NCBI GenBank assembly: GCA_965207885.1
Contig: OZ242311.1
Span: 4,064,001-4,128,000, forward strand
Direction of reading: 5' to 3'
Length of the DNA: 64,000 nucleotides
DNA from: Candidatus Latescibacterota bacterium
Lineage (GTDB): Bacteria > Latescibacterota > UBA2968
Part shown: in pieces, positions 1 through 64,000 of the stretch
How the letters are laid out: every line of letters begins with the position of its first letter
Numbering within the stretch: position 1 is the stretch's first letter
Notes under the pieces: model-generated
Databases searched by the model: none
Told to the model about the DNA's origin: nothing
What the model saw: the letters and a program-made list of their open reading frames with translations, nothing else
Made by a program: the position numbers and the translations under genes

Positions 1-1
1 C

Positions 2-844
2 TACATCGGCGAAGAAGCCGTTGCCGTGGGCGTTTGCGCTGCACTGCGCGACGACGACTTCATCACCAGCACCCACCGCGGGCACGGGCACTGCGTTGCC
101 AAAGGCGGGAACCTCGAAGCCATGATGGCCGAAGTGATGGGCCGCGTCACGGGCCACTGCCGCGGCAAAGGCGGCTCCATGCACATCGCCGACATGTCCG
201 TTGGCATCCTCGGCGCAAATGGCATTGTCGGCGGCGGATTTGGCATCGCCACAGGCGCAGCACTCTCAGCCCAAAAACGCGGCACCGACCAGGTTGCCGT
301 CTGCTTCTTTGGCGACGGTGCCTCCAATCAGGGCATCTTCTTCGAAGTCATGAACTTCGCCGCAATATGGAAACTCCCGGTCATCTACGTCTGCGAAAAC
401 AACCACTACGGCGAATACACCCCCACCGGAAACGTCACCGCAGGTAAAAGCATCGCCGATCGCTCCCTCCCCTTCGGCATTCCCAGCACAACCGTAGATG
501 GCAGCGACGCCATTGCCGTGTACGAAGCCACTGCCCAGGCCGTTGAACGCGCGAGAAAGGGCGATGGCGCCACACTCATCGAATGCGACACATACCGCTA
601 TCGCGGGCACCACGTTGGCGACCCCGGGGAAGGCTATCGCTCAAAAGAAGAAATTGAATCATGGATGGCCAAAGATCCCATCCAGCAGCTTCGCACAAAA
701 ATCTTAGACGACAACATCGCCTCCGGAGCCGAACTCGATGCGGAAGAGCGCGAAGTTAAAAAAGAAATGGAAAACGCGCTCGAAGCTGCCAAAGCCGCGC
801 CTTATCCCGATGTTGAGGAGGTCAATCAACATGTCTATGCGTGA
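2..844 (+). CDS. TPP-dependent dehydrogenase E1 alpha subunit (pyruvate/acetoin dehydrogenase family), 5'-truncated by window edge
   Basis: Motifs STHRGHGH, GKGGSMH, GANGIVG, TPP motif FFGDGA...ENN and YRYRGH; frame open from position 2 (YIGEEAVAVG). Confidence 0.93.
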   Translation, partial: YIGEEAVAVGVCAALRDDDFITSTHRGHGHCVAKGGNLEAMMAEVMGRVTGHCRGKGGSMHIADMSVGILGANGIVGGGFGIATGAALSAQKRGTDQVAVCFFGDGASNQGIFFEVMNFAAIWKLPVIYVCENNHYGEYTPTGNVTAGKSIADRSLPFGIPSTTVDGSDAIAVYEATAQAVERARKGDGATLIECDTYRYRGHHVGDPGEGYRSKEEIESWMAKDPIQQLRTKILDDNIASGAELDAEEREVKKEMENALEAAKAAPYPDVEEVNQHVYA

Positions 845-1835
845 AATGACTTATGGCGAAGCCGTCAAAGAAGCCATGGCCGAAGAAATGCGCCGCGATC
901 CCACGGTCTTTCTCATGGGCGAAGATGTCGGCAAAGCAGGCACGGTCTTCAAAGTACTCCTCGGTTTGCACGACGAATTTGGCGACAACCGCGTCATCGA
1001 CACGCCCATTGCAGAAGCGGGTCTCGTCGGCCTTGGCGTTGGTGCTGCACTTACCGGCTCGCGCCCCATTGTCGATATCATGTTTGGCGACTTCATCACC
1101 CTGGCAATGGACCAGATCGTAAACCAGGCCGCCAAACTGCGCTACATGTCCGGTGGTCAGGCCATCGTGCCCATCACCATCCGCTCCACAATGGGCGCAG
1201 GGCGCTCCTCTGCCGCGCAGCATTCGCAAAGCTTGCACGCCTGGCTCGCGCACATCCCCGGCCTCAAAGTCGCCATTCCCTCCACACCCGCCGACGCCAA
1301 GGGCCTCTTCAAAACCGCCGTTAGAGACGACAACCCCGTCGTCATTTACGAAGACAAAATGATGTACGCCCTCAAAGGCATGGTGCCCACAGAAGAAGAC
1401 TACACCATACCCTTTGGACAGGCCGACATCAAACGCGAAGGCGACGACATCACCCTCATCGCCACATCGAGCATGGTTCACGTCGCCCTCGAAGCTGCCG
1501 ATGCACTTGCCGAACAGGGCATCAGTGCCGAAGTCGTTGACCCGCGCACCCTCGTTCCGCTCGACAGAGAAACCCTCATCGAATCCGTGGTCAAAACCAC
1601 CCGTGCCGTCATCATCGACGAAGGCTATAAAAATTTTGGTATCACAGGGGAAATCGCCTCCATCGTCTATAACGGCGCCTTTGACTACATCGACGCACCC
1701 ATCGTTCGCCTCGGCGCAATGGACGTACCCGTTCCATTTAGCAAACCCCTCGAAGACGCCACAATCCCCACGCCCGGAGATGTGATCAAAGCCGTGCAGG
1801 ACATGAAAATCATCCGCAGAAAAAAACGCGAATGA
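831..1835 (+). CDS. 2-oxoacid/acetoin dehydrogenase E1 beta subunit
   Basis: Motifs MGEDVG, DTPIAE, DQIVNQAAK, AAQHSQ, EVVDPRTL; RBS GAGGAGG before ATG 831, overlapping the alpha gene. Confidence 0.93.
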   Translation: MSMREMTYGEAVKEAMAEEMRRDPTVFLMGEDVGKAGTVFKVLLGLHDEFGDNRVIDTPIAEAGLVGLGVGAALTGSRPIVDIMFGDFITLAMDQIVNQAAKLRYMSGGQAIVPITIRSTMGAGRSSAAQHSQSLHAWLAHIPGLKVAIPSTPADAKGLFKTAVRDDNPVVIYEDKMMYALKGMVPTEEDYTIPFGQADIKREGDDITLIATSSMVHVALEAADALAEQGISAEVVDPRTLVPLDRETLIESVVKTTRAVIIDEGYKNFGITGEIASIVYNGAFDYIDAPIVRLGAMDVPVPFSKPLEDATIPTPGDVIKAVQDMKIIRRKKRE

Positions 1836-1836
1836 G

Positions 1837-1870
1837 CGGTGTACAACTGGCCGACTCTCAGGCCAGTTCA
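1837..1870 (+). repeat. Dispersed palindromic repeat CGGTGTACAACTGG-loop-CCAGTTCA, copy 1
   Basis: Same motif at 41747-41774 (+) and 56623-56656 (-). Confidence 0.75.
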
Positions 1871-1988
1871 TTTGAGCGTTTTACGCAGATGGACGCAGAT
1901 AAGATCAAGATCACAGCAGGCAATGTAGTGGTGTGTGTACGTTCCCAAGGCCAGTTCAAAAAAGTCACTCCAACAGGATGCGAACAGT

Positions 1989-3812
1989 ATGATCGACGCA
2001 AAGATAATGATTGTTGAAGACAATGCCTCCGATGCCGCACACCTCGAAAAATGCCTGAAGAATTTGGGATACACAGTGTACGCCGCGGTTTCGTGCAGGC
2101 GTCAAGCCATTGAAAAAGCCGCAGACCTGTGTCCCGACCTGGCCCTGATCAATCTCAAGCTCAAAGGGGAGATCACCGGCCCTGAAGTAGCTGATCAGAT
2201 CGGCAACCGGTTCGATGTCCCTGTGTTATATCTGACTGACGAAGCTGAGGGAGACCCGTTGCTACAGACACAGGCGACCAACCCCTTTCGGCTTGTGATG
2301 AGGCCGTTCGAGGAGCGGCAACTGCACCTGAACATCCAAACCGCCCTTGCGATGCACGAGAGGGAAAACAGGCACAAAGAGACAGAGGTCAGGTTGAAAC
2401 AAACAATCAACAAATTGGAAGATGTCACCCACCTCATGGAAGCGGTATTCAACAGCATGGATGAGGGTGTGGTTGCGGTTGATGAAAACGGGACATTCAT
2501 GTTTTACAATTCAAGCGCGAGGCGGATCGCCGGTGACCATCCGGAGCCAGTAGAAGCAGATATCTACAAATGGGCTGAAATGTACGGTATTTTCAAGCCC
2601 AATGGAGAACTGTTTGGTTCGTTGGATGATGATAGTCCGCTTGGCATTGCCTTGAAAGGCGGAACAGCGGACGAGGTCGAAGTATTCTTACGCAACGAAT
2701 TTAAGCCGGAAGGCGTTCACATCAGGGGTAGCAGCAGACCTCTTTTGAGAGAAACAGGTGTTTTGAAGGGGGCCGTGCTCGTCTTCCGCGACATCACCAG
2801 AGAGATAGAGGCCGAGCAGATGAAGGCCGAGTTGCTGCGCTTGCGCTCCGAGTTGGAGACGGCCAGTTTATTTCCCAGCCTGATCGGCACCAGTTCCGTA
2901 ATGCAGGATATATACAAGCTAATTCAGCAGGCCGCCGAAAGCGATATCACGGTGTTGATTAGCGGTGAGAGCGGCACAGGCAAGGAATTGGTAGCCAACT
3001 CATTGCACGCCTACAGCCTGCGCAAGGATGAGCCGTTCGTGGCCCTCGATTGCGCCGCCATTCCTGAAACGCTCATCGAAAGCGAGTTATTCGGACATGA
3101 ACAAGGGGCTTTCACGGGAGCGACGGCGCAGAGAATCGGAGCCTTCGAGCGCGCCAATGGCGGCACGCTGTTTCTCGACGAGATCGGCGACATGCCGTAT
3201 GTCCTGCAAGGCAAGCTATTGCGCGTTTTGCAGGAGCGGGAAATCCCGCGGATCGGAGGAACATCTCCCATTCCCATCGACATCCGCGTGATAACAGCGA
3301 CCAACAAGGACCTGGAGCGCGCAGTAAATGCAGGCACGTTCCGCCAGGATCTGTTCTATCGCATCGCGGCCTTCCCCATCACGATTCCGCCTCTGAGAGA
3401 GCGGCATGAAGATATTCCCCTGCTGGCCAAGCATTTTCTCGAAAAATACACTGTCCAGGCTGGCAAATCCATAAGCGACATTTCTACCCTTGCCCTGCGC
3501 CTGTTGCTTCAGTACAATTGGCCGGGCAATGTGCGCGAACTGGAGAACGCCATAGCGCGCGCCGTACTGTTGGAGACGACCGGGGTGCTGCAAGCAGATA
3601 ACCTGCCGTCTCAGCTATCGCCGGCCGTTGCTTTGGGAAGAGACCTCTCTGCACCACTGGCGATCCTGCCGCTGGCCGAGATCGAGCGACAGGCCCTGAT
3701 CCACGCACTCGAGGCCACGGACAACAACATTACTCAGGCCGCCCAAGCACTGGGTATTAATCGGGTGACCCTGTACCGGAAGTTAAAGAAATACAACATT
3801 GTCAGGGATTGA
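1989..3812 (+). CDS. Sigma-54-dependent transcriptional activator (receiver-like, PAS, AAA+, Fis-type HTH)
   Basis: [45 protein letters not shown] and C-terminal [16 protein letters not shown]. Start chosen at [11 protein letters not shown]. Confidence 0.93.
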
Positions 3813-4083
3813 ACCGAACAAGTGATCTGGCCTGAGCACCGTCGAATTTCCTGCTTTTGCCATCCCAACTGCAAGTCGGTCTTTGTCTTCAGTACGCGAT
3901 ATTCCACCTTCTCCTGTTAGACCGGCCTCTGGGATGAGTTCGCATTGAGTATGTATTTCAAAATGTATCACTTGTTTTAAATTGCAACAAATCCTCTATT
4001 TCCCACCTTCAATTTTCCCATAAATCATTTATAAACAGATATTTATCGTATATCTAACTCAGTGGATATGCGTTTCCAGGCAG

Positions 4084-4114
4084 TTTGAAGTGTCGCATTC
4101 TGCAACACTTCAAA
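4084..4114. promoter_or_regulatory. Inverted repeat, candidate upstream activator sequence for a sigma-54 activator
   Basis: TTTGAAGTGT-CGCATTCTGCA-ACACTTCAAA has 10-bp perfect arms and contains TGT-N11-ACA; a second TGT-N11-ACA lies at 3973-3989. About 70-100 bp upstream of the -24/-12 box. Confidence 0.6.
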
Positions 4115-4183
4115 AATCTGCGAATCATCTCCCACCTGCTCTAACTCCTTCATATTCAAAGAATTAGCTCGTTTGTTACAAAC

Positions 4184-4199
4184 TGGCACGATTTTTGCA
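4184..4199 (+). promoter_or_regulatory. Sigma-54 (-24/-12) promoter
   Basis: TGGCACGATTTTTGCA matches the TGGCACG-N4-TTGC consensus exactly and lies just downstream of a sigma-54 activator gene. Confidence 0.88.
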
Positions 4200-4419
4200 T
4201 ATATTGGATTGGATAAGCAAAAAATCGGTTCGACACTATTCTACATAATTCCCTTCGCGAAAGAAGGTTTTGGCGTCTAAAAATAGGGAAGATTTACGCT
4301 GAGAATGGATTAGCAAAGATGCCGGAAAGCGTATCATTTTTTGCTATCATCAGTAGATAAGACAGGTACGCGGTAAGATGTGTCAGCTTGGCCAAAAAAT
4401 GATACGCAAAGGAGATGTC

Positions 4420-5430
4420 ATGACCGCTGAAACAAAAGGTACACTTCGCCAGATCGCTTTTTTTTATGCCCTGTGCGCTGTTGTCGGCGTGTTGCTATCC
4501 CTTATCGACTTTCAGGGCATTCGCGATGCGCTGGAACTCAGCACTGGCAGCTACTCAGAAAATATGAAGAAAGAATGGACATTTTCCAAAGAGGACGACA
4601 CGAATAAGGGGATTGGTACTGGCGGCTATATCGACAATTTAAAGTTTGGCGCAGTTTTTTTTGCCCTGTTCTTTATTCTTTTTGAATACGTCATCCTCAA
4701 ATTGCAACGCCGCGCCGACTCTTATGACTGGAAGGACTCCGGTGCGTCATTCGCTATTTATCTCTTTAACGGCCTTCTTGCCCCACTGACCTTGATCTTT
4801 CAGTTTGGCCTACTCAAATGGGTAGAACCCTACGCCCTATTTCAAATCAACGATGGTCTGATTCCCTTTTTGCTCACCTTTTTACTCGCTGAGGGCGCGT
4901 ACTACTGGTACCATCGTCTGAGTCACGAAGTGCCCGTTTTGTGGGCGATACACCACACCCATCACTCCGCCCAAACATTGAATCTGTCCGTTGCGTATAG
5001 ACTGAACACGCTGGGCAGAATCGTTTCTCCCGTGACCTACGTCCCCATGATCATTTTTGGCTTCAAGCCCGAGTACATTCTCGGCGCGCTGGCCCTATCG
5101 CTGGTCTATCAGTTCTTTATCCACACGCAAACAATCGGCAAACTCTGCGTGTTCGAGAGCTCGGGTTTTAATACCCCGAGTTTGCACCGCGTTCACCACG
5201 GTCGCAATGACTGGTGTATCGACAAAAATTACGCCGGTGTGCTAATTTTATGGGATTATATTTTTGGTACTTTTCAGCGCGAAATTGGTCCCATTGACTA
5301 CGGTGTGACTACGGGACATTATAGCTATAATCCCATTAAGCTGATGCTCGGACCCCTGAACGAGTGGGCGAGGGGCCGTTTCTTCCGAGAACGCGAGAAC
5401 GCCGATCGGGCGTCTCAAGAGAAATCGTAG
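4420..5430 (+). CDS. Sterol desaturase / fatty acid hydroxylase superfamily protein (alkylglycerol monooxygenase-like)
   Basis: His boxes YWYHRLSH, WAIHHTHHS, FFIHT, HRVHH; IDKNY..LILWD..FGT; RBS AAGGAG. Confidence 0.9.
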   Translation: MTAETKGTLRQIAFFYALCAVVGVLLSLIDFQGIRDALELSTGSYSENMKKEWTFSKEDDTNKGIGTGGYIDNLKFGAVFFALFFILFEYVILKLQRRADSYDWKDSGASFAIYLFNGLLAPLTLIFQFGLLKWVEPYALFQINDGLIPFLLTFLLAEGAYYWYHRLSHEVPVLWAIHHTHHSAQTLNLSVAYRLNTLGRIVSPVTYVPMIIFGFKPEYILGALALSLVYQFFIHTQTIGKLCVFESSGFNTPSLHRVHHGRNDWCIDKNYAGVLILWDYIFGTFQREIGPIDYGVTTGHYSYNPIKLMLGPLNEWARGRFFRERENADRASQEKS

Positions 5431-5446
5431 TGAAAGGAGAATATCA

Positions 5447-5836
5447 ATGAAGCAAACAGTGTTTCTCGCTATCCTGTTTTTTGCATCCACCGCCTGGGCA
5501 GATGAACCGGATGTATCACAGCTCGAAGCGCGCCTGCAAGAAACCAAATCGAGGCTCGGTCTCACTGAGGAACAGATGGCGCAGTTGAAACCGATTTTTG
5601 CGGATCATTTTGACGCGCAGATGGCGATTCTGGACAAATACGGCCTTAACGCCGAAAATCGCGACAACCGACCCGATGCGCAGACGCTACGTGCCCTGCG
5701 CCAGGAACTCGACGAAAACAAGACCAACACCTCAAAGCGTTTGTCGGGCATTCTTTCCAAAACGCAACTGGCCGAGTTTGAAAAAATTCAGAAAGAGTAT
5801 AGAGATTTGATACGAAAAAAATTGCGATCAAGGTAG
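5447..5836 (+). CDS. Secreted helical protein, Spy/CpxP-like
   Basis: Signal peptide (STAWA); LGLTEEQ and ILSKTQ LTxxQ-like motifs; RBS AAGGAG. Confidence 0.6.
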   Translation: MKQTVFLAILFFASTAWADEPDVSQLEARLQETKSRLGLTEEQMAQLKPIFADHFDAQMAILDKYGLNAENRDNRPDAQTLRALRQELDENKTNTSKRLSGILSKTQLAEFEKIQKEYRDLIRKKLRSR

Positions 5837-5858
5837 CTCTATATGATCGAAATAAGGA

Positions 5859-6470
5859 GTGATAAATATGGTAAAACGTTTACTTGCAATCTTGTTACTT
5901 GTGATTATTTCAAGTGTGTGTATAACTGCTGAAGAATATAAACGCATAGGATGGGTCAAAAAGGGAGATGCGGAAGTATTTTTGAAGTATGAAAAAACGG
6001 AATCAAAAGATTATGAAGACTTTTATCAGTTGACCTTGAAGTGTGGTGAGGACGGTAAATTAGAGACAATGATTACAATAGGACGTTCTCCTAAGGAGTG
6101 GATCACTAAGAATGCAAGACAAGGAGAAGTGAGGGTGGAATACCAATTTAATCGAAATTCGGTTTTGGAAGATGTGTGGAGGTATTTAGAAGAATCCAGA
6201 AATAAGGCGACAATCACTGTTGCCAGTCACCCAAATTTCTGGACGTTCTACCCTCCTAATCCAAGAGATTTTGCTCATAAGTTGCTGCGGGTTATGGAAG
6301 GTGAAAAAACGCAATTCCGATTCCGAGAAACTCACAAGTTGTTGATTAATATGGAAGGTAAACCGTTATACCAAGAAACAGGACAGGATACGTTGCATTT
6401 TGATTTACGGGGGGATGCGGATGCGCGTGCTGTGCGGGATGTGTTGAGCAAATGTAAGGCATTACCCTGA
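5859..6470 (+). CDS. Hypothetical exported protein
   Basis: 203-aa ORF with RBS AAGGAG and N-terminal hydrophobic signal; no recognised motif. Confidence 0.6.
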   Translation: MINMVKRLLAILLLVIISSVCITAEEYKRIGWVKKGDAEVFLKYEKTESKDYEDFYQLTLKCGEDGKLETMITIGRSPKEWITKNARQGEVRVEYQFNRNSVLEDVWRYLEESRNKATITVASHPNFWTFYPPNPRDFAHKLLRVMEGEKTQFRFRETHKLLINMEGKPLYQETGQDTLHFDLRGDADARAVRDVLSKCKALP

Positions 6471-6527
6471 AACGAAAGGGCAAAGATGAATACCCACAGG
6501 CTTTATCACAAAAGGAGAAGTACTGTA

Positions 6528-8807
6528 ATGAACAAGATATTATTTGCTTGTGCCCTGTTTATACTAACTCTGGCGCAACCATTCTCAAGCGCATTTTGTC
6601 AAGTAACAGTAGATCCTATCGTCACTCTTGGAGACGGAGGGCATACGAATGGGGTCATTTCTGTATCATTTTCTCCGGATGGTAAGACACTGGCTTCAGG
6701 GTCTGCGGATGATACGGTCAAGTTATGGGACGTAGCGACAAGGCAAAATATCGCCACGCTCTCAGGGCATAGGGGAAATGTCACTTCTGTCTCATTTTCC
6801 CCGGATGGCAAGACACTGGCTTCAGGGTCTGCGGATGATACGATCAGGCTGTGGGACGTAGCGACAGGGCAAAATATCGCCACGCTCTCAGGGCATAGGG
6901 ACTGGGTCAATTCTGTGTCATTTTCTCCGGATGGCAAGATACTGGCTTCTGGGTCTTCGGATGATACAGTCATACTGTGGGATGTGGGATTAGGCGCACC
7001 TATCATTACCCTTGTAGGACATGATCATTGGGTCATTGATGTATCATTTTCTCCGGATGGTAAGACACTGGCTTCTGGGTCAAGGGATGGTACTGTCAAG
7101 CTGTGGGACGTTGTAACAAGGCGACATATCGCCACGCTCTCAGGGCATAGGGATCGTGTCCATTCTGTGTCATTTTCCCCAGATGGCAAGATACTGGCTT
7201 CTGGGTCTTCAGATGATACAGTCATACTGTGGGATGTGGGATTAGGCGCACCTATCATTACCCTTGTAGGACATAGGGGAAATGTCTTTTCTGTATCATT
7301 TTCCCCGGATGGTCAGATACTGGCTTCTGGGTCTTCAGATGATACGATCAGGATGTGGGACGTTGTAACAAGGCGACATATCGCCACGCTCTCAGGGCAT
7401 AGGGAAAATGTCACTTCTGTATCATTTTCCCCAGATGGCAAGACACTGGCTTCTGGGTCTTGGGATGAAACAGTCATACTGTGGGACGTAGCGATAAGGG
7501 AAAAGATTGCTACCTTTGGGGGAGCCATGCATAGGGATCGTGTCCGTTCTGTATCATTTTCCCCAGATGGTCAGATACTGGCTTCTGGGTCTTTGGATGG
7601 TACGGTCATACTGTGGGATGTTGTAACAAGGCAAAGTATCGCCACGCTCTCACATTGGGAATATGTCCGTTCTGTATCATTTTCCCCAGATGGCAAGACA
7701 CTGGCTTCAAGGATTTGGCCGAAGACGGTCAAGTTGTGGGACATCGCCACGCTTTCAGGACGTACGTATCATCAGGTCATTTCTGTGAAATTTTCCCCGG
7801 ATGGCAAGACACTGGTTGTGTTAAGGAAAAGTGATGATACAGCCGAACTGTGGGATGTGGGATTAGGCGCACCTATCGTTACCCTTGGACCGATCTATTC
7901 TGTATCATTTTCCCCGGATGGCAAGACACTGGCTTCATGGTTATGGAATTCGGATGCAGTCAAGTTGTGGGACGTAGCGACAGGACAAAATATCGCCACG
8001 CTCTCAGACGGGTATCTGGTCTATTCTGCGTCATTTTCCCCAGATGGCAAGACACTGGTTGAACACGGTTATACAGTCAAGTTGTGGGATGTAGCGACAG
8101 GACAAAATATCGCCAGGCTCTCAGGACATACGCATCGTGTCAATTCTGTATCACTTTCCCCGGATGGTCAGATACTGGCTTCTGGGTCTTCGGATAATAC
8201 GATCATGCTGTGGGACGTAGCGACAGGGCAAAATATCGCCACGCTCTCAGGACATACGAATCCGGTCATTGATGTATCATTTTCTCCAGATGGCAAGACA
8301 CTGGCTTCAGAGTCTTCGGAGGATAATACGATCATGCTGTGGGATGTAGCGACAAGGCGACATATCGCCACGATTACATTCGACCGTACCTTTTTTATAT
8401 CATTTTCCCCGGATGGCCAGACACTGGCTTCATGGTATCCGGATAATACGGTCAAACTGTGGGACGTAGCGACAGGGCAAAATATCGCCACGCTCTCAGG
8501 ACATAGGGGAGATGTCAATTCTGTATCATTTTCCCCGGATGGTCAGATACTGGCTTCTGGGTCTTATGATAATACAGTCAAGCTGTGGGATGTATCAGAG
8601 TGGAATACATTGGTGGAGAAAGCCCCCACGCCCGACTTTGATGGGAATGGGCAGGTTGAGTTTGCAGATTTTTTGGCATTTGTAGAGAAGTTCGGGACAA
8701 GTCGAGGCGATTCGGGTTACGACGCAAAATACGACCTGGATGGCGATGGCGCGATTGGGTTCGGGGATTTTCTGATTTTTGCTAACAGTTTTGGCTCTGC
8801 GGGGTAA
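6528..8807 (+). CDS. Secreted WD40-repeat protein with C-terminal dockerin/EF-hand-like domain
   Basis: About 16 GH...SVSFSPDGKTLASGS.D.TVKLWD repeats; C-terminal PDFDGNGQVEFADFLAF...YDLDGDGAIGFGDFLIF; signal peptide. Confidence 0.92.
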   Translation: MNKILFACALFILTLAQPFSSAFCQVTVDPIVTLGDGGHTNGVISVSFSPDGKTLASGSADDTVKLWDVATRQNIATLSGHRGNVTSVSFSPDGKTLASGSADDTIRLWDVATGQNIATLSGHRDWVNSVSFSPDGKILASGSSDDTVILWDVGLGAPIITLVGHDHWVIDVSFSPDGKTLASGSRDGTVKLWDVVTRRHIATLSGHRDRVHSVSFSPDGKILASGSSDDTVILWDVGLGAPIITLVGHRGNVFSVSFSPDGQILASGSSDDTIRMWDVVTRRHIATLSGHRENVTSVSFSPDGKTLASGSWDETVILWDVAIREKIATFGGAMHRDRVRSVSFSPDGQILASGSLDGTVILWDVVTRQSIATLSHWEYVRSVSFSPDGKTLASRIWPKTVKLWDIATLSGRTYHQVISVKFSPDGKTLVVLRKSDDTAELWDVGLGAPIVTLGPIYSVSFSPDGKTLASWLWNSDAVKLWDVATGQNIATLSDGYLVYSASFSPDGKTLVEHGYTVKLWDVATGQNIARLSGHTHRVNSVSLSPDGQILASGSSDNTIMLWDVATGQNIATLSGHTNPVIDVSFSPDGKTLASESSEDNTIMLWDVATRRHIATITFDRTFFISFSPDGQTLASWYPDNTVKLWDVATGQNIATLSGHRGDVNSVSFSPDGQILASGSYDNTVKLWDVSEWNTLVEKAPTPDFDGNGQVEFADFLAFVEKFGTSRGDSGYDAKYDLDGDGAIGFGDFLIFANSFGSAG

Positions 8808-8948
8808 AATAGAGGATGATAGAGGTTGAACAAACGCGCGCCCTGGAGGAAAGTTTATCACTTATGTGGAGTAATTCATTTTCTGGAGAATCTCAAAAAA
8901 GGAGATGGCTAAAAGACCATCCCCTTAACTTATTTCGGTGCTTCGGCA

Positions 8949-9011
8949 CTATTGTATATCATTCCCAAAAAAAGCAATCTGGCGAAGCGTACCTTTTGTT
9001 TGGGCGTTCAT
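8949..9011 (-). pseudogene. Truncated 5' fragment of a paralog of the 4420-5430 desaturase gene
   Basis: Reverse complement of 8967-9022 matches 4409-4464 at 51/56 nt, including RBS and ATG; encodes MNAQTKGTLRQIAFF versus MTAETKGTLRQIAFF, then stops after 20 codons. Confidence 0.8.
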
Positions 9012-9406
9012 GACATCTCCTTGGAGTGAGACGCCGGAAGCGTTTCTCGGTGTTCCGGCGTCTCGGTAAAACCTCGCTGTCAGAGAGTACCCCATTCTCC
9101 GACGCCCATAAATTTAGGGTATTCGCCCAGGATACGCAATCCACTTGTCCCCAGACGACATATACGTTTCAACAGCTGCGCGAGTGATATGCAAAATCGA
9201 GCTTGATAAATTCGATTCTCAATATATCTTCATTGTCTCTACTATCCCATGAATACTGAGGACACTTCAATGTCTGGCAAACAGAATCATGGAGAAAGCT
9301 TGGGATGCGGATTCAATGATCAGGAACGCGAAGGCGTTGCAGCGTGTAGTGAAGGAATTGAAAAAGAACAGGTCCGAACCATTGCTATATTAAAATCGGA
9401 GGAAGG

Positions 9407-11644
9407 ATGTCTCACCGTATATTTGCACACAGGCGTTCGTCAAAATATCGCCTGTTGTTGATTGCGATCCTTGCATTACTCGTATATGTGAGCCAGATTT
9501 CTGTACAGGGCATGTCGCCCGGGGAGGTCACACCTGATCAGGATGAACTTACCCAATCATCCGCCCTGGAGAGCACGGGTGGAGTACAAAATCTGGATGT
9601 GTCCAATGCGGTGCTCTCCTTTACGCAACAAGCGACCACTTGCCCCGGTGATTTTGACGGCAATGGGATGGTCAACATCGCTGATTTTCTGCTCTTTACC
9701 GGCGTGTTTGGCACCTCTTCAGGCGATGCCAATTACAACGCGCTTATGGATATGGACGGCAATGGTGAGATCGGCATCGCTGATTTTCTACTCTTTACCG
9801 GCGTGTTTGGCACCACCTGCGAGGTATCGTCACAGCAGTACGATGAGTTCACGAGTTCCCAAGGCCGCACGATCCGATACCGCTTGTATTTTGATGATGC
9901 GTGGAACCCCCGCGAGCCACGCGGCCTTTTGATTTTTTTTCACGGTACCAACAATGGTACGGAGCAACAGATGCTTGAGTGGTTCAGAGGGTTCGCGCAG
10001 TTGGCTCAGGACGAAGGTCTCGCGTACGCGGTTGTTGCTTCGCCGGCATCGGAGGGGGAGGGGCATCCATTCCGTCTGCTCGGTTCCTTGTTGAATGGAG
10101 GCGGTCGGAGGTATTGGGTTCCGAGGGATTATCGGCTGGTCCATGAATTGCTGCAGAGTGGTTTCAACGGGTCAATGGTCATCGACTACGATTCCATAGT
10201 GTTCTACGGTGGCTCGCAGGGGACGATCTTTCTTATTGATTTCGTTGAGCGATATGCGGGCGTGTATGGTGGAGGACTCTGGGCTTCGTGCGGCGGTGTA
10301 GGGGACGACGGTGTGACGTTTATGCGCGATTACGGTTTGTCGGAATGGGAACCTCTTTTCTCCTGGACTCCGTCGTCGTCCGCCTTTGTCAGAGAGCGTT
10401 TTCGCGTTTTCGTAGAAGCCACCACTGGCGATTTTTTGCACACGAGGGCGGTTTTGACCGCCCATTACTACTCAGAAATCCTTGGATTGGATGTGGAGGC
10501 GGAATTAGAGGCTCCCGGCGGCCACTGCGCAGACGGGCTTGTCAAATGGACAAGACGGCAAGTCGTTCCGTGGTTAGCGGATGGCGGTCGCCAAATGCGG
10601 ACACAAATACCACGCGATGGCGATGCCGATGGCGACGGGATCGAAGACGAACGGGACAGCGATGCCGATGGCGACGGATCACTCAATTTCATTGACGCGC
10701 TTCCGCTGGATGCCCGCGACTGGCTGGATACCGACGCTGATGGTATTGGCAACTTCATGGATCGCGATGCAGACGGAGATGGTGTGGATAACGCTGCTGA
10801 CCCGTTCCCGCTAGATCCTGGCGAAAGCCGGGATACGGATGGCGACGGCGTGGGCGACAACCTTGATGACGACGACTCCGCAGGGCTTGCGTTGAAGAGG
10901 GTGATGTCCAGTTATGCTAAGTTTCCATCTGGTATTCGATCAAGCAAAGTCCATGCGCGGAAGCCCCCCGGGATTCGTTATCCGCCGCCAGAAGGGAATC
11001 GACAAGTTTACCTGTATCTGGAACTTGGGAATGGAGAAGTCATAAATATCATGGTTGACAGATTCGACCGGGACGAGCACTGCGAGACAACCCTGATTGA
11101 GGGACTGTGCGGCGACAACGACACCAAATATGCCGGTTACTGGGACGAGTATATCGACAAGATCTGGGTCGATCGGAACAACAACAGCATTCTGACAGAC
11201 GATGGTCCCCCACTCGTGCTTGGACCACTACATGTGAGGGTCGGTTGGAGGCCAGCTGTTACTACCGATGTTAAAGTTTCGTACGCTTCGGGCAAGAAAC
11301 TTCCCTACTGGCTCCAACTCTCGGTGCATTCTGATCTGGCCAGAGGTGTGCGTTATTTCGGAGGCAGCATCTGGACGGGTTCTGTAGAGACGCCTGCCGG
11401 AGAGCGGATTCTGGTAGCGACAGCTGACCTGAATGCGGATGGCCTGTTTGATTCGGAAGACAAGGACATCGTTTGTATTGATCTTGACCGAAACGGCGCA
11501 TTCAATGAGTGCCTTCTGGGCGAAGATAGGAGAACAAGGCCAGGCGCTTTTAGGCCCGGCGAATACTTCATCCTTGACGGACACGAACTCCAGGTTATCG
11601 TATCGCCATCAGGGCAGGATGTCGAAATCATCGCTGCGCGCTGA
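9407..11644 (+). CDS. Exported multidomain protein: dockerin/EF-hand-like pair, alpha/beta-hydrolase-like domain, thrombospondin type 3-like Ca-binding repeats
   Basis: GDFDGNGMVNIADFLLF twice; FFHG...GGSQG nucleophile elbow...GGH; DADGDG..D..D.FP repeats. Confidence 0.75.
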   Translation: MSHRIFAHRRSSKYRLLLIAILALLVYVSQISVQGMSPGEVTPDQDELTQSSALESTGGVQNLDVSNAVLSFTQQATTCPGDFDGNGMVNIADFLLFTGVFGTSSGDANYNALMDMDGNGEIGIADFLLFTGVFGTTCEVSSQQYDEFTSSQGRTIRYRLYFDDAWNPREPRGLLIFFHGTNNGTEQQMLEWFRGFAQLAQDEGLAYAVVASPASEGEGHPFRLLGSLLNGGGRRYWVPRDYRLVHELLQSGFNGSMVIDYDSIVFYGGSQGTIFLIDFVERYAGVYGGGLWASCGGVGDDGVTFMRDYGLSEWEPLFSWTPSSSAFVRERFRVFVEATTGDFLHTRAVLTAHYYSEILGLDVEAELEAPGGHCADGLVKWTRRQVVPWLADGGRQMRTQIPRDGDADGDGIEDERDSDADGDGSLNFIDALPLDARDWLDTDADGIGNFMDRDADGDGVDNAADPFPLDPGESRDTDGDGVGDNLDDDDSAGLALKRVMSSYAKFPSGIRSSKVHARKPPGIRYPPPEGNRQVYLYLELGNGEVINIMVDRFDRDEHCETTLIEGLCGDNDTKYAGYWDEYIDKIWVDRNNNSILTDDGPPLVLGPLHVRVGWRPAVTTDVKVSYASGKKLPYWLQLSVHSDLARGVRYFGGSIWTGSVETPAGERILVATADLNADGLFDSEDKDIVCIDLDRNGAFNECLLGEDRRTRPGAFRPGEYFILDGHELQVIVSPSGQDVEIIAAR

Positions 11645-11774
11645 CGGCGTGGTCGAGTCGGTAACGGAAGCGGATGCGCTTGAGCAACCTGTACCTATCG
11701 ATGTTGTAAAATTTCGGCCTGGAAATCGATCACTTCGGCCAGAGTACCGGCACGTTAAAAGGATTTGAATAAAA

Positions 11775-14240
11775 ATGAAAAAAAGCGTTCTATTCCTCCT
11801 GATTGGCATTTTTCTCTTAGCGACTGCCTGGGCAGAAGGGGATGCGACATACAAAAACACCGTGCGGACGTTTCTGGCGCAGCGATGTTATAAATGCCAC
11901 GGCGCAGAGCTTCAAAAAGCAGACCTGCGGTTTGACACCCTCACATTGGATTTTCACAATGAAGATGTCTTGCTCACATGGCAAAACATCGCCGACATGT
12001 TAAATCTCGGCTTAATGCCGCCCTATGAAGAGCCGCAGCCCGAACTGGCTGAGATGAAACCCGTAATCGACTGGATCACCGCCTCGCTAAAAGCGCATCA
12101 CGAAGCCGAAGAAAGCACGGGCGGACAAACGGTCTTGCGCCGATTAAATCGGAACGAATACCGCAACACCATTCGGGACCTGTTGCATCTGGACATGACC
12201 ATGTTCGACCCTACAAATGCATTTCCCCAGGACGATGAAGAACACGGATTTGACAACATCGGCAAAACACTCGTCATGTCGGATTTCCTGCTCGAAAAAT
12301 ACCTCGACGCCGCCGATCAAATTGTGGAACTCGCCGTATTGCCCGGCCCACAGCCGAAAGCGAAGACCTATGCGTTTGGGTCTCCTCTCATGCGCGGGGG
12401 CGGTGGCTTTTTGGCGTCGGCGGGCCGCCGCTTGAAGCAGGGATACGACGAACTATTCCGCCGTCCCGACGACCGCTGGGGATACATGTCCATCGACAGA
12501 TTCCGAAAAGGCGTACCGCATTCGGGAATGTACCGCGTACGCGTTCGCGCATCTGCACACAACCAGCAACATCCCTACGATAGAATACTCCGAACAGATG
12601 AAAATGAACCCATACGCATGGGAATCGTGACGACGTCGGGACGTTATGGCGATTTGAGACGGGGCAATGCATCGGATGTGCCGTTGATCGAATTTGAAAT
12701 GATCGCAGACGGCAAACCGCGCGATTATGAATTTGAACGCTATCTGGATAAGTCTTATCTGCCGCGCGTCACCTATCCAAACGGACCGATCAGTTTTTTT
12801 TGGAGAAATCTTCTAAGGCACTATCATTTCCAACTCCTCAACAGGACGGATCGGCGCAAGCTGACGCGAGAAGAGAGTCAAAAGATCGTAAATCAGCAAA
12901 CAGAGATCCTGGTGCAGAATTATCAGGGACCGAGCATTCGCGTGTATGAAATCGAGATCGAAGGTCCGTTTTACGACCAGTGGCCTCCGCCTTCGCACAC
13001 GAGCATCTTTGGCAAACGCGATCCCGACAAAGTCAAACCGCGCGATATCCTGACCCGCTTTGCAACGCGCGCGTATCGCCGCTCGGTCAAACACAGTGAA
13101 ATCGCGCACATCCTGCAACTGGTCGAGCAGGAAGAAAAAGCCGGCGCCTCGCGCGTTCAGGCCATCACAATGGGCTTAAAAGCCATCCTGTGTTCTCCCA
13201 ACTTCCTCTATCTCTACGAAAACGAAGGCCGATTAGACGACTACGCACTCGCGTCCAAGCTGTCGTATTTTCTCTGGTCATCCATGCCCGACGAAGAATT
13301 ATTTGAGCAGGCCAGGAAAAAGCGATTGCACAAACCCGAAGTTCTGCGTGCGCAAATTGATCGCATGTTAAAAGACGAAAAAGCGCAGGCATTTGTAGAG
13401 AACTTCACAGAGCGCTGGTTGGCCCTGTACAAAATCGGCGAAATGCCGCCCGACCCGCGCAATTTCCGACTGTACTATCAGGCGCATCTCGAAGACGCGA
13501 TCAAAAAAGAAACCCACGCCTATTTTCAGCACATCCTGGACAAAAACATGAGCATCGCGCATTTCATCGACTCGGACTTCACCTTCGTCAATCGCGACCT
13601 GAGCTTGTTATACCGCATAGAAGGCATAGAAAGCCGGGAATTTCGCAAAGTAAAACTCAACGACCCCAACCGCGGTGGCCTGCTGGGACACGCCAGCGTA
13701 TTGACGGCAACCTCCAACGGAATCGAAACCTCGCCCGTAGTGCGCGGCGTATGGGTATTGGAGAATATATTGGGCATCACACCCCCACCACCCCTGCCCG
13801 ATATCGAACCGATCGAACCCGACATACGAGGATCGACGACCATACGCCAGCAACTGGCAAGCCACCGCAATATCGCCACCTGCAACGAATGCCATCGCCA
13901 CATCGATCCATTGGGCTTTGCACTGGAAAATTTCAATCCCATAGGCGCGTGGCGATCTGGTTACGGTCCCAAGAAACCAAAAATAGATGCGTCAGACGTC
14001 CTGTCTGACGGCAGCAAATTCGACGACCTTGTGGGCTTTAAGAAAATATTGATGCAAAAGAAAGATCAATTTGCCCGCTGCCTGACCGAAAAAATGCTCA
14101 CCTACGCGACCGGACGCACGCTGGAAGCCACTGATCGCCCCGAAGTGGATCGCATCGTACACAACTTAAAAACACAGGGCTATGGCTTGAAAGACCTGGT
14201 CCTGCTCATCGCGACGAGCGAACCGTTCTTGACCAAATAA
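11775..14240 (+). CDS. DUF1592-family (planctomycete cytochrome c, PSD-type) protein
   Basis: CYKCH and CNECH heme motifs; LRRLNRNEYRNTIRDL, LASKLSYFLWSSMPD, TSPVVRGVWVLE, IDPLGFALENF. Confidence 0.9.
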   Translation: MKKSVLFLLIGIFLLATAWAEGDATYKNTVRTFLAQRCYKCHGAELQKADLRFDTLTLDFHNEDVLLTWQNIADMLNLGLMPPYEEPQPELAEMKPVIDWITASLKAHHEAEESTGGQTVLRRLNRNEYRNTIRDLLHLDMTMFDPTNAFPQDDEEHGFDNIGKTLVMSDFLLEKYLDAADQIVELAVLPGPQPKAKTYAFGSPLMRGGGGFLASAGRRLKQGYDELFRRPDDRWGYMSIDRFRKGVPHSGMYRVRVRASAHNQQHPYDRILRTDENEPIRMGIVTTSGRYGDLRRGNASDVPLIEFEMIADGKPRDYEFERYLDKSYLPRVTYPNGPISFFWRNLLRHYHFQLLNRTDRRKLTREESQKIVNQQTEILVQNYQGPSIRVYEIEIEGPFYDQWPPPSHTSIFGKRDPDKVKPRDILTRFATRAYRRSVKHSEIAHILQLVEQEEKAGASRVQAITMGLKAILCSPNFLYLYENEGRLDDYALASKLSYFLWSSMPDEELFEQARKKRLHKPEVLRAQIDRMLKDEKAQAFVENFTERWLALYKIGEMPPDPRNFRLYYQAHLEDAIKKETHAYFQHILDKNMSIAHFIDSDFTFVNRDLSLLYRIEGIESREFRKVKLNDPNRGGLLGHASVLTATSNGIETSPVVRGVWVLENILGITPPPPLPDIEPIEPDIRGSTTIRQQLASHRNIATCNECHRHIDPLGFALENFNPIGAWRSGYGPKKPKIDASDVLSDGSKFDDLVGFKKILMQKKDQFARCLTEKMLTYATGRTLEATDRPEVDRIVHNLKTQGYGLKDLVLLIATSEPFLTK

Positions 14241-14336
14241 AAACAAACTGGATTATTGGCGTCAATGACACCTGTTGCTCGTCACGCCCCTGCTTAGAGC
14301 ATATAAAGGACTTCTTGAACAGCCTGGAAGAGAACC

Positions 14337-14504
14337 ATGAAACGCGATCCTATTGTTGAAGAAATTCACCAGACGAGACAGAAACTCCTACAAGAGTGTG
14401 GTGGCGATATCAACCAGTTAATGGACCGCTTAAAAGCCGCTGAAATACAAGACCGATATCGCGTGGTCAGCACCATCTCTGTCCGCAAGACCTCATTCTC
14501 ATAA
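14337..14504 (+). CDS. Small hypothetical protein (55 aa), resembling DPIVEE-type small proteins often paired with PIN toxins
   Basis: Hand-translated MKRDPIVEEIHQTRQKLLQECGGDINQLMDRLK...; below the ORF track cutoff. Confidence 0.55.
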   Translation: MKRDPIVEEIHQTRQKLLQECGGDINQLMDRLKAAEIQDRYRVVSTISVRKTSFS

Positions 14505-14588
14505 TCAGGGTTATAGGAATAACAAATATCAATCACAGGCTTGAACACAAGCCTTAAATACTCCACCAAAAGGGGGAATGCCAAGCCT

Positions 14589-15527
14589 ATGATAGATGAA
14601 CTGAGTAAAATTCGCCATGCGCGTTTTCGTATGGAGATGGTGGCGGTTGACCGCTTAAAATTGCCGTCCTATAAAGGATCGACCTTTCGAGGAGCTTTTG
14701 GGCATGCGTTCAAAAGGCTGGTGTGTGTCAAGCGGGATATGGACTGTTCGACGTGTCTGATCTGCGCCCAGTGCGTTTATTATTATATTTTTGAGACACC
14801 GTTTAGCGGTGGGGAAGATAGCCGAGGTTACGCTTTTGCGCCACATCCGTTTGTGATTGAACCGCCCGGTGAGACGCGCCAGATTTACGAGATGGGCGAT
14901 GATCTACCCGTCGGCCTTGTTCTGGTGGGGCGGGCACTGGATTCTCTGCCGTATTTTATTTATGCCTTTGAAGAAATGGGACATCGGGGCTTGGGTACAG
15001 GGCGCGGCAAAGTTGCGCTGAAGCGGGTTGTTGCGCTGAGTGCGGCGGGCGAACAATGCATTTATGAGGCGGATACGGGCATATTGGATCTGGATTACCC
15101 GGTTTCCACGGGGTTGTCCAGTGGAGAAGAGATCGGGCCACTATTGCATCTGCGGTTGCAGACCCCGCTCCGTCTCAAAACACGGGGGCGCTATGCTTCT
15201 CGACTCGATTTTTCCTTGCTGGTGCGTGCGCTACTGCGGCGCATTTCAGATTTGACGCGCTTTCATTGCGGTGCGGAACTGGAGCTAAATTACGATCAGT
15301 GGATTGCGCGGGCAGAAAAAGTGCAGACTGCGGCGGTGAATACGCGCTGGTACGATTGGGAGCGGTATTCATTGCGCCAGGACCAAAAGATGAAATTGGG
15401 CGGTCTGGTGGGCGATGTGGTTTTTACCGGGGATATAGAGCCGTTCATGCCGCTTTTGCGCCTGGGCGCAGACTTGCATGTGGGCAAGGGCACGGGCTTT
15501 GGCCTGGGGCGTTATGAGATTTTGTGA
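14589..15527 (+). CDS. cas6: CRISPR pre-crRNA processing endoribonuclease Cas6
   Basis: GSTFRGAFG, Cys cluster, PHPFV, TPLRL and C-terminal G-rich loop HVGKGTGFGLG; lies upstream of cas1/cas2. Confidence 0.92.
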   Translation: MIDELSKIRHARFRMEMVAVDRLKLPSYKGSTFRGAFGHAFKRLVCVKRDMDCSTCLICAQCVYYYIFETPFSGGEDSRGYAFAPHPFVIEPPGETRQIYEMGDDLPVGLVLVGRALDSLPYFIYAFEEMGHRGLGTGRGKVALKRVVALSAAGEQCIYEADTGILDLDYPVSTGLSSGEEIGPLLHLRLQTPLRLKTRGRYASRLDFSLLVRALLRRISDLTRFHCGAELELNYDQWIARAEKVQTAAVNTRWYDWERYSLRQDQKMKLGGLVGDVVFTGDIEPFMPLLRLGADLHVGKGTGFGLGRYEIL

Positions 15528-15534
15528 GGGATAG

Positions 15535-17436
15535 ATGGCGGACATACAGGACATGTTGCATCAGGCGCGACAGCATATCGAGGCAGAGGAATTTGATCGC
15601 GCCGAGAGTTTGTGCGCCGATGTACTGGTGACCGATCCGGTTAGCGTGCTGGCGCACCAGTTGATGGCGCGGGTGTGGCTGGGGCGGAACGAACCAGATA
15701 AGGTGCGCGACCGCATCGCGTATCGCGACCAGTTGCCCTGCGATGAACACTATGTCGAATGGGGTCTGATCGCCGAGGAGGTGGAGGCGTTGGAAACCGC
15801 GGTTCAGATCTATGAAGACCTGCTAAAACGGGCACCGGAAAATGGCGTGGTGCTCTACCGATTGGGCCTGATCTGTCTGGAACGCGGCGAGCGGGACAGG
15901 GCCGTGGGCCTGTTGCAGCGCGTCCTGCGGGTGAGTCCAGATCACGCTGCGGCTGCTTTTGAACTGGCGCAATGCTATGTCGAAGACGAGTTGTGGGGGC
16001 TGGCCGCAGATGCCTATGAGCGGGGCCTGGCGAGCGATCCGGATAATGAGGAGGCGCAGACCGCACTTCAGGTGGTGATGGCGCGGATGCGAGAGTTGGC
16101 GCAATTGCCCAGCAGCGAGGTGCCGTCTGGAGAGGGGGCCGCGCGGCGGATGCGGATCTTATTTGCCGGACGGGAAGGGATGCATGCGCGGCAGTGGATA
16201 GATGAGGATGGTCGGGTCGGGTACAGTCCGGTGCAGGAGCCGCTTGCCGATCATCTGCTCTCTCTGCATCTGCAAGGCTCGGCGACTTTGGGCGTGTACC
16301 CGGTGCGGGCAGATCAAACAGTGCTTTTTGGCGTTATTGATATCGATATCCGCAAAAGTGCCCTGAAAGCGGGCGAGGCAGGGCAGTCCGTATCTGATCG
16401 GCTTCAAGAGTTGGTGCTGGCCGACGCCCGGCGACTATCACGGCGGTTCGATGAATTACACCTGCCGGTCTATGTGGAAGACAGTGGATACAAGGGGGTG
16501 CATCTGTGGCTTTTTTTTGCGGAGCCGGTGCCCGCGGCAGTGGTGAAGCGTTTTTTAGAGGCGGTTGTCCAGCGGGTCGGTCCGCCTGGGCCAGAGCTTC
16601 AGTGGGAAGTTTTTCCCAAGCAAGAGCAAGTCGCTGAAGATCAACTGGGCAATTTGATCAAGTTGCCGCTGGGGATTCATCTGAAGACCGGGCGAAGGTG
16701 TTTGTTCACGGATTTGGAAGGGCAAGAATACAGCGACCAGGAAGGTTTCCTCCAGCGCATCCAGCAGGTCGAGCGACAGGCTTTTGAACAGGCGGTGTCC
16801 CGATTGGTGGCGCCACCTGAACAAGGTGGTGTTGCCGGGTCAGTGGAAACACTACGAGAAGCTTTTCCCGAGTACGAAGCCCTTTTCAAGGGGTGTCCGG
16901 TGCTGGTCGCTCTGATGGAAAAAGCCGTGATTACGCATCATCTCACGCACGATGAACGCCTGGTGCTCAAGTGCGTTTTGGGACATTTGGACGATGGTGG
17001 GCACCGGCTGATCCACGGTATTATAGGGCATTGTCTCGATTACTCCGAGAAGATTACGCAGCAGCAGATTGAGCGCACGCCGCCCTATCCCATCAGTTGT
17101 CCCAAGATTCGCCAGCGTCTCCCCGAGGTTACTTCGACGGTCAACTGCGCGTGTGTGTTCGATTTGCCCGAAGGGGGGTATCCTTCTCCGCTGTTGCATC
17201 TCGATGCAACTTTTACCAGAGGTCGGTCACAAAGTGCAGACCGCCACGGGCCTCTGGTGGATAAATACGTGACTTTGCAGCGGGATTACCAGCGGTTGAA
17301 ACGCGAGTTGGCGCAACTCGAAGACGATTTGTACTATGCCATTACCTCGGCAGATCAGGATGAATTGCGGGCCGGTGGATGGATTTTGCGCCGGGATGGA
17401 GACGGGCGTTTCCAGGTGGAGGTTGACCTGGGGTGA
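15535..17436 (+). CDS. CRISPR-associated primase-polymerase (CAPP): TPR + AEP catalytic domain + Cys-rich C-terminal domain
   Basis: N-terminal TPRs; FAGRE..ARQW, GVYP, AEP motif I DID, motif II SGYKGVH, EVFPKQ, GNLIKLPLGIH..TGRR; C-terminal CP...SCPKI...CAC..YPSP; stop overlaps the cas1 start (GTGA). Confidence 0.9.
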   Translation: MADIQDMLHQARQHIEAEEFDRAESLCADVLVTDPVSVLAHQLMARVWLGRNEPDKVRDRIAYRDQLPCDEHYVEWGLIAEEVEALETAVQIYEDLLKRAPENGVVLYRLGLICLERGERDRAVGLLQRVLRVSPDHAAAAFELAQCYVEDELWGLAADAYERGLASDPDNEEAQTALQVVMARMRELAQLPSSEVPSGEGAARRMRILFAGREGMHARQWIDEDGRVGYSPVQEPLADHLLSLHLQGSATLGVYPVRADQTVLFGVIDIDIRKSALKAGEAGQSVSDRLQELVLADARRLSRRFDELHLPVYVEDSGYKGVHLWLFFAEPVPAAVVKRFLEAVVQRVGPPGPELQWEVFPKQEQVAEDQLGNLIKLPLGIHLKTGRRCLFTDLEGQEYSDQEGFLQRIQQVERQAFEQAVSRLVAPPEQGGVAGSVETLREAFPEYEALFKGCPVLVALMEKAVITHHLTHDERLVLKCVLGHLDDGGHRLIHGIIGHCLDYSEKITQQQIERTPPYPISCPKIRQRLPEVTSTVNCACVFDLPEGGYPSPLLHLDATFTRGRSQSADRHGPLVDKYVTLQRDYQRLKRELAQLEDDLYYAITSADQDELRAGGWILRRDGDGRFQVEVDLG

Positions 17437-18431
17437 TTCTCTATGTGACAGATCAGGGTACGGGGGTTTATCGCCGCGGAGAGCGGTTGCAAGTTCGGCG
17501 GCACAAGCAAGTGCTGACCGAGGTGCATTTGCACGATCTGGAACAGGTGGTGCTTATGGGGCAAATCGCGCTTTCTTCTCAGGCGATGAGCACGTTGCTC
17601 GAAAAAGGGGTGGATACGGTTTTTCTGAGTACCAATGGACGGTATCGGGGGCGGCTGGTTGGCCCAGCGCGGCGCAATGTGGTGTTGCGACAAAAGCAGT
17701 TTAAGTGCTATGAGGATGAGCAGTTTCGTCTGCGTGTGGCGCGGGGTGTGGTGGAGGGTAAACTCCGCAATATGCGGACGCTGCTCATGCGTCTGGCGCG
17801 GCGGCGCAAGGTGGATGTGGGCACGGTGGCGCATAGATTGCGCCGGTCAATTCAGCAGGTGGGACAGGCGACCAGTGCCGAGTCTCTGCGCGGGATTGAG
17901 GGGGCGGGCACCGCGGCTTATTTTGGTGTGCTTGGGGCTTTTTTCCCCGAAGGATTCGCGTTTCAGGGGCGCAACCGCCGTCCGCCGAGAGACCCGGCCA
18001 ACGCGCTGCTCAGTTTTGGGTATGCCCTGCTGGGCAATAGCATAGAAGGCGCGATTTATCTGGTTGGTCTCGATCCGTATCTGGGTTTTCTGCATGTGGT
18101 TGATTATGGGCGTCCTTCTCTATCACTGGACTTGATGGAGGAGTTTCGGCCCGTGCTGGTGGATGCGCTGGTGCTGGATTTGATCAACCACAATCGGGTG
18201 CAGAGCGCGGATTTTGAAGCGCGGGATGGGGGCGTATTTTTGCAGGGCGAGGGCCGCAAGCGGTTGATTGAGGGGTACCAGCGACGTCTTGAAGACCGGG
18301 TAACTTATCCCGTGGGGGGCGAGCGGGTGGAGCGGATTTCTTACCGGCGTTGCCTCGAATATCAGGTGCGTCGATTGGCGCGGGTGATTATGGGCGAGGA
18401 GGCTCAGTACAGGGCTTTTCTGGTGCGTTGA
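17433..18431 (+). CDS. cas1: CRISPR-associated endonuclease Cas1
   Basis: LYVTDQG, LRGIEG, RNRRPPRDPANALLSFGY, GLDPYLGFLH, SLSLDLMEEFRP. Confidence 0.97.
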   Translation: MILYVTDQGTGVYRRGERLQVRRHKQVLTEVHLHDLEQVVLMGQIALSSQAMSTLLEKGVDTVFLSTNGRYRGRLVGPARRNVVLRQKQFKCYEDEQFRLRVARGVVEGKLRNMRTLLMRLARRRKVDVGTVAHRLRRSIQQVGQATSAESLRGIEGAGTAAYFGVLGAFFPEGFAFQGRNRRPPRDPANALLSFGYALLGNSIEGAIYLVGLDPYLGFLHVVDYGRPSLSLDLMEEFRPVLVDALVLDLINHNRVQSADFEARDGGVFLQGEGRKRLIEGYQRRLEDRVTYPVGGERVERISYRRCLEYQVRRLARVIMGEEAQYRAFLVR

Positions 18432-18474
18432 GATGTTTGTAACGATCCGCAGGCATGTCCCTGCGGGTGTAAGC

Positions 18475-18522
18475 AGGGATGGACACAGAGAAAAAATGAG
18501 GGATGGACACAGAGAAAAAATG
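18475..18522 (+). repeat. Perfect 24-bp tandem duplication at the cas2 start
   Basis: AGGGATGGACACAGAGAAAAAATG at 18475-18498 and 18499-18522. Confidence 0.9.
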
Positions 18523-18795
18523 TTTGTGACGATTTGTTTTGATATCAGTTCTGACCGCACGCGCCGGCAGGCGACCCGGGTGCTGGAGGCTTATGCAACG
18601 CGGGTGCAAAAGAGTGTGTTCGAATGTCGCATTGCCGAACGGCAATTTGTCGAGTTGCGGCAGCGCATGAGTCAAATTGGTCTGGCTGAAGGCGATCTGG
18701 TGCGCTATTATACGCTGTGTCGCGCATGCGAGCGTAAGATCGAGTTTACCGGCGGTTCTCCCCCGCAGGATGAAAAAGATCATCTGATTGTTTGA
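18520..18795 (+). CDS. cas2: CRISPR-associated endonuclease Cas2
   Basis: MFVTICFDIS..R, RVQKSVFEC, D.VRYY.LC..C; alternative in-frame start at 18433. Confidence 0.95.
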   Translation: MFVTICFDISSDRTRRQATRVLEAYATRVQKSVFECRIAERQFVELRQRMSQIGLAEGDLVRYYTLCRACERKIEFTGGSPPQDEKDHLIV

Positions 18796-19054
18796 TAGCT
18801 GGTCTTTGCGACCCGGATTAGAAAGGGTTTGTCAATATGGCGCATTGAATTTCTACTGCTTTTAATCGGTGGGAATTAGCTACGTCACTTAACCCTATTC
18901 TGGGTCGCGAATTTGTAATTTCTTGTCCTACAATAGATTAACAGAAAGGGACTTCTATGATTGAAGAAAAATGGATGGATAAACGCCTGTCAATATGGCC
19001 TGAGTCGCAAAAGCACCTCAAACAGACTGTGACTCAACAAGTTAGAAAGGAGGG
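18796..19054 (+). promoter_or_regulatory. CRISPR leader
   Basis: AT-rich non-coding stretch between cas2 and repeat 1; GCGACCC/GGGTCGC inverted motifs; TGTCAATATGGC direct repeat at 18830 and 18988. Confidence 0.8.
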
Positions 19055-19248
19055 ATTGGAAGGAATTGACCCGCTCATAGAGGATTGAAACTTAATATAC
19101 CTGTTGGCAGGTTATCGGAGTGGTCATTTGACGAATTGGAAGGAATTGACCCGCTCATAGAGGATTGAAACTTAATATACGTTTCATGGATCTTCCGGTC
19201 GCCGGCGTAGATTGGAAGGAATTGACCCGCTCATAGGGGATTGAAAAC
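19055..19248 (+). CRISPR. Short CRISPR array: 3 repeats, 2 spacers
   Basis: Repeat ATTGGAAGGAATTGACCCGCTCATAGAGGATTGAAAC (37 bp) at 19055-19091 and 19135-19171; variant ...ATAGGGGATTGAAAAC at 19211-19248; spacers of 43 and 39 nt. The ATTGAAAC 3' end gives + orientation. Confidence 0.96.
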
Positions 19249-19269
19249 TTCGTCATCAAGGGATATGTC

Positions 19270-20991
19270 GTGCAGATCGCGGAACCCGTATTGAAAGCCA
19301 TCCAGGACAGAGGCAGACGAGGATTGCCCCTTGAGAATATTTATCGACACCTCTACAACCCGGACCTCTTTTTACGCGCTTATGGACGGCTGTATCGAAA
19401 AGCTGGCGCGACCACACAGGGCATTACAAAAGAGACCACAGATGGCATGTCTATGGCGAAGATCAATGCCCTCATCGAGGCATTCCGCTGCGAGCGGTAT
19501 CAATGGACGCCTGTTAAGCGCATCTATATTCCCAAAAAAAATGGGGGGCGGCGTCCGCTCGGCATACCGGTTTGGTCTGATAAACTGGTGCAAGAAGTTA
19601 TGCGATCTTTGTTGGGCGTCTATTATGAACCCCAATTTAGTGACCTGTCCCACGGCTTTCGGCCTCAACGGGGCTGCCATTCTGCACTTGCGGAAATTTT
19701 GAGATGGAAAGACATAGACTATTTTATCGAAGGCGATATCAAAGCCTGTTTTGACAGTATTGATCACGAATGTCTGCTGTCTATTTTGAAGGAGAAAGTC
19801 CGCGATGATCGGTTTATCGACTTAATTGGGGATTTGCTCAAGGCCGGATGCGTCGCGTACGGGCGTTACGAATCTACTCCGAGTGGTACGCCACAAGGCG
19901 GTCCCATTAGTCCACTTCTCGCAAACGTTTATCTCGACAGGTTGGATGAGTTCGTCGAAAATACGCTTGTGCCTCTTTACACAACGGGCGAGAAACGCAT
20001 AGAGGCGAGTTGGAAGACGCCAGAGGAGTTGCAGAGGGTTCTGAAGATATTGGATACGCAGGGTCCCGATTTTAGACGTATTCGCTATATCCGATACGCC
20101 GATGATTTTTTGATCGGTTTTACCGGGCGAAAGGCAGAGGCTAAAGAGATCAAACAATGTCTCAAAGAATTTTTGCAAGAGACGCTGAAATTGGAACTGT
20201 CAGAGGACAAAACCTCAATTACCCACAGCCGCAAAGAGACAGCACACTTTCTCGGATACGAGATCAAGAATCTGAATGGGTCAACGCAAAATACACTGAG
20301 CCTGAGTGTGCCGAAAAAAGCCGTGAAAGAGAAGTGTAGCTTGTATCAAAAACGCGGGCGTGTCACATACTGTGCCGAACTGCTGCATGACAGCGATTGG
20401 GAAATCATAAGTCTTTTTCAGAGTCGATATATCGGATATGTGCAATACTATATTTTCGCACACAATGTCCATATCTTAAACGTATTGCGCTGGGTGATGA
20501 GTGCGTCTTTGCTCAAGACGCTTGCGAAAAAGCATAAGACACATGTGAATCAACTTATGAAGCAGTATAAAGCGACTATCCAGACGCCTTATGGCCCGCT
20601 GACGTGTTTGGAGATGCCTGTTTTGTGTGAAGGTGGGCAATTGAGGACGGCGCGTTTTGGTGGCTTCTCTCTCAGGCCGAGGGAAGGCATACCCCTTGCA
20701 GACCGCGACCCAAACAGGGAGATGCGGTGCAAGGGGATAGAACTGATCCAGCGCTTGCTGTCAAACCAGTGCGAATGCTGCGGCGCAACAGGCCAGGTGG
20801 AAGTGCATCATGTCCGAAAACTTGTCCATAGAGAAGGGCAAGTATCAGAGCACACATGGATGCGAGACATGGTTACACGAAAGCGAAAAACCCTTATCGT
20901 GTGCAAAACATGCCACCAGGCAATCCATTCTGTGACAAAAACAAGGAAGAAAAACAGGTATCGGGGAATGCACGCAACACAACGCCAGTAA
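19270..20991 (+). CDS. Group II intron-type reverse transcriptase/maturase with domain X and HNH endonuclease (LtrA/ML-like), apparently lacking intron RNA
   Basis: RPLGIP, SHGFRP..GCH, EGDIKACFDSIDH, GTPQGGPISPLLANVYL, YIRYADDF, LSEDKT, FLGY; domain X (YVQYY, SLLKTLAKKHK); CECCG..VEVHHVRKL..CKTCHQAIH. Confidence 0.93.
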   Translation: MQIAEPVLKAIQDRGRRGLPLENIYRHLYNPDLFLRAYGRLYRKAGATTQGITKETTDGMSMAKINALIEAFRCERYQWTPVKRIYIPKKNGGRRPLGIPVWSDKLVQEVMRSLLGVYYEPQFSDLSHGFRPQRGCHSALAEILRWKDIDYFIEGDIKACFDSIDHECLLSILKEKVRDDRFIDLIGDLLKAGCVAYGRYESTPSGTPQGGPISPLLANVYLDRLDEFVENTLVPLYTTGEKRIEASWKTPEELQRVLKILDTQGPDFRRIRYIRYADDFLIGFTGRKAEAKEIKQCLKEFLQETLKLELSEDKTSITHSRKETAHFLGYEIKNLNGSTQNTLSLSVPKKAVKEKCSLYQKRGRVTYCAELLHDSDWEIISLFQSRYIGYVQYYIFAHNVHILNVLRWVMSASLLKTLAKKHKTHVNQLMKQYKATIQTPYGPLTCLEMPVLCEGGQLRTARFGGFSLRPREGIPLADRDPNREMRCKGIELIQRLLSNQCECCGATGQVEVHHVRKLVHREGQVSEHTWMRDMVTRKRKTLIVCKTCHQAIHSVTKTRKKNRYRGMHATQRQ

Positions 20992-20996
20992 TCCAT

Positions 20997-21020
20997 GTAG
21001 GGGCGAGGCATGCCTCGCCC
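20997..21020 (+). repeat. GTAG-type REP-like hairpin
   Basis: GTAG-GGGCGAGGCA/TGCCTCGCCC perfect palindrome; related copy at 33255. Confidence 0.7.
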
Positions 21021-21081
21021 GTGCCCTTCATTGCGGTGTGGTATTGCGTTGCACCACCCAGGCTGAACATAAGGAGAATTC

Positions 21082-21228
21082 ATGGTCAAACAGATATTAT
21101 TATGTACCGTCGGAGGCTCTCATCAACCGATTCTCGAAGCAATTAAATCATCGTCACCGTGCCATGTCTGTTTTTTTGCACGGACCGCCTCCTTCACATC
21201 CCATAACCAGCGAAGGAACAATCCATGA
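21082..21228 (+). pseudogene. Truncated, frameshifted paralog of the N-terminus of the downstream TIGR02710-like CARF gene
   Basis: RBS AAGGAG, then MVKQILLCTVGGSHQPILEAIKSSSPCHVCFF versus MSETILLCTVGGSHQPILAAIETNSPKLVCFFCT; one more T in the T7 run would give CFFCTD. Confidence 0.82.
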
Positions 21229-22487
21229 GCGAAACCATCCTTCTTTGCACCGTTGGCGGCAGCCACCAGCCTATCTTGGCGGCCATTGAAACAAACAGTC
21301 CGAAACTCGTTTGCTTCTTCTGTACCGAAGGACAGGCTGGTTCCGAGGTTCAAGTAATCGGCGAGGGCAAAGTTATCAAGGACAAACTGCAAGACAGCAA
21401 AGCAACATTGCCCAATATCCCCACCCAAGCGCGAGCGCAGGGTTGGAATGGTACCTATAAGATAAAGATCGTCCCTCCAGACGATTTGGATGGGGCCTTC
21501 TTTGTTATCCGAAATACGATCCTAAAATTGGCCCATAAGTATCCCAATGCCGAATTGGTGGCTGACTACACCGGTGGCACAAAGACGATGACGGCGGCCT
21601 TGGTCAGTGCTGTGTTGGATACTGAGCGCGTCGAGCTCCAACTCGTTGCTGGCGAACGCAGAGATCTCATACAAGTGATTCCGGATACCGAATTGTCGGT
21701 CGTCGCCAGCGTGACCCGATTGCTGATTGATCGTGACATCAAGCAATTTCTGGCCGCTTGGCGTCATTTCGGCTACCACGAAGCAGCAGAAGGGCTGAAG
21801 AAAGTGCGTATCGCGGCTGATTCGCCCGACTTTGAGCGTTTGCACCAAGCATATATGTTGAGTCAGGGCTTAGCATTGTGGGATAGATTCGATCACGCTG
21901 GCGCACTTGAAAAGATTCAACCGCTGGAGCAAATTAAAGCTGCCTATCCGTATATGATGCCGACGCTGGGACAGCTTAAGGCAGACCGAGAACAAGCTCT
22001 CTTATTCGACCTCTGGTTAAATGCCGAGCGGCGTGCGGCCCAGGGTCGCTTTGACGATGCGATTGCGCGGTGGTATCGCATGATGGAGTGGACAGCCCAA
22101 TGGCAACTCCGAACGAAACTCAACGCCGATACCGGGGACTTTTCAGGCGATTTGCTGCCGAAGCAGGTTCAGGCGGCCCCGGATTCAGATGGTAAAATTA
22201 AAATTGGGCTTTGGAAGGCATGGCAAGTCGTAAAATACCGTTGCGAACTATCGGGTCCTGCTCAGGACTTCATCAAAAAGCACGGATCAAAGCTCCTCGA
22301 TTTACTCGAGATTCGCAACAATTCGATACTGGCTCACGGTTTTTGTCCTGTGAGTTCTTCGAACTGGCAAGAGGTGCATAATTGGACACAAGATAAATTC
22401 CTGCCCGTTCTGCGTACCCTGGCCGAAGAAGTGGGCTTGAAAAGCGAGCCGAAACAACTCCCGACCGAATTTCCAGAGAGCATCTGA
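21225..22487 (+). CDS. CRISPR-associated CARF-HEPN effector (TIGR02710/Csm6-like)
   Basis: CARF motifs CTVGGS.QP and DYTGGTKTM; RFDDA.AR.YR; HEPN motif RNNSILAHG. Confidence 0.88.
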   Translation: MSETILLCTVGGSHQPILAAIETNSPKLVCFFCTEGQAGSEVQVIGEGKVIKDKLQDSKATLPNIPTQARAQGWNGTYKIKIVPPDDLDGAFFVIRNTILKLAHKYPNAELVADYTGGTKTMTAALVSAVLDTERVELQLVAGERRDLIQVIPDTELSVVASVTRLLIDRDIKQFLAAWRHFGYHEAAEGLKKVRIAADSPDFERLHQAYMLSQGLALWDRFDHAGALEKIQPLEQIKAAYPYMMPTLGQLKADREQALLFDLWLNAERRAAQGRFDDAIARWYRMMEWTAQWQLRTKLNADTGDFSGDLLPKQVQAAPDSDGKIKIGLWKAWQVVKYRCELSGPAQDFIKKHGSKLLDLLEIRNNSILAHGFCPVSSSNWQEVHNWTQDKFLPVLRTLAEEVGLKSEPKQLPTEFPESI

Positions 22488-22641
22488 ATTGTGTCCGACA
22501 ATCACAGCCTTGCTGATACGTTTGTACGAGGCGGATTGTCACTGATGAGACACAGAATGGTGTGAATGGTAGAGATATATTGTCAGGGCACAAGTAGCCG
22601 TGCTGGCAGATTTATTTTGACAAAAATGAGAGGGTAATCAG

Positions 22642-24246
22642 ATGGCAACAGGCAAAATCATGAATTGGAAAGGAAAATACGGATTTATTGAAAATGATGC
22701 TGGAGGGCAAAATGTTTTCTTACACATCAATGAAGTTGATCAAGACGATAGAGGATTCTTGACTAAGGGCACAAGAGTTGATTTCGATATACAAGAAGTG
22801 CCTCAAGGATTGGCAGCAAATAATGTTCGTTTCTTGAAATTTCACAATCCATATACCTTTGTCCCTACCCCTCCGCGTCAGGATGCAATAAAAGCGGGTG
22901 GGTTTGCTGGCGATTTTGATCCCTTGGAGTGTGGTCTCAGCCATGCATGTCTTGATCCGGATCTATGGACAGGACATCTGCCAATCAAGCTGACCACGGT
23001 CACACCCCTGGTATTGCCGAAAACTGATGGTGAAGAACGTTTGTCAACTGAGCACCAAACTTATGATGTCCTCAACTATTTGCCGGAATCGTCCCTGCGC
23101 GGCATGTTGCGAAGTGCCTACGAAGTGGTGACGAACTCGCGCTATAGTTGTTTTAGCAACGATGACCGATTGAAGTTTCGTTTAGGTCGAGAAAAGAGAA
23201 CATATGAAAAGAGTCCCAAAGACCTTCTCGACTTCTCACTAAGATCAGCGGATAAGATGAGTAAGCTGTCTCCCGCGGATCGTTTGTTCGGGTGGGTACC
23301 TCAGCAATCCGGTAGCGACCAGGGGTACAAGGGCCGCATACGGGTCGTTTGTGAAGATGATGCACGATCTGAGATTATCCAACACTTTGATGGTAAAGAC
23401 TTGCCATTGACGATCCTCGGAGAGCCAAAACCCGCACAAGGCCGTTTTTATGTTGCTAAAGATAAAAAAGGTACGCCGCAAGAAGATGGCATTAGCAAGG
23501 AGCAAGCTGGCTACAGTGGAGGTAAGGGCTTACGAGGTCGGAAGCAATACTGGCACCATAAAGGGCTGGAAGCGGGTCAGGCACGAGACTATTGGAAATC
23601 GTCAGTAGATGACCGAACGCAGCAACAAAACAATGGTCGGTATCAAGAATATCGCCGTCCCAATAAAAATGGAGAGCCACAAAAAGATGCTCAAAACCGC
23701 AGCATTACCGGATGGATTAAGCCAGGTACGGTTTTTAAGGCATCCCTATATGTACAAAATCTGCAAACTGAAGAAATTGGTGCATTGCTTTGGCTGCTAT
23801 CGCTTCCCTCAGACCATTACTTCCGGCTGGGATATGGCAAGCCATTGGGTTTTGGCAGCGTGAGGATAGAGGTTGATGAGGAGCGATGTGTAAATGGATG
23901 TCTGCCACTCGGCACTGGCAAAGATTGGAAAAGCTACTATGCAACCTTTTATACTTCCCCACCGGCAACACTAAATGAGGACCAACGAAAGGGCTGTATT
24001 CAAAAATTTAAGGCCAGTATGGTAGCTGCGTACGATTCAAAACATTTTAATAATCTACCTTTTATCAGCGGATTTCTGAAAGTTCTAAAGGGTCCAAAAA
24101 AAGATGCACCCATTCACTATCCACGGCTGGAATACAAACCCAATCCCAAAGGCGAGAATTTTCGATGGTTCGTCGCAAATGAAAAAGGTAAAAGACTTGC
24201 GCTTCCAGCGGTTACAGCGAAGAAGGGGCTACCTTATCAACCCTGA
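22642..24246 (+). CDS. Type III-D Cas7-family RAMP (TIGR03986-like) with N-terminal cold-shock domain
   Basis: MATGKIMNW..KYGFI...VFLH cold-shock RNP motifs; FHNPYTFVP, SSLRGMLRSAYEVVTNS, SPADRLFGWV, LRGRKQYWHH, LGYGKPLGFGS. Confidence 0.88.
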   Translation: MATGKIMNWKGKYGFIENDAGGQNVFLHINEVDQDDRGFLTKGTRVDFDIQEVPQGLAANNVRFLKFHNPYTFVPTPPRQDAIKAGGFAGDFDPLECGLSHACLDPDLWTGHLPIKLTTVTPLVLPKTDGEERLSTEHQTYDVLNYLPESSLRGMLRSAYEVVTNSRYSCFSNDDRLKFRLGREKRTYEKSPKDLLDFSLRSADKMSKLSPADRLFGWVPQQSGSDQGYKGRIRVVCEDDARSEIIQHFDGKDLPLTILGEPKPAQGRFYVAKDKKGTPQEDGISKEQAGYSGGKGLRGRKQYWHHKGLEAGQARDYWKSSVDDRTQQQNNGRYQEYRRPNKNGEPQKDAQNRSITGWIKPGTVFKASLYVQNLQTEEIGALLWLLSLPSDHYFRLGYGKPLGFGSVRIEVDEERCVNGCLPLGTGKDWKSYYATFYTSPPATLNEDQRKGCIQKFKASMVAAYDSKHFNNLPFISGFLKVLKGPKKDAPIHYPRLEYKPNPKGENFRWFVANEKGKRLALPAVTAKKGLPYQP

Positions 24247-24290
24247 AGCAATGCCGTTCGCAATTCCCAGACAAAGAGGAGACAATAAAT

Positions 24291-25382
24291 ATGGGAACAC
24301 AACTTATTTTTACTGTTGGAACCAATCCACTACCGATATGGGTGGCGTGGCATCATTTGAAAGACAAACTATCAGAGCCTGTTCAGGTTCGACTTGTGCA
24401 TACAGCGGACACAGAAGATGAAAAAGATCGGCTAAAAAAGTATTGTCACGGTGCGGCCTTTCTTGATCCGATTCAAACGTCCGACGGCGACCCTCGTACT
24501 GTACGTGAGGATATCAGGACTATCGCTGATGGCCTCTCAGACGAGACCAACCTTCTGCACATTCACTACACTGGCGGTACCAAGGTGATGGCCGTTGAAA
24601 CTGTCGCCGCCCTTGAAGCCACTTTACCGAAAAATATCCACTTGGATACCTCCTATCTGGACCCACGCGCCACATCAGGTCCCGCTATCGTGAATCGGGC
24701 TGGGAAAACTTGGGTCCGAGATACTCGTAAGAATATTACTGCTGATCTTGCTCGTATCGCTCTCCTCAACGGTTTTACTCTCGGGCCGTTTAAACACAAA
24801 TATTGGGATAAAGAGGCCAACTGCTATGAAACGGACGACTGTCCGGCTCCTGGAATACCCACTCAAAATCAATTGGACAAGGGCAGAAAGGCTATTACAG
24901 GCGGTGGGCGTATCACATGTTACAAACTCTTAGAACACGGTGCCTATGCCGCATTTAAGGATGCATTGGAGGAGGTTTCTACGAGCAATTCAAATCGTAA
25001 TAACTATAAACTTTTCCACAATGTGTATGTCCGACGTATAAGAGCATCACAGAGTGCAAAGCCCTTCGAGCTTGATGTAGTAGCAGTACTGGGGTATCAG
25101 ATTGTCGTTGTTTCATGTACTCTTGATGGGAGTCATGACAAGATAAAACAAAAAGGTATGGAGGCCATTTTGCGAGCAAGGCAACTCGGTGGTGATGAAG
25201 CGCGGGCCATTGTTTTGTGTAGTGCTCACCAGAATGATGCTAAACTCATTGAAGATGAGTTAAGGGATGAAATGGGTAGTGCGAGCGAGCCTTTACAAGT
25301 TTGGGAAAGGAATAGGTGGCCTATGCCTATGTTGTCAGATGCGTTTTATCAATATCTGCGTAATGACCTGCATTGGAAGTGA
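24291..25382 (+). CDS. CARF + PD-(D/E)XK-like nuclease effector (Card1/Can2/DUF1887-like)
   Basis: VGTNPLP and HYTGGTKVM (CARF); C-terminal FELDVVAVLGYQIVVVSCT...E...RARQLGGDEAR. Confidence 0.82.
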   Translation: MGTQLIFTVGTNPLPIWVAWHHLKDKLSEPVQVRLVHTADTEDEKDRLKKYCHGAAFLDPIQTSDGDPRTVREDIRTIADGLSDETNLLHIHYTGGTKVMAVETVAALEATLPKNIHLDTSYLDPRATSGPAIVNRAGKTWVRDTRKNITADLARIALLNGFTLGPFKHKYWDKEANCYETDDCPAPGIPTQNQLDKGRKAITGGGRITCYKLLEHGAYAAFKDALEEVSTSNSNRNNYKLFHNVYVRRIRASQSAKPFELDVVAVLGYQIVVVSCTLDGSHDKIKQKGMEAILRARQLGGDEARAIVLCSAHQNDAKLIEDELRDEMGSASEPLQVWERNRWPMPMLSDAFYQYLRNDLHWK

Positions 25383-25396
25383 GTGGGGATATACTT

Positions 25397-27031
25397 ATGT
25401 CAAATTCTCTTTATATGGGTCAATGTGTTGCAGTCTTCGGTACTGCGAGTCTTCAGCGATACATCTTTCAGAGCAATCGACTGAAAGAGAATATCGGTGC
25501 GTCCTATCTCGTAAAATACTGGCTTGACGAGGGCTTGGTTGAGGCCATAAAGCAGTCTGGCTGTACGGTTGATACGACTGTGTGGGATGAGTACAAAACA
25601 AATCCCTCAATGTCTCGGCCTGCAAAGCCAGTGGACATATCGAAAGATGTCAATTTCATCTATGTCGGTGGGGGTAATGCTGCGTTGCTGTGCAAAAGCC
25701 AGGAGACTGCTAAAGATGTTGTCAAAATATGGAGCCACAAGCTACTCGAACATGCACCTGGACTCCGGGTGGCCGTTGGGTATGCGGATGTTGAGAACTC
25801 ATTGGCTGAGGCATATCGTTCCGCGTTAGAAAACCTGTCACAATGCGAGGAAGCATTGCCGTTTGGGGACACCTTGTACAGCTTACCCGTTGTTCGCACT
25901 TGCACGACTACTGGGCTTCCTGCGAGCGTACCCAGCAAAGAAGAGAACAATGAGGAGGAGTGGATATCGCAGTCTGCGTCGAGCAAGCGAAATCAAGTCG
26001 GCTCTGAACGCAAGTCAGGTGCTGCCCAAAGGGATATTAGACGCGAATTCAAATCGGTTCTGCAAAGAGGTCAAAACTTTGCCATTGAACTCGACAAACT
26101 GGGTGGGCGTAAAGGAGAATCGCATATTGCTGTCGTGCATGCTGACGGCAATGGAATGGGCAAGCATCTTATAGATGTGGTGAACAGTGCAGAAGATGAT
26201 GAGGAATTTCTCCATCACATCCGAGCATTTTCGGCCTCTGTGTCGCGTCTGTCCCAGAGTGCCCTACAGGAGACATTGCAATATCTACAGGAAGAGTTGC
26301 CGAACCTGAAAGGGGATTTGTCGCTGGGAGAAGAAAAAATTTTTCCTTTGCGTCCTATCGTGTACGGAGGCGATGATTTGACATTTGTATGCGATGGTCG
26401 CGTGGGTCTCGATCTGGCGGCCTTCTATTTGAAGGCGTTTTCCAAAGGCAAGATCAAAGTCCGTGGTAAGGATGAACCCGTTGATGCCTGTGCGGGGGTA
26501 GCCATTGTGCCTACAAAATTTCCCTTTGCCCGCGCGTATCATTTTGCTGAAGAACTCTGCGGATTGACCAAGTCATACCTTCGTGAGAGAGATTTAACTG
26601 GCAGTTGGCTGGATTTTCAGATTATCCAGGAAGGTATCACCCGATCCATTTCGGCACTGAGAGCCGCACAGTATCGTAGCTTTGAGGGACAAACACTGCA
26701 TCAGCGTCCTTATCAGGTACCGGAAAAATGGGACGTTTTTGTTGAAATTTTGAAGGAATTTCAAGCGTCGTGGCCCCGCAACCGTGCCAAAGGGCTTTTG
26801 CAGGCTCTAACGCAGGGACCTGCGGCAACGCAACGCTTCGTTGAGGGCGCACGGTGGCGTGATGTGAAGTTACCATCGTCTTCGGTAAGTGGTACAGGTT
26901 GGACGGGTGGAGATCCTCCTGATCGCACCACGCCGTATTTCGATCCGCTCGAAACACTTGATTTCTATCTGGAAGTGAAGAAACCAGCAAAAAATGGCGA
27001 GAAAGCAGGTAAGGAGATCAAGAATGACTGA
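25397..27031 (+). CDS. cas10: Type III-D Cas10 (Palm cyclase, no HD domain)
   Basis: QRYIF.SNRLKENIGAS, YVGGGNA, VHADGNGMG, VYGGDDL, KFPFARAY; short, with no N-terminal HD domain. Confidence 0.92.
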   Translation: MSNSLYMGQCVAVFGTASLQRYIFQSNRLKENIGASYLVKYWLDEGLVEAIKQSGCTVDTTVWDEYKTNPSMSRPAKPVDISKDVNFIYVGGGNAALLCKSQETAKDVVKIWSHKLLEHAPGLRVAVGYADVENSLAEAYRSALENLSQCEEALPFGDTLYSLPVVRTCTTTGLPASVPSKEENNEEEWISQSASSKRNQVGSERKSGAAQRDIRREFKSVLQRGQNFAIELDKLGGRKGESHIAVVHADGNGMGKHLIDVVNSAEDDEEFLHHIRAFSASVSRLSQSALQETLQYLQEELPNLKGDLSLGEEKIFPLRPIVYGGDDLTFVCDGRVGLDLAAFYLKAFSKGKIKVRGKDEPVDACAGVAIVPTKFPFARAYHFAEELCGLTKSYLRERDLTGSWLDFQIIQEGITRSISALRAAQYRSFEGQTLHQRPYQVPEKWDVFVEILKEFQASWPRNRAKGLLQALTQGPAATQRFVEGARWRDVKLPSSSVSGTGWTGGDPPDRTTPYFDPLETLDFYLEVKKPAKNGEKAGKEIKND

Positions 27032-29396
27032 GTATTTTTTGCAAATCACGCTGCAATCGCCGCTGACCTCTGCCGCAGGTGAGGGACGTGTGGGCGTGGT
27101 TGACCGTGACATAGCTTTTGATGACCTCGGGCTACCTATTCTCCCCGGCAGGCGACTCAAAGGGCTGTGGCGCGAAGCCTATCGCGATGTCGCCGATGCG
27201 TGGGCTTTATACGGTGAATCTTCAATACCGGTAGAGCATATTTTCGGCGAGTCAGGACAGGGAGATGCTTGCATGTTTGTTGCCAATGCTGAATTGCAAG
27301 AGGCGTCTTCTTTAAGAGAATGGTTGAGATATTTACAACATGATAAAAAATTTCACCTTGACGATGTTGTGGAGCACTTTGCCTCTGTGCGTGCCCAGAC
27401 CGCGATTGACCGCAGGACTGGCGCAGCACTTGATAATACGCTCCGTCTCACCCGTACCTTGAAAGCAGATCTGGTATTTCGAGCGCGTGTGCGCTTCTTT
27501 GAGGCTCCAGATGATGAGTTGCTCAGTGCCCTATCTCTGGGATCCGCGGCTTTGCAACACATGGGAACAGCGCGGACCCGCGGTCTCGGCAAGGTCCGTT
27601 GTCGTTTGCTTGTACGCGATGCGAGTGGGCAATGCCGGGACTTGACAGACGAAGTCCTGAGCAAAAATGCGCTTCCTTCAATTACCCAAACGGCCTCCAA
27701 TCAACCAGCCCAAACCTCAAAGGCTCATGTGACTTCCTCATCTCGTTCAACTTGTACGGTCCCCACCCACATATTGCGCTATCGGATTGTGTTGACAGCA
27801 CCAGCAGTTATCCCAACAGTAGATGGCGACCCGAATACTGTTGTGACCCGGAGAGATATTCCCGGAAGCAATATCTGGGGGGCTGCTGCCTATCGTTACC
27901 TGAGCCAAGCGAATCATACGCCTGAAGATGGTGCGTTTCGCCACGCCTTTCTCGATGGGGGCTTGCGATTCTTGGCGGCTTACCCAGAAGCAGATGATCC
28001 CGAAGTGTACAATGGAATGCCTCAACGCCTGATTCCCATTCCCCACTCAATACGCAAATTTAAGGAAGGCGAAGAACTGATAGATTTTGTGGAATCATCA
28101 CCAGGGGAGGATCCAATAAAGCGTCTTGATCGTCGATACGCTATCATTAGTGGAGTCAGTTTGAAAACACAAGCTGTCAAGACGGAATTGAATTACCATC
28201 ACGCCCGCGCCAGAGATCGTCGCATAGGTCGTGCTCTTGGTGCAATGGTTCCAGATGGCGGTGCCTTCTTCACGTATGAGGCCATCGAGGCTGGACAGTC
28301 GTTTCAAGGGGCTATCCTGGGTTCCAAGGATGATCTAAAAGCTCTGCAATCCTATTTAAAAGGGGGGCAGATAAGAATAGGACGGTCGCGTAGCGCACAG
28401 TACGGTGAGGCGGAATTTGAATGGATTGATGGTGCCCCAAAGGAATTGAGCAGGTTTGTTGAGTGGGATGGATTCGTTGAACAGCAGCCCGCCAGTGTCC
28501 CAAATTCTGGTGCGTGTCTTATCATCACCACCTTATCGCCCTTGTTGACCGTCAACGATTATGGGCATCCGGAGGCGCGCTTTCCCGAGCGTGAGTTGGC
28601 TAACGCTCTGGGGCTGGAGACTTCGGATCTCAGACTATCGCGCAGTTATACCCGCACAGATTTGATTGGTGGATATAATTCCCACCTGCGCCTCCCGCGT
28701 CAGCAATGGCCCGCTATCGCCTCTGGTAGTGTTTTTGTGTTTAAGGCTGAAAAAACACTTGATCAGGAACGTCTCTTGCAATTAGAACACAATGGCCTGG
28801 GGTTACGGAAAGGAGAAGGGTATGGTCGCATTGCTGTCAATCGACAGGGTAGCCTCGGTTTGTCAGGCTGCGAAGAAACCCAACTCGACAATCTCGATAG
28901 GCTACCCGATTCGCCAAACTCAGCGATGCCACAGAGTGTCCATGATCTGATATATGGCGTCGTGAGATCGCGTTGCCTAACTGAGATGCAGCAGCGTGCT
29001 ATAACTATCGCCAGGTCGAACGATAATATCCCAAAAAATGCCCTTCTTGGACGGATGCGTTTGTTTCTTCAACAGAACTCACGCGACGAAAGTTTGAGAC
29101 AACTACGTGATCCTGCAAAGGACCAACTAACGAAATATCAGATTGACATGAGTGGTTTCGGTATAACGGATGATTGGTCGCCGCAAATGACGATGTATGA
29201 ATTGTTCAAGAAGGCCTGGACAGAACCGGAGTCTCTAACGCGACAAATGATTGAAAGTCATGTCCATGAGGATATTGTCGAAGATGCCGACATGCGCCAG
29301 ACTCTAATTAACAAACTGGTTGCAGACGATAGCGCGGAGATGTGTACAGTGTTTCTCGATCACCTGCTTACAGCACTGCGCCGTAAATCAAAATAG
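27024..29396 (+). CDS. csx10: Cas7-Cas5(Csx10)-Cas11-like fusion of type III-D/III-Dv
   Basis: N-terminal Cas7 (GEG...DRDI, LPGRRLKG, TAID..TG, G..RTRGLG); middle Cas5 RAMP (IPGS..WG, IGRSRSAQYG, GLGLRKGEGYG); helical C-terminus consistent with Cas11. Confidence 0.85.
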   Translation: MTEYFLQITLQSPLTSAAGEGRVGVVDRDIAFDDLGLPILPGRRLKGLWREAYRDVADAWALYGESSIPVEHIFGESGQGDACMFVANAELQEASSLREWLRYLQHDKKFHLDDVVEHFASVRAQTAIDRRTGAALDNTLRLTRTLKADLVFRARVRFFEAPDDELLSALSLGSAALQHMGTARTRGLGKVRCRLLVRDASGQCRDLTDEVLSKNALPSITQTASNQPAQTSKAHVTSSSRSTCTVPTHILRYRIVLTAPAVIPTVDGDPNTVVTRRDIPGSNIWGAAAYRYLSQANHTPEDGAFRHAFLDGGLRFLAAYPEADDPEVYNGMPQRLIPIPHSIRKFKEGEELIDFVESSPGEDPIKRLDRRYAIISGVSLKTQAVKTELNYHHARARDRRIGRALGAMVPDGGAFFTYEAIEAGQSFQGAILGSKDDLKALQSYLKGGQIRIGRSRSAQYGEAEFEWIDGAPKELSRFVEWDGFVEQQPASVPNSGACLIITTLSPLLTVNDYGHPEARFPERELANALGLETSDLRLSRSYTRTDLIGGYNSHLRLPRQQWPAIASGSVFVFKAEKTLDQERLLQLEHNGLGLRKGEGYGRIAVNRQGSLGLSGCEETQLDNLDRLPDSPNSAMPQSVHDLIYGVVRSRCLTEMQQRAITIARSNDNIPKNALLGRMRLFLQQNSRDESLRQLRDPAKDQLTKYQIDMSGFGITDDWSPQMTMYELFKKAWTEPESLTRQMIESHVHEDIVEDADMRQTLINKLVADDSAEMCTVFLDHLLTALRRKSK

Positions 29397-29415
29397 CAAA
29401 ATAAGGACGAATAGC

Positions 29416-30870
29416 ATGGCGAATACTAAGACCTCCAAGATTAAAGACACCATTGTGCGTCGTTTATATGCGCGAGGGAAGTGGAAGCTGGACAGTGTGG
29501 CGCACTTTGGTGGAGATGAAACAGGTATAGCAGATATGTGTCTCCTGCGGGATGCGGAAGGAAAACCCTTTATTCCAGCCGCATCTATCGCTGGCGTAGC
29601 GCGGAGTTTTCTGGCCCGGGTGAGTAAGCCCTGGACGAAATACCAAAAGGGGGATGAGGGCAAAATACTCAAACAGCTTTTTGGCGGAGCGGGCGAAAAG
29701 GATACTATGAGTGCCTTAATTGTTGCCGATGCTGCTTGCAAAAATTCCCAAACGTCAATCCGCGATGGCGTGCGCGTGGATACTCAATCGGGTTCTGCCG
29801 CTGAGGGGACAAAGTTCGATGTGGAAGTTGTCGAGCGCGGGGCTGAGTTTGAGTTGCGTCTGGAGTGCGTTATCCGTGATGGAGACGATAGCCAAGGATT
29901 GGAGAAGTTATTTTTAGCCCTCTTACATGGATTCAAAGCAGGTGAGATCCGATTGGGCGCACGTACCCGTCGGGGCTATGGACGCGGCAAGGTAGCGTCC
30001 TGGAAAATACGCGATTTGAAGATGAACGATCCAGAGGATGTTATGGCCTGGCTACGCGATAAGGTCTGTTCTCGTCCCGCGAGTGATTTGACACCATGTC
30101 CTTTGCCATCTGATCAACGACAATACTTCCGCCTTGAAGCAGATTTTATTCTGCGGACGTCTCTGTTAATCCGCAGTTCACCTTCTGATCCAAAATCTCC
30201 AGACATGGTTCATCTGCACTCTGCTGGAGAGCCTGTTGTTCCCGGTACATCCTTTGCCGGTGCATTTCGACATCGCGCATCCCTGATCGCAAGTACCATT
30301 GGCTGGCCTGAGGATTCGGTGAGTGAAATATTCGGCCCTGTGCATGAACAAGATGTCAAAGACCCACAAAAAGATTTGTGGGCAAGTCGGGTATGGATTG
30401 AGGAAAAGCTGGTGAAGAATGTGGAATCGCGGTGGCAGGATCGCGTTGCTATTGATCGGTTTACCGGAGGTAGTTTGCAGAGTGCCTTGTTTAACGAAAA
30501 ACCCATTTTCCCACAGAAATCTACGCCACATCTCAAGTTAAAACTGACGTTAGAAGAACCGGATGATGCGGAAATCGGCTTGTTGTTCTTAACTTTGCGC
30601 GACTTCTGGAATGGACATGCCGCTCTGGGCGGAGAAACGAGCAATGGTCGCGGTACTCTCCAGGGTTTTAAAGCTGAGTTGCAATTGAAGCGGCGCAAAT
30701 CGTCAAAGGCTGAGTGGGAGTTTTCGCAGTATAATAGCGGTATGACTCTTGTTGGGTGTAGTGGTGATGCTTCATTCTTCGAATGTTGCGTACAAAAAGC
30801 CCAATCGCCTTCTAAACATCCCGATGGATCACGGCGGCCTAAAAAAGAAAAGGTGACCACCGATGACTAA
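29416..30870 (+). CDS. Tandem Cas7-Cas7 RAMP (Csm3-like, type III-D)
   Basis: Two RAMP units: PFIPAASIAG...LGARTRRGYG and PVVPGTSFAG...RVAIDRFTGG...LGGETSNGRG. Confidence 0.88.
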   Translation: MANTKTSKIKDTIVRRLYARGKWKLDSVAHFGGDETGIADMCLLRDAEGKPFIPAASIAGVARSFLARVSKPWTKYQKGDEGKILKQLFGGAGEKDTMSALIVADAACKNSQTSIRDGVRVDTQSGSAAEGTKFDVEVVERGAEFELRLECVIRDGDDSQGLEKLFLALLHGFKAGEIRLGARTRRGYGRGKVASWKIRDLKMNDPEDVMAWLRDKVCSRPASDLTPCPLPSDQRQYFRLEADFILRTSLLIRSSPSDPKSPDMVHLHSAGEPVVPGTSFAGAFRHRASLIASTIGWPEDSVSEIFGPVHEQDVKDPQKDLWASRVWIEEKLVKNVESRWQDRVAIDRFTGGSLQSALFNEKPIFPQKSTPHLKLKLTLEEPDDAEIGLLFLTLRDFWNGHAALGGETSNGRGTLQGFKAELQLKRRKSSKAEWEFSQYNSGMTLVGCSGDASFFECCVQKAQSPSKHPDGSRRPKKEKVTTDD

Positions 30871-31414
30871 AGAAACACACAAAAAACTCGATGAAAAATT
30901 GGTTTGTTCAAATCTGTCTAATGTAACAGAGAAGGACACGGCGTGGGTCTTATTGCAGGAGCCGGGGTTTATCGGCTTTGGCGTGGTGCAGTCGGACAAA
31001 ATCTGCTGGCCTCCAGATGTGCAACCGGATTGGACTCGGGTTAGCGATCTCCGCCTATTTGGTGAAAAAGGTGAATGGCATGTATGGTCTCACTGGAACG
31101 AAGGTTGGCAAAGCCGTTGGCTGAAAGCGGAGGACATAGACGATGCCCTGACAGAGTGTCACGCACTCTGGGGAACAGATTTTCAATCCGGTACACCCCC
31201 TTGGGTAAAGTTGATGGAAGATCGCGGAATAGAGATATGGCTACCATTAGTAAATTTGGAATGTCGTCATCTACCGCTACGCCTAAAACTTAAACAGGTG
31301 ATTGGCTATGATGATAAAAGCGGCCTTGCAGGTATTACCGATGCTGCTCTTGTGGCACTGGTTAGCAAAGATGGTAAAACAGTGTGGGATCCACCTGATT
31401 TTCCGCTGGACTGA
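30863..31414 (+). CDS. csx19: Type III-D protein Csx19 (TIGR03984-like)
   Basis: LRLFGEKGEWHVW, LWGT, EDRG motifs; size and position after double cas7. Confidence 0.82.
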   Translation: MTKETHKKLDEKLVCSNLSNVTEKDTAWVLLQEPGFIGFGVVQSDKICWPPDVQPDWTRVSDLRLFGEKGEWHVWSHWNEGWQSRWLKAEDIDDALTECHALWGTDFQSGTPPWVKLMEDRGIEIWLPLVNLECRHLPLRLKLKQVIGYDDKSGLAGITDAALVALVSKDGKTVWDPPDFPLD

Positions 31415-31476
31415 GAACCTGTTAGAAAGGACTGCATAACTATGCCCCAAAACCACGAAACAATATTCAGTCTCAT

Positions 31477-31499
31477 ACCTGCCGCTGGGCAGGTTTTTT
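31477..31499 (+). terminator. Intrinsic terminator after the cas effector operon
   Basis: ACCTGCC-GCTG-GGCAGGT followed by TTTTT. Confidence 0.6.
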
Positions 31500-31803
31500 G
31501 TATCCAATTGGAATCTTCCTATAAGCTGTTTTAGAACTCATTCTGATCTCTTACGAAAGCGATCTGGACTCCTACGTTCGCAGGAGATTCCTTAGTTTAC
31601 CCTTTAAATTGATGCGGATGGGGGGGATAAAGGGTGCCTTTTATCTGTGTTTATCGGTGTGAAACGCTCAAATTACTCGCGTTTCTTCTGTGGTTGCTTT
31701 GGGTTTTAAAACGCGTTCTTATGCGGATGCTTTTCGGGCTTTTCAGGTAAGGCGTAGTATGAAGATTGCGGGTATGCCGTATAATTTTTAACAGGAGGTT
31801 CGG

Positions 31804-31980
31804 ATGCTGGAAATACCAGGCGTGTCGGAAAGCGTAAATTCAATTGTCTCGGTTATTGTCATCGTAGTGTTGGCTTTTTTGGTTTTAAAATTTTTGGGCA
31901 AGGTAGGCAAGTTTCTTGTGATCGTATTTTTTATCCTTGTAGCCTTGTACTTTTTATTTCCTGCTCTGACCGCTCAATAA
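31804..31980 (+). CDS. Small two-helix membrane protein (58 aa)
   Basis: RBS AGGAGG; MLEIPGVSESVNSIVSVIVIVVLAFLVLKFLGKVGKFLVIVFFILVALYFLFPALTAQ. Confidence 0.65.
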   Translation: MLEIPGVSESVNSIVSVIVIVVLAFLVLKFLGKVGKFLVIVFFILVALYFLFPALTAQ

Positions 31981-32043
31981 AAACGTCGGAAAATACTGAG
32001 GCGATTAAACCAATTCGCCTTTTGAATACGCTATAAAAAAATT

Positions 32044-32196
32044 ATGCCCAAACTGATCACGCTTTTTGCCGTCATCGCGCTTTTGATCTGTCTGCTGTCG
32101 CTGTTCTCACAGAGCCGTTTTTCTCTGTCTCTGGATGTGGACAGTGCAGCGCCGTATCTTGCAGCCGACGGATATGATGGGCGTAATACCAATTAA
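32044..32196 (+). pseudogene. Possible truncated remnant of a secreted protein (signal peptide + FSLSLDVD motif)
   Basis: MPKLITLFAVIALLICLLSLFSQSRFSLSLDVDSAA then stops at 50 aa. Confidence 0.35.
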
Positions 32197-32257
32197 TCGC
32201 GGATAACAAGAATATTTACGAGCCACTTCTGGCGCGTTAAAAAGTTGGAGGGTAAGC

Positions 32258-33244
32258 ATGTCGTTGAAATTACGCGCTCTTATCTGGGGTACTGTTTTGT
32301 TGATGGGAGTTTTATCTAATATGGGTACTGCGTGGGCGCAGATACCACCACAAGATGTGGTCGTTTTGCCCAGGGAGCAACTGACTATCAGGTCTGTCGG
32401 CGATGTGTTTCAGGATTGTCTAGTTTGTCCAGAGGTGGTCATTTTACCACCGGGGCATTTTCTGATGGGATCCGTAAGACGAGGGCTGGAAACTGTGACG
32501 CGGAACGAGATGCCGCAGCATCTGGTGACGATAGGACAGCCCATAGTCGTGGGGCGATATGAGGTGACGTTTGCCCAATGGGAGGCTTGTGTGAGGGATG
32601 GGGGCTGCAACGGCTATAAGCCGAAAGATGAGAAGTGGGGCAGGGGCAATCGCCCGGTGATCCATGTGGATTGGGATGACGCGCAGGGCTATGTCTCGTG
32701 GCTCAGTCGTAAGACGGGAAAGCCGTATCGTCTGCTGAGTGAGGCCGAGTGGGAGTATGCCGCGCGGGCTGGTACGACAACGCCCTATTATTGGGGGGAC
32801 GACCCGCGAAGGACTGAGATTTGCGCGTATGCAAATGCGGGTCCCTATCATCGCTGTGCGGATAAAACCCTGCCTGTCGGGTCGTTGCGTCCGAATAACT
32901 TTGGTTTGTACGATATGAGCGGCAATGTGCTGGAGTGGACAGCGGACTGCTGGAATGATACCTACGACGGCGCGCCCTCACAGGGCAGTGCCTGGCAAGA
33001 GGGGAATTGCAAGATGCGGGTTCTTCGGGGCGGGTCCTGGTACGAGCATGCGCGTATGGATGTTGTCGGCCCTTTTCGTTCTGCCGCACGCCATCGCGGC
33101 GGTGGGAGCGCAAAATACATCGGCTTTCGGGTTGCGCGGACGATGGCTGTGGCGCCAAATCCCTACCGTGGGCAGCGTGAATATCGGGAGGGAATGCCCC
33201 AACAACAACCTTCCCGAGAACGGCCCGAGTCCAGGTCGCCGTGA
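32258..33244 (+). CDS. Formylglycine-generating enzyme (SUMF1/FGE-sulfatase) family exported protein
   Basis: FLMGS, YEVTFAQW, PVIHVDWDDA, RLLSEAEWEYAARAG, NNFGLYDMSGNVLEW, RGGSW, IGFRVAR. Confidence 0.9.
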   Translation: MSLKLRALIWGTVLLMGVLSNMGTAWAQIPPQDVVVLPREQLTIRSVGDVFQDCLVCPEVVILPPGHFLMGSVRRGLETVTRNEMPQHLVTIGQPIVVGRYEVTFAQWEACVRDGGCNGYKPKDEKWGRGNRPVIHVDWDDAQGYVSWLSRKTGKPYRLLSEAEWEYAARAGTTTPYYWGDDPRRTEICAYANAGPYHRCADKTLPVGSLRPNNFGLYDMSGNVLEWTADCWNDTYDGAPSQGSAWQEGNCKMRVLRGGSWYEHARMDVVGPFRSAARHRGGGSAKYIGFRVARTMAVAPNPYRGQREYREGMPQQQPSRERPESRSP

Positions 33245-33254
33245 AAATTGGTCC

Positions 33255-33280
33255 GTAGGGGCAGGTCTTGTGCCTGCCCG
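33255..33280 (+). repeat. GTAG-type REP-like hairpin
   Basis: GTAGGGGCAGG-TCTTGTG-CCTGCCC; related to the 20997 copy. Confidence 0.6.
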
Positions 33281-33382
33281 TCGTCCGTAGGGCTGGCATT
33301 TGACAATGTCTTTGGGCAGATATATCTTTTGAAATCTACCTCTGTGTTTGCCACATGGATTTCTATAGAGAGGATGTGGTCC

Positions 33383-34960
33383 ATGCGCTTCTTCAATACG
33401 ACCGGCCCGGTGGTGGCAGCAGACCATTACTGCATCCCGCCTCTGGAACGGCTGAACCTTGTCGATGTGCGCCGGCTTATCCGCGACAAACGCTACTTTG
33501 TTTTGCACGCGCCCCGGCAGACGGGCAAGACTTCGGCATTGTTGGCGCTGCGCGATTTGCTCAATGCCGAAGACGCCTACCGGTGTGTGTACGTCAATAT
33601 CGAAGGAGGGCAGGCCGCACGCGAAGATGTGGAACAGGTGATGCGTACCATTCTGGGCGAACTGGCATCCTGGGCGCGTTCGACACTGGGCGACGAATTT
33701 TTGGACGATATTTGGCCCGACATTCTGGCAAAATACGGACCTCACGGTGCCCTGCGCGAAGCGTTGACGCGCTGGACTGAGGCGAACTCAAAACCCCTGG
33801 TACTGCTTATTGATGAGATCGATGCTCTGATTGGCGATTCTCTATTGTCTGTGCTGCGGCAGTTGCGGGCTGGCTATGTCCGCCGTCCAGCGGGTTTTCC
33901 GCAGAGTGTGGTGCTGTGCGGGGTGCGCGATGTGCGCGATTATCGTATCCATTCCACCGCAGAGAACGCACTTATTGCCGGTGGCAGTGCGTTCAATATC
34001 AGAGCGCGATCCCTTCGCCTGGGCGATTTCTCGCGGGACGAGGTGATTGCTCTGCTCAATCAGCATACAGAGGAGACGGGACAGGTGTTCACCGCCGATG
34101 CGCTGGAGACGGTCTGGACACAGACGCAAGGGCAACCCTATCTGGTGAACGCGCTGGCGGATGAGACCTGTTTTCATGACGGGGACACAGCAGACCGACT
34201 TCGTCCGATCACCGCAGACGACATCCTCGAAGCGCAAGAGCAACTCATCCTGCGCCGAGAAACACATTTGGATCAGTTGGCCGATAAGTTGCAGGAAGAA
34301 CGCGTACAGCGCGTGATTGAACCGCTGCTGAGTGGTGGAGAGGACAGCGACTTCTCCACGCGCGACCTCGAGTACGTCCGCGACCTGGGTTTGATTGCAT
34401 CCGAAGATCCACTCCGTATTGCCAATCCGATCTACGCGGAAATCGTCCCACGCGAATTGACCTACGCAGCCCAGGTGGGACTTAATGAGGATACAGCCTG
34501 GTATGTCAATGCTGATGGCAGCTTGAATGTAGTCAAGCTGATGACCGAGTTTCAGACTTTTTTCCGCGAGCATTCAGAGCATTGGGTGACGCGGTTCCAA
34601 TATCAGGAGGCGGGTCCGCAGTTGCTGTTGCAGGCGTTTTTGCAGCGCATTGTGAACAGTGGCGGGCGCATTGAACGGGAGTATGGTTTGGGACGTGGAC
34701 GCACCGATCTGTTGATCTTATGGCCGCAGGGCGATCAGACGCACAAAATCGTGATTGAATGTAAATTGCTCCACAAGAGTCTGGACCAGACCATTGCCGA
34801 GGGTCTGGAACAGACGGCGGAATACATGGATCGCTGCAATGCAGAGGCAGGCCATCTGGTGATTTTTGACCGTCGCGCAGGCAGGCGTTGGGAGGATAAG
34901 GTGTTCCACCGTCGCCGTGCGTCTGAAGGTGGTGTTGAGATAGACGTATGGGGCATGTGA
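33383..34960 (+). CDS. AAA-family ATPase with C-terminal PD-(D/E)XK-like domain
   Basis: MRFFNTTGP, Walker A APRQTGKT, Walker B LLIDEID, C-terminal GRTDL...IECK. Confidence 0.88.
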   Translation: MRFFNTTGPVVAADHYCIPPLERLNLVDVRRLIRDKRYFVLHAPRQTGKTSALLALRDLLNAEDAYRCVYVNIEGGQAAREDVEQVMRTILGELASWARSTLGDEFLDDIWPDILAKYGPHGALREALTRWTEANSKPLVLLIDEIDALIGDSLLSVLRQLRAGYVRRPAGFPQSVVLCGVRDVRDYRIHSTAENALIAGGSAFNIRARSLRLGDFSRDEVIALLNQHTEETGQVFTADALETVWTQTQGQPYLVNALADETCFHDGDTADRLRPITADDILEAQEQLILRRETHLDQLADKLQEERVQRVIEPLLSGGEDSDFSTRDLEYVRDLGLIASEDPLRIANPIYAEIVPRELTYAAQVGLNEDTAWYVNADGSLNVVKLMTEFQTFFREHSEHWVTRFQYQEAGPQLLLQAFLQRIVNSGGRIEREYGLGRGRTDLLILWPQGDQTHKIVIECKLLHKSLDQTIAEGLEQTAEYMDRCNAEAGHLVIFDRRAGRRWEDKVFHRRRASEGGVEIDVWGM

Positions 34961-35020
34961 TCCTTTGCGTCTTGTTCATCTGTTGATGACTGCAAGAAGG
35001 TTTAAATATTATCTCAATAG

Positions 35021-35437
35021 GTTGCGTACCCACTGCCGCAACTCGATGAACGCGGCAAGGCACGCCTGACTACGTGGTTGGTTGATCAACACCGATTGGG
35101 CGTCAAATATCCGGAAATACTACAGCAAACGATCACGGAGGTGGAACAGCAAAAGGATTTGTCCGTCCACGACCGTGCAGACCGGCTTCTTCAGTACATT
35201 GGAGATCAAACTGTAGAGATCGGCACAGAATGTGTTTTCACGCCCGAAGAAATGCTCTCCACAGCGATAGCAGCATGGTCGGAATCCCTCAGCCAGGAAG
35301 AGGTGCAATATCTACTAAATTATTTGGATAATCAGGGTTGGATAGCACTACGTGAATATCCTCCAGGTAAATACACAATATCGGTCAGATACACCCTAAC
35401 GGTCGAAGGATACGCTCGGCTTGCAGAGCTTAAGTAA
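35021..35437 (+). pseudogene. Gene fragment with winged-helix-like segment, lacking a clear start and probably its C-terminal domain
   Basis: Frame open from 35021 with no ATG/RBS; ARLTTWLVDQ..., RADRLLQYI..., LTVEGYARL then an abrupt stop. Confidence 0.45.
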
Positions 35438-35990
35438 GGCAAAAAATGAAGTATTCCAGTTGGAGCTTGAGTGGCTAAATCCGGGCTATCCCTCCTATAA
35501 AATTTCTTTAAAAAACAAAAGCCGCCAAACCGCAAAAAATATTTATTGTCTCGCGATATTCTTTGACGAAAAACAAAAAATAATCGGTATGGATCATATA
35601 AAAGTACCTGAAATAGGTGGTTTAGAGAAAGAGGAGGTAAGGCGTGAGAGTATTTTCACTTACGAGAGTGGGAAGGAAGAGAAAGAATTCAAAAATTGGG
35701 TTTCGAGAATGAATGATGATCAGCGGGTTCGTGTATTAACCGACCAGCTCATTGAGGATTCTAACCAGCTCATTGAGAAGTCAAAAGAAATTTTGGAAAG
35801 GGTAAAAAGAAATCAATCGATTACGAATGATGAGGCTCGTGTATATGCTCGACAAAATTTTGAGAACTTTAAAGAAATTAACGACTATAATTTTCTTGCC
35901 CCTGATATGAAAAAGAAGGACTGGCAAACAGCAATTCTTGAATATAAACTGGAGGGAAATTTTACGATTCGATATGACGTGGGTAAGTAG
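35421..35990 (+). CDS. Hypothetical AT-rich ORF, possibly a fragment
   Basis: 189-codon open frame; start uncertain. Confidence 0.4.
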   Translation: MQSLSKAKNEVFQLELEWLNPGYPSYKISLKNKSRQTAKNIYCLAIFFDEKQKIIGMDHIKVPEIGGLEKEEVRRESIFTYESGKEEKEFKNWVSRMNDDQRVRVLTDQLIEDSNQLIEKSKEILERVKRNQSITNDEARVYARQNFENFKEINDYNFLAPDMKKKDWQTAILEYKLEGNFTIRYDVGK

Positions 35991-36056
35991 TCGCCCCTGA
36001 GGCGCGATTATCATCTGTTGCTTCGGGAGTAGGGATAGTAATAAAAAAAGGACAGC

Positions 36057-36374
36057 ATGATGATGGACCAAACAATCTTGGACAACATTATTCGTCGAAT
36101 TGTGGCAGTGGCTGATCCGGAGAAGATCATCCTGTTCGGGTCTGCTGCGCGAGGCAATATGAATCGTCATAGCGATGTCGATTTGCTCATCGTCAAGGAG
36201 GGTGAGGATCCACTCGATCTCATGGGACAGATTTACCAGAATTTGCACGGAGTAGGTGCAGCCGTTGACGCTATCGTGGTCACGCCCCAGGCCATCGAGC
36301 GCTACAAGGATAGCCACGCCCTGATTATCAAGCCCGCGCTGCAGGAAGGAAAGGTCATCTATGAATCTCCCTGA
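36057..36374 (+). CDS. Minimal nucleotidyltransferase (MNT) antitoxin
   Basis: IILFGSAARG...SDVDLLIV; overlaps a HEPN gene. Confidence 0.9.
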   Translation: MMMDQTILDNIIRRIVAVADPEKIILFGSAARGNMNRHSDVDLLIVKEGEDPLDLMGQIYQNLHGVGAAVDAIVVTPQAIERYKDSHALIIKPALQEGKVIYESP

Positions 36375-36753
36375 ACGCTTTCCTCCGGACGATCCTCGGG
36401 AATGGATGAACCGCGCCCGAAGTGACCTGACGCAAGCAAAGAGCCAGGTGCCTGGCGTCTATTTTGAAAATTTGTGCTTCAATGCGCAGCAGGCAGCCGA
36501 AAAGGCTATCAAAGCCGTGATGATCACACGCAATATCGAGTTCCCTTTTGTGCATGACCTTGCCCGTCTGTTATCACTACTCATAGAAGAGAAAAAGTCT
36601 ATACCATCGGCAATCAGTCGAGCCAGTGTATTGACCAAATATGCCACCATTACGCGCTATCCCGGCGACATCAGGCCCGTTACCGAAGCAGAGTATCGGG
36701 AAGCCATAGCCATTGCCGAAGCCGTCGTCCATTGGGCTGAGGAGCAGATATGA
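36361..36753 (+). CDS. HEPN domain protein (MNT-HEPN toxin-antitoxin pair)
   Basis: A.SDL, CFNAQQAAEKAIKA, HDLARL, TRYP. Confidence 0.9.
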   Translation: MNLPERFPPDDPREWMNRARSDLTQAKSQVPGVYFENLCFNAQQAAEKAIKAVMITRNIEFPFVHDLARLLSLLIEEKKSIPSAISRASVLTKYATITRYPGDIRPVTEAEYREAIAIAEAVVHWAEEQI

Positions 36754-36986
36754 TCCCAAAGCATGCAAGCGTCTGGTGCAAAAAAGTAAGCATTGGCCGG
36801 GTGATTCCCTTACATCTCACACCCGACCAGGAGTGGCAGATCGGGGAGAACAGGTATATGAATTTTTATATCTGAATGGTGGACACAATTCTGGAACCTG
36901 GAGTTGGGGAAAGCCAGGGCCAGCCAATGGTGCACTGCTTTTTCCAGATGCGCTTGAGTTCTTTTTTACACAGATACGGGGTTGAT

Positions 36987-37379
36987 ATGGTGGACGAAGA
37001 ACAAGACGATCCTGCTTTCGATGAAAAAGAGGAGTTGGATGCAGGGATACCATATAATGAATTCCCATGGCTGCGGGAGACTTTGCGGGAGGAATCCCAG
37101 AAACTGAGGGATGGTTTTAGATCTCCCAATATCAAGATTAAATTGTATAAAGCGCAGAATGGAAGATGTAATGCCCCTTGTGGTAAAAATGGTAAAGGGC
37201 GAAAATTTCCAATAGATATATTTGAAGTTGACCACATAGACCCCAGGTCTAAAGGGGGTAAGGATATTGACGAGAACTTACAATTGCTATGTCCTACCTG
37301 TAACCGTCGCAAGGGCAATATGCCCATGCAGGATTTTGTGGATAAATTCGCTCAAAAAAAAATCCCTTTCGACAAATGA
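36987..37379 (+). CDS. HNH endonuclease
   Basis: C..PC...EVDHIDPRSKGG....NLQLLCPTCNRRKG. Confidence 0.85.
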   Translation: MVDEEQDDPAFDEKEELDAGIPYNEFPWLRETLREESQKLRDGFRSPNIKIKLYKAQNGRCNAPCGKNGKGRKFPIDIFEVDHIDPRSKGGKDIDENLQLLCPTCNRRKGNMPMQDFVDKFAQKKIPFDK

Positions 37380-37394
37380 ATTTCAACAAGAGGA

Positions 37395-38099
37395 TTGCTA
37401 ACAGTGAGTTGGGATTATAGAGCATTGACAGTTTATTCTTATCAAGTTTCTCTCGGTTATATCGAATCAGTTTTACACATACAAAACGTTATTATTCCCG
37501 CTATAAATAGAGGTGAAATAAAGGAAGTTAGTGACCGATCTTCTTTTCACAGTCTGAGGATATGTTCTCTGGACTCTTTACACAACTCTTTTGAACAACT
37601 ACTCAGGTCAATGGTTTATCTTGAAGGAGAGATTAAGAATTCAAAAGACTTTGGCAAAGATCATAACTTAGTTAAAATACTTAATCTGATGAATGACCAA
37701 GATAAGTATAATTCAGAGGTAGAGTCTTTGTTAGAAATTTACTATCGCAATGCTGCTGGTTCTGGACGATTGCCTACAAAGAGTTCATTTGAGAGTATTT
37801 TCAGATCAAATATGAAATTGGATAGAATTGTTTATCACGTTCAAGATATTTACAGACGGAATGGTGGCAAGAATATGAGGTATTCTTATGAGAAAGATGC
37901 CAGAGGAGGAGGAAAGTTTTGTATCATAGAAACCAGAGAGGTTTGGAGAACGTTGGTAATTCTACTTGCTTTTGCCTACGCTCACAAGGACAGGATTCTA
38001 AGTCAGTATAAAGATTTCAATAGTAATTTTAACCACTTGATTTATTTGAGCAGTGAGTTTTCACTATTCGACAAGTATCTCAAGTTTAAGCTCGGTTAG
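37395..38099 (+). CDS. Hypothetical AT-rich protein
   Basis: 234-codon ORF in AT-rich DNA; start uncertain. Confidence 0.5.
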   Translation: MLTVSWDYRALTVYSYQVSLGYIESVLHIQNVIIPAINRGEIKEVSDRSSFHSLRICSLDSLHNSFEQLLRSMVYLEGEIKNSKDFGKDHNLVKILNLMNDQDKYNSEVESLLEIYYRNAAGSGRLPTKSSFESIFRSNMKLDRIVYHVQDIYRRNGGKNMRYSYEKDARGGGKFCIIETREVWRTLVILLAFAYAHKDRILSQYKDFNSNFNHLIYLSSEFSLFDKYLKFKLG

Positions 38100-38217
38100 G
38101 CTCAATTCTTAGTTTACATAATGAAATTCAAGATTTTGAACTATGTTCTTGTAACACATTGCTCAACAATCAGTTACAAGGAAATCTAAATAAGCCTTAT
38201 TTCCTAAAATAAAAAAA

Positions 38218-38302
38218 TGCCGAGAACGGGACTCGAACCCGTACGGGCGATTAGCCCAAGGGATTTTAAGTCCCTCGTGTCTACCAATTCCACCATCTCG
38301 GC
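38218..38302 (-). tRNA. tRNA-Leu (anticodon TAA)
   Basis: GCCGAGATGGTGGAATTGGTAGACACGAGGGAC-TTAAAA-TCCCT...GGTTCGAGTCCCGTTCTCGGCA; long variable arm; CCA not encoded. Confidence 0.95.
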
Positions 38303-38368
38303 ACTACATAAAAAAAATAGGTAAAGGTGTCCTGCTTGTCAAACGCACAATTTCTTTTTTTGCAGCGC

Positions 38369-39274
38369 TCAACCATCCAATCGTTCGGCCAGCGCACAGG
38401 TGGCTGGCGTGCCATCTACTTCTGCAAACACTTTCCCAAATTCCTCCGGAGAAACCTGCCGCGTATTCTCTCCGCGATACTGAAATTGCAGTGCCCTGCG
38501 GCGGTGCGGACTGCGGTTTGGAGGCGTCTGATGGGGCAGCATCGCCGAAAAGATCATCGCCCCTCCCGCCTTCATTTCCAGCGGAACCGCATCGCTATAA
38601 TCCAACCGACCTTCCACAATCTGACAGTCAATCGTATGTACGTGTTTGAATGCCTCGCCCTTGTGCCTACCGGGCAACACATGCATGCACCCATTCTCTA
38701 TCGTTGCATCGTCCAGCGTAATCCACGCCGTCGCAACCGCCTCTAAGGGCAACCAGTCAAAATAGGCATTGTCCTGATGCCAGGGCTTTTCCGATCCAAT
38801 AAACGGCGGCTTGGAAAGAGCCATCTCATTTTTCAAAACCACCTTCTGCCCCAGAACGCGCGCTACAAATCCCATGATACGTGGGTGTTCGACCAGGGCT
38901 ATAAATGTGGGATGCGCCTGATGATATCCATGCAACTTGCGAAAATTAAGCTCGGCTTCGGCATTTGCCAATGCAAGAGGGTCCTCAACACCTTGCTCAA
39001 AGTGAATCCCAAACGGGCCGTCTAATTCCTGCACCTGAACGCCAGCATAGTTCCCCCTTGTCCCGGGTTTTTCTTCCCGCACCCGTGCCCGGCCAGCGCG
39101 TGCCTCGTCCATCAACCACCCCGTGATCTCGCTCAAAGCCATCCGAGCGGCCTCGACCTCTTCGGCAGTCAACACATTTTCAAATGCCAGATACCCATCC
39201 CGGTGAAATTGCGCCACCAGGGCATCGTCCAGGACCTCTGGACAATCCGGTAAACGCGCTATTGACACAGACAT
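38369..39274 (-). CDS. Phytanoyl-CoA dioxygenase (PhyH) family Fe(II)/2OG oxygenase
   Basis: FHRDGYL, KPWHQD, W..LDDATIENGCM, PH.TPPN.S..RRRA. Confidence 0.9.
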   Translation of the reverse strand: MSVSIARLPDCPEVLDDALVAQFHRDGYLAFENVLTAEEVEAARMALSEITGWLMDEARAGRARVREEKPGTRGNYAGVQVQELDGPFGIHFEQGVEDPLALANAEAELNFRKLHGYHQAHPTFIALVEHPRIMGFVARVLGQKVVLKNEMALSKPPFIGSEKPWHQDNAYFDWLPLEAVATAWITLDDATIENGCMHVLPGRHKGEAFKHVHTIDCQIVEGRLDYSDAVPLEMKAGGAMIFSAMLPHQTPPNRSPHRRRALQFQYRGENTRQVSPEEFGKVFAEVDGTPATCALAERLDG

Positions 39275-39365
39275 CTTGCCCTCCTGCATTACAAAATACC
39301 AAACGCCATTTCCAAAGAAATTTAAAGCATTTCAACACACTTGACAAGAAAATCGAAACAAATAA

Positions 39366-39395
39366 CCGGTCAATCTCATCATCGAAATTGACCGG
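39366..39395 (-). terminator. Hairpin downstream of tRNA-Cys
   Basis: CCGGTCAAT...ATTGACCGG inverted repeat, followed on the - strand by T-rich sequence. Confidence 0.5.
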
Positions 39396-39403
39396 CTGAT
39401 TTT

Positions 39404-39477
39404 TGGAGGTGCCGGGCGGATTCGAACCGCCGATAAAGGCTTTGCAGGCCTCTGCCTTACCGCTTGGCCACGGCACC
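39404..39477 (-). tRNA. tRNA-Cys (anticodon GCA)
   Basis: GGTGCCGTGGCCAAGCGGTAAGGCAGAGGCCTGCAAAGCCTTTATCGGCGGTTCGAATCCGCCCGGCACCTCCA. Confidence 0.96.
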
Positions 39478-39545
39478 CAATACGCTGTGTTTGATCCGCG
39501 AAGCGTTAAAATACCGTACTTTATATCGAATGTCAAGGGGTGGCG

Positions 39546-40199
39546 TCAACGCGCAGCCCAGTTAATACCGCGTCGCTGGATCTCTTTCGCCTCTGGCACA
39601 TCAAAATCCACGGCTTTGTGCCCCAGGGAAGAGTAAAACACCCGTCCTGCACCCCACAGGCGTTTCCAAACTACCGGCATCACACAACCATTGACCCAGG
39701 GGGCCACATCGGTCTCAAACGTCGTTGTCACCAGCACTTCATTTCCCGGATCAGTATGCATATAATACTGCTCGGAATGCATCGCAAAATCGCTCAGACC
39801 CGCCACAATCGGATCATCTGCTTTTTCCGGCACAATATTGACCTCATAATCGATCACCCCACCCGGGTGCGACACCCACTGCCCGCCCGTCATCCACTGA
39901 TAGCCCGTATTATTGCGAAATGCATCGCACATCCCACCGTGCCATCCCGCCAATCCAACGCCACTCTTAACCGCCCCTTGAAGCCCCTGTTCCTGTCCTT
40001 TTTCAATGCTACCCATCGTCCAGCACGGCACAACCACGCTCAGTTCCGACATGTAATCCGCATCCGTATAAACATCCATTGAATCGCGAACATCTACATC
40101 AAACCCATCTGCTTCCAGTAACGGCGCAAAAATATCCACACATTCCTTTGGCTCGTGCCCTTGCCAACCACCCCATACCATCAGAGCTTTCTTACTCAT
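39546..40199 (-). CDS. ThuA-like domain protein
   Basis: [47 protein letters not shown]. Confidence 0.85.
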
Positions 40200-40224
40200 C
40201 TTCATCTCCTTATTTGAAAATCTG

Positions 40225-41280
40225 TCAACTGCCCAGCGCAAAAGCCAGGCCCCTATCTTCTGCTGTCTTCTTCAGATCATTTAACGTAACAGCATTCAAC
40301 GGTATGCCCTGTTTGCGATACGCATTCCGCCGCAGGGCTTCGGGTTCACCAGGGGCAAATAGCCGATCCACCCCAGGCGCCCTTTTGCAGGCATGAATCT
40401 GCTGAATCGCATTGTCAATCCGCGCCTTGAATCGCGCCACATCTTCAAAAGCACCCACCCGAATAGCCGCTACAAAATGACCATCTTCACCTGCCTGTGG
40501 TCCATCTTCCATATTGCCCAATTCGGTGCCATAGCTCGCGCCGGATAACATAGAAGACAAAATCCCCATCACCATGGCCAGTGCCACACCTTTAAATTGC
40601 CCAATCGGCATCAACAAACCATCTATCGCCTTTACGGGATCGGTCGTCGGCACCCCATCCGCATCCATAGCCCACCCTTCTGGCAGGGTCAGTCCTTTTT
40701 GTTCATATACGCGAATTTTCCCATGCGCAGAGCCTGAAAATGCCGCGTCAAAAACAATGGGGAATTCCCCACCGGCGGGAATCGCCACACTCAAGGGATT
40801 GATACCCAGGATACGCTCAGCACCTCCCCACGGAGCCATTGTGGGCAAAGCATTGGTCGTCGCAACCCCAATCATATCGCAATCCAGGGCCATACGCGCA
40901 AAATACCCCACGGCACCGCAGTGATTACTGCCCCGAATACCCGCGGCTGCTATACCAATATCCCGAGCGCGAGCAATCACCTGCTGCATCGCAAACCCCA
41001 TCCCAATCTGCCCCATAGAATTGCCCCCATCCACCACCAGACACGCCCCATTATCCTTCACCACCTCGGGTTTGCCATTTGGATCCACGCCATCAACCGT
41101 CAACTTCCTCACGTATTCGGGAACGCGCAATACCCCGTGCGAATGCACCCCACCGAGATCCGCATCCACCAGCGAATCCGCCAACAGATGTGCATCCCCT
41201 TCACCCATCCCACACGTCTCAAAAATTGCCTGCACCAGATCCAACAGCGCCCCAGCAGCCACACGCCTTTCATTCTCCAT
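40225..41280 (-). CDS. Ldh_2 family (malate/L-lactate/ureidoglycolate dehydrogenase-like) oxidoreductase
   Basis: [31 protein letters not shown]. Confidence 0.9.
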
Positions 41281-41284
41281 TGCA

Positions 41285-41710
41285 CTATCCCTCAAAAATC
41301 TCTCTAAATTTTTGGGGTACGGGTCTGATTCTTCGAGTACTATAATCGAGAAACACAATGCCCGTCTTCGCGCGCGCCACCTCTCGCCCATCGGATTTGG
41401 CACGCAAAAGATAAAACAAATCACATCCCGTGCGCGAAAAATTGCACACCGCCACATCGCCCACAAGCGTCTCGCCGTAAAAAGCCTCGCTTCGAAAAAC
41501 AATCACAGCATCAATCATCAAAATACCCACCCCATCCACATCTAACTCCGTAAAACCGTACTCTGCAAACAAACGCGCACGCACCTCGTGACACAGGGAC
41601 AACACCGCATCGTTGCCCAGATGCCCGCCGTAATTGATATCCGAAACTCTCAACGAAATTTCAGTTGTAAAGATAAACTCATCTGGCAATGCCAGCTTCA
41701 CCCTGCCCAT
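41285..41710 (-). CDS. Acyl-CoA thioesterase (4HBT/hotdog fold)
   Basis: RVSDINYGGHLGND, EAFYGE, A.AKTGIVF.DY. Confidence 0.85.
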   Translation of the reverse strand: MGRVKLALPDEFIFTTEISLRVSDINYGGHLGNDAVLSLCHEVRARLFAEYGFTELDVDGVGILMIDAVIVFRSEAFYGETLVGDVAVCNFSRTGCDLFYLLRAKSDGREVARAKTGIVFLDYSTRRIRPVPQKFREIFEG

Positions 41711-41746
41711 CAAAAGCCCTCCAAACGAATCAGCGAATCTACGGAA

Positions 41747-41774
41747 CGGTGTACAACTGGTTCAGGCCAGTTCA
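41747..41774 (+). repeat. Dispersed palindromic repeat, copy 2
   Basis: CGGTGTACAACTGGTTCAGGCCAGTTCA. Confidence 0.75.
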
Positions 41775-41848
41775 TCTACGAATCAAAAAAGCCGTCATTG
41801 CGGCAGGGTGTTAGCCGCAATCCAGAGGTTTTGGGTGGTAGGGCGGGG

Positions 41849-42035
41849 TTCGTCTATTCGTCTATTCGTCTATTCGTCTATTCGTCTATTCGTCTATTCG
41901 TCTATTCGTCTATTCGTCTATTCGTCTATTCGTCTATTCGTCTATTCGTCTATTCGTCTATTCGTCTATTCGTCTATTCGTCTATTCGTCTATTCGTCTA
42001 TTCGTCTATTCGTCTATTCGTCTATTCGTCTATTC
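41849..42035. repeat. Perfect 8-bp tandem repeat (TTCGTCTA) x23
   Basis: 23 identical units plus TTC, directly after the stop codon of the - strand PhyH gene. Confidence 0.97.
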
Positions 42036-42773
42036 TCAATGCTTACACGCCACATGTCGATCTTTGTATATCCCCTTTAGAAACTTTTCTGGATTGAGTT
42101 CTTCTGGCAAATAATGCCATGCCGTGCTATAGCGCGTGCGATTGCTGTGGTTATCATAAGCACCGTGCAGGAGATTGGCGGAAAACAGAACAACTGTACC
42201 AGCGGGAATGACCAGATCCACAGCCTGCGATTCATCGACCACTGTCCAACGGCCGTGCCTGCCTATATTTTTGTGGTGTTCGGCAATCTCACCCATCCGG
42301 TGGCTACCGGGCACCACCCGCAAACACCCATTCTCCAAATCTGAATCTTCCAGATAAATACCGCAACTGATAATGCGATCCGTATCGGTCCCAAAATAAA
42401 AATTGTCCTGATGCCAGCCCGTTGACGTACCGCCATTGGGCAACTTGGGAAAAAACTTGGTGCCAAACAAATCGATATTTTCACCAATTAATACCGCCAC
42501 GCGGTCTAAAATCGCCGGTTCACGCGCCAGTTCCAACACGCGGGCATCAACCACACAAACACCCTGAATTTTGTGCAACAAGCCCGCCCGGGGTTCCCCG
42601 CACTCGTCCAACTCGAGCGTCCAGTGCGGCACCTCCTCTGTCAGCTTGCTACCCTCTGCGACCAGTTCATCAAATACCTGCTTGTAATAGGCCAATCGCT
42701 CGCCCTGGATCAGGCTCTCAAAAACGAGATACCCATCTTCTCGAAACTGCTGTACCTGTTCGTCTGTCAACAT
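42036..42773 (-). CDS. PhyH family dioxygenase
   Basis: LTDEQVQQFREDGYL, TGWHQDN, ENGCLRVVPGSH, LLHG..DN.S.R.R. Confidence 0.9.
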   Translation of the reverse strand: MLTDEQVQQFREDGYLVFESLIQGERLAYYKQVFDELVAEGSKLTEEVPHWTLELDECGEPRAGLLHKIQGVCVVDARVLELAREPAILDRVAVLIGENIDLFGTKFFPKLPNGGTSTGWHQDNFYFGTDTDRIISCGIYLEDSDLENGCLRVVPGSHRMGEIAEHHKNIGRHGRWTVVDESQAVDLVIPAGTVVLFSANLLHGAYDNHSNRTRYSTAWHYLPEELNPEKFLKGIYKDRHVACKH

Positions 42774-42789
42774 GAAAAACCTCCCTGTC

Positions 42790-43773
42790 TCATTTCTCAC
42801 TGCGAATTTCCCTATTCAACCGCGCGGCCTTCACCAACTCGCGCTCCAGCAATTGGTAATAGGCTGCAGAATCCATCGTCGCTTTTTTCTTCACCAGAGC
42901 CTGCACCTCGTCAATCGCCTTACCATAAGCTGCGACAAGCGCGGGCGAAGCACCTTTGGGAACGAGAAAATTGAGCAAAAAACAACGGTCTGCCAACATT
43001 CCATCGCCCGCGTCGATATCGGACAGACGCGTACCCAACCCATCGCCATTATCGTCCAAAATCGCGTTCTCTGTCGCAATCAGCCCCTCACTCAAAAACC
43101 AGGCATCTGTCAGTGAAGATGCCTGGGTGCAAATCTCCAGAACCGAAATGCGGTCATCGCGATTTTGATCTGCACTACCATCCTCCAGTGCCTGAACAAA
43201 AAAACGCATAAATTGCGTGGCATTGCGTTGATCCATACTGCGCGTACTCGCGCATATAATACGCCCATCTCGACTCAGTGCATTGACAAAAGGCGCACTC
43301 ATCGACGCACCATTGACAACAATAATGCGCCGCACAGATAACATCTTCAAAAATCCATCCAGATCTTCAGCTGTCAAATCCGCACCGGGAATATTCAACT
43401 TGGCAACCTGGCGACGATAGCTTCCGTGCCCAATTAAAAAAATGAACACATCGTCACCCGACGTTACCCGCTCCGACAAACCGCGGAATACATTGCGGAT
43501 GCCTGCTATTGATGACATGCCATCGGCATTCTCACCCGTCTCATTCACCAATAGCACATTTGCCGCGGGATGATCACATCGCTCAATCAGCACCCGGCGC
43601 AAACGCTGCCCCCAATCGTCAAACCGCTCGGAATACTCGTCCTCTCCACCGCTACCGCTGATGATCACATCAAAAACAGCGGCATTTGCCTGCGCCAGCA
43701 TCAACACCCAAATTGGGAAAATCCATAATATGCCTTTTTTCACGGCTCTCCCCGCTTCCGTCTCAAATACCAT
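42790..43773 (-). CDS. Exported caspase/legumain-fold-like protein of the MoxR operon
   Basis: IISGSGG, FLIGHGS, ADQNRDDRISVLE, LDDNGDG; the family assignment is inference and the start is uncertain. Confidence 0.6.
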   Translation of the reverse strand: MVFETEAGRAVKKGILWIFPIWVLMLAQANAAVFDVIISGSGGEDEYSERFDDWGQRLRRVLIERCDHPAANVLLVNETGENADGMSSIAGIRNVFRGLSERVTSGDDVFIFLIGHGSYRRQVAKLNIPGADLTAEDLDGFLKMLSVRRIIVVNGASMSAPFVNALSRDGRIICASTRSMDQRNATQFMRFFVQALEDGSADQNRDDRISVLEICTQASSLTDAWFLSEGLIATENAILDDNGDGLGTRLSDIDAGDGMLADRCFLLNFLVPKGASPALVAAYGKAIDEVQALVKKKATMDSAAYYQLLERELVKAARLNREIRSEK

Positions 43774-46097
43774 TCAACGCAAAGCAACAACACGAGTAGA
43801 ATATAAAAAGGCGGAAAATGCCACAACGGAAAACGATCCAATCGCGCATGAGCCTGGTCGGTATATGGAATCTGCTCAGCCAATTCGTCGAGCGCGTCCA
43901 ACTCGATAAATTTGCCACCCGTGTGTGCAGACAGGCGTTTCAAAAAATCGGGATTATAACGCGCAGACAAAAACTCGAGATGATCCGGTCGCGCCAGCAC
44001 AGCCGCGTCCAACTGCCCAATATCTACGCCATCGGAATCGCGCGCCGTGAGCTTCACTCGGTGCAATCCCGCTTCTGTAGCCTCAAAAATCGCAGAATAC
44101 GCACCCACCTCGGCGATCGATTCAGAAATCGGCAATCTAACCGTCCCACCATTCGGTATCTCGACCTGCACATCGACGGACAGCCCTTCGCGAGGTTCGA
44201 AAAGAGAATCGCGCACCACAAACTTCAAATCGCGCATGTCTCCTACGACAACATCCTCGCCGCTATCGATCATCGTCACAGGCTCTGGCACCCGCATTGC
44301 CAGCAAACGCGCCAACTGCCGCCAAAAGCGTTCGTGAGCGGCATCTTCAACATTCTGCATCATCTGCCACTGCCACGTCTCGCCCGTACCCAACGCAGCA
44401 CTCAAACCCTCTCCATACCGCTGCCAGGCAAACAGCGGCTGTGCATCCACAGCTTCAGACTCGGCATCCACCGTCGCCATCACCGTTGCACCAGCGCGCA
44501 CAGACGCAAACGCATTGACCCCGTAAAGCGCGGACAAATTCGCCCACTGCTCGGCATTGACTTCGGCATCTTCGCTCAAAGACCAGACCCCGGACAATAC
44601 GCCTTCAATCGTCGGCTTAGCGCGAAAAGCCACATCGTCGTAATCACCCGCAGGGCCCAACACAACGGGCAACATCGGTTCAATAGTAGAATGCGCCCAC
44701 CCGCCCTCTGAGTACGCGCGGGGACCGCCCAGCATCAAAAAACTGCCCCCGCGTTTGGACACAAATTCCCGCGTCAAATTGAGTTGGGCAAGAGAAAAGA
44801 AATCGCGCTCAATATCCCCCCAGATCATCACATGGTAGCGAAAAAGCTCTGACACATCTGAAGGATACCCTCCCGCCAACTCCGACTCTGACACGCCAAT
44901 GCGGATAAAAACCGCTTCGTCATAACGCGGCGCATTCAGCGCCTGATCGTCAAAACCTTCAAACAGGGGATTCGCCATTGTCGCATCGCGCCCACGGAAA
45001 ACAAACTTGCGCTCGGCACCAGAAATGCGAACCAGACTCGACAAAACGAGTTGCGGCGCTCCATCTAAGGCACGCCGCAAAAACTTGCCCTCCCAATTGG
45101 GACGCCCGCTAAAATACAAAATGCGAAAAACGCGCTCGCGATTATCCACCAGAATATCTCGCGCATTATTCTCAGCAATGCGGTCTTTGGTCGCAACATC
45201 CGTGGTATCTGCCAAACGCACCCGCACGCGGTGTGATACCCAGCCATCTCTTTGCGGATCAAAAGCGAGCCGAACGTAATTTTCTTCTTCTGGTCCCACA
45301 ATCGAAAGCGGTGACGACGCCACCACCCGCTTGCCATCCAGCACATCGACCACCACATCTTCACCGCCCAACCCCTCGGCCACCACCCGCGCGGTAACCG
45401 CCATCTCATCGGATCGCACGCGCGACACCGATACATCGGTCAATGCCAGATCGCGCCAGAGATCATCGCGTCCTATTCCCACTGTAAAAACGGGCACATC
45501 GCGGGACAAATCCGTTATCTGAACAGGCGAGACACTTTGCTGCACCCCATCGCTAAACACCACCACAGCCGACACCGCAGCCCCCGACATTTGCTTGAGC
45601 ACCCCGCGAACTGCACCGACAATATCTGTTCGCCCCTGATCAAACGCGAGATCCTCAACCTCATTAACGCGCGCTGTCGTGCTGCCAAACCGAAACCGCG
45701 CCACCTGATGGGATTGCGTCAAAACGCGCTCAAAATCCGATCCCTGATACACCTGCACAAATCTTTCTGCCCGCGCCTGCCCATCGTATTCGGGCACCGT
45801 CATACTGCGGGAATCATCAAACAAAACAGGCACAAAATGCGTACCAGGCTCCAATTTTCGCGCCACCAGCGCAGGTCCCAATAACAAAAATAGCACCAGC
45901 GCCAATGCCACCCCGCGCAATCCAATCAACGCCTTTGAAAGCGCGGGTCGCCGCCTGTGCCAGAACAACACACTCGCACAAAAAACAACACCGAGAAGGA
46001 CCAACGCCACAGGCCATGCGACATCCAGTACAAACCGCACATCCCGATATACAGCGGCGCGATCCCCGGCCAACAAGTGTAATAACCAGTCAGTCAC
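43740..46097 (-). CDS. Membrane protein with VWA and glutamine-amidotransferase-like domains
   Basis: LFDDSRSM (MIDAS), FSDG, EFV..RGG.FLMLGG, YGEG, C-terminal EWYLRRKRG. Confidence 0.8.
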   Translation of the reverse strand: MTDWLLHLLAGDRAAVYRDVRFVLDVAWPVALVLLGVVFCASVLFWHRRRPALSKALIGLRGVALALVLFLLLGPALVARKLEPGTHFVPVLFDDSRSMTVPEYDGQARAERFVQVYQGSDFERVLTQSHQVARFRFGSTTARVNEVEDLAFDQGRTDIVGAVRGVLKQMSGAAVSAVVVFSDGVQQSVSPVQITDLSRDVPVFTVGIGRDDLWRDLALTDVSVSRVRSDEMAVTARVVAEGLGGEDVVVDVLDGKRVVASSPLSIVGPEEENYVRLAFDPQRDGWVSHRVRVRLADTTDVATKDRIAENNARDILVDNRERVFRILYFSGRPNWEGKFLRRALDGAPQLVLSSLVRISGAERKFVFRGRDATMANPLFEGFDDQALNAPRYDEAVFIRIGVSESELAGGYPSDVSELFRYHVMIWGDIERDFFSLAQLNLTREFVSKRGGSFLMLGGPRAYSEGGWAHSTIEPMLPVVLGPAGDYDDVAFRAKPTIEGVLSGVWSLSEDAEVNAEQWANLSALYGVNAFASVRAGATVMATVDAESEAVDAQPLFAWQRYGEGLSAALGTGETWQWQMMQNVEDAAHERFWRQLARLLAMRVPEPVTMIDSGEDVVVGDMRDLKFVVRDSLFEPREGLSVDVQVEIPNGGTVRLPISESIAEVGAYSAIFEATEAGLHRVKLTARDSDGVDIGQLDAAVLARPDHLEFLSARYNPDFLKRLSAHTGGKFIELDALDELAEQIPYTDQAHARLDRFPLWHFPPFYILLVLLLCVEWYLRRKRGEP

Positions 46098-49000
46098 TTC
46101 TCATTTTCCGTCAACGCTTTAAAATACTCGGCAACGCGGGCGCGGTATTGCTCGGGAATTTCGTCTGTCTTGCCAGCGGAAAGGCCATAGTCTCCTTTTC
46201 GCTCGCGAATCAGCACCGACAATTCTTCGGCAGACAGCGTCAAAGGCTTGATTGCACGCTCAAAAATCAAATCGTACTGCGGCACCGCTCCCTTGCGATG
46301 ATAATCGCGCCCAATACCCGCCAGATCTTCGCGGATACCCGTCAAACGCTGTCGCACACCCAAATCAGTCGGCAAAAGCGACTCGGCCTCGCGCAAGCGA
46401 TCCATCCAATCGCGAAAACCGCCTTCGGCAAAACGCCGCAACGCATCGGGATCTTGCGGTCCCCATCCAAATCGCCCGTCACCATCCCCTCTTTCTCCCC
46501 CCATCACACTCTCCAGACGCTCCTGCGCCCGCTCCAGCGCCTCCAGATCGTCGCGCACCAGAAGTTGCGCGACACCATCGAGTTTTTCAGCCGCCTGATC
46601 CAACTTCTCCGCCACGCCGCGCTCGTGTGTTTCCGATGCCTGCCACGCTCCCAATCTCACCAATCGCTCGCCCGCTTGCATATCTTCAAAAATGCCCTCT
46701 CGGCTCGTCTCGCGCAGCCAGTCATTGAGTTTTTGCGCCATCAAACCCTGGCTTTCAGCGGCCTTTTCTGCCAACGCACTCGCTTCCTCCATCATATCGC
46801 GGAACTGATCGGTCGTGCGTTGCTTGCCCTCGAGCATCTCGCTCAATGCGCGCTCCGAATCAGACAGCGTTCCGCGCTGCGTCTGCTGCTCCTGAGCCTG
46901 TGCGACCAGACCGCGCTGTTGGGCCCGCAAACTATCCATATTCTCTTGCAACATTCTCATGCGCTCAGCCGCAGCCCCGCGCGACAAATTGCCCAATTGC
47001 TCCTGCACATCGCGCAATGCGTCCAAAGCGCGATTGCCCGCAGCCCGCGCCCGTTGCAACTGATCGTTATTCAGATTTTGCGCGCTGCGATTCATCTGCC
47101 GCCGCGCACCTTCCAATTGTTCCCGCGCCCGCCGCGCCTGTTGTGGATCCATATCCCCAGACGCAATCTCGCCATTGACTGCATCGAGCGCGTCCATCGT
47201 CTGACGCTGCGCTTCGCGCAACTGCTCCAAGCGCCGTTCGGCTTCTTCGCGGGCTTCGCGCTCCAGCTTTTCAGCCTCTGAAATCAACTGCGCCACATCT
47301 TCGTTAATCGCCGCCTGCCGCCTGGTCAATTCCTCAATTTTATTTTGTGCTTCTGCCGTCTCAGCAAGTTGCTGTTGCAATGTAGATGCCTCTTCCCGAA
47401 AATCTCGCCGTTGCGCCAACTCCAGACCATCTAACTCGCGTTGCTGTGCCTGACCCCCACCACCTCCGCGCTGTCGCTGCCTGCCTTGCACCACCTCAGA
47501 CTCTCTCGGTCTTCTCTGCAAAAGATATCGATACGCGCGCTGAGCGTGCCCCCAGGCCCTTGCCAATGCCGCATCCGGATCGTCAAAAGACGCCTCGTGC
47601 AATGCCTCTACAACACCCGCAAACTCAGCTTCCAAATCCGCTGCCTGATTCCTCACAGAACCCCGAACATTCTCCTGCGCTTCAATAATGGCGTGCTTTT
47701 GCTCATCGTATTCTTCCCGATCCATTCCCGACGCGCCTTTGCGCAAATTCCAGATCGCGATAATCACCTGCTTCTGACCCTCAGCACCACCCCGCTGCCC
47801 CCTGCCCTGCCCCTGTTGACCACCCTCGTTGCTCACAGCCTGGCGATAGAGTCTTTCAAAAGGCCGAATCTCCAAAAAATAGGGATCGCCCAGAGTCTCA
47901 ATCTCAGACCGTCCAGGCTTGCCATCTTCTGCCCAGACCGTCCAGGTAATAAAATCACCCGCCGCGAGTTCCAGATCTTCCAGTGCCATCGGATACTCAC
48001 CCTCTGCGCTCTCTATCCGCGCTGTCTCCGTCTTAAGAGAAATCCGCACGGGATCGCGCCCTGCAACCTCGTATTGCAAACCGTAATCCGTGAGCCTGTA
48101 ATCGTCTTTTATCGAAAACCCAAAAGCCACTTCCTCAATTGCCGTAGCTTCGTCATCCCCGCGTGGAAAACGAACCTGAATGCGCGGCGGCTGATCGACC
48201 TTCGCCGTAATTTTATACGCGCGCGCATACTCATTTTCCTCGCCATCGGCATCTCGCAACGCCACCTCGTATGTCCCGTTCTCTGTAATCGACAGTGCGC
48301 CTTCCCACAAGGCATCATCTGACTTTTTTAACGCCATTTCTTTTTCACCATCCAATACCAGCGATGCCTTCTCCAACTCTTTATTGACCGTCACTGATAC
48401 AACCACCTCCGTGCCTTCAGGCGCCGTAATATCACCGCCATAAGGCACATCGCGGTCCTCCATTTCCAAATAATCGGGATAGCGATATAGAAGTCCAATC
48501 GACACGACCTCGGGCGGCGTCCACACCGAAAGAGTATAGACATCGGAACGATAAGACCCCACCTGCACCTGGTACTCTGTATCGGCATACAAATCGCGCA
48601 ATTGATGGGCAAACACATCGCCAGCCTCACCAGGCTCTAAAGGCGCGGTTTGCCAGTCCCCGCCCGATGGCCGCCACTGAATTGCCTTGCTCGCACCCAT
48701 AAGATCTGTCGTCACCCAAACCATCTGATGCGCCCCGCGGCGCACCCGCGCATCACCCGGTTCAACCGTATAGGGCAAAGGCAAAGCTGGTGCAAAAAAC
48801 AACCGTCCCGCAATATCGCCCAGATTAACCTGCCACAATGCCACGAGCAACACAACAGCACCCAATCCCCAAACCCCAACAGCCGCGCGGCGCACCCGCT
48901 TCAAAACGCGCAAATCAATCACAGGTGGCGCCTGTATCGCCGACAATTCGCGCACCTGCTGAAACACCTGCTCGGTCATCCACTCGGAAACCGGCGTTGA

Positions 49001-49330
49001 CCCGTGCAGCGACACAGTACTCACAATCAGATCCTCAAGATCGGGATGATGTGCATCGAGAAACAGCGCGATCTGCTCTCGTGTCACCACCGTCCGCTGC
49101 GGAACGTACAACCACTTATAACCCGCGCCAAAGACCAGAATGAGAAATGCCAGAACCGGCACAATCACAGGCACGCGATCGGCAAAAGCCACCACAGCGC
49201 ACAACCCGATCAGCAACCCCAAAAACACCGCGCCAAACATCAACCGACCCTGCAAACGCCGCCGCCGCTCAAACTGCGCGGCAACTTCGCGGATCGCGTG
49301 TTCCAATTTAAGCGGTAGCAATGGTATCAT
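46094..49330 (-). CDS. Large membrane-anchored coiled-coil protein (DUF4175-like)
   Basis: N-terminal TM helices, Ig-like segments (DDY.L), Gln/Glu-rich coiled coil, C-terminal PEQYR.RV.EYFK.L. Confidence 0.75.
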   Translation of the reverse strand: MIPLLPLKLEHAIREVAAQFERRRRLQGRLMFGAVFLGLLIGLCAVVAFADRVPVIVPVLAFLILVFGAGYKWLYVPQRTVVTREQIALFLDAHHPDLEDLIVSTVSLHGSTPVSEWMTEQVFQQVRELSAIQAPPVIDLRVLKRVRRAAVGVWGLGAVVLLVALWQVNLGDIAGRLFFAPALPLPYTVEPGDARVRRGAHQMVWVTTDLMGASKAIQWRPSGGDWQTAPLEPGEAGDVFAHQLRDLYADTEYQVQVGSYRSDVYTLSVWTPPEVVSIGLLYRYPDYLEMEDRDVPYGGDITAPEGTEVVVSVTVNKELEKASLVLDGEKEMALKKSDDALWEGALSITENGTYEVALRDADGEENEYARAYKITAKVDQPPRIQVRFPRGDDEATAIEEVAFGFSIKDDYRLTDYGLQYEVAGRDPVRISLKTETARIESAEGEYPMALEDLELAAGDFITWTVWAEDGKPGRSEIETLGDPYFLEIRPFERLYRQAVSNEGGQQGQGRGQRGGAEGQKQVIIAIWNLRKGASGMDREEYDEQKHAIIEAQENVRGSVRNQAADLEAEFAGVVEALHEASFDDPDAALARAWGHAQRAYRYLLQRRPRESEVVQGRQRQRGGGGGQAQQRELDGLELAQRRDFREEASTLQQQLAETAEAQNKIEELTRRQAAINEDVAQLISEAEKLEREAREEAERRLEQLREAQRQTMDALDAVNGEIASGDMDPQQARRAREQLEGARRQMNRSAQNLNNDQLQRARAAGNRALDALRDVQEQLGNLSRGAAAERMRMLQENMDSLRAQQRGLVAQAQEQQTQRGTLSDSERALSEMLEGKQRTTDQFRDMMEEASALAEKAAESQGLMAQKLNDWLRETSREGIFEDMQAGERLVRLGAWQASETHERGVAEKLDQAAEKLDGVAQLLVRDDLEALERAQERLESVMGGERGDGDGRFGWGPQDPDALRRFAEGGFRDWMDRLREAESLLPTDLGVRQRLTGIREDLAGIGRDYHRKGAVPQYDLIFERAIKPLTLSAEELSVLIRERKGDYGLSAGKTDEIPEQYRARVAEYFKALTENEK

Positions 49331-51246
49331 GTCCGTACCTCCCGCGCACTCAAATACGCGGCGTAAAAATGTTCAATCAAAAGCAAAGCGAGCAAAAATC
49401 CGAGTATCCAGCGGCCGTATTCATACACAATTGAAAGATCAGTCGATTGTTTGCCACCTCGCTGAAATAACACGGGCGCATCGCACAGCCGAATCTCAAA
49501 TTCCGCGGGCGTTATTCGCGCCAGATCGCTCTCTCGGTCTATGACATTGACCGATGCGATTTGCGTTCCCCACTGATATACGCCGGGCACCTGGAATATA
49601 CGCGCATCGCCAACGGCAGAATCCGATCCCTCTGGTCCCATAACTCGTTCCACCGCATCAGACGTGCTTATGGCATCGCCCACCAGATAATCTGTCTCGA
49701 TCTCCCGATCTCCCGATAAATAGCGCAACGTCTCGTGCAACAAAGGCACAAACCGCGGCGTCCGCGCCAGATTTGAACGATCAAACCCCATCCCACCGGC
49801 CCAGACCACGATGCGCCCTTCTCCTATTCTGCCTTCGACAATAGCGGGCATCAAATCGTCGTATTTTGCCAGCACCGCGGCTGAACTGTCAGCGGTAATA
49901 ATGTGGTAATTCTCATAACGCACAGATGAAAAATCGTTAAATCGCGCGCCCCTGAAAGGACGAAAAATGGGGTGCTCCAAATCGACCCACGCCAGCGCGG
50001 CATAACCCGCATCCTCCACCCCAGAAATCCTTATATTTGCGTACGCGAGCAAAGCATTCACAGACTGAATACCGGCATCCCTGCGAAGCGGCAAAAACAG
50101 CGCCCCTCCATTCTCAACATACTCTCTAAACTCACTCACAGCAGTCACATCTTCGGCAATCACCGCCGACCCCATAAGGTCCCCAGACCATGTCAATCGC
50201 CAATCCGCACCCTCGGGCACAGCAGCCTTGAGCATAAACCTCGAGGACTCCGAAGCATTCAACACCGCGATGGGATGTTGCGGTTTGGCAAGCCACGTAA
50301 AAAAACGGCGATCATCTCGCTGCAGCCCATCGCCTCCCGCAAGCGCGACATATCCGTTTATCCCATCCTCCAAAGGCACGGAGAAAGCCACCTGCGTCGC
50401 ATTTCCCGGCAACACCATTACATCGCGCGTTTCTATCACCTCTCCACCGACCATTAGCTGCGCGGCAAACGCGCCTTGTCCAGACCAATTTCTCACGCGA
50501 GCGCGAACCCGTAACACATCGTCCTTTAAAGCCCGCACAGCGAGCGCGTCAACCGACGCATTGGACACCTGCGCGGTACCCACATCCACCACTTGAAGCG
50601 CAATCGCACCCGGCAACCGCCATCCCATATCGGACAGCGACATACCACTCGCCTGAAAATCGCTGATCACGTGAACCACGCGCTTCACCTGCGCAGTATC
50701 AGCCGCAAAAACATGCTCAACTGCCTGAAGTGCCGAAACATAATCGGTATGTGCCCACGTCACATCGGCGATCTCAATAGCGTGTCGAACATCTGCCACA
50801 TCACCCGAAAGCGGCACATCGACCACAGCCTGCTGTGCAAATCGCACAAATCCAACCCGATCCCCCGGTCCCACAGTCTCCAACACGGCCTTCGCCCCTG
50901 TTTTCGCGCGCTCCCACACCCCATCATATCCCATACTCAGCGAAACATCCATCGCAATCACATGATCTGTTCGCCCCGAAGGTGCTGCTTCAGCATCTAA
51001 CATCATCTCTTGAAAAGGCCGCGCAAACGCAAGTGCCAGGGCGACCAGCACCGCCATTCTCAACAACATCAACACAATGTGTTGAACGCGCCTGCGCTCG
51101 ATCACCTCGCGCTTGATATCGGGAACAAACATCAAACTGCTAAACCGCACGGTCTCGCGCTCGGGGCGGCGAATGCGATGCACAAAATAGGGAATGCCAA
51201 TCAGCGCAACACCAAATGCAAATAGCGGGACCAGCAACCCCATCAC
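49327..51246 (-). CDS. BatA-domain + VWA membrane protein
   Basis: N-terminal IPYFVH...RFSSLMF...LLRM...FARP; DVSLSM, ISDFQ. Confidence 0.85.
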   Translation of the reverse strand: MMGLLVPLFAFGVALIGIPYFVHRIRRPERETVRFSSLMFVPDIKREVIERRRVQHIVLMLLRMAVLVALALAFARPFQEMMLDAEAAPSGRTDHVIAMDVSLSMGYDGVWERAKTGAKAVLETVGPGDRVGFVRFAQQAVVDVPLSGDVADVRHAIEIADVTWAHTDYVSALQAVEHVFAADTAQVKRVVHVISDFQASGMSLSDMGWRLPGAIALQVVDVGTAQVSNASVDALAVRALKDDVLRVRARVRNWSGQGAFAAQLMVGGEVIETRDVMVLPGNATQVAFSVPLEDGINGYVALAGGDGLQRDDRRFFTWLAKPQHPIAVLNASESSRFMLKAAVPEGADWRLTWSGDLMGSAVIAEDVTAVSEFREYVENGGALFLPLRRDAGIQSVNALLAYANIRISGVEDAGYAALAWVDLEHPIFRPFRGARFNDFSSVRYENYHIITADSSAAVLAKYDDLMPAIVEGRIGEGRIVVWAGGMGFDRSNLARTPRFVPLLHETLRYLSGDREIETDYLVGDAISTSDAVERVMGPEGSDSAVGDARIFQVPGVYQWGTQIASVNVIDRESDLARITPAEFEIRLCDAPVLFQRGGKQSTDLSIVYEYGRWILGFLLALLLIEHFYAAYLSAREVRT

Positions 51247-52190
51247 ACACCTCCCCGCGACCGCCTGCTCGGCGCGATCAGCCCATCGTTGCGCCGATGT
51301 AAAAACCGATGCAACGCCATATCCAGAGGTTCAGAACACGCGAACTCTTCAATATCGATTTCCGCTGCCAAACACGCTTCTCTTATCGCGTCAAAATGTC
51401 GCCTGCGATTATCCAAATAGGCCTCTCGCACCTCCTCTGGCACGGCAAATTGCTCACGATTGTCCTCGGCATCCACCAGCGTCACCGACCGATCAAAGGG
51501 AAACGTCTGCTCAGCTGGATCACTCACCTGCAACACCAGCACATCGTGACGCTGCGCCCGCAAGGAACGCAAATGCACAATCATCTCATCTGCCGGATGC
51601 AACAAATCGCCGATTAGCACCACCATGCCCCGCGCAGGCAACACATCGCCCATCACGCGCAATGTCCCCGCCGTATCCGTCTCTTCACCCGCGGGCCTCA
51701 AATTGTCGATCTCCATCAAAATACGATGGCGTTGCCCATCTCGACGACGCGCTGGCACATGCACAATCAACTCCCGATGATAAGCGGCAAAACCCACGGC
51801 ATCCCCCTGACCAGAAGCCAGCATCACCAGACACGCCGCCAGCATCTGTGCATAGCGAAACTTGCTCACTTCTCCCGAACCATAGTCCATAGAAGCGCTG
51901 CAATCCAGCAAAACAGTAGAACGCAAATTGCGCTCATCCTGAAACTGCTTCACATGCAGCCGATCACTCCGCCCGTACAGCCGCCAATCCACAAAGCGCA
52001 AATCATCGCCCCAGGCGTAGGGACGATATTGGGCAAACTCGACCGACGCCCCGTGGTGAATACTGCGATGCGCCCCACCTTGCAACCCTGAAATAACCGT
52101 ACGCGCCAGAAGTTCCAGATCCGCAATACGCGCCAATTCTGCCGGATCGAGATATGTGTAAATAGAATTTTGCATAGCGGTCAGTCTCAT
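51243..52190 (-). CDS. DUF58 family protein
   Basis: G.HRS...G.SVEFAQYRPY..GDDLR.VDW, LDCSASM. Confidence 0.9.
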   Translation of the reverse strand: MRLTAMQNSIYTYLDPAELARIADLELLARTVISGLQGGAHRSIHHGASVEFAQYRPYAWGDDLRFVDWRLYGRSDRLHVKQFQDERNLRSTVLLDCSASMDYGSGEVSKFRYAQMLAACLVMLASGQGDAVGFAAYHRELIVHVPARRRDGQRHRILMEIDNLRPAGEETDTAGTLRVMGDVLPARGMVVLIGDLLHPADEMIVHLRSLRAQRHDVLVLQVSDPAEQTFPFDRSVTLVDAEDNREQFAVPEEVREAYLDNRRRHFDAIREACLAAEIDIEEFACSEPLDMALHRFLHRRNDGLIAPSRRSRGGV

Positions 52191-53215
52191 ACCAGATCCG
52201 CTTCCGGCGGTTGAATAGTCTCCAACAGTCGATTGATGACATTCTCGGCATTTACGCGATCGGCTTCAGCTCTAAAATTAGTCAAAATGCGGTGGCGCAA
52301 CACATTAGGCGCAACCGCCTGAACATCGCCAAAAGAAACGTGGTATCGCCCCTTGAGCAGTGCCCGCGCCTTCGCCCCCAGCAACAACCCCTGCACGCCG
52401 CGCGTCCCAGCCCCCCAACTCACCCATGAAGTCACAAAATCCGGCGCTGTATCGCCAGGGCGGCTCGCCTGCACCAGTTGCACCGCATAACGCGCCACAG
52501 GCTCGGCAACCGGAACCATTCGCACCAGCCTGGCAAAATCGAGCATATCTGTCCCCGTAAACACAGGCTCGACCTCTTCGGCCTCAATCGCCGTCGTGCG
52601 CGTCGCCACGTCCAACTCTTCATCCTCCGCCAAATAATCAATCCAGATATTCATCATAAAACGGTCCAACTGCGCCTCGGGCAGTGGATAAGTACCCTCC
52701 AACTCAATGGGATTCTGCGTCGCCAGAACAAAAAACGGTTGCTCCAGCGCGTGCAAATTACCCCCTATTGTCACCTGCTTCTCCTCCATCGCCTCCAGCA
52801 GTGCAGCCTGCGTCTTAGGCGGTGTGCGGTTAATCTCATCAGCCAGCAAAATATGCGTAAAAACAGGACCCGGAATAAACCGCAACTCGCGGTGCCCTCC
52901 CACACGATCCTCATCGATAATCTCTGTACCCGTTATATCCGAAGGCATTAGATCTGGCGTAAACTGAACGCGCTTAAAATCCAAATCCAGAATCTTCGCA
53001 ATCGTACGCACCAGCAGCGTCTTTGCCAAACCCGGTGCCCCTGTCAACAAACAATGGCCGCCGCTAAACAACACAATCAGCAGCGACTCAATAACCTCAT
53101 CCTGCCCGACGATCACCTTGCGAATCTGCTCCATCATCCGCGCTCGACCATCGCGCAACTTGTCTATCGCCTCGGCTTCAAATGGCGTTTCCTGTACTTG
53201 AATGGTTTCTCCCAA
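52187..53215 (-). CDS. MoxR family AAA+ ATPase
   Basis: GAPGLAKT, RVQFTPDLMPSDITG, LADEINRTPPKTQAALLEAM, ATQNPIE.EGTYPLPEAQLDRF. Confidence 0.95.
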   Translation of the reverse strand: MGETIQVQETPFEAEAIDKLRDGRARMMEQIRKVIVGQDEVIESLLIVLFSGGHCLLTGAPGLAKTLLVRTIAKILDLDFKRVQFTPDLMPSDITGTEIIDEDRVGGHRELRFIPGPVFTHILLADEINRTPPKTQAALLEAMEEKQVTIGGNLHALEQPFFVLATQNPIELEGTYPLPEAQLDRFMMNIWIDYLAEDEELDVATRTTAIEAEEVEPVFTGTDMLDFARLVRMVPVAEPVARYAVQLVQASRPGDTAPDFVTSWVSWGAGTRGVQGLLLGAKARALLKGRYHVSFGDVQAVAPNVLRHRILTNFRAEADRVNAENVINRLLETIQPPEADLV

Positions 53216-53232
53216 AAATCACCTCAATTATT

Positions 53233-54087
53233 TTAATGCGTCATCGCATACACCACGATATTAATACCCATCGGATACGCCTTAGGCGCGGAAAAATGGC
53301 GAAAATACTCGTAATTCTCGCCCTCTCGCTCCCAGCCATCGCCCAAATCTGTATTGTGCATCACCACGACCATCAACCGCCCATCCCGGTCAAAAATACC
53401 CTTGCAGTGCGCCTCAGAACCGTATTGGTCATAACGCCCTGCCCAGCCCTCATAAGTAATCCCCGTCGATTGCCAGTCCCAGAAACTCCCCAGACCCGGC
53501 ACCTGCGGCACCTCCTTAATATCAAACACAATGTGAAACAACTCGTGATCCAGCGGAATATCCACCAGGGGAAATTCATCGGGTGGCAACACCTGAGAAA
53601 TCTCGTACTCCCAATTTCGCCACGCGTCATCTCCCCAGAAATCATCCACCAGCAAAAAACCACCGCGCAACAAATAATCGCGCAACCCTTCCTGCTCGGA
53701 CACACTCAGCGCCATCCGTCCCACTTCGAGCATATAAGTAAACGGATACTTAAACACCTCGGGATCATCGAGACGCACGACCACATGCTTAAACCGCCCA
53801 TCTTCTGTGCGATTCACATTGAGCGTTGTAATTTGAGACAACCGCAGTGAAAAATTCTCATCCGACTCGGGATAATCCACCGACCAACTGCCCCGCCGCC
53901 GCCGATACCCCCAATCATCATCGCCCGTATAATTCGAATACTCGATACGACAAAACGTAAACGTATTACCCGGAAAAATATCGCGTTCCATCCGCTCAAT
54001 AGGACCTCGCCGTCTGCGACCGAACTGTGCATCGACATCCCACTCGGGCATCAACAGCACCAACAAACACGCCAACAAAATTCGCAT
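53233..54087 (-). CDS. DUF4159 family exported protein
   Basis: W..DYP, LRDYLLRGGFLLVDDFWG, NTDLGDGWE, G.NIVVYAMTH. Confidence 0.85.
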   Translation of the reverse strand: MRILLACLLVLLMPEWDVDAQFGRRRRGPIERMERDIFPGNTFTFCRIEYSNYTGDDDWGYRRRRGSWSVDYPESDENFSLRLSQITTLNVNRTEDGRFKHVVVRLDDPEVFKYPFTYMLEVGRMALSVSEQEGLRDYLLRGGFLLVDDFWGDDAWRNWEYEISQVLPPDEFPLVDIPLDHELFHIVFDIKEVPQVPGLGSFWDWQSTGITYEGWAGRYDQYGSEAHCKGIFDRDGRLMVVVMHNTDLGDGWEREGENYEYFRHFSAPKAYPMGINIVVYAMTH

Positions 54088-56510
54088 CACGGCACCTCCA
54101 CCAATTCCAACAACAACTGTTGTGCATCCCAAAAATGCGGCATGGTTTCCAACAGCGCGAGCACCTCGGCTTTTGCTGCCACAACCTCGCCCTTTTTTAC
54201 GAGCGCCTCCGCCAGATTGAGCCGATGCTCGGCGCGTCCTGGTACATCCAGATAAATAAGCCGACGCCAATCCGCGATAGCCGCATTCCAGTCTTCCAGC
54301 ATCTCGTAAACCTCGGCGCTTTGTGTCAGTATCTCAACCTGAAAAGGACGCACCGCCAACGCCCGGTCCAGCACTGCACGCGCAGCCGTCCAGTCTTTAT
54401 CCTCCACATAAAATCCACTCAATAACAGGCAGGCTTCATGCGCCATCGCATCCCATCCAACGAGCTTTTTTAATGCTTTGCGATACCACTCCGGATCACC
54501 GCGCACAGCACCGGCATCTGCCCATAGCCGCAAAGGCGCATCTTCCGCAGCATAGTCCGGATACAAAGCGTACGCCTCCAGGAAAAACCGCTCGGCATCC
54601 GCCCAGTTTTCTGTCTCAACTGCCTCTTTTCCGGCATCCACCGCCTTGCGAAACTCCGAATTTTTGGACAGCGCCTTGAGGGGTGCGCATCGATTCCCCA
54701 GATATTCCATAAACCGCTCATCCATAAGACGGGCAGAAACACCACTGGCCGAAATCAACGCCTCAACAGCCTCCATGCCATCGCCAATGCGGTCGAGTGC
54801 CGTCACCAGTGCATCGTGACCGTAGTGATTCACGTAAAAAGCCACAAACTCGCCCGATACAAAATACCCATACATCAGATGCATCGGCGTTTCTGGATCG
54901 GTAAAAAACCGCCCGAGATCGCCTACAGCGGGAAACCCCTCGCCATCTACAATATGTTTAAATTCCGGCCCCAGTCGCTGCCCCCACGACACATCCTTTT
55001 GCGTCTCTTCATAGACCGAAATCCCCTCCGACAACCAGCGCGGCATGCGATTGTGGGTCTTTTGCAGCGTAATCACATGCACAAACTCGTGCCACAACAC
55101 CTGTTGCCAGTTCATCGTACCGGGTGGTCGTGCCCGGGGAGAATCCATCGTAACCAACCGCCCAAAACAAATACCCAAATGCCCCGCATTGCCCGGCAGT
55201 CCAACCGACCGCACCATAAACACATCGTGATCGTCAAACACCTGCACCACCACGGGCGTGTGCAACTCAATATTGTATTTTCTCTGATAGTATAAAGCCG
55301 CTTCATTGAGCAGCTTCAACAACTCATCGGACATCACCTCGGCTTCTTGCCTGGGCAATTGCAACTTAAAAATACCGCGCGATATCGTCACAAAACCATC
55401 GATCGCATCGGCAGCTTCGAGTAAGTTATACGCCCGCACGCTATATGGGTCGGCAGCAAAAACTTGCTCCAACTCGCTCCGAGCCTCGGCATCTTTGCCC
55501 AACCGCAACAAATCATACGCCAACAGCAAACGCGCCTCGACATCTTTTGCATCAATTTCCAATGCACGCGCTTGAAAAGCACGCCCTTCTTCAAACCGGT
55601 ATTGCCGCGACGCAATGCGCCCGGGAATGCGAAAAGCCCCTGAAAAATACCTATTAAAAGCCAATACTCGTTCCTGCGTCTTTTGCATCGCCGCAGAATC
55701 GTCCAATAAAAAAAACGCCGCCGCCTTTAACCCCAGCGCTTTCAGGTGATTTGGATTAACAGAAAGGATAGAATCCAACACCTCAAGCGCATCATGTGGC
55801 GCATTGCGATCCAGCAATTGCTCGGCTTGCAACCGCTGGACCTCTAAATGATTCGGATTGAGGGCGAGAAGTTGCGCCATCACTTCCAAAACCCGCTCAT
55901 CGCCCGCGCGGTAATAACACCACATCAACCCCGCCAAAGCCTCCTGGTTCTCGGGATCCAACGCGATCGCTGCACCGTATTTTTCTGACGCCACGTCAAA
56001 AGCGCGTTTATTCAGTGCCAGATTGCCCGCCGCAACCAGCACAGACGCGCTATTGGGAAAAACCTCAGCCATCAAATTGTAAAACCGCAACAGCGATTTT
56101 GGATCTTCGCCCTTTAACTCGCGCAGACGCGCAACCGCGACCAAATCATCGACATCAGGGCGATATTCCGACAACAAACGCACCTGATCCTCGGCCTTCA
56201 TCAATGCCAGACCATAATCGCCCATCCGACCGCGCATGCGATACAACTCGGCCAATCGCACGGTCACATCGAGTGCACTTCCAACCCCTTCCAATTGTGC
56301 AATCGCTTCGTCAACGCGACCTGTTAGCACCAGCAACTCAGCATAATCCCGCCGCGTTGACCACGGATGATAAGACGCGCGCTCGAGCACTTTCACCGCC
56401 TCGGCATAATCACCCCGCGCCCACAGCACGCGATAATCTGTCTCCTGCGCAGAAACGCTGTCCGAGCTAAGAAGGATTACAAAGATTAAATATGTAATTT
56501 GAAAACGCAT
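54087..56510 (-). CDS. TPR-repeat protein with peptidase MA-like HExxH domain
   Basis: Multiple TPRs; VLWHEFVHVITLQ...PRWLSEGISVYEE. Confidence 0.85.
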   Translation of the reverse strand: MRFQITYLIFVILLSSDSVSAQETDYRVLWARGDYAEAVKVLERASYHPWSTRRDYAELLVLTGRVDEAIAQLEGVGSALDVTVRLAELYRMRGRMGDYGLALMKAEDQVRLLSEYRPDVDDLVAVARLRELKGEDPKSLLRFYNLMAEVFPNSASVLVAAGNLALNKRAFDVASEKYGAAIALDPENQEALAGLMWCYYRAGDERVLEVMAQLLALNPNHLEVQRLQAEQLLDRNAPHDALEVLDSILSVNPNHLKALGLKAAAFFLLDDSAAMQKTQERVLAFNRYFSGAFRIPGRIASRQYRFEEGRAFQARALEIDAKDVEARLLLAYDLLRLGKDAEARSELEQVFAADPYSVRAYNLLEAADAIDGFVTISRGIFKLQLPRQEAEVMSDELLKLLNEAALYYQRKYNIELHTPVVVQVFDDHDVFMVRSVGLPGNAGHLGICFGRLVTMDSPRARPPGTMNWQQVLWHEFVHVITLQKTHNRMPRWLSEGISVYEETQKDVSWGQRLGPEFKHIVDGEGFPAVGDLGRFFTDPETPMHLMYGYFVSGEFVAFYVNHYGHDALVTALDRIGDGMEAVEALISASGVSARLMDERFMEYLGNRCAPLKALSKNSEFRKAVDAGKEAVETENWADAERFFLEAYALYPDYAAEDAPLRLWADAGAVRGDPEWYRKALKKLVGWDAMAHEACLLLSGFYVEDKDWTAARAVLDRALAVRPFQVEILTQSAEVYEMLEDWNAAIADWRRLIYLDVPGRAEHRLNLAEALVKKGEVVAAKAEVLALLETMPHFWDAQQLLLELVEVP

Positions 56511-56622
56511 AATCAGTGAGTAAAATTATTCCCTATTCAAAGGCATATTGAAGCGTTCTTCGCATATCAATTTCGACCTCAATATCATCAGGTTTGTTCC
56601 CCTCACACTTTTCCCTTCACAG

Positions 56623-56656
56623 TGAACTGGTCTGAACCGCGACCAGTTGTACACCG
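56623..56656 (-). repeat. Dispersed palindromic repeat, copy 3
   Basis: Reverse complement CGGTGTACAACTGGTCGCGGTTCAGACCAGTTCA. Confidence 0.75.
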
Positions 56657-56676
56657 TTCCTCCCTTCCCCTCCTTC

Positions 56677-57648
56677 TCACCTATTATACGGAAAATGCCC
56701 CCCGCGCACATTGCGCCATACCGCGTCACAAGCCTCTAACACATCCTCATCCAAACGCCCATCTGCCGCCTGAATATTGTGCGCCAGGTGTTCCAACTTG
56801 CTCGCACCCAAAATCATCGAATCGACAATCGACTGAGACATCAACCATTGCAAAGACAATTCAATCATCGTCTTGCCCGCATTATGTGCAATCTGCTTCA
56901 ATTCATCAAGCGCATCAAAATTGCGATCATACCAGAACCTGCCGTAATAATCCCTATTCAAATCGAAACGCGTGCCCTCTGCCGGTTCAGTATCCCTCGT
57001 GTGCTTGCCCGTCAGCATACCCGCAGCGAGCGGATTATATACCGCCATTCCGATATTCATTTCACGACTAAACGCAACGCACTCTTCATCAATACTCCGC
57101 GTAATCAAATTATAGGGCACCTGCAACACCACGGGCGGTGCCCAATTGTTTACATCGCATTTCCAAAGCGCTTTCATCACCTGCCACGAAGCGAAATTCG
57201 ACATCCCCACATATATGACCTTCCCCTGTTGTACCAATGTGTCAAACGCCGCCATTGTCTCTTCAAGAGGCGTATTCCAATCGGGCTTGTGCAAATAGAG
57301 AATATCCAGACAATCGGTCTGCAACCGCTTCAAACACGCTTCCACTCCCCGAATCACGTGCCAGCGGTGCAAGCCCTGATCCTTAATCTCATCCTGTCCG
57401 ACAAAATTGGCGATCTTGCTCGCCAAAATCACCCGATCGCGTTTGCCCTTGAGCGCCGTACCCACAATTTCTTCGGACACGCCATTCACATAAGTATCTG
57501 CCGTATCGATAAAATTCACACCGGCATCCAGAGCCGTATCTACCATGCGAATAGACGTAGCCTCATCGGCCTGGTCGCCAAATGTCATAGCTCCCAAACA
57601 TATACGCGACACGCGAATACCCGTCCCTCTTAAAACGCGATACTCCAT
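56677..57648 (-). CDS. Aldo/keto reductase
   Basis: LGAMTFG, FIDTAD.Y, SEEIVG, LKRLQTD..D..Y.H, YNPLA.G.LTGK. Confidence 0.93.
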   Translation of the reverse strand: MEYRVLRGTGIRVSRICLGAMTFGDQADEATSIRMVDTALDAGVNFIDTADTYVNGVSEEIVGTALKGKRDRVILASKIANFVGQDEIKDQGLHRWHVIRGVEACLKRLQTDCLDILYLHKPDWNTPLEETMAAFDTLVQQGKVIYVGMSNFASWQVMKALWKCDVNNWAPPVVLQVPYNLITRSIDEECVAFSREMNIGMAVYNPLAAGMLTGKHTRDTEPAEGTRFDLNRDYYGRFWYDRNFDALDELKQIAHNAGKTMIELSLQWLMSQSIVDSMILGASKLEHLAHNIQAADGRLDEDVLEACDAVWRNVRGGHFPYNR

Positions 57649-57738
57649 CTCTCCTCCTAACTGTTGCTTGTGCAATCTTTTTTCTTATCTTTAACTATCG
57701 CTATAACATAACACCATCTCGTGACTTCGCAATATACT

Positions 57739-57912
57739 ATGGTCTGGCTCTTCATCTTTATTTTTATCGCATTTTGGGTCTATATGGGCATTGAACTCTA
57801 CCTGTATTTCCGAAAACCCAAACATACCGACAACTGGGATGAAATGTCCGAATGGGCGTGGCGGCGCACGGTGCGCAAAGCCATTGACGAGATGTTAAAA
57901 GAGAAGCGGTAG
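57739..57912 (+). CDS. Small single-TM protein
   Basis: Hydrophobic N-terminus and charged tail; co-oriented with the downstream operon. Confidence 0.45.
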   Translation: MVWLFIFIFIAFWVYMGIELYLYFRKPKHTDNWDEMSEWAWRRTVRKAIDEMLKEKR

Positions 57913-57924
57913 TCAGCAGGTTTT

Positions 57925-58866
57925 ATGAACGCATTCCAAAAAACCGCCATCACCACCCTCGTCGCGATCCTCTTGCTCATCGGCGTTGGCAGTCTCGTGC
58001 GCGTTTCAGGCGCGGGCCTGGGATGTCCAGACTGGCCCCGGTGCTGGGGCTGCTGGTTCCCGCCCTCGAGTATCGACGACATCGACCGGGCCTATCTCGC
58101 AGAACGCGGGCTAAACATCGAAGACTTCAACCCTGTCAAAATGTGGATCGAATACATCAACCGCCTCATCGGCATAATCATCGGCCTGCTGGTTATCGCC
58201 ACCTTCTTGCGCGCCATCCCATATCGAAAAACACACCCCGCCATCTTCTATGGATCGCTAATAGCCGTCTTCCTGGTTGGCTTTGAAGGCTGGCTCGGCG
58301 GTCAAGTCGTAAAATCCGGCCTCAAACCCGGCATGATCACATTGCACATGGCAGGCGCAATGGTACTCTTGTGCCTGTTGCTCTACGTCACATTTCGCGC
58401 CGTTGACATCCGCCTTCCCGCCACATTGCCCTCCCCCAAAGTGCTCGCCCATCTCTCGGCCTTGCTCTTCATCATCGTATGTATTCAAATGCTACTCGGC
58501 ACACAGGTGCGCGAAGCCATCGATCCCTACATCAAAAACAGCGCGGGCGTCTCTCGCAGTGCATGGATCGCCAATATTGGCCTTATGGATCACATCCACC
58601 GCTCTTTCACCTGGGTGGTAATTGCCGTTGCCGCTTATCTCGTCTATATCATACGCAAAAATGCAATAAGAGGCTTGCTCAAAGTGAGCAGCTACCTCGC
58701 ATTCGCACTCATTCTGTTTCAAGCAGCCAATGGCATAGCTCTGGCGTATGGCGGGCTACCCCGCGTATTTCAAGTACTCCATCTCGTGACCGCGGCCCTG
58801 CTAATCTGCGCGGTCTATGCCCTGTGGCTCACACTGAGAACCATCAACACAAGGAGGTCTTCATGA
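57925..58866 (+). CDS. ctaA: Heme A synthase (COX15/CtaA family)
   Basis: G.LVR...AGLGCPDWPRC.G, IEY.NR, WLGG.VV, H..HR, QVLHL. Confidence 0.88.
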   Translation: MNAFQKTAITTLVAILLLIGVGSLVRVSGAGLGCPDWPRCWGCWFPPSSIDDIDRAYLAERGLNIEDFNPVKMWIEYINRLIGIIIGLLVIATFLRAIPYRKTHPAIFYGSLIAVFLVGFEGWLGGQVVKSGLKPGMITLHMAGAMVLLCLLLYVTFRAVDIRLPATLPSPKVLAHLSALLFIIVCIQMLLGTQVREAIDPYIKNSAGVSRSAWIANIGLMDHIHRSFTWVVIAVAAYLVYIIRKNAIRGLLKVSSYLAFALILFQAANGIALAYGGLPRVFQVLHLVTAALLICAVYALWLTLRTINTRRSS

Positions 58867-59822
58867 AAGTTTCCGTCTGGCACCGCGAACTCTCCGATTC
58901 GTATCTGCGATTTGTCACCCAACTCGGCGCTGACGCCCTCGATTTTGGGACTGATACGGACATTCCCGGCGTTGCAGAACAGGGGTATCCCGACCTGGAC
59001 GAACTTCTAAAAGTAAAGAAAAAAATCCATTCCTGGGGCCTGTCGATCAACCGCGTCAGCCTGCCGAATATCACGGAAAAATTTATGACCGATCAACCCG
59101 GCGGCGAAAAAGAACTCGAAAATACATGTACGGCACTGCGCATACTTGCCGAAGCAGGCGTACCCATTGCACGACAGCGATTCTGGGGCGACACCTTTAA
59201 CGAACTCATGTTTCGCTACCGATCTGAACACCGCGGCGGATACCTCTCGCGAGGCGAAAGTCAGGCACTGACCAATCCCGTGCCCGAAACCCCCGATTAC
59301 GAAGCCCTGCAAGACTGGTGGAAACACTTCTGCATCGTCTATGAAAACCTCGTGCCCATAGCCGAAGAAACCGGGATTAAGCTCGCCATTCACCCGTCCG
59401 ACACCCCCAATCCGGACACCCCGTTGGGCGGCCTGGGATTTCACCGCGTCATCGACGCCTTTCCCAGCGCGCAAGTCGGCTATCTCTACTGCTGTGGCAC
59501 CCGCGCCGAAGCTGGCGGCTCACCGCTCGTCCTCGACGAAATTAACAACTACGGCCGCAAAGGTCGTATCTTCATGATACACTTCCGCAACGTGCGCGGC
59601 TCACTCGCCACGGCGCGCGGTTTTGAAGAAACTTTGCTCGATGACGGCGACATGAACATGTTTAAGCTCTTGCTGGAACTCAATCGCGTGGGCTTTGATG
59701 GCTGTCTGAATCCCGACCACATTCCTGGGCTCGAAGGCGACAACGATCCCATCACGGGCGGGCTGGCTTACTCCGTGGGCTACATCAAAGCACTATTTGC
59801 CGCCCTTGCCGCCCTGCCATAA
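58863..59822 (+). CDS. Mannonate dehydratase (UxuA)-like protein
   Basis: VPIAEE.GIKLAIHP.D, HFRNVRG, F.ET..D.GD, NPDHIP, AYSVGYIKA. Confidence 0.8.
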   Translation: MKVSVWHRELSDSYLRFVTQLGADALDFGTDTDIPGVAEQGYPDLDELLKVKKKIHSWGLSINRVSLPNITEKFMTDQPGGEKELENTCTALRILAEAGVPIARQRFWGDTFNELMFRYRSEHRGGYLSRGESQALTNPVPETPDYEALQDWWKHFCIVYENLVPIAEETGIKLAIHPSDTPNPDTPLGGLGFHRVIDAFPSAQVGYLYCCGTRAEAGGSPLVLDEINNYGRKGRIFMIHFRNVRGSLATARGFEETLLDDGDMNMFKLLLELNRVGFDGCLNPDHIPGLEGDNDPITGGLAYSVGYIKALFAALAALP

Positions 59823-59899
59823 TGCGGCGACTGCGACGCGCTCACCATCTTGACAACCCATAAGCGATTTGATATATTTGCCTTCGCACTGGATCAGGT

Positions 59900-59986
59900 G
59901 CCGAAGTGATGGAACTGGTAGACGTGCGGCGTTCAGGGCGCCGTGGGCTTAGGCCCGTGTGGGTTCGAATCCCACCTTCGGCACCA
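59900..59986 (+). tRNA. tRNA-Leu (anticodon CAG)
   Basis: GCCGAAGTGATGGAACTGGTAGACGTGCGGCGTT-CAG-GGCGCCG...GGTTCGAATCCCACCTTCGGCACCA. Confidence 0.96.
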
Positions 59987-60008
59987 TAAATTCTCACATA
60001 GAACACAG

Positions 60009-60041
60009 AAAGGGTTATGCCGCTCGGCATAACCCTTTTTT
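60009..60041 (+). terminator. Intrinsic terminator after tRNA-Leu
   Basis: AAAGGGTTATGC-CGCTCG-GCATAACCCTTT followed by a T tract. Confidence 0.75.
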
Positions 60042-60061
60042 ATACACAACGGAGCGCGAGG

Positions 60062-60949
60062 GTGATCAATTACGGCGAAGGAGTTGCACTTGGGGCGTCA
60101 TTGGTTTGGGCATCCACCAGCCTCGTCTTAAGAACGCTATCCCAGCATCAGCCATCGGCACTCATCACAGCCATCCGCTGTGGGATTTCTGGACCTTTTT
60201 TCTGGATGCTATTGCCTTTCGGTCCCCCCCTATCCACACTGATCAACGTACCGCTACACGAATGGGGCCTTTTGATCGGCTCCGTATTCATCGGCATAGT
60301 CATTGGCGATCAGCTCTATTTGCACGCCATGAAAGAAATTGGCGTATCGCGCACAATGGCTCTGGTTGGCACACTTCCAATTACCACGCTAATTTGGGAA
60401 CAATTGCTACTCGATGTACCCGTCACCCACACCTTTATTTTTGGATGCGTGTTGGCGGCATCCGGCGTTATCTTACTCTCTCAACGACCACGCAAAAAAC
60501 GCCAGGACACACAGGAACATCCCATCCGCCTCAAACGCGGGATAATCTTCGCCCTTCTTACAGCCTTGCTCTGGGGTTTGAGTACCACCATGCTCAAACC
60601 TGCAATGACCCATCTCACCAGCATTCAGGCCAACAGCGTGCGAATGCCGCTCGTAGCCATGGCATTATTTGGTATTTGGCGGCTCAATCAGGGGCGCGGC
60701 AACCTGCGCGACATCGGATGGCGGACATTTGCTCTGATTGCCCTGACCGGACTTTTGGGCATGGGCTTCGGATCATTCTTCTATGTCGAAGCCGTACTGT
60801 TTATCGGACCAGCCAAAACAGCAACACTAACAACTGCAACACCCGTCCTCGCACTCATCCTAGCCGTGATCTTTCTCAAAGAACAAATTACGCTCCGCCT
60901 CCTCACGGGGGTTGCCCTCTGCGTGGCTGGCGTTCTCCTCGTGCTTTGA
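60062..60949 (+). CDS. DMT/EamA family transporter
   Basis: About 10 TM helices in two EamA halves (IGVSRT, IGPAKT, FLKEQIT). Confidence 0.88.
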   Translation: MINYGEGVALGASLVWASTSLVLRTLSQHQPSALITAIRCGISGPFFWMLLPFGPPLSTLINVPLHEWGLLIGSVFIGIVIGDQLYLHAMKEIGVSRTMALVGTLPITTLIWEQLLLDVPVTHTFIFGCVLAASGVILLSQRPRKKRQDTQEHPIRLKRGIIFALLTALLWGLSTTMLKPAMTHLTSIQANSVRMPLVAMALFGIWRLNQGRGNLRDIGWRTFALIALTGLLGMGFGSFFYVEAVLFIGPAKTATLTTATPVLALILAVIFLKEQITLRLLTGVALCVAGVLLVL

Positions 60950-61048
60950 TCCTTGATTGCACAGTTGACAAAGTCTTAAGTACAAATTAAACTATGTCCC
61001 CTTCAGAAACCCAGTGAATATACACGACAGCTAAAAACAGGAGCAAAC

Positions 61049-61720
61049 ATGGACGGCATTCACGACATGGGCGGGATGCATGGATTTGGTCCCATAGAGC
61101 GCGAAGAAAACGAACCCTTATTTCACCACCCCTGGGAAAGCCGGGTACTCGCCATATCCGTAGCCACACCTGTGCCGATCCCCGGAGGCTCTCGCAACAA
61201 CATCGAAAACATGGATCCGGCGCACTACCTCTCGTCCAGCTATTACGAAAAATGGCTATACTCCCGTATCAAAGGACTGATCGACGCAGGCGTACTAACC
61301 CCGGAAGAGATGGAAACGCGGATGGCGCTCTTCCGCAACAATCCCAATGCCGAAACTCCTGCACACCCCGATCCCGATGCCGTCAGGGCAGAACTCAAAC
61401 GATCCCGTCCCGCTAATCCACCCAAACAAAAAATGGACATCCAGCCACAATTTTCCAATGGTGACCGCGTAAAAGCGCGCAATATCCATCCCGAAGGGCA
61501 CACCCGGCTTCCCCGATACGTACGGGGCAAATACGGCACAATCACCAATTACTACGGCATCGATAACCTCCAGGACACCGAACTGCCTGCAGGATGTAAA
61601 AATCGCCAGCAACCCTTATACGCCGTGCGCTTTGAAGCCTCGGAACTGTGGGATAGTGCCGCCGAAACAAAAAGTGCCGTCTATCTGGACATGTGGGAAA
61701 GCTATCTGGAACCCATTTAA
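61049..61720 (+). CDS. nthB: Nitrile hydratase beta subunit
   Basis: [41 protein letters not shown]...ELW, D.WESYLE. Confidence 0.95.
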
Positions 61721-61748
61721 CCATCCCCAGGCACAAAAGGATATTTTT

Positions 61749-62348
61749 ATGAACACAGTTACCCAAACCGAGACCGATGTAGCCCTGCGCACCAGAGCAC
61801 TCGAATCGCTCCTGATCGAAAAGGGATTGATTACAACAGAAATTATAGACGAAGTCGTGGAAAAATACGAAAAAGACGTAGGTCCCCTCAACGGTGCCAG
61901 AGTGGTTGCCCGCGCCTGGACCGATCCGGACTACAAGCGACGGCTAATAGAAGATGGCAGTTCGGCAATTGCCGAACTGGGGTTTGACAGCGCGCAGGGT
62001 GCCAAAATCGTCGTACTGGAAAACACATCAAGTGTCCACCATCTCGTCGTCTGCACCCTTTGCTCTTGTTATCCCTGGTCCGTACTCGGCTTGCCCCCGA
62101 ACTGGTATAAATCCTACGCGTACCGCTCGCGAGCCGTGCGAGAACCGAGAGCCGTCTTGCGAGAATTCGACCTCGACCTGTCCGACGCCGTAGAAATCCG
62201 CGTATGGGACAGCAACTCGGACCTCCGTTACATGGTCCTACCCGAACGTCCTACCGGCACAGAAGACTACACCGAAGAACAACTCATACCTCTTGTCACA
62301 CGCGACTCAATGATCGGCGTCGCCAAAATCGAATCGCCCTCAAAGTGA
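61749..62348 (+). CDS. nthA: Nitrile hydratase alpha subunit, cobalt-type
   Basis: [10 protein letters not shown] (Thr and Tyr indicate Co-type), [21 protein letters not shown]. Confidence 0.96.
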
Positions 62349-62355
62349 AGCCGAA

Positions 62356-62712
62356 ATGACGCAAAAAACCGACAAAAATATCGCCACCATGGAAACAAAA
62401 AACGCCCTGCCCAGAGAAAATGGAGAACTCGTTTTTCAAGCACCCTGGGAAGCACGCGCTTTCGGCCTTGCCGTTGCACTCAACGAAAAAAACCTCTACG
62501 AATGGCGGGAGTTCAGTTCCCAATTGGCTTCGGAAATCGCAACAGCAGAACAAAACAACAACCCATCGAGCTACTATTTCCGATGGGTCGCATCCCTCGA
62601 AGAACTGCTCATTGATCGGGGCTTGATCAGCCGGGAACAACTGGACGCCAGAACAGCGGAATACGCCATTCACGACGATCACGATCATCACGACCATCAT
62701 CACGACCGCTAA
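62356..62712 (+). CDS. Nitrile hydratase accessory (activator/metallochaperone) protein
   Basis: PRENGELVFQAPWEARAFGLAV, YY..W...LE, His/Asp-rich tail. Confidence 0.88.
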   Translation: MTQKTDKNIATMETKNALPRENGELVFQAPWEARAFGLAVALNEKNLYEWREFSSQLASEIATAEQNNNPSSYYFRWVASLEELLIDRGLISREQLDARTAEYAIHDDHDHHDHHHDR

Positions 62713-62733
62713 AATTTACAACCAGCAAACCAG

Positions 62734-62767
62734 AAAGGGTTACGCCATCTCGACGTAACCCTTTTTT
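62734..62767 (+). terminator. Intrinsic terminator after the NHase operon
   Basis: AAAGGGTTACG-CCATCTCGA-CGTAACCCTTT followed by a T tract; near copy of the 60009 hairpin. Confidence 0.75.
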
Positions 62768-62888
62768 ACTATTAACTTTACTGGCGTTGTGCCCAGCGTA
62801 TGCCTATGCTGTGAGCCTTCTCAAATTACGCGCTCTTCTTTTGATTTTTCCATCTGCGTTCATCTGCGTTCATCTGTGGATGCTTTTT

Positions 62889-64000
62889 TCAACGCTCTCG
62901 CCCAGACACAAACAAATCGTAAGAATTTGACTGCCAGCCGCCATCATTTACAATCCCATCGTTGGTATCTCTCAGCCATTCGACCATGCGATCCTTCATG
63001 CGTCTGAGCACATGTTTGTACCCCAGCTTAGGCGCCAAATTGTGCAACTCCCCGGGATCACTCTCCAGGTCGTAGAGTTCATCCTCACTACACGGATTGT
63101 AGATATACTTCCACTTTCTGGTCTGCACCATCCGAATCGTACACAGCGCAGGCTCGTACCCGTGATGCTCTGCAAAAATATCCTCTCGCCAATCCGACGG
63201 TGTCTCCCCGCGCAGCAAGGGCAATAAAGAACACCCATCGACCTTATCGGGAATATCCACGCCCGCTATCTCGAGAAACGTCGGCATCATATCGACCAAA
63301 CTCACAAAATCATCGCAAACATGATTGGGTTCAACAACACCCGGCCAACGGATCGCCAATGGAATCTGGTGCGTCTCGTTGTACATATTCATCATCTTAT
63401 TAAACAAACGGTGACTGCCCAGCATATCGCCGTGATCCGAACTGTACACAATCATCGTATTGTCCAGCTGCCCCACGCGTTCCAAAGCATGCAGAACGCG
63501 CTGCACCTGATCATCGATAAACGTACAGTATCCCCAATAGGTCGCGATCACCTTCTGCCAATCTTGCCAGGTCAAATGGCTGGCATTCCACCTGAGCATC
63601 TCCTTTTGTTGGACACTCGGTTTATCGACAAACTGCTCGTCAAAATTGATCCAGCGCGCCACAGTATCGGGATCGTACATGGTATCATACGGTTCCGGCA
63701 CACAATAGGGAAAATGTGGACCAAAAAAACTGCTACAAATCATAAAGGGTTTATCGCCCCCACAAAATCCCTCAATCAGATCAATCGTCCTATCAGCAGT
63801 CCAGTGCTCCTGCATATACTCGGCGGGCAACTGCGACCGACCGCAAAAAGGCGCGTCACCCCCCCATTCCATGCGCTGAACCTCCTGAGCATATCCCCAA
63901 TCAAAACCCGCATCGCGCACACTCTGGTTCCAATCGCGCGTCCTATGCCACGGATCAAACCCCCAAAACTCGCTATCGCCCTCCCTGGGCAAATGCCACT
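62889..64000 (-). CDS. Sulfatase family protein, 5'-truncated by window edge
   Basis: WHL at the edge (end of GKWHL), GPHFPY, YSSDHGDMLGSH, ELYDLESDPGEL.NL. Confidence 0.9.
   Translation of the reverse strand, partial: WHLPREGDSEFWGFDPWHRTRDWNQSVRDAGFDWGYAQEVQRMEWGGDAPFCGRSQLPAEYMQEHWTADRTIDLIEGFCGGDKPFMICSSFFGPHFPYCVPEPYDTMYDPDTVARWINFDEQFVDKPSVQQKEMLRWNASHLTWQDWQKVIATYWGYCTFIDDQVQRVLHALERVGQLDNTMIVYSSDHGDMLGSHRLFNKMMNMYNETHQIPLAIRWPGVVEPNHVCDDFVSLVDMMPTFLEIAGVDIPDKVDGCSLLPLLRGETPSDWREDIFAEHHGYEPALCTIRMVQTRKWKYIYNPCSEDELYDLESDPGELHNLAPKLGYKHVLRRMKDRMVEWLRDTNDGIVNDGGWQSNSYDLFVSGRER

Follow-up and report, generated by a model that had tools for sequence, protein, structure and literature searches.

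The reverse transcriptase (RT) gene found behind the CRISPR array of a type III-D locus in a Latescibacterota bacterium probably encodes a domesticated group II intron protein, which selection has retained as an optional member of a CAPP-cas1-cas2-leader-array-RT cassette (CAPP, CRISPR-associated primase-polymerase). Within the 64,000-nt stretch of DNA that was analyzed (the window), every gene of the locus lies on the plus strand between positions 14541 and 31414, at the site and in the co-oriented order (cas6-CAPP-cas1-cas2-leader-array-RT-CARF/HEPN and onward to csx19) given by the first-pass annotation. The locus opens with cas6 (14541 to 15527; PF10040, E value of 9.8e-20; 88 to 90% identity in loci L004 and L005), which possibly starts near 14589, as proposed earlier; this start is plausible, since homology to the relatives begins near 14584. 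Next come the TPR-CAPP gene (15535 to 17436), cas1 (17433 to 18431; PF01867, E value of 4e-101), and cas2 (18433 to 18795; PF09827 on amino acids 30 to 102). The likely true start of cas2 is at 18520; alignments of its relatives begin at amino acid 29 or 30 of the open reading frame (ORF) starting at 18433, and a 24-nt tandem duplication (18475 to 18522) is found around the likely start. The leader (18796 to 19054), 86 to 88% identical in DNA to those of L004 and L005 as far as the first repeat, is followed by a mini-array (19055 to 19248) of three 37-nt repeats, which end in ATTGAAAC and the last of which is degenerate, and two spacers (19092 to 19134 and 19172 to 19210).

Downstream of the RT gene (19270 to 20991), direct reading of the sequence revealed the N-terminal fragment of a second CARF gene (21083 to 21190), a recombination scar similar to the beginning of the CARF-HEPN gene (21225). 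Profile matches then identified the CARF-HEPN gene itself (Csx1/Csm6-like, TIGR02710; 21225 to 22487) and CSD-Cas7, a cold-shock domain fused to Cas7 (TIGR03986, Cas7_IIId; 22642 to 24246). The remaining genes were assigned with PADLOC: a CARF-PD-(D/E)xK nuclease (24291 to 25382; CARF4--CARF_PDDEXK, E value of 1e-42), Cas10d (25373 to 27031; E value of 6e-124), an 800-amino-acid fusion of Cas7 and Cas5 (Csx10) (26994 to 29396; Cas5_IIId, E value of 2e-104; Cas7_IIId on amino acids 15 to 216), a double Cas7 of type III-D (29320 to 30870; Cas7_IIId, E value of 6e-116), and Csx19 (30863 to 31414; E value of 2e-19). With Cas10d, a Csx10-type Cas5, III-D Cas7 proteins, and Csx19 all matched (PADLOC and NCBIfam), the earlier assignment to type III-D was borne out.

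The CAPP (type A1) matches NF040561 with 365 bits (cutoff, 200) over residues 70 to 597, as well as the Pfam AEP-TOTE and TPR families; with TPR, AEP, and C-terminal domains, intact AEP motifs, and adjoining cas1 and cas2, it belongs to the TPR type of class A. Its DxD, SGYKGVH, and KLPLG motifs are intact in 10 of 10 orthologs, and the translations contain the catalytic motifs previously noted for both polymerases (VIDIDI and DSGYKGVH in the CAPP and IRYADDF in the RT). A further remark of the first-pass annotation, that no system with both polymerases had been described, did not stand: CRISPR systems with both an RT and a primase-polymerase are already known, with published accounts of a CAPP-RT type (defined by Zabrady 2021; PMC8211822), of CART-CAPP fusions (characterized by Zabrady 2023; PMC10415136), and of clade-12 RTs "adjacent or fused" to an AEP domain (PMC8632793, citing Toro 2019a). 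The locus in the window does not contain a CART-CAPP fusion; RT and CAPP are encoded by two ORFs, and the 1.8 kb that separates them holds cas1, cas2, and the array.

The RT (573 amino acids) consists of RVT_1 (PF00078, E value of 2.8e-32), Intron_maturas2 (PF01348), and an AI2M-like HNH domain (PF21368), the maturase/thumb and the intact HNH endonuclease domain being additions to the earlier description; the RT-X-(D)-En architecture of group II intron proteins is fully present. TIGR04416 (group_II_RT_mat) scores 277.3 bits, under its cutoff of 300. The nearest solved structure (phmmer) is that of LtrA (313 bits); the scores for the two solved CRISPR RTs, Cas6-RT-Cas1 (52 bits) and the CaCART-CAPP RT (40 bits), are far lower, which suggests a separate origin. 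In alignment A1, the YADD motif is invariant in all 24 RT sequences, as are the CxxC, HH, and CxxCH residues, and a deletion of approximately 23 residues before RT motif 5 is specific to the clade.

While the protein is complete, its ribozyme has been lost: positions 17500 to 22500 of the window yielded no match to RF00029 or any other Rfam family at E values of ≤1, and the five other loci of the clade gave no ribozyme match at the Rfam gathering threshold, so that none of the six loci carries one, whereas domain V/VI was found just after the ORF in 19 of 20 generic RT relatives used as controls. Furthermore, similarity between the loci sets in about 10 to 15 nt upstream of the RT start codon and does not reach the stop codon and is therefore confined to approximately the ORF, leaving no conserved flanking RNA. 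Since there were no Rfam matches and the flank was not conserved, we ruled out intron domains hidden in the leader or the 3' flank.

Identity among RT homologs ranges from 60 to 90% and then falls sharply to about 50 to 54%, and in the tree, 25 sequences form a single monophyletic clade (support, 100; stem, 0.40). Six of these 25, from two families of one class, have a readable genomic context (the window included), the other 19 being database proteins, and all six are located downstream of a CAPP-cas1-cas2 array; in one genome (G122), the CAPP half and the RT half are on separate contigs, both of which break in an array. By comparison, generic intron controls had an array in 0 of 100 loci and cas genes in 1 of 100. 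A scan of JGI metagenomes with the RT kept 80 loci, the best of them 53% identical over the full length and none a member of the clade, and these served solely as intron controls. The first-pass annotation had raised the prospect that the closest homologs sit inside complete group II introns, which they do not: only relatives with ≤56% identity are true, complete introns, and the closest homologs with a readable context (61 to 88% identity, all five other genomes) occupy the identical position and have no intron RNA. The RT has thus held up as a stable, selected cassette member rather than a chance intron. Ratios of dN/dS (0.11 to 0.19 for RT, 0.09 to 0.16 for CAPP, and 0.08 to 0.15 for cas1) and the scores of the individual RT domains, X and En included (0.06 to 0.28), show purifying selection on all four RT domains. 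RT and CAPP have diverged out of step, as seen in the G122-G133 pair (dN of 0.24 for RT versus 0.056 for CAPP). On the basis of the clade, the six of six CAPP-array contexts, the lack of a ribozyme, and the dN/dS values, we ruled out a stray intron.

The window is 86 to 90% identical in DNA to L004 and L005 over positions 14584 to 19093 and 19255 to 20941, the latter stretch ending some 50 nt upstream of the RT stop codon, whereas cas10 of these loci is only 26 to 28% identical to that of the window. The effector modules joined to RT-bearing cassettes comprise two III-D variants and a III-B module, and a CARF-HEPN gene directly follows the RT in three of the six loci (the window, L033, and L035). 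Inheritance of the RT follows the adaptation cassette rather than the effector and ancillary genes, which vary from locus to locus. Related CAPP loci without the RT, mentioned in the first-pass annotation as a possible counterindication, do exist: four of nine orthologous cassettes (CAPP identity, 78 to 82%) lack it, and the others carry it. As those four have arrays of 60, 28, 62, and approximately 246 repeats, the RT is not needed for acquisition and is an accessory part of the cassette.

How such a cassette might have arisen can be modeled on other CRISPR RTs, which are reported to acquire spacers from RNA (PMC8632793) and for which intron invasion near cas1, ribozyme loss, and coevolution have been proposed (PMC6013744, PMC8632793). 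Probably, in an ancestor within the Latescibacterota, an endonuclease-bearing group II intron entered the CRISPR array beside a TPR-CAPP-cas1-cas2 module and then lost its ribozyme, after which the RT gene was selected as an optional part following the array, in a cassette that, RT included, recombines with different type III effector modules. By analogy with RT-Cas1 and CART systems, the RT may participate in RNA-derived spacer capture by copying invader or host RNA into DNA, to be integrated by Cas1-Cas2; the CAPP might contribute by priming, by synthesizing the second strand, or by filling gaps, and the kept HNH nuclease might trim prespacers or generate 3' ends. The takeover from a selfish intron is probably recent and would represent an early step of CRISPR-RT recruitment. 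Taken to its full extent, as a very recent and independent capture in which RT, RNA-binding thumb, and HNH all survived and cooperate with Cas1-Cas2 and an active primase-polymerase in converting RNA to spacers, this scenario is put forward tentatively. The location of the RT counts against the overall reading, as the gene follows the array on the trailer side, with the array between it and cas2, and does not adjoin cas1.

A special case of this scenario seems rather doubtful to us: first-strand cDNA would be synthesized by the RT on invader RNA, the second strand would be primed or filled in by the CAPP, and the resulting duplex would then be integrated by Cas1-Cas2. Such a relay would agree with the catalytic motifs of both polymerases being kept in all loci examined, with purifying selection on both, and with the reported ability of CAPP to bind Cas1 and to prime and extend DNA in vitro (PMC8211822). 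However, published CRISPR RTs are described as priming on RNA and DNA themselves and the Prim-Pol of CART-CAPP fusions as inactive (PMC10415136), so such a division of work is not necessary, and large arrays occur in CAPP cassettes without any RT. Self-matching spacers were likewise considered as possible evidence that RNA is captured. In the window, one of two spacers is of this kind, spacer 1 matching the bacterium's own genome perfectly over its last 34 nt, and other genomes contain three perfect matches among about 31 spacers (G140), one at 92% among 54 (G133), or none (G075); since self-matching spacers were also found in the RT-less array of G081 and in the RT-less second array of the window's own genome, they do not discriminate and carry no RNA-specific signal.

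It is unlikely that the RT-HNH protein has instead been kept for another CRISPR-linked role, either as an ancillary or abortive-infection effector acting with the CARF nucleases or in connection with the array transcript. The CARF-HEPN gene behind three of the six RTs and the selection on the HNH nuclease would fit such a role, and a simple promoter/terminator scan, uninformative in itself, found no promoter-like site on the plus strand between leader and RT, so that cotranscription of the RT with the array is possible. On the other hand, the RT travels with the adaptation cassette while effector and ancillary genes vary, and Pfam revealed no CARF or sensor domain in the protein. Quite improbable, too, is domestication to serve the host in a role outside CRISPR, with the array neighborhood merely reflecting where the ancestral intron landed. 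Ribozyme-less group II-like RTs without a CRISPR link are reported to exist (G2L4; PMC6013744), the RT is missing from four of nine sister cassettes, and a 214-nt RT fragment persists in L026 without any CRISPR locus; nevertheless, all six intact copies kept the same place relative to the CAPP array despite exchanged effector modules, and no intact copy of the clade was found at any other site in 168 genomes of the phylum.

The genome of the window itself encodes two RT paralogs (L002 and L003) that are 53% identical to the RT and have a domain V/VI scoring 68 bits; they represent two copies of a true intron, 100% identical over 2,397 nt, and these two complete introns are the only RF00029 matches in that genome, and neither RF00029 nor domain V was detected in three of the five other RT-bearing genomes. 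Members of the RT clade are present once per genome in six genomes, with no set of near-identical copies at unrelated sites. It is highly improbable that the RT still belongs to a mobile intron whose ribozyme the models missed, acts as a maturase in trans on introns elsewhere, or is a decaying remnant, despite its full RT-X-D-En architecture and its similarity to a live intron protein encoded by the same genome. Against these readings speak the lack of conserved flanking RNA and the single copy per genome, the failure to find any ORF-less intron domain V in the own genome or any domain V in three of five relatives (150 of about 300 to 400 first-look candidates scored), for which we dropped the maturase idea, and the dN/dS values, which exclude decay.

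Among known systems, the CART-CAPP fusions and clade-12 RTs (Caloramator australicus CCJ33120) resemble the window in that type III adaptation operons combine cas1-cas2 with both an RT and an AEP primase-polymerase. These are described as fused or adjacent, from Firmicutes, with a short RT without N-terminal extension and an inactive Prim-Pol (PMC10415136), whereas in the window the array lies between two distinct genes, one for a TPR-CAPP whose motifs are intact and one for a 573-amino-acid RT with thumb and HNH. The RTs of Toro clades 1 to 13, including the RT-Cas1 and Cas6-RT-Cas1 proteins of Marinomonas mediterranea and Vibrio vulnificus (type III-D), are likewise group II intron derived, without intron RNA, and linked to type III systems. 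However, they are reported to be adjacent or fused to cas1 and mostly related to class C or F introns (PMC6013744), with no endonuclease domain mentioned in the literature passages searched, while the clade described here keeps X and HNH, follows the array, and is 50 to 54% identical to live intron proteins. The RT shares RT-X-D-En and the YADD and HNH residues with endonuclease-bearing mobile intron proteins (LtrA, L002, and L003) but differs from these in lacking a ribozyme, in being a single copy at a fixed CRISPR position, and in its deletion and subcutoff TIGR04416 score. As in a CART, a catalytic YxDD is present, intron RNA is absent, and the link to cas1-cas2 and an array is conserved (six of six). 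MpCAPP (Marinitoga piezophila, type III-B) has the same TPR, AEP, and C-terminal Cys-rich domains beside cas1-cas2 as the CAPP of the window, but its operon is described with an Argonaute partner and no RT (PMC8211822).

A literature search on Latescibacteria, CRISPR, and RT returned no paper, and another, judged by titles and the first parts of abstracts, returned none in which a group II intron had inserted into the array or a spacer of a CRISPR locus. The published origin model of CRISPR RTs rests on old, strongly diverged clades, whereas members of the present clade still share about 50% identity with live intron proteins and retain maturase and nuclease domains. Sister cassettes that differ in whether they carry the RT provide a natural comparison for what it adds to the CAPP-Cas1-Cas2 integrase and could show whether an RT and an active primase-polymerase share work. 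Finally, an active group II intron is inserted in a spacer of the second (sister) CAPP array of the window's own genome. Because this live intron homed into such a spacer, the genome would show the entry route; taken together with the clade's closeness to live intron proteins and its retained domains, the insertion makes early steps of domestication directly observable.

The type III-D CRISPR locus as a whole occupies window positions 14541 to 31414, with all genes on the plus strand, and begins with cas6, a TPR-AEP primase-polymerase (CAPP, 15535 to 17436), cas1, cas2, a leader of ~260 nt, a three-repeat CRISPR array, and the reverse transcriptase (RT) gene (19270 to 20991); these are followed by CARF-HEPN, a cold-shock-domain-Cas7 fusion, and a CARF-PD-(D/E)xK nuclease and, at the effector end, by Cas10d, a Cas7-Csx10 fusion, a double Cas7, and Csx19. 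The CAPP scored 365 bits against the NCBI model "CRISPR-associated primase-polymerase type A1" (cutoff, 200), its translation contains the DID and SGYKGVH motifs, and that of the RT contains YADD. Gene order, co-orientation, and catalytic motifs were thus all found, through domain and profile matches and translations, as described in the first-pass annotation. The array is very small: its 37-nt repeats (3' end, ATTGAAAC) enclose two spacers, 43 and 39 nt long, and the last repeat, 21 nt upstream of the RT start codon, is degenerate. Planctomycete-type cytochrome genes flank the locus; these and the named relatives assign the organism to Latescibacterota.

Several smaller features of this region were recorded. 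Over its final 34 nt, spacer 1 (19092 to 19134) perfectly matches positions 5004468 to 5004501 of the source genome, sense to a 391-amino-acid ORF without a Pfam family. Its first 9 nt (TTAATATAC) are identical to those of spacer 2 (19172 to 19210), which fits an integration event duplicating 46 nt rather than the 37-nt repeat. A perfect 24-nt tandem duplication (18475 to 18522) spans the cas2 ribosome-binding site and ATG, and Cas2 of relatives aligns to the long cas2 ORF only from residue 29 or 30 on. Finally, a 570-amino-acid AAA ATPase with a PD-(D/E)xK-like C terminus (33248 to 34960), 1.8 kb past csx19, may be an ancillary gene; its homolog (68 to 74% identity, in two pieces; L034, 7890 to 9109) lies inside the CRISPR locus of genome G133, flanked by the RT and the CARF nuclease.

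The RT combines an RVT_1 domain with a group II intron maturase domain and an AI2M-type HNH endonuclease. It scored 277 bits against the group II RT/maturase equivalog, slightly below the cutoff of 300, and its closest solved structure is LtrA (313 bits, with 52 for Cas6-RT-Cas1 and 40 for the CaCART-CAPP RT). An Rfam search of window positions 17500 to 22500 returned no family at an E value of ≤1 and hence no intron RNA around the RT. The same genome encodes two further RT homologs (53% identity), both real introns; these 2,397-nt elements begin with GTGCG, end with CTAC, share 100% identity, and have domain V/VI (68 bits) immediately 3' of the ORF. In database searches, a tight set of homologs at 60 to 90% identity was followed by an abrupt fall to ~50 to 54%, where the proteins are named group II intron RT/maturase by their sources. 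The 25 close RTs form a single clade (support, 100; stem, 0.40) in a FastTree phylogeny of 125 sequences, and a 24-row alignment showed invariant YADD and HNH Cys/His residues and a clade-specific deletion of ~23 residues ahead of RT motif 5.

Genomic contexts were read for six clade members (the window, G075/L004, G083/L005, G140/L033, G133/L034, and G122/L035+L062), which come from two families within one class and sample each of the four main clade branches. In all six, the RT is preceded by a CRISPR array, which itself follows CAPP-cas1-cas2, and none of the six loci matched RF00029, so that the RT is not a chance intron insertion. The arrays of the relatives comprise 18 to 55 repeats; the CAPP and RT halves of G122 are on different contigs, each ending within an array. 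Among generic intron RTs taken as controls (46 to 53% identity), domain V/VI directly follows the ORF in 19 of 20, the exception being on a contig that stops 115 nt past the ORF. None of 100 generic intron loci (657 kb in total, many short contigs) contained an array, and cas genes were nearby at one only, L011 of Herpetosiphon, whose RT belongs to a true intron; so does that of L032, from the same phylum as the window (53 to 56% identity). In L011 (H. aurantiacus DSM 785, 1299 to 11887), the intron (domain V, 11796 to 11887) lies ~1 kb past the last of several III-D-like effector genes (cas10, csx10, cas7x2, Cas7), with no array in the 21.8-kb locus.

Pairwise dN/dS ratios (Nei-Gojobori) were 0.11 to 0.19 for the whole RT gene and 0.06 to 0.28 for RT core, X, D, and En each on its own, next to 0.09 to 0.16 for CAPP and 0.08 to 0.15 for cas1. 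The unrooted branching of the four lineages is the same in the RT and CAPP+Cas1 trees, which happens by chance one time in three with four lineages, but RT divergence outpaces that of CAPP and is out of step with it (for G122 and G133, dN of 0.24 versus 0.056). We conclude that the RT is a real, selected, CRISPR-linked enzyme of recent intron origin.

Comparison of the window with L004 and L005 revealed 86 to 90% DNA identity from the cas6 start into the first repeat (14584 to 19093), restarting at 19255, 12 to 15 nt ahead of the RT start, and stopping at 20941, ~50 nt short of the RT stop codon. Past this point the sequences are unrelated, and cas10 there is 26 to 28% identical to that of the window; in L004, a different gene, of CARF-HEPN-CARF type, occurs with a divergent III-D effector, and L033 has a III-B module upstream (Cmr4, Cmr6, and CARF-RelE genes). 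The RT thus moves with the adaptation genes and array rather than with the effector. An N-terminal fragment of another CARF gene between RT and CARF-HEPN (21083 to 21190) looks like a recombination scar. In another Latescibacterota genome (L026, 9992 to 10205), the RT gene is reduced to its first 214 nt (91% identity), fused into a different ORF with no CRISPR locus nearby; a homolog of the window FGE-sulfatase gene (32258 to 33244) is ~3 kb away, and the fragment looks like the remnant of a deleted locus.

Nine other CAPP orthologs (78 to 93% identity) were found in 168 genomes of the phylum. Five of them are accompanied by the RT, and in the genomes of the other four (G081, G087, G091, and G135) tblastn detected none, even at an E value of 10; these RT-less cassettes have arrays of 60, 28, 62, and ~246 repeats. 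On the CAPP+Cas1 tree, RT presence and absence require at least two changes, and CAPP motifs are complete in all 10 cassettes. The RT is an optional add-on to the CAPP-Cas1-Cas2 cassette and is not needed by it.

By analogy, the RT could serve in RNA-to-spacer capture, and RT and CAPP might divide the labor, as the first-pass annotation proposed. The RT may instead have a role outside adaptation, or wholly outside CRISPR. It is unlikely to be a maturase acting in trans on other introns: among the candidates scored, its own genome has only two, self-sufficient introns, and three of the five other RT-bearing genomes gave no domain V match (150 of ~300 to 400 first-look candidates scored per search). 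A ribozyme hidden around the RT is also unlikely because no sequence is conserved beyond the ORF, and the dN/dS values rule out a decaying remnant.

While a selected, CRISPR-linked RT is thus supported, the supposed novelty of its pairing with an AEP primase is not, since such pairs in type III adaptation modules are already published: a CAPP-RT type is defined (PMC8211822), CART-CAPP fusions are characterized biochemically and structurally (PMC10415136), and RTs of clade 12 are described as "adjacent or fused" with respect to an AEP domain (PMC8632793). In the fusions, the Prim-Pol domain is reported to be inactive (PMC10415136), whereas the TPR-CAPP of the window has intact motifs. The RT described here further differs in being encoded separately, as a full-length intron-type protein with X and HNH retained, in its position after the array, and in its phylum. 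Term searches of Toro 2017, Toro 2018, and Silas 2017 brought out no passage that attributes an endonuclease domain to any CRISPR RT. No paper was found on Latescibacteria, CRISPR, and reverse transcriptase; such sequences may have been listed earlier, as in Toro 2019a or in supplements.

A published origin model (PMC6013744) has intron invasion, ribozyme loss, and then coevolution with cas1. The source genome holds a live case of intron entry into a CAPP-linked array: a complete group II intron (2,397 nt; G000:C1:5764502-5766898, L061 4503 to 6899, L003 1404 to 3800), matching the L002 copy at 100% identity, lies antisense within a 38-nt spacer of a second array, and this array precedes a second CAPP (43% identity)-cas1-cas2 module. 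The spacer part 5' of the intron is identical at 22 of 28 nt to the insertion site of the other copy; the spacer therefore mimics the intron homing site. In the same array, leader-proximal spacers 3 to 5 (G000:C1:5762834-5763027) match their own genome perfectly over 25/40, 31/40, and 40/40 nt; the 40/40 match falls within dnaA, sense to the gene, and two of the three spacers are chimeric, joining the perfect part to an unmatched 9- or 15-nt end.

Follow-up and report, generated by a model that had tools for sequence, protein, structure and literature searches.

Two neighbouring spacers of a small CRISPR array begin with the same nine nucleotides, TTAATATAC, and this common 9-mer is real and non-random. 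It is probably the scar of one inaccurate integration, in which 46 bp were duplicated instead of 37. The array was analysed in its window, a term used here for the whole 64,000-nucleotide (64-kb) stretch of DNA under study, and positions refer to this window unless a chromosomal coordinate is given.

Results

The array and the shared 9-mer

Three direct repeats of 37 nt spanned 19055-19248 on the forward strand. The leader-proximal repeat 1 (19055-19091) was followed by the first copy of TTAATATAC (19092-19100), by the 34 nt that we call spacer 1 proper (19101-19134), and by repeat 2 (19135-19171), which has the same sequence as repeat 1. The 39-nt spacer 2 (19172-19210) opened with the second copy of TTAATATAC (19172-19180), and the terminal repeat 3 (19211-19248) closed the array. 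The 9-mer lay directly 3' of repeats 1 and 2, and the exact duplicate was 46 nt long (19055-19100 and 19135-19180). Repeat 3 differed from repeats 1 and 2 in two respects: it had G for A at position 27, keeping the ancestral GGGG, and it carried an extra A before the final C in its 3' handle. Directly 3' of repeat 3 stood TTCGTCATC, which agrees with TTAATATAC at 4 of 9 positions, as expected from the initial annotation, according to which the third repeat is not followed by the motif. Taken together, the three direct repeats, the unrelated spacers, cas1 and cas2 upstream, and the conserved leader identify the locus as a CRISPR array. Given the 37-nt repeat, whose border was confirmed by seven orthologous arrays, the spacer lengths of 43 and 39 nt first assigned to the array and the placement of the 9-mer in spacer position were both borne out.

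The 9-mer consists of A or T at eight of its nine positions. Only two copies of it were found in the window, where 0.16 were expected from shuffled sequences, and 15 copies (11 forward and 4 reverse) were found in the 6.23-Mb genome. From the base frequencies at each position in 258 spacers of orthologous arrays, the probability that two spacers have the same first 9 nt was calculated to be 6.3e-6, which agrees with the original view that the match is not due to chance.

Mis-assembly had been named at the outset as one way in which the pattern might have arisen, and the check was carried out with contigs from two studies, which matched the assembly. Contigs of run X1 tiled 18462-19700 without any difference from the assembly, and the 46-nt unitig at 19055-19100 had about twice the depth of its neighbours (110 vs 59-66). 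Furthermore, a 151-nt contig from a separate study (X6), corresponding to 19072-19222 and taking in the two 9-mers and the two spacers as well as the beginning of repeat 3, showed 0 differences. Coverage by another run (X5) leaves out the array itself.

The adaptation module and neighbouring genes

The genes preceding the array are all encoded on the forward strand. The cas6 gene (14541-15527; PF10040 CRISPR_Cas6, E 9.8e-20), which is 88-90% identical in the orthologous loci L024 and L025, is followed by a gene for CAPP, a CRISPR-associated primase-polymerase with an N-terminal TPR region (15535-17436; NF040561 PrimPol_Msp and PF22548 AEP-TOTE). CAPP scored 365.2 bits against a cut-off of 200 for NF040561 over residues 70-597, corresponding to primase-polymerase type A1. 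The next genes are cas1 (17433-18431; PF01867, E 4.1e-101; TIGR00287, 312 bits with a cut-off of 71.7) and cas2 (18433-18795; PF09827 over residues 30-102). A leader of 259 nt (18796-19054, forward strand) separates cas2 from repeat 1; its alignment with seven orthologous loci shows strong conservation over the final ~100 nt, up to ...AAGTTAGAAAGGAGG right before the repeat. On the other side of the array, a gene for a group-II-intron-like reverse transcriptase (RT) with maturase and HNH domains (19270-20991, forward strand; PF00078, PF01348, and PF21368) starts 22 nt past repeat 3. The order of the module is accordingly cas6-CAPP-cas1-cas2-(array)-RT, with the array between cas2 and the RT gene.

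Further downstream, a CARF-HEPN gene was followed by type III-D effector genes, which code for a cold-shock-domain-fused RAMP protein, a Csx10-like protein, a Csx7-like protein, and Csx19. Two type III-D markers scored above their cut-offs, namely TIGR03984 (Csx19; 67.5 vs 35) and the RAMP model TIGR03986 (253.4 vs 161.35). The Csx10 model TIGR02674 gave 91.2 with a cut-off of 177.3, and the Cas10/Csm1 model gave 21.8 with a cut-off of 170. The locus is a type III-D(-like) CRISPR-Cas locus. In the RAMP gene (22642-24246; TIGR03986, 253 bits), the cold-shock domain is fused to the N-terminus of the type III RAMP protein.

The RT scored 277 bits against TIGR04416, under the cut-off of 300. Insertion of a group II intron into the array was considered and rejected: no Rfam match to a group II intron RNA was obtained at E up to 1 in 17000-24000, and the RT gene is found at the same place in relatives. 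Because of this conserved position, the RT is regarded as a resident part of the module, not as an intron invading the array. The protein keeps its maturase and HNH endonuclease domains as well as a YADD motif, with no intron RNA around the gene. The RT may be co-transcribed with the array, with a 5' end made by Cas6.

Several further features of the module were recorded. The start of cas2 contains an 87-bp insertion (18433-18519) that is absent from relatives; it is lacking in locus L024 and in contig X7 of a relative, which jumps from 18432 to 18520. The insertion comprises a small hairpin and a 24-nt unit in tandem (18475-18522); the first ~15 nt of cas2 recur on its flank as a near-duplicate, and other parts of the genome contain four incomplete copies, 31-46 nt in length. 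As the insertion preserves the reading frame, Cas2 is either 29 residues longer or begins at the ATG at 18520, which is probably the ancestral start. The leader carries TGTCAATATGGC twice (18830-18841 and 18989-19000). The second copy lies within the block CCTGTCAA(A/T)ATGGCCTGAGTCGCA, which is near-invariant in all seven orthologous leaders; the integrase or some host factor could bind there. A second CAPP-cas1-cas2 set was also found in the same genome (G000:C1:5773753-5775621, L034). Its CAPP is 43% identical to the one described above, and upstream of it the fetched stretch contains a short array whose 37-nt repeat is a different one. Sets of this second CAPP type were also seen in 5-6 further members of the phylum.

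Spacers in orthologous loci

The repeat of the window was found in no other array of its own genome, and a search of the phylum's 167 remaining genomes that allowed up to 3 mismatches did not find it either; an exact 21-mer of it was likewise found in neither genome-contig nor metagenome-contig collections. The 5' ends of spacers were accordingly tabulated in orthologous arrays, whose repeats are related to that of the window. A CAPP match was present in 18 of 168 phylum genomes (G000, the genome of the window, included), nine of them at 78-93% identity, and 15 stretches were fetched around the CAPP relatives. Seven of the nine orthologous loci were used, in which arrays of 14 to 86 repeats directly follow cas2. 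The remaining two, L029 and L031, were left out, as the k-mer finder gave no usable array in the fetched stretch.

Cas1 was 80-95% identical in the orthologous loci, and the order cas6-CAPP-cas1-cas2-array-RT recurred. The RT gene, at 61-88% identity, was found after the array in four of the seven loci (L024, L025, L027, and L028); of the other three, one is on a contig that breaks off within its array, and no RT was seen in the two remaining stretches. The repeat is 37 nt long in all seven arrays and has GGGGATTGAAAC or GGGGTATTGAAAC at its end, with ATTGAAAC in common. As in the window, conservation of the leader extends to the edge of the first repeat.

The seven arrays yielded 258 spacers of 33-53 nt with a mode of 38 nt. 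Lengths of 37, 38, and 39 nt accounted for 50, 78, and 55 spacers, respectively, whereas 34 nt occurred three times, 43 nt once, and 30 nt never; spacers of 34 nt or less numbered four in total. None of the 258 spacers contained TTAATATAC. The first nine spacer positions were not conserved, the commonest base at any of them reaching at most 0.40. Apart from two whole-spacer duplicates, no common prefix of at least 5 nt was seen in 251 adjacent pairs, and none longer than 6 nt was seen in 6,496 pairs within arrays. The same picture emerged from 59 spacers in three arrays that accompany the second CAPP type; none of these spacers had the motif. In the small arrays of L034, L037, and L038, the repeat borders were mis-set, and apparent common prefixes, which proved to be parts of the repeat, were not counted.

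The tabulated 5' ends of these 258 spacers, which stand next to related repeats, are variable. The lack of both the motif and any common 5' block in relatives indicates that a constant adaptor or a 46-nt repeat is not a property of such modules.

A mild excess of T was observed at spacer positions 1 and 2 (0.40 and 0.38, respectively; 258 spacers of the L024-L032 arrays), which could reflect a preference at capture or integration. Individual arrays also showed irregularities. Two repeat variants, with TT or CC at positions 23-24, occur in blocks in L024 (genome G075), and the CC variant comes with a G-to-A change at repeat position 8. The array of L030 (G087) ends in two degenerate repeats and a tandemly duplicated 50-nt unit, and one 39-nt spacer of L032 (G135) appears twice in a row. 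These irregularities are signs of recombination or slippage within arrays.

Source of spacer 1

In a short-query BLAST search against the own genome, positions 10-43 of spacer 1 gave a perfect match (34/34, E 5e-13) to the minus strand of G000:C1:5004468-5004501. The limits of the match coincide exactly with the 9-mer on one side and with repeat 2 on the other. The chromosomal flank on the 9-mer side, ctggtgtca, differs from the 9-mer at all nine positions, and the opposite flank is tgtatcata. The 34-mer was absent, at up to 3 mismatches, from all 20 other genomes of the genus. Spacer 1 proper is a 34-bp piece of the cell's own chromosome. As the match ends at the 9-mer and the flank is unrelated, the 9-mer did not arrive with spacer 1.

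The initial annotation had proposed a search with and without the 9-mer, in which a source matching only the downstream portion would speak for an added tag, and such a source was obtained for spacer 1. The same result contradicts, for spacer 1, the suggestion that the 9-mer was captured from the conserved terminus of a virus or mobile element, because ctggtgtca occupies its place in the chromosome.

The protospacer lies near the 3' end of an uncharacterised open reading frame (ORF) of 373 codons. Spacer 1 has the same sense as this ORF, and its crRNA would therefore not pair with the mRNA. The source gene and its tandem paralogue together lie at G000:C1:5002939-5005515 (L040:4937-7461); the two ORFs, of 373 and 381 codons, both start with MNP.EERLNQLE, adjoin subtilase-like genes, and match no family in Pfam, PHROGs, or NCBIfam.

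Spacer 2

Searches with spacer 2 gave no comparable match. The best hits in the own genome were 15 nt with 1 mismatch, and no protospacer was found in the 168 genomes of the phylum. A 21-mer of spacer 2 was found in none of the metagenome, genome, and viral contigs, and three more sub-patterns, including the junction between the 9-mer and the rest, were not found in viral contigs. BLAST searches against phages and plasmids returned only chance-level matches, the best with an E of 0.1 and none covering 80% of the query.

Considering the length distribution in relatives, where 39 nt is common (55/258) and 30 nt never occurs (0/258), lengths of 34 and 39 nt fit the two spacers far better than 34 and 30 nt. 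The variable guides of 34 and 30 nt envisaged by the initial annotation were accordingly upheld for spacer 1 and not for spacer 2. The first two bases of spacer 2 are TT, which agrees with the slight preference for T seen in relatives. From the geometry and the lengths, we infer that the 9-mer is native to spacer 2.

Discussion

Proposed origin of the duplication

The proposed sequence of events would be as follows. Before the event, the leader-proximal unit of the array would have consisted of a repeat and the 39-nt spacer 2, natively starting with TTAATATAC. A 34-bp fragment of the own chromosome would then have been integrated, the first attack taking place correctly at the leader-repeat junction and the leader-distal attack occurring 9 nt inside spacer 2, not at the repeat-spacer border. 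The single-stranded gaps would in this case comprise the repeat together with the first 9 nt of the old spacer, and gap filling would duplicate all 46 positions. The product would read leader, repeat, 9-mer, new 34-nt spacer, repeat, 9-mer, and remainder of spacer 2, with repeats 1 and 2 being the copies of the template repeat used in the event.

In the alignment with the seven relatives, the 46-nt duplicate starts at the base after the conserved end of the leader. A 34-bp insert between direct duplicates of 46 bp that begin at the leader-repeat junction would result from a staggered-cut integration in which the leader-distal cut alone was displaced, by 9 nt. The duplicate is longer than the repeat, and the extra bases lie outside the protospacer of the new spacer, as a displaced cut would leave them. 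The 34-nt spacer is short for this family, in which lengths up to 34 nt were seen in 4 of 258 cases. No second slip of this kind was found among the 251 adjacent pairs in relatives; the event is therefore rare, and its prior is low. As a consequence of the event, crRNA 1 would carry nine unrelated nucleotides between the 8-nt tag and the guide. We infer that this 9-nt offset, together with the mRNA-sense orientation, would make the self-derived spacer harmless.

Other explanations of the shared 9-mer

A different explanation is that in this strain every spacer is preceded by TTAATATAC. Such a constant block could take two forms: a stably shifted ruler might have produced a functional repeat of 46 bp with an extended crRNA tag, or CAPP or the RT might add a fixed, templated 9-nt adaptor to prespacers. 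Both spacers of the array (2/2) do carry the 9-mer, which in spacer 1 is not derived from the protospacer, and no protospacer of spacer 2 was found to contradict the idea. CAPP moreover has primase and polymerase activities and associates with Cas1-Cas2 (PMC8211822). However, neither the motif nor a conserved 5' block occurs in any of the 258 spacers of the seven orthologous arrays, although these loci are close relatives by CAPP (78-93%) and Cas1 (80-95%) and all have 37-nt repeats. A constant block would also reduce spacer 2 to 30 nt, a length missing from the relatives, it does not account for TTCGTCATC after repeat 3, where only 4 of 9 positions agree, and a 46-bp unit would itself need one slip to arise. 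We therefore consider a constant block improbable. The more specific claim that the module of this strain puts TTAATATAC before every new spacer, by a templated adaptor or a 46-bp ruler, giving crRNAs with a 17-nt 5' tag, seems to us decidedly improbable. The constant primer or adaptor added by CAPP or RT, as proposed in the initial annotation, is not supported in view of the variable 5' ends and the absence of the motif in systems with such similar CAPPs, and the extended crRNA tag, which would be expected in the orthologous systems too, fared no better.

Untemplated nucleotides could instead have been added independently to both prespacers by the RT or a terminal transferase. Non-coded tails are described for RT-Cas1 systems, and the 9-mer is A/T-rich (8/9 positions). 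Known tails are, however, 1-6 nt long, A-rich, and variable, whereas the block here has 9 nt of mixed A/T sequence and recurs unchanged in two spacers, a pattern left unexplained by random addition; nor are such tails a conserved feature in relatives with the same RT. This origin is very unlikely. Ordinary spacers of 43 and 39 nt, taken by chance or from a shared source whose protospacers natively start with the same 9 nt, are not inconceivable in themselves, as a coincidence of 6e-6 per spacer pair can occur somewhere across very many windows. Yet spacer 1 has a single match, which covers 34 nt and breaks off precisely at the 9-mer, nine mismatches in a row beside 34 perfect matches are unlike divergence, and a 43-nt spacer occurs once in 258; we give this reading almost no credence. 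Equally little can be said for an assembly artefact: repeats are often mis-assembled, but the X1 contigs match the assembly throughout the region, with roughly twofold depth for the 46-nt unit, and the X6 contig has 0 differences, so that the chance of such an artefact is minute.

Repeat position 27 and a possible ruler

If the 9-mer is the scar of a 46-bp duplication, the sequence of the two duplicated repeats deserves attention. Repeats 1 and 2 read ...TAGAGGATTGAAAC, with a G-to-A change at position 27 that interrupts a GGGG motif; repeat 3 and 7 of 7 relatives, with G at this position, keep the motif whole. A CCC/GGG hairpin predicted next to the 8-nt handle has a calculated energy of -4.6 kcal/mol in repeat 3 vs -1.4 in repeats 1 and 2, and the GGGG motif and the CCC/GGG stem lie 8-11 nt from the cut. 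By analogy with other CRISPR types, the change at position 27 may have favoured the slip, and GGGG or the stem could be a ruler anchor that helps to position the second cut. We suggest only tentatively, and with some doubt, that the natural G-to-A change at position 27 might mark the ruler anchor of a so far unstudied type of integrase. Our literature search found no ruler study for the CAPP/RT type III-D integrase.

Comparison with known systems

Displaced second cuts have been described in other systems. In the type II-A system of Streptococcus thermophilus, mutated repeats led to a leader-distal attack eight bases into the spacer (Kim et al. 2019, PMC6895254). The first site stayed correct in these mutants, and a ruler element near the second site sets the repeat length (PMC6895254). 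The geometry proposed here resembles that of the type II-A mutants in that the leader-distal cut lies inside the spacer and the cut at the leader-repeat junction is correct (PMC6895254). Unlike these engineered mutants, the present case concerns a natural type III-D array with CAPP and RT, a shift of +9, and a product fixed in the genome.

Repeat mutants of the type I-B system of Haloarcula hispanica duplicated 29-33 bp, not 30 (Wang et al. 2016, PMC4872114). One of them copied the G downstream of the repeat, and the G-rich mid-repeat motif GTGGG acts as a ruler anchor (PMC4872114). A duplication running from the leader-repeat junction to a mis-measured end would be common to H. hispanica and the present array (PMC4872114), but the size errors there were 1-3 bp, whereas the one considered here is 9 bp, and the type and the repeat differ. 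In the Escherichia coli type I-E system, two ruler anchors were located within the repeat, at distances to the active site of 8 and 16 bp (Goren et al. 2016, PMC5039180), in an integrase family context other than that of the CAPP/RT type III-D locus (PMC5039180).

Among RT-associated systems, one report describes 1-6 non-coded, A-rich, and variable nucleotides at the junctions of RT-Cas1 systems (10.1101/2023.09.01.555893). Our array is similar to RT-associated type III systems in having non-protospacer nucleotides between repeat and spacer (10.1101/2023.09.01.555893); it differs from the RT-Cas1 tails described there in that the block has 9 nt, the same ones with which the neighbouring spacer begins.

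CAPPs have priming and polymerising activities and bind Cas1-Cas2, with examples from types III-A and III-B (Zabrady et al. 2021, PMC8211822). The protein encoded at 15535-17436 is like those CAPPs in matching the NCBIfam type A1 model and in its operon-like arrangement with cas1 and cas2. Unlike these examples, it belongs to a III-D-like locus, with a separate HNH-bearing RT after the array. The data presented here show no link between CAPP and the 9-mer.

Implications

The finding reveals no new adaptation chemistry; the array most likely documents, in nature, an adaptation error of a known class, in a type of system for which our literature search found no ruler study. A common spacer prefix combined with a protospacer that excludes this prefix provides a diagnostic for such events. 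The GGGG motif and the CCC/GGG stem offer a testable hint on how the length of the repeat may be measured in CAPP/RT type III-D systems. The self-derived spacer appears to be tolerated, probably through its mRNA sense and the 9-nt offset. Duplication of 46 bp instead of 37 bp, a kind of error known until now mainly from engineered repeat mutants, would thus be able to occur and persist naturally.

Follow-up and report, generated by a model that had tools for sequence, protein, structure and literature searches.

A ribozyme-less group II intron-type reverse transcriptase gene after a CRISPR array in Latescibacterota

A reverse transcriptase (RT) gene placed directly after a CRISPR array in a Candidatus Latescibacterota bacterium encodes a protein that descends from a group II intron-encoded protein, and searches for intron RNA at its locus were negative. 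We analysed a 64,000-nucleotide stretch of contig OZ242311.1 (the window) together with related loci, and consider it probable that the RT is a domesticated intron-encoded protein, now accessory to a mobile adaptation cassette whose effectors in Latescibacterota are of types III-D and III-B. Judged from sequence, it is most likely an independently domesticated CRISPR-associated RT that would aid the acquisition of spacers from RNA. The preliminary description of the locus had proposed such a domestication by CRISPR-Cas of an intron protein that kept its nuclease, and linkage, selection and the intact HNH/zinc motif support it, the adaptation role being what the genomic context suggests.

The RT gene and its locus

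The features of the locus are collected in Table 1. As had been described, the 573-codon open-reading frame runs from a GTG start without an internal stop and retains RT, X and HNH/zinc endonuclease domains, recognised by Pfam (RVT_1, Intron_maturas2 and AI2M-like HNH) and by alignment with LtrA; the range first assigned to it, 19249..21020, does include the gene but takes in the 21-nt spacer and a hairpin as well. LtrA (PDB 5g2x) aligns with residues 22-552 (E 2.1e-92, 314 bits), the two HNH/zinc motifs line up, and the score against TIGR04416 is 277.3 bits, short of the equivalog cut-off of 300. The clade to which the RT belongs has 25 members, six from species genomes and 19 metagenomic protein clusters, which we compared with 101 intron proteins. 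The two sets share 133 invariant residues, including the catalytic YADD (Y276 A277 D278 D279) and the motif CxxC..HH..CxxCHxxxH, whose cysteines and histidines are likewise invariant in the six orthologues. The RT protein is 50-54% identical to working intron proteins, whereas the solved CRISPR RTs score low against it (52 bits for Cas6-RT-Cas1, 7kft; 40 bits for the CART-CAPP RT, 8bgj), and this contrast with LtrA (314 against 40-52 bits) is in keeping with an origin apart from that of the classical CRISPR-RT lineages.

Table 1. Positions of the features discussed, in window coordinates
Feature	Position	Strand	Evidence or remarks
cas6 (crRNA endoribonuclease)	14541..15527	+	Pfam CRISPR_Cas6, E 9.8e-20
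CAPP, CRISPR-associated primase-polymerase with N-terminal TPR domain	15535..17436	+	Pfam AEP-TOTE, TPR
cas1	17433..18431	+	Pfam Cas_Cas1, E 4.1e-101
cas2	18520..18795	+	Pfam Cas2; start likely, see text
CRISPR leader	18796..19054	+	Between cas2 and first repeat; leader motifs recur in G125
CRISPR array, 3 repeats and 2 spacers	19055..19248	+	Repeat search; weak Rfam CRISPR-DR matches
Junction with ribosome-binding site, 21 nt	19249..19269	+	Last repeat to GTG
RT gene, ribozyme-less group II intron-type protein (RT-X-D-En)	19270..20991	+	573 aa, GTG start
RT domain of RT protein	~19528-20265	+	Pfam RVT_1, residues 87-332, E 2.8e-32
X/maturase domain of RT protein	~20335-20568	+	Pfam Intron_maturas2, residues 356-433, E 5.9e-11
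HNH/zinc endonuclease of RT protein	~20770-20916	+	Pfam AI2M-like HNH, residues 501-549, E 4.1e-12
Dispersed palindromic (REP-like) hairpin	20997..21020	.	8-bp GC stem
Truncated duplicate of CARF N-terminus, pseudogene fragment	21083..21229	+	Sequence reading
CARF-HEPN ancillary nuclease, TIGR02710 family	21225..22487	+	Pfam Csm6 HEPN
Type III-D effector module	22642..31414	+	CSD-RAMP (TIGR03986), unassigned 363-aa gene, cas10, csx10, csx7, csx19

The three repeats of the array are 37/38 nt long (19055-19091, 19135-19171 and 19211-19248, the third degenerate) and end in ATTGAAAC on the + strand, so that transcription is directed towards the RT. Leader and array alone fill the 474 nt between cas2 and the RT, the distance of 21 nt from last repeat to RT gene was as first reported, and neither a promoter-like nor a terminator-like site was found in this junction (19249-19269). 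The hairpin beyond the stop codon had been labelled a REP element, which is reasonable, since it is dispersed over about nine places in the genome (15 strand-matches, five of them exact) against none for the reversed control; as a candidate intron domain V it was rejected, being a dispersed palindromic repeat with no Rfam intron match. The array of the window is down to three repeats, against 18-55 in the orthologous arrays of other genomes, and the locus bears small insertions; this copy of the RT may be less active than its orthologues.

Upstream of the array, cas6 has orthologues with 87-90% identity at the matching position in two other genomes (G014 and G020), and CAPP, which scores 365.2 bits against the NCBIfam model NF040561 PrimPol_Msp (cut-off 200), has orthologues with 78-93% identity in nine. 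CAPP overlaps or abuts cas1, and a gene with TPR and AEP domains in an operon with cas1-cas2 at a type III locus makes a CAPP-TPR adaptation module under the class definitions in the available sections of Zabrady et al. 2021 (PMC8211822). The true start of cas2 is likely the ATG at 18520 rather than 18433: the Pfam Cas2 match begins at residue 30 of the longer frame, orthologue alignments begin at 29-30, and the frame from 18433 crosses an insertion of ~88 nt with a 24-nt tandem duplication (repeat 18475-18522). Downstream of the RT, the CARF fragment matches, at 56% in tblastn, the N-terminal ends of CARF genes from two of the collected loci (L054 and L055), and the CARF-HEPN protein scores 174.4 bits against NCBIfam TIGR02710 (cut-off 83.9).

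Search for intron RNA

Scanned in full with Rfam at the gathering threshold, the window yielded three tRNAs only and no group II intron RNA, and at E ≤ 10 positions 17000-23000 gave seven weak matches, none of them to an intron family. Across the six clade loci, intron RNA was found in none, either at the gathering threshold or at E ≤ 10 within ±1.5 kb. The positive controls behaved as expected of introns: RF00029 scored 68.3 bits at both true introns that the genome has in other places, matched two of two true introns in a scan of eight loci and matched 19 of the 20 nearest metagenomic relatives, the twentieth being an intron by nhmmer. Because the Rfam D1-D4 models miss the 5' parts of the lineage's true introns too, we built lineage-specific nhmmer profiles for the 5' part and the 3' part of the intron, which were positive on the independent controls L022 and L008 and matched none of the six clade loci. 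The covariance scan thus bears out the earlier statement that no domain V/VI lies near the open-reading frame; equally, the 21 nt leave no room upstream for domains I-III, and the 5' profiles are negative. In an alignment of the six clade loci, one remnant locus (G004) and eight introns, intron likeness stops ~15-20 nt upstream of the start codon, which leaves the 21-nt junction as the only intron-like stretch upstream of the RT, and in no clade locus is the gene embedded in a ribozyme domain IV. On the 3' side, the next gene follows the RT stop after 13-21 nt in G125, G014 and G020. Two longer gaps before the RT were considered as 5' intron remnants and rejected: that of G125 (770 nt) holds a small open-reading frame and a degenerate repeat, that of G136 (422 nt) an apparent PHP-family gene fragment, judged by eye, and both were negative with nhmmer. 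A metagenome scan for further members of the clade yielded only ordinary introns, at 80 loci.

It is next to impossible that the RT locus is still an entire mobile intron, with a ribozyme so unusual that it escapes detection. The failure of the D1-D4 models on true introns does mean that covariance models are not exhaustive, but the nhmmer profiles recover both 5' and 3' RNA in every control and at no clade locus, the flanks are as short as given above, and each genome has the RT once only.

The two true introns of the genome have equal score and identity to the RT query, and encode an intact protein with 54% identity to the RT. A live copy of an intron of the RT's lineage lies within a spacer of the genome's second CRISPR array. 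Single domain V matches were also found in G020 and in G125, and none to RF00029 in G014, G143 and G136, where 150 of 300-353 candidates per genome were scored.

Linkage, selection and function of the RT

Orthologues of the RT with 63-88% identity occur in five more Latescibacterota species, and the order array then RT on one strand recurs in all six genomes (G000, which is that of the window, G014, G020, G143, G125 and G136). The conserved CRISPR linkage at issue in the preliminary description therefore holds for six of six clade members with readable context, in two bacterial families, the 19 metagenomic clusters standing outside this count. The full order is (cas6)-CAPP-cas1-cas2-array-RT, with CAPP-cas1-cas2 upstream of the array at five of the six loci and on a separate contig in G125, and the effector modules beside the cassette vary between III-D and III-B. 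Each genome has one clade copy, always at a like site, which is not the multi-copy pattern of a mobile intron, and no clade member away from a CRISPR array was seen among the loci read, except for the remnant in G004, which keeps only the first 68 codons. A CRISPR-cas locus near cas1-cas2, no intron RNA and conserved linkage are together the attributes of a CRISPR-associated RT. The RT is an accessory part of the cassette: it is missing from four of ten orthologous cassettes, and from the whole genomes that carry them, so it is dispensable to a cassette whose CAPP is still 78-82% identical and whose arrays look active (25 to >170 repeats). Whether these four lost the RT or never gained it was not separated by the CAPP tree.

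Selection on the RT is purifying in all domains, the endonuclease included, in place of the neutral evolution that a decaying intron would show. Overall dN/dS is 0.11-0.19, compared with 0.08-0.11 for cas1 and 0.09-0.12 for CAPP, and lies between 0.03 and 0.26 for the separate domains (N-terminal, RT, X, D and En). For the same genome pairs, dS and dN of the RT are both ~2x those of cas1, hence the history of the RT may not strictly match that of cas1. A functionless, decaying remnant kept by chance is hardly credible against six intact frames of 552-573 codons maintained over dS of 0.2 to >2 at these ratios, with catalytic residues invariant in the 25 clade members, even granting that truncated introns are common, that the G004 relative has been reduced to its first 68 codons and that the locus of the window has undergone small rearrangements.

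All domains of an intron protein are conserved, including X (dN/dS 0.06-0.24), as they would be in a maturase or mobility factor acting in trans on group II introns elsewhere in the genome, and G000, G020 and G125 each offer potential substrates in their true introns or domain V matches. We regard this role as very unlikely: the other three of the five further RT genomes gave no RF00029 match among the candidates scored, the introns resident in G000 bring an intact protein of their own, and X doubles as the polymerase thumb, so that its conservation is expected in any active RT.

Several features argue for a single origin of the clade. Its members have in common the loss of ~16 residues, located between motifs 4 and 5 of the RT domain, and seven fixed substitutions relative to the 101 intron proteins (one of them W198G, where LtrA has W), all clade loci have a common 5' breakpoint, and the split from the intron proteins has a support of 94 in one tree and 99/100 in another. 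Rooted with distant intron proteins, the RT tree was unstable, a distant outgroup placing the root inside the clade with weak support (80/61), and monophyly rests in consequence on the shared deletion and substitutions. The domestication had been called recent, which stands relative to the classical CRISPR RTs only; within the clade identity is down to ~60% and dS is saturated.

It is possible, if doubtful, that the RT was domesticated for a host or defence function other than adaptation, such as break repair or abortive infection, and travels with the cassette in a defence island. Its absence from four of ten cassettes would agree with this, as would its place beyond the array rather than beside cas1, with cas2, the leader and an entire array (3 to 55 repeats) intervening. 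The spacers give the same picture in RT-bearing and RT-less arrays: among 483 spacers from 11 arrays there was no difference in length, and when searched against all collected loci none was shared between genomes and none matched the RT or an intron. There is precedent too, the available text of PMC8632793 and PMC12337344 describing group II-like RTs without intron RNA which take repair or defence roles, a quarter of them near defence genes. However, the array of the cassette is the sole constant neighbour of the RT in six species, on the same strand and upstream, everything beyond it varies, and the only clade sequence off an array among the loci read is the 68-codon remnant. The En domain and YADD also set the RT apart from G2L4, which carries YIDD and, to our knowledge, has no En domain. 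A predicted Cas1-RT complex returned a score of 0.00, which is no answer (the alignments had 10 rows for Cas1 and 33 for the RT).

Under the favoured reading, domestication as an accessory to adaptation, an LtrA-like intron of RT-X-D-En type would have inserted at the trailer end of a CRISPR array and lost its ribozyme, on the 5' side to ~15-20 nt before the start codon and on the 3' side right to the stop codon, after which the protein gene would have been kept in the (cas6)-CAPP-cas1-cas2-array-RT cassette and transcribed by read-through from the array. The RT might reverse-transcribe RNA protospacers, or extend on RNA already integrated by Cas1-Cas2, while CAPP would prime, make the second strand or fill gaps, and the product would be integrated by Cas1-Cas2; an RNA-sensing type III system could in this way gain spacers from transcripts. 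The D/En module, which has been retained, probably binds DNA in the course of spacer capture and nicks or trims it, by analogy with target-primed reverse transcription, and this is the most speculative step. A bolder version, which we think unlikely, makes the clade a young fifth intron-derived lineage of CRISPR RTs with a retrohoming-like mode of action: Cas1-Cas2 and TPR-CAPP would bring a protospacer of RNA or RNA/DNA to the junction of leader and repeat, the D/HNH module would nick the DNA of the repeat and so prime the synthesis of cDNA in situ, and the RT would have arrived through spacers that copied an intron homing site and so drew introns into arrays. The intron within a spacer of the second array is a live instance of the event invoked for this arrival. 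If true, target-primed reverse transcription would have been repurposed to write immune memory.

Significance and comparison with known systems

Whether CRISPR RTs have a single origin or several has been argued from deep, saturated trees, and this clade would be an early-stage, still readable case of CRISPR recruiting an intron RT. Natural controls are at hand in the RT-less sister cassettes and in a true intron of the lineage in the other array of the same genome, which makes tractable the minimal changes by which the protein of a mobile element becomes an accessory to immunity, the cooperation of RT, primase-polymerase and Cas1-Cas2 as separate proteins, and the contribution of HNH to spacer capture. 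A nuclease-bearing, full-length RT that works alongside an integrase might also appeal to those who develop RNA-recording tools.

Described CRISPR RTs are fused or adjacent to cas1, and we know of no D/En module in the RT-Cas1 and Cas6-RT-Cas1 fusions or the classical CRISPR RTs, nor of an En domain in class F intron proteins. The fusions (Marinomonas mediterranea, Thiomicrospira; PDB 7kft) have in common with the RT a group II intron-related ancestry and type III linkage, but they are joined to Cas1 and far more diverged (7kft), whereas the RT is a separate gene beyond the array. LtrA of the Lactococcus intron Ll.LtrB has the same RT-X-D-En order, YADD and HNH/zinc motifs, but is mobile and encoded in ribozyme domain IV, unlike the single-copy, ribozyme-less RT. 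G2L RTs such as G2L4, in the available sections of PMC8632793 and PMC12337344, resemble it in being intron-related, domesticated and without their intron RNA. By definition they have no link to CRISPR, and the role of G2L4 is in the repair of double-strand breaks. The RT, in contrast, is CRISPR-linked at every locus read and has kept En, and so answers to half of the G2L definition.

That CRISPR RTs, the Cas1 fusions among them, capture spacers from RNA in an RT-dependent manner is reported in the part of PMC8632793 available to us. RT-CAPP fusions and stand-alone CARTs near cas1-cas2 are known as well, and according to the available text of PMC8211822 and PMC10415136 the CART-CAPP of Caloramator australicus (RT-CRISPR clade 12) and the CAPP-TPR operon of Marinitoga piezophila also pair an RT with a primase-polymerase in a type III adaptation module. 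By the same sources the CAPP described here is of TPR type A1 (NF040561). CART-CAPP fusions join a short RT domain to an apparently inactive primase-polymerase domain, whereas in Latescibacterota TPR-CAPP and the intron-type protein are each full-length and have separate genes. We found no literature on Latescibacter CRISPR reverse transcriptases, and the supplementary tables of the RT-CRISPR clade papers might list relatives. The closest parallel is in Methanosarcina, where CRISPR loci have been described as recruiting intron RTs independently (PMC5513706; PMC6013744, both in their available sections). That RT (branch 11 of Silas et al. 2017; clade 1 / lineage 4 of Toro et al. 2018) likewise falls among true group II intron RTs, without intron RNA or cas1 fusion, and is read there as a later, independent recruit to a type III locus. 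It is archaeal, adjoins cas6 in a locus with no cas1 and is attributed to a class F intron, whereas the RT of Latescibacterota is bacterial and LtrA-like, has kept D/En and follows the array of a CAPP-cas1-cas2 cassette. The recruitment of intron RTs by CRISPR is thus already known, and the bacterial, LtrA-like, D/En-bearing form after the array is a fresh example of it.

Conservation of the reverse transcriptase beside the CRISPR array

RT orthologues were searched for in 61 relatives of the window's genome (G000, one contig of 6.2 Mb), then in all 168 genomes of the phylum set, and were present in five further species: G014 and G020 of the window's genus (88% and 87% identity) and G143, G125 and G136 of a genus in another family (70%, 65% and 64%). 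In all five the RT lies downstream of a CRISPR array on the same strand, following arrays of 32 (G014), 18 (G020), 32 (G143), at least 16 (G125) and 55 repeats (G136); the order seen in the preliminary description, array then RT, is kept in every orthologue species. The CRISPR-associated primase-polymerase (CAPP), cas1 and cas2 are directly upstream of the array in four of the five; the G125 contig begins with the array, and its CAPP-cas1 is on a different contig. Between the final repeat and the RT start codon the gap is variable: 21-22 nt (window), 69 nt (G020), 175 nt (G143), ~210-276 nt (G014), 422 nt (G136) and 771 nt (G125); the two longest gaps were considered as intron RNA and rejected, as they hold unrelated insertions. 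Beyond the RT, a type III-D module follows in G000, G014, G020 and G136, with cas10 just 26-29% identical among them, whilst the neighbours are Cmr (III-B) genes in G125, on the downstream side, and in G143, on the upstream side. Because these flanking modules vary, the constant unit is the adaptation cassette, the array and the RT.

Features of the RT locus in the window and of related loci in this and other Latescibacterota genomes
Locus	Feature	Position	Strand	Remarks
Window	cas6	14541-15527	+	
Window	TPR-primase-polymerase, CAPP type A1	15535-17436	+	NF040561, 365 bits (cut-off 200)
Window	cas1	17433-18431	+	
Window	cas1-cas2 gap	18433-18522		
Window	Tandem duplication in gap	18475-18522		24 nt, exact
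Window	cas2	18520-18795	+	Probable start
Window	Leader	between cas2 and repeats	+	259 nt
Window	CRISPR repeats	19055-19248	+	Three, 37/38 nt, ending ATTGAAAC; third degenerate
Window	Shared spacer starts	19092-19100, 19172-19180		TTAATATAC
Window	RT ORF	19270-20991	+	GTG start, 573 codons, 21 nt past last repeat
Window	GC hairpin	20997-21020		3' of RT
Window	CARF-gene fragment	21083-21229		After hairpin
Window	CARF-HEPN gene			After CARF-gene fragment
Window	TIGR03986-family RAMP	22642-24246		N-terminal cold-shock domain
Window	Type III-D effector module	up to 31414		Downstream of CARF-HEPN gene
Window	AAA ATPase	33248-34960		C-terminal PD-(D/E)XK nuclease domain
G136 (L056)	CARF-gene fragment	19057-19110		Upstream of CAPP
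G136 (L056)	AAA ATPase/PD-(D/E)XK	7887-9109		Two ORFs
G143 (L054)	Cmr6	2819-3901		C-terminal cold-shock domain
G004 (L049)	RT remnant	10001-10204		First 68 codons
G138 (L080)	RT-less sister cassette	7112-19984		At least 171 repeats
G000 (L081)	True intron in second array	1672-6500		G000:C1, about 5762670-5767500

Several further features of these loci were observed. Cas1 and cas2 abut in the orthologues, unlike in the window, where ~88 nt extra precede the probable cas2 start; the head of this insertion repeats the initial ~14 nt of cas2, and its tail is the tandem duplication, which takes in the ribosome-binding site and ATG. The window array is far shorter than its orthologues (18-55 repeats), and both of its spacers begin with the same 9 nt, which suggests that a repeat-spacer unit was duplicated or that the effective repeat is longer. 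Short fragments of a CARF-gene N-terminus at module borders in the window and G136 may be scars of recombination between cassette and effector module. Type III RAMP proteins of the window and G143 carry fused cold-shock domains, an RNA-binding extension that is unusual for effector subunits. The AAA ATPase downstream of the window's effector module has a copy in G136 (68-74% identity), split in two ORFs directly 3' of the RT. A sixth relative, G004, retains an RT remnant (91% identity) with neither cas genes nor array nearby; the FGE-sulfatase-type gene of the window has an orthologue (70% identity) ~3 kb downstream of the remnant, which looks like what a deleted CRISPR locus would leave at a syntenic site.

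Absence of intron RNA

The RT is ribozyme-less, as the preliminary description had claimed. Rfam at gathering threshold detected only three tRNAs in the whole window, and at E-value ≤ 10 the interval 17000-23000 gave seven weak matches, none to intron families. This negative is informative because G000 itself holds two true introns, encoding a protein 54% identical to the RT, with a match to RF00029, the model of intron domain V/VI (68.3 bits), ~10 nt past the protein match. Profiles for nhmmer, built from the 700 nt preceding 21 related intron ORFs and the 300 nt following 20 such ORFs, matched control loci outside the training set (L022, 5' part 2e-58 and 3' part 3e-16; L008, 3' part 1e-36); at the CRISPR-linked loci they matched nothing save ~30 nt just 5' of the start codon in one orthologue. 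Of the nearest metagenomic relatives, 20 with 46-53% identity, 19 match RF00029 immediately past the ORF, and nhmmer identifies the remaining one as an intron. In G125, G014 and G020 the RT stop and the gene that follows are just 13-21 nt apart. Trans-maturase activity is improbable as a general role of the RT: in G014, G143 and G136, no RF00029 match was found among the 150 candidates scored out of 300-353 per genome.

The hairpin after the window RT is a 24-nt GC-rich palindrome starting GTAG, found at ~9 places in G000 (five exact copies; none for the reversed control), and forms a dispersed REP-like family in this Latescibacterota genome. One of the two true introns breaks the array of a second CAPP-cas1-cas2 locus in G000, on the opposite strand and within a spacer, 3-4 nt past a repeat (RF00029, 68 bits). 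Of the leftover 33 nt of this spacer, 24 match the 5'-exon flank at the other intron copy, so the interrupted spacer resembles the intron's homing site, and the insertion exemplifies a concrete route for intron protein genes into arrays.

Ancestry, selection and the case for a single origin

The RT ORF contains RVT_1, Intron_maturas2 and AI2M-like HNH Pfam domains and aligns to LtrA, an intron protein of Lactococcus, over residues 22-552 (E 2.1e-92), and the preliminary description of RT, X and HNH/Zn endonuclease in one uninterrupted ORF beside the array was accurate. We compared 25 clade members (six from genomes, plus 19 metagenomic clusters of 60-90% identity) with 101 intron proteins: 133 invariant residues are common to both, including YADD and every HNH/zinc Cys/His, and the clade is distinguished only by the loss of 16 residues after residue 244 and by seven fixed substitutions, W198G included. 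LtrA has W at position 198 and is longer at the deletion, so these characters are derived.

All six RT ORFs are open (552-573 codons). Pairwise Nei-Gojobori dN/dS is 0.11-0.19 for the RT, which is thus under selection, against 0.08-0.11 for cas1, 0.09-0.12 for CAPP and 0.08-0.14 for cas2; every segment (N-terminal, RT, X, D, En) gives 0.03-0.26 where dS is unsaturated, and both dN and dS of the RT are ~2× those of cas1 across matched genome pairs. Phylogeny set the 25 members apart from sampled intron proteins (SH-aLRT 94 in a quick tree of 56 rows; 99/100 in a careful tree of 42 rows), and the six with verified CRISPR context spread over all four subclades of the quick tree. With a very distant intron-protein outgroup, the root of the careful tree takes a weakly supported position within the clade (80/61 and 93/76), so monophyly rests on the deletion, the substitutions and a 5' breakpoint common to all loci, at which intron-like sequence stops ~15-20 nt before the start codon. 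Introns carry a conserved motif 35-65 nt upstream, which the clade lacks.

Function and relation to known CRISPR-associated RTs

The RT is accessory to the cassette, which limits what can be read into its function. Four genomes (G016, G001, G018 and G138; single contigs, 94-99% complete) have CAPP orthologues 78-82% identical, with cas1 and large arrays, and no clade RT anywhere. All ten cassettes group together in the CAPP tree (100/100); those without the RT may have lost it or may never have gained it. Each genome has its own spacers, of similar length whether or not the RT is present; several spacers of the G138 array overlap one another, which suggests that the same target was sampled repeatedly. 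No promoter-like or terminator-like site was found between the window array and the RT, which is compatible with read-through transcription. The functional reading with most support is that the RT has a putative part in RNA-templated acquisition of spacers, which we consider moderately probable.

Spacer capture from RNA by RT-CRISPR systems has been demonstrated experimentally (PMC8632793). RT-CRISPR comprises 13 intron-related clades in four lineages, usually fused or adjacent to cas1, and two clades of other origin (PMC8632793; PMC6013744); RT-primase fusions and binding of Cas1 by the TPR class of CAPP have also been described (PMC8211822; PMC10415136). No literature combining Latescibacter, CRISPR and reverse transcriptase was found in a search that left supplementary clade tables aside. 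The RT is an intron protein without a ribozyme, under selection and linked to CRISPR, with its nuclease kept, and falls within CRISPR-associated reverse transcriptases, a class already known; the absent ribozyme, selection and linkage support the earlier interpretation of domestication by CRISPR. The nearest precedent is a Methanosarcina RT which groups among true intron RTs, adjoins cas6 and is interpreted as an independent recruitment (PMC5513706); its source is given as a class F intron (PMC6013744). The Latescibacterota clade agrees with that model, as a case at an early stage, but is set apart by its host phylum, by its LtrA-like donor with D/En kept, by the position of the RT after the array and by its partner, a separate TPR-CAPP.
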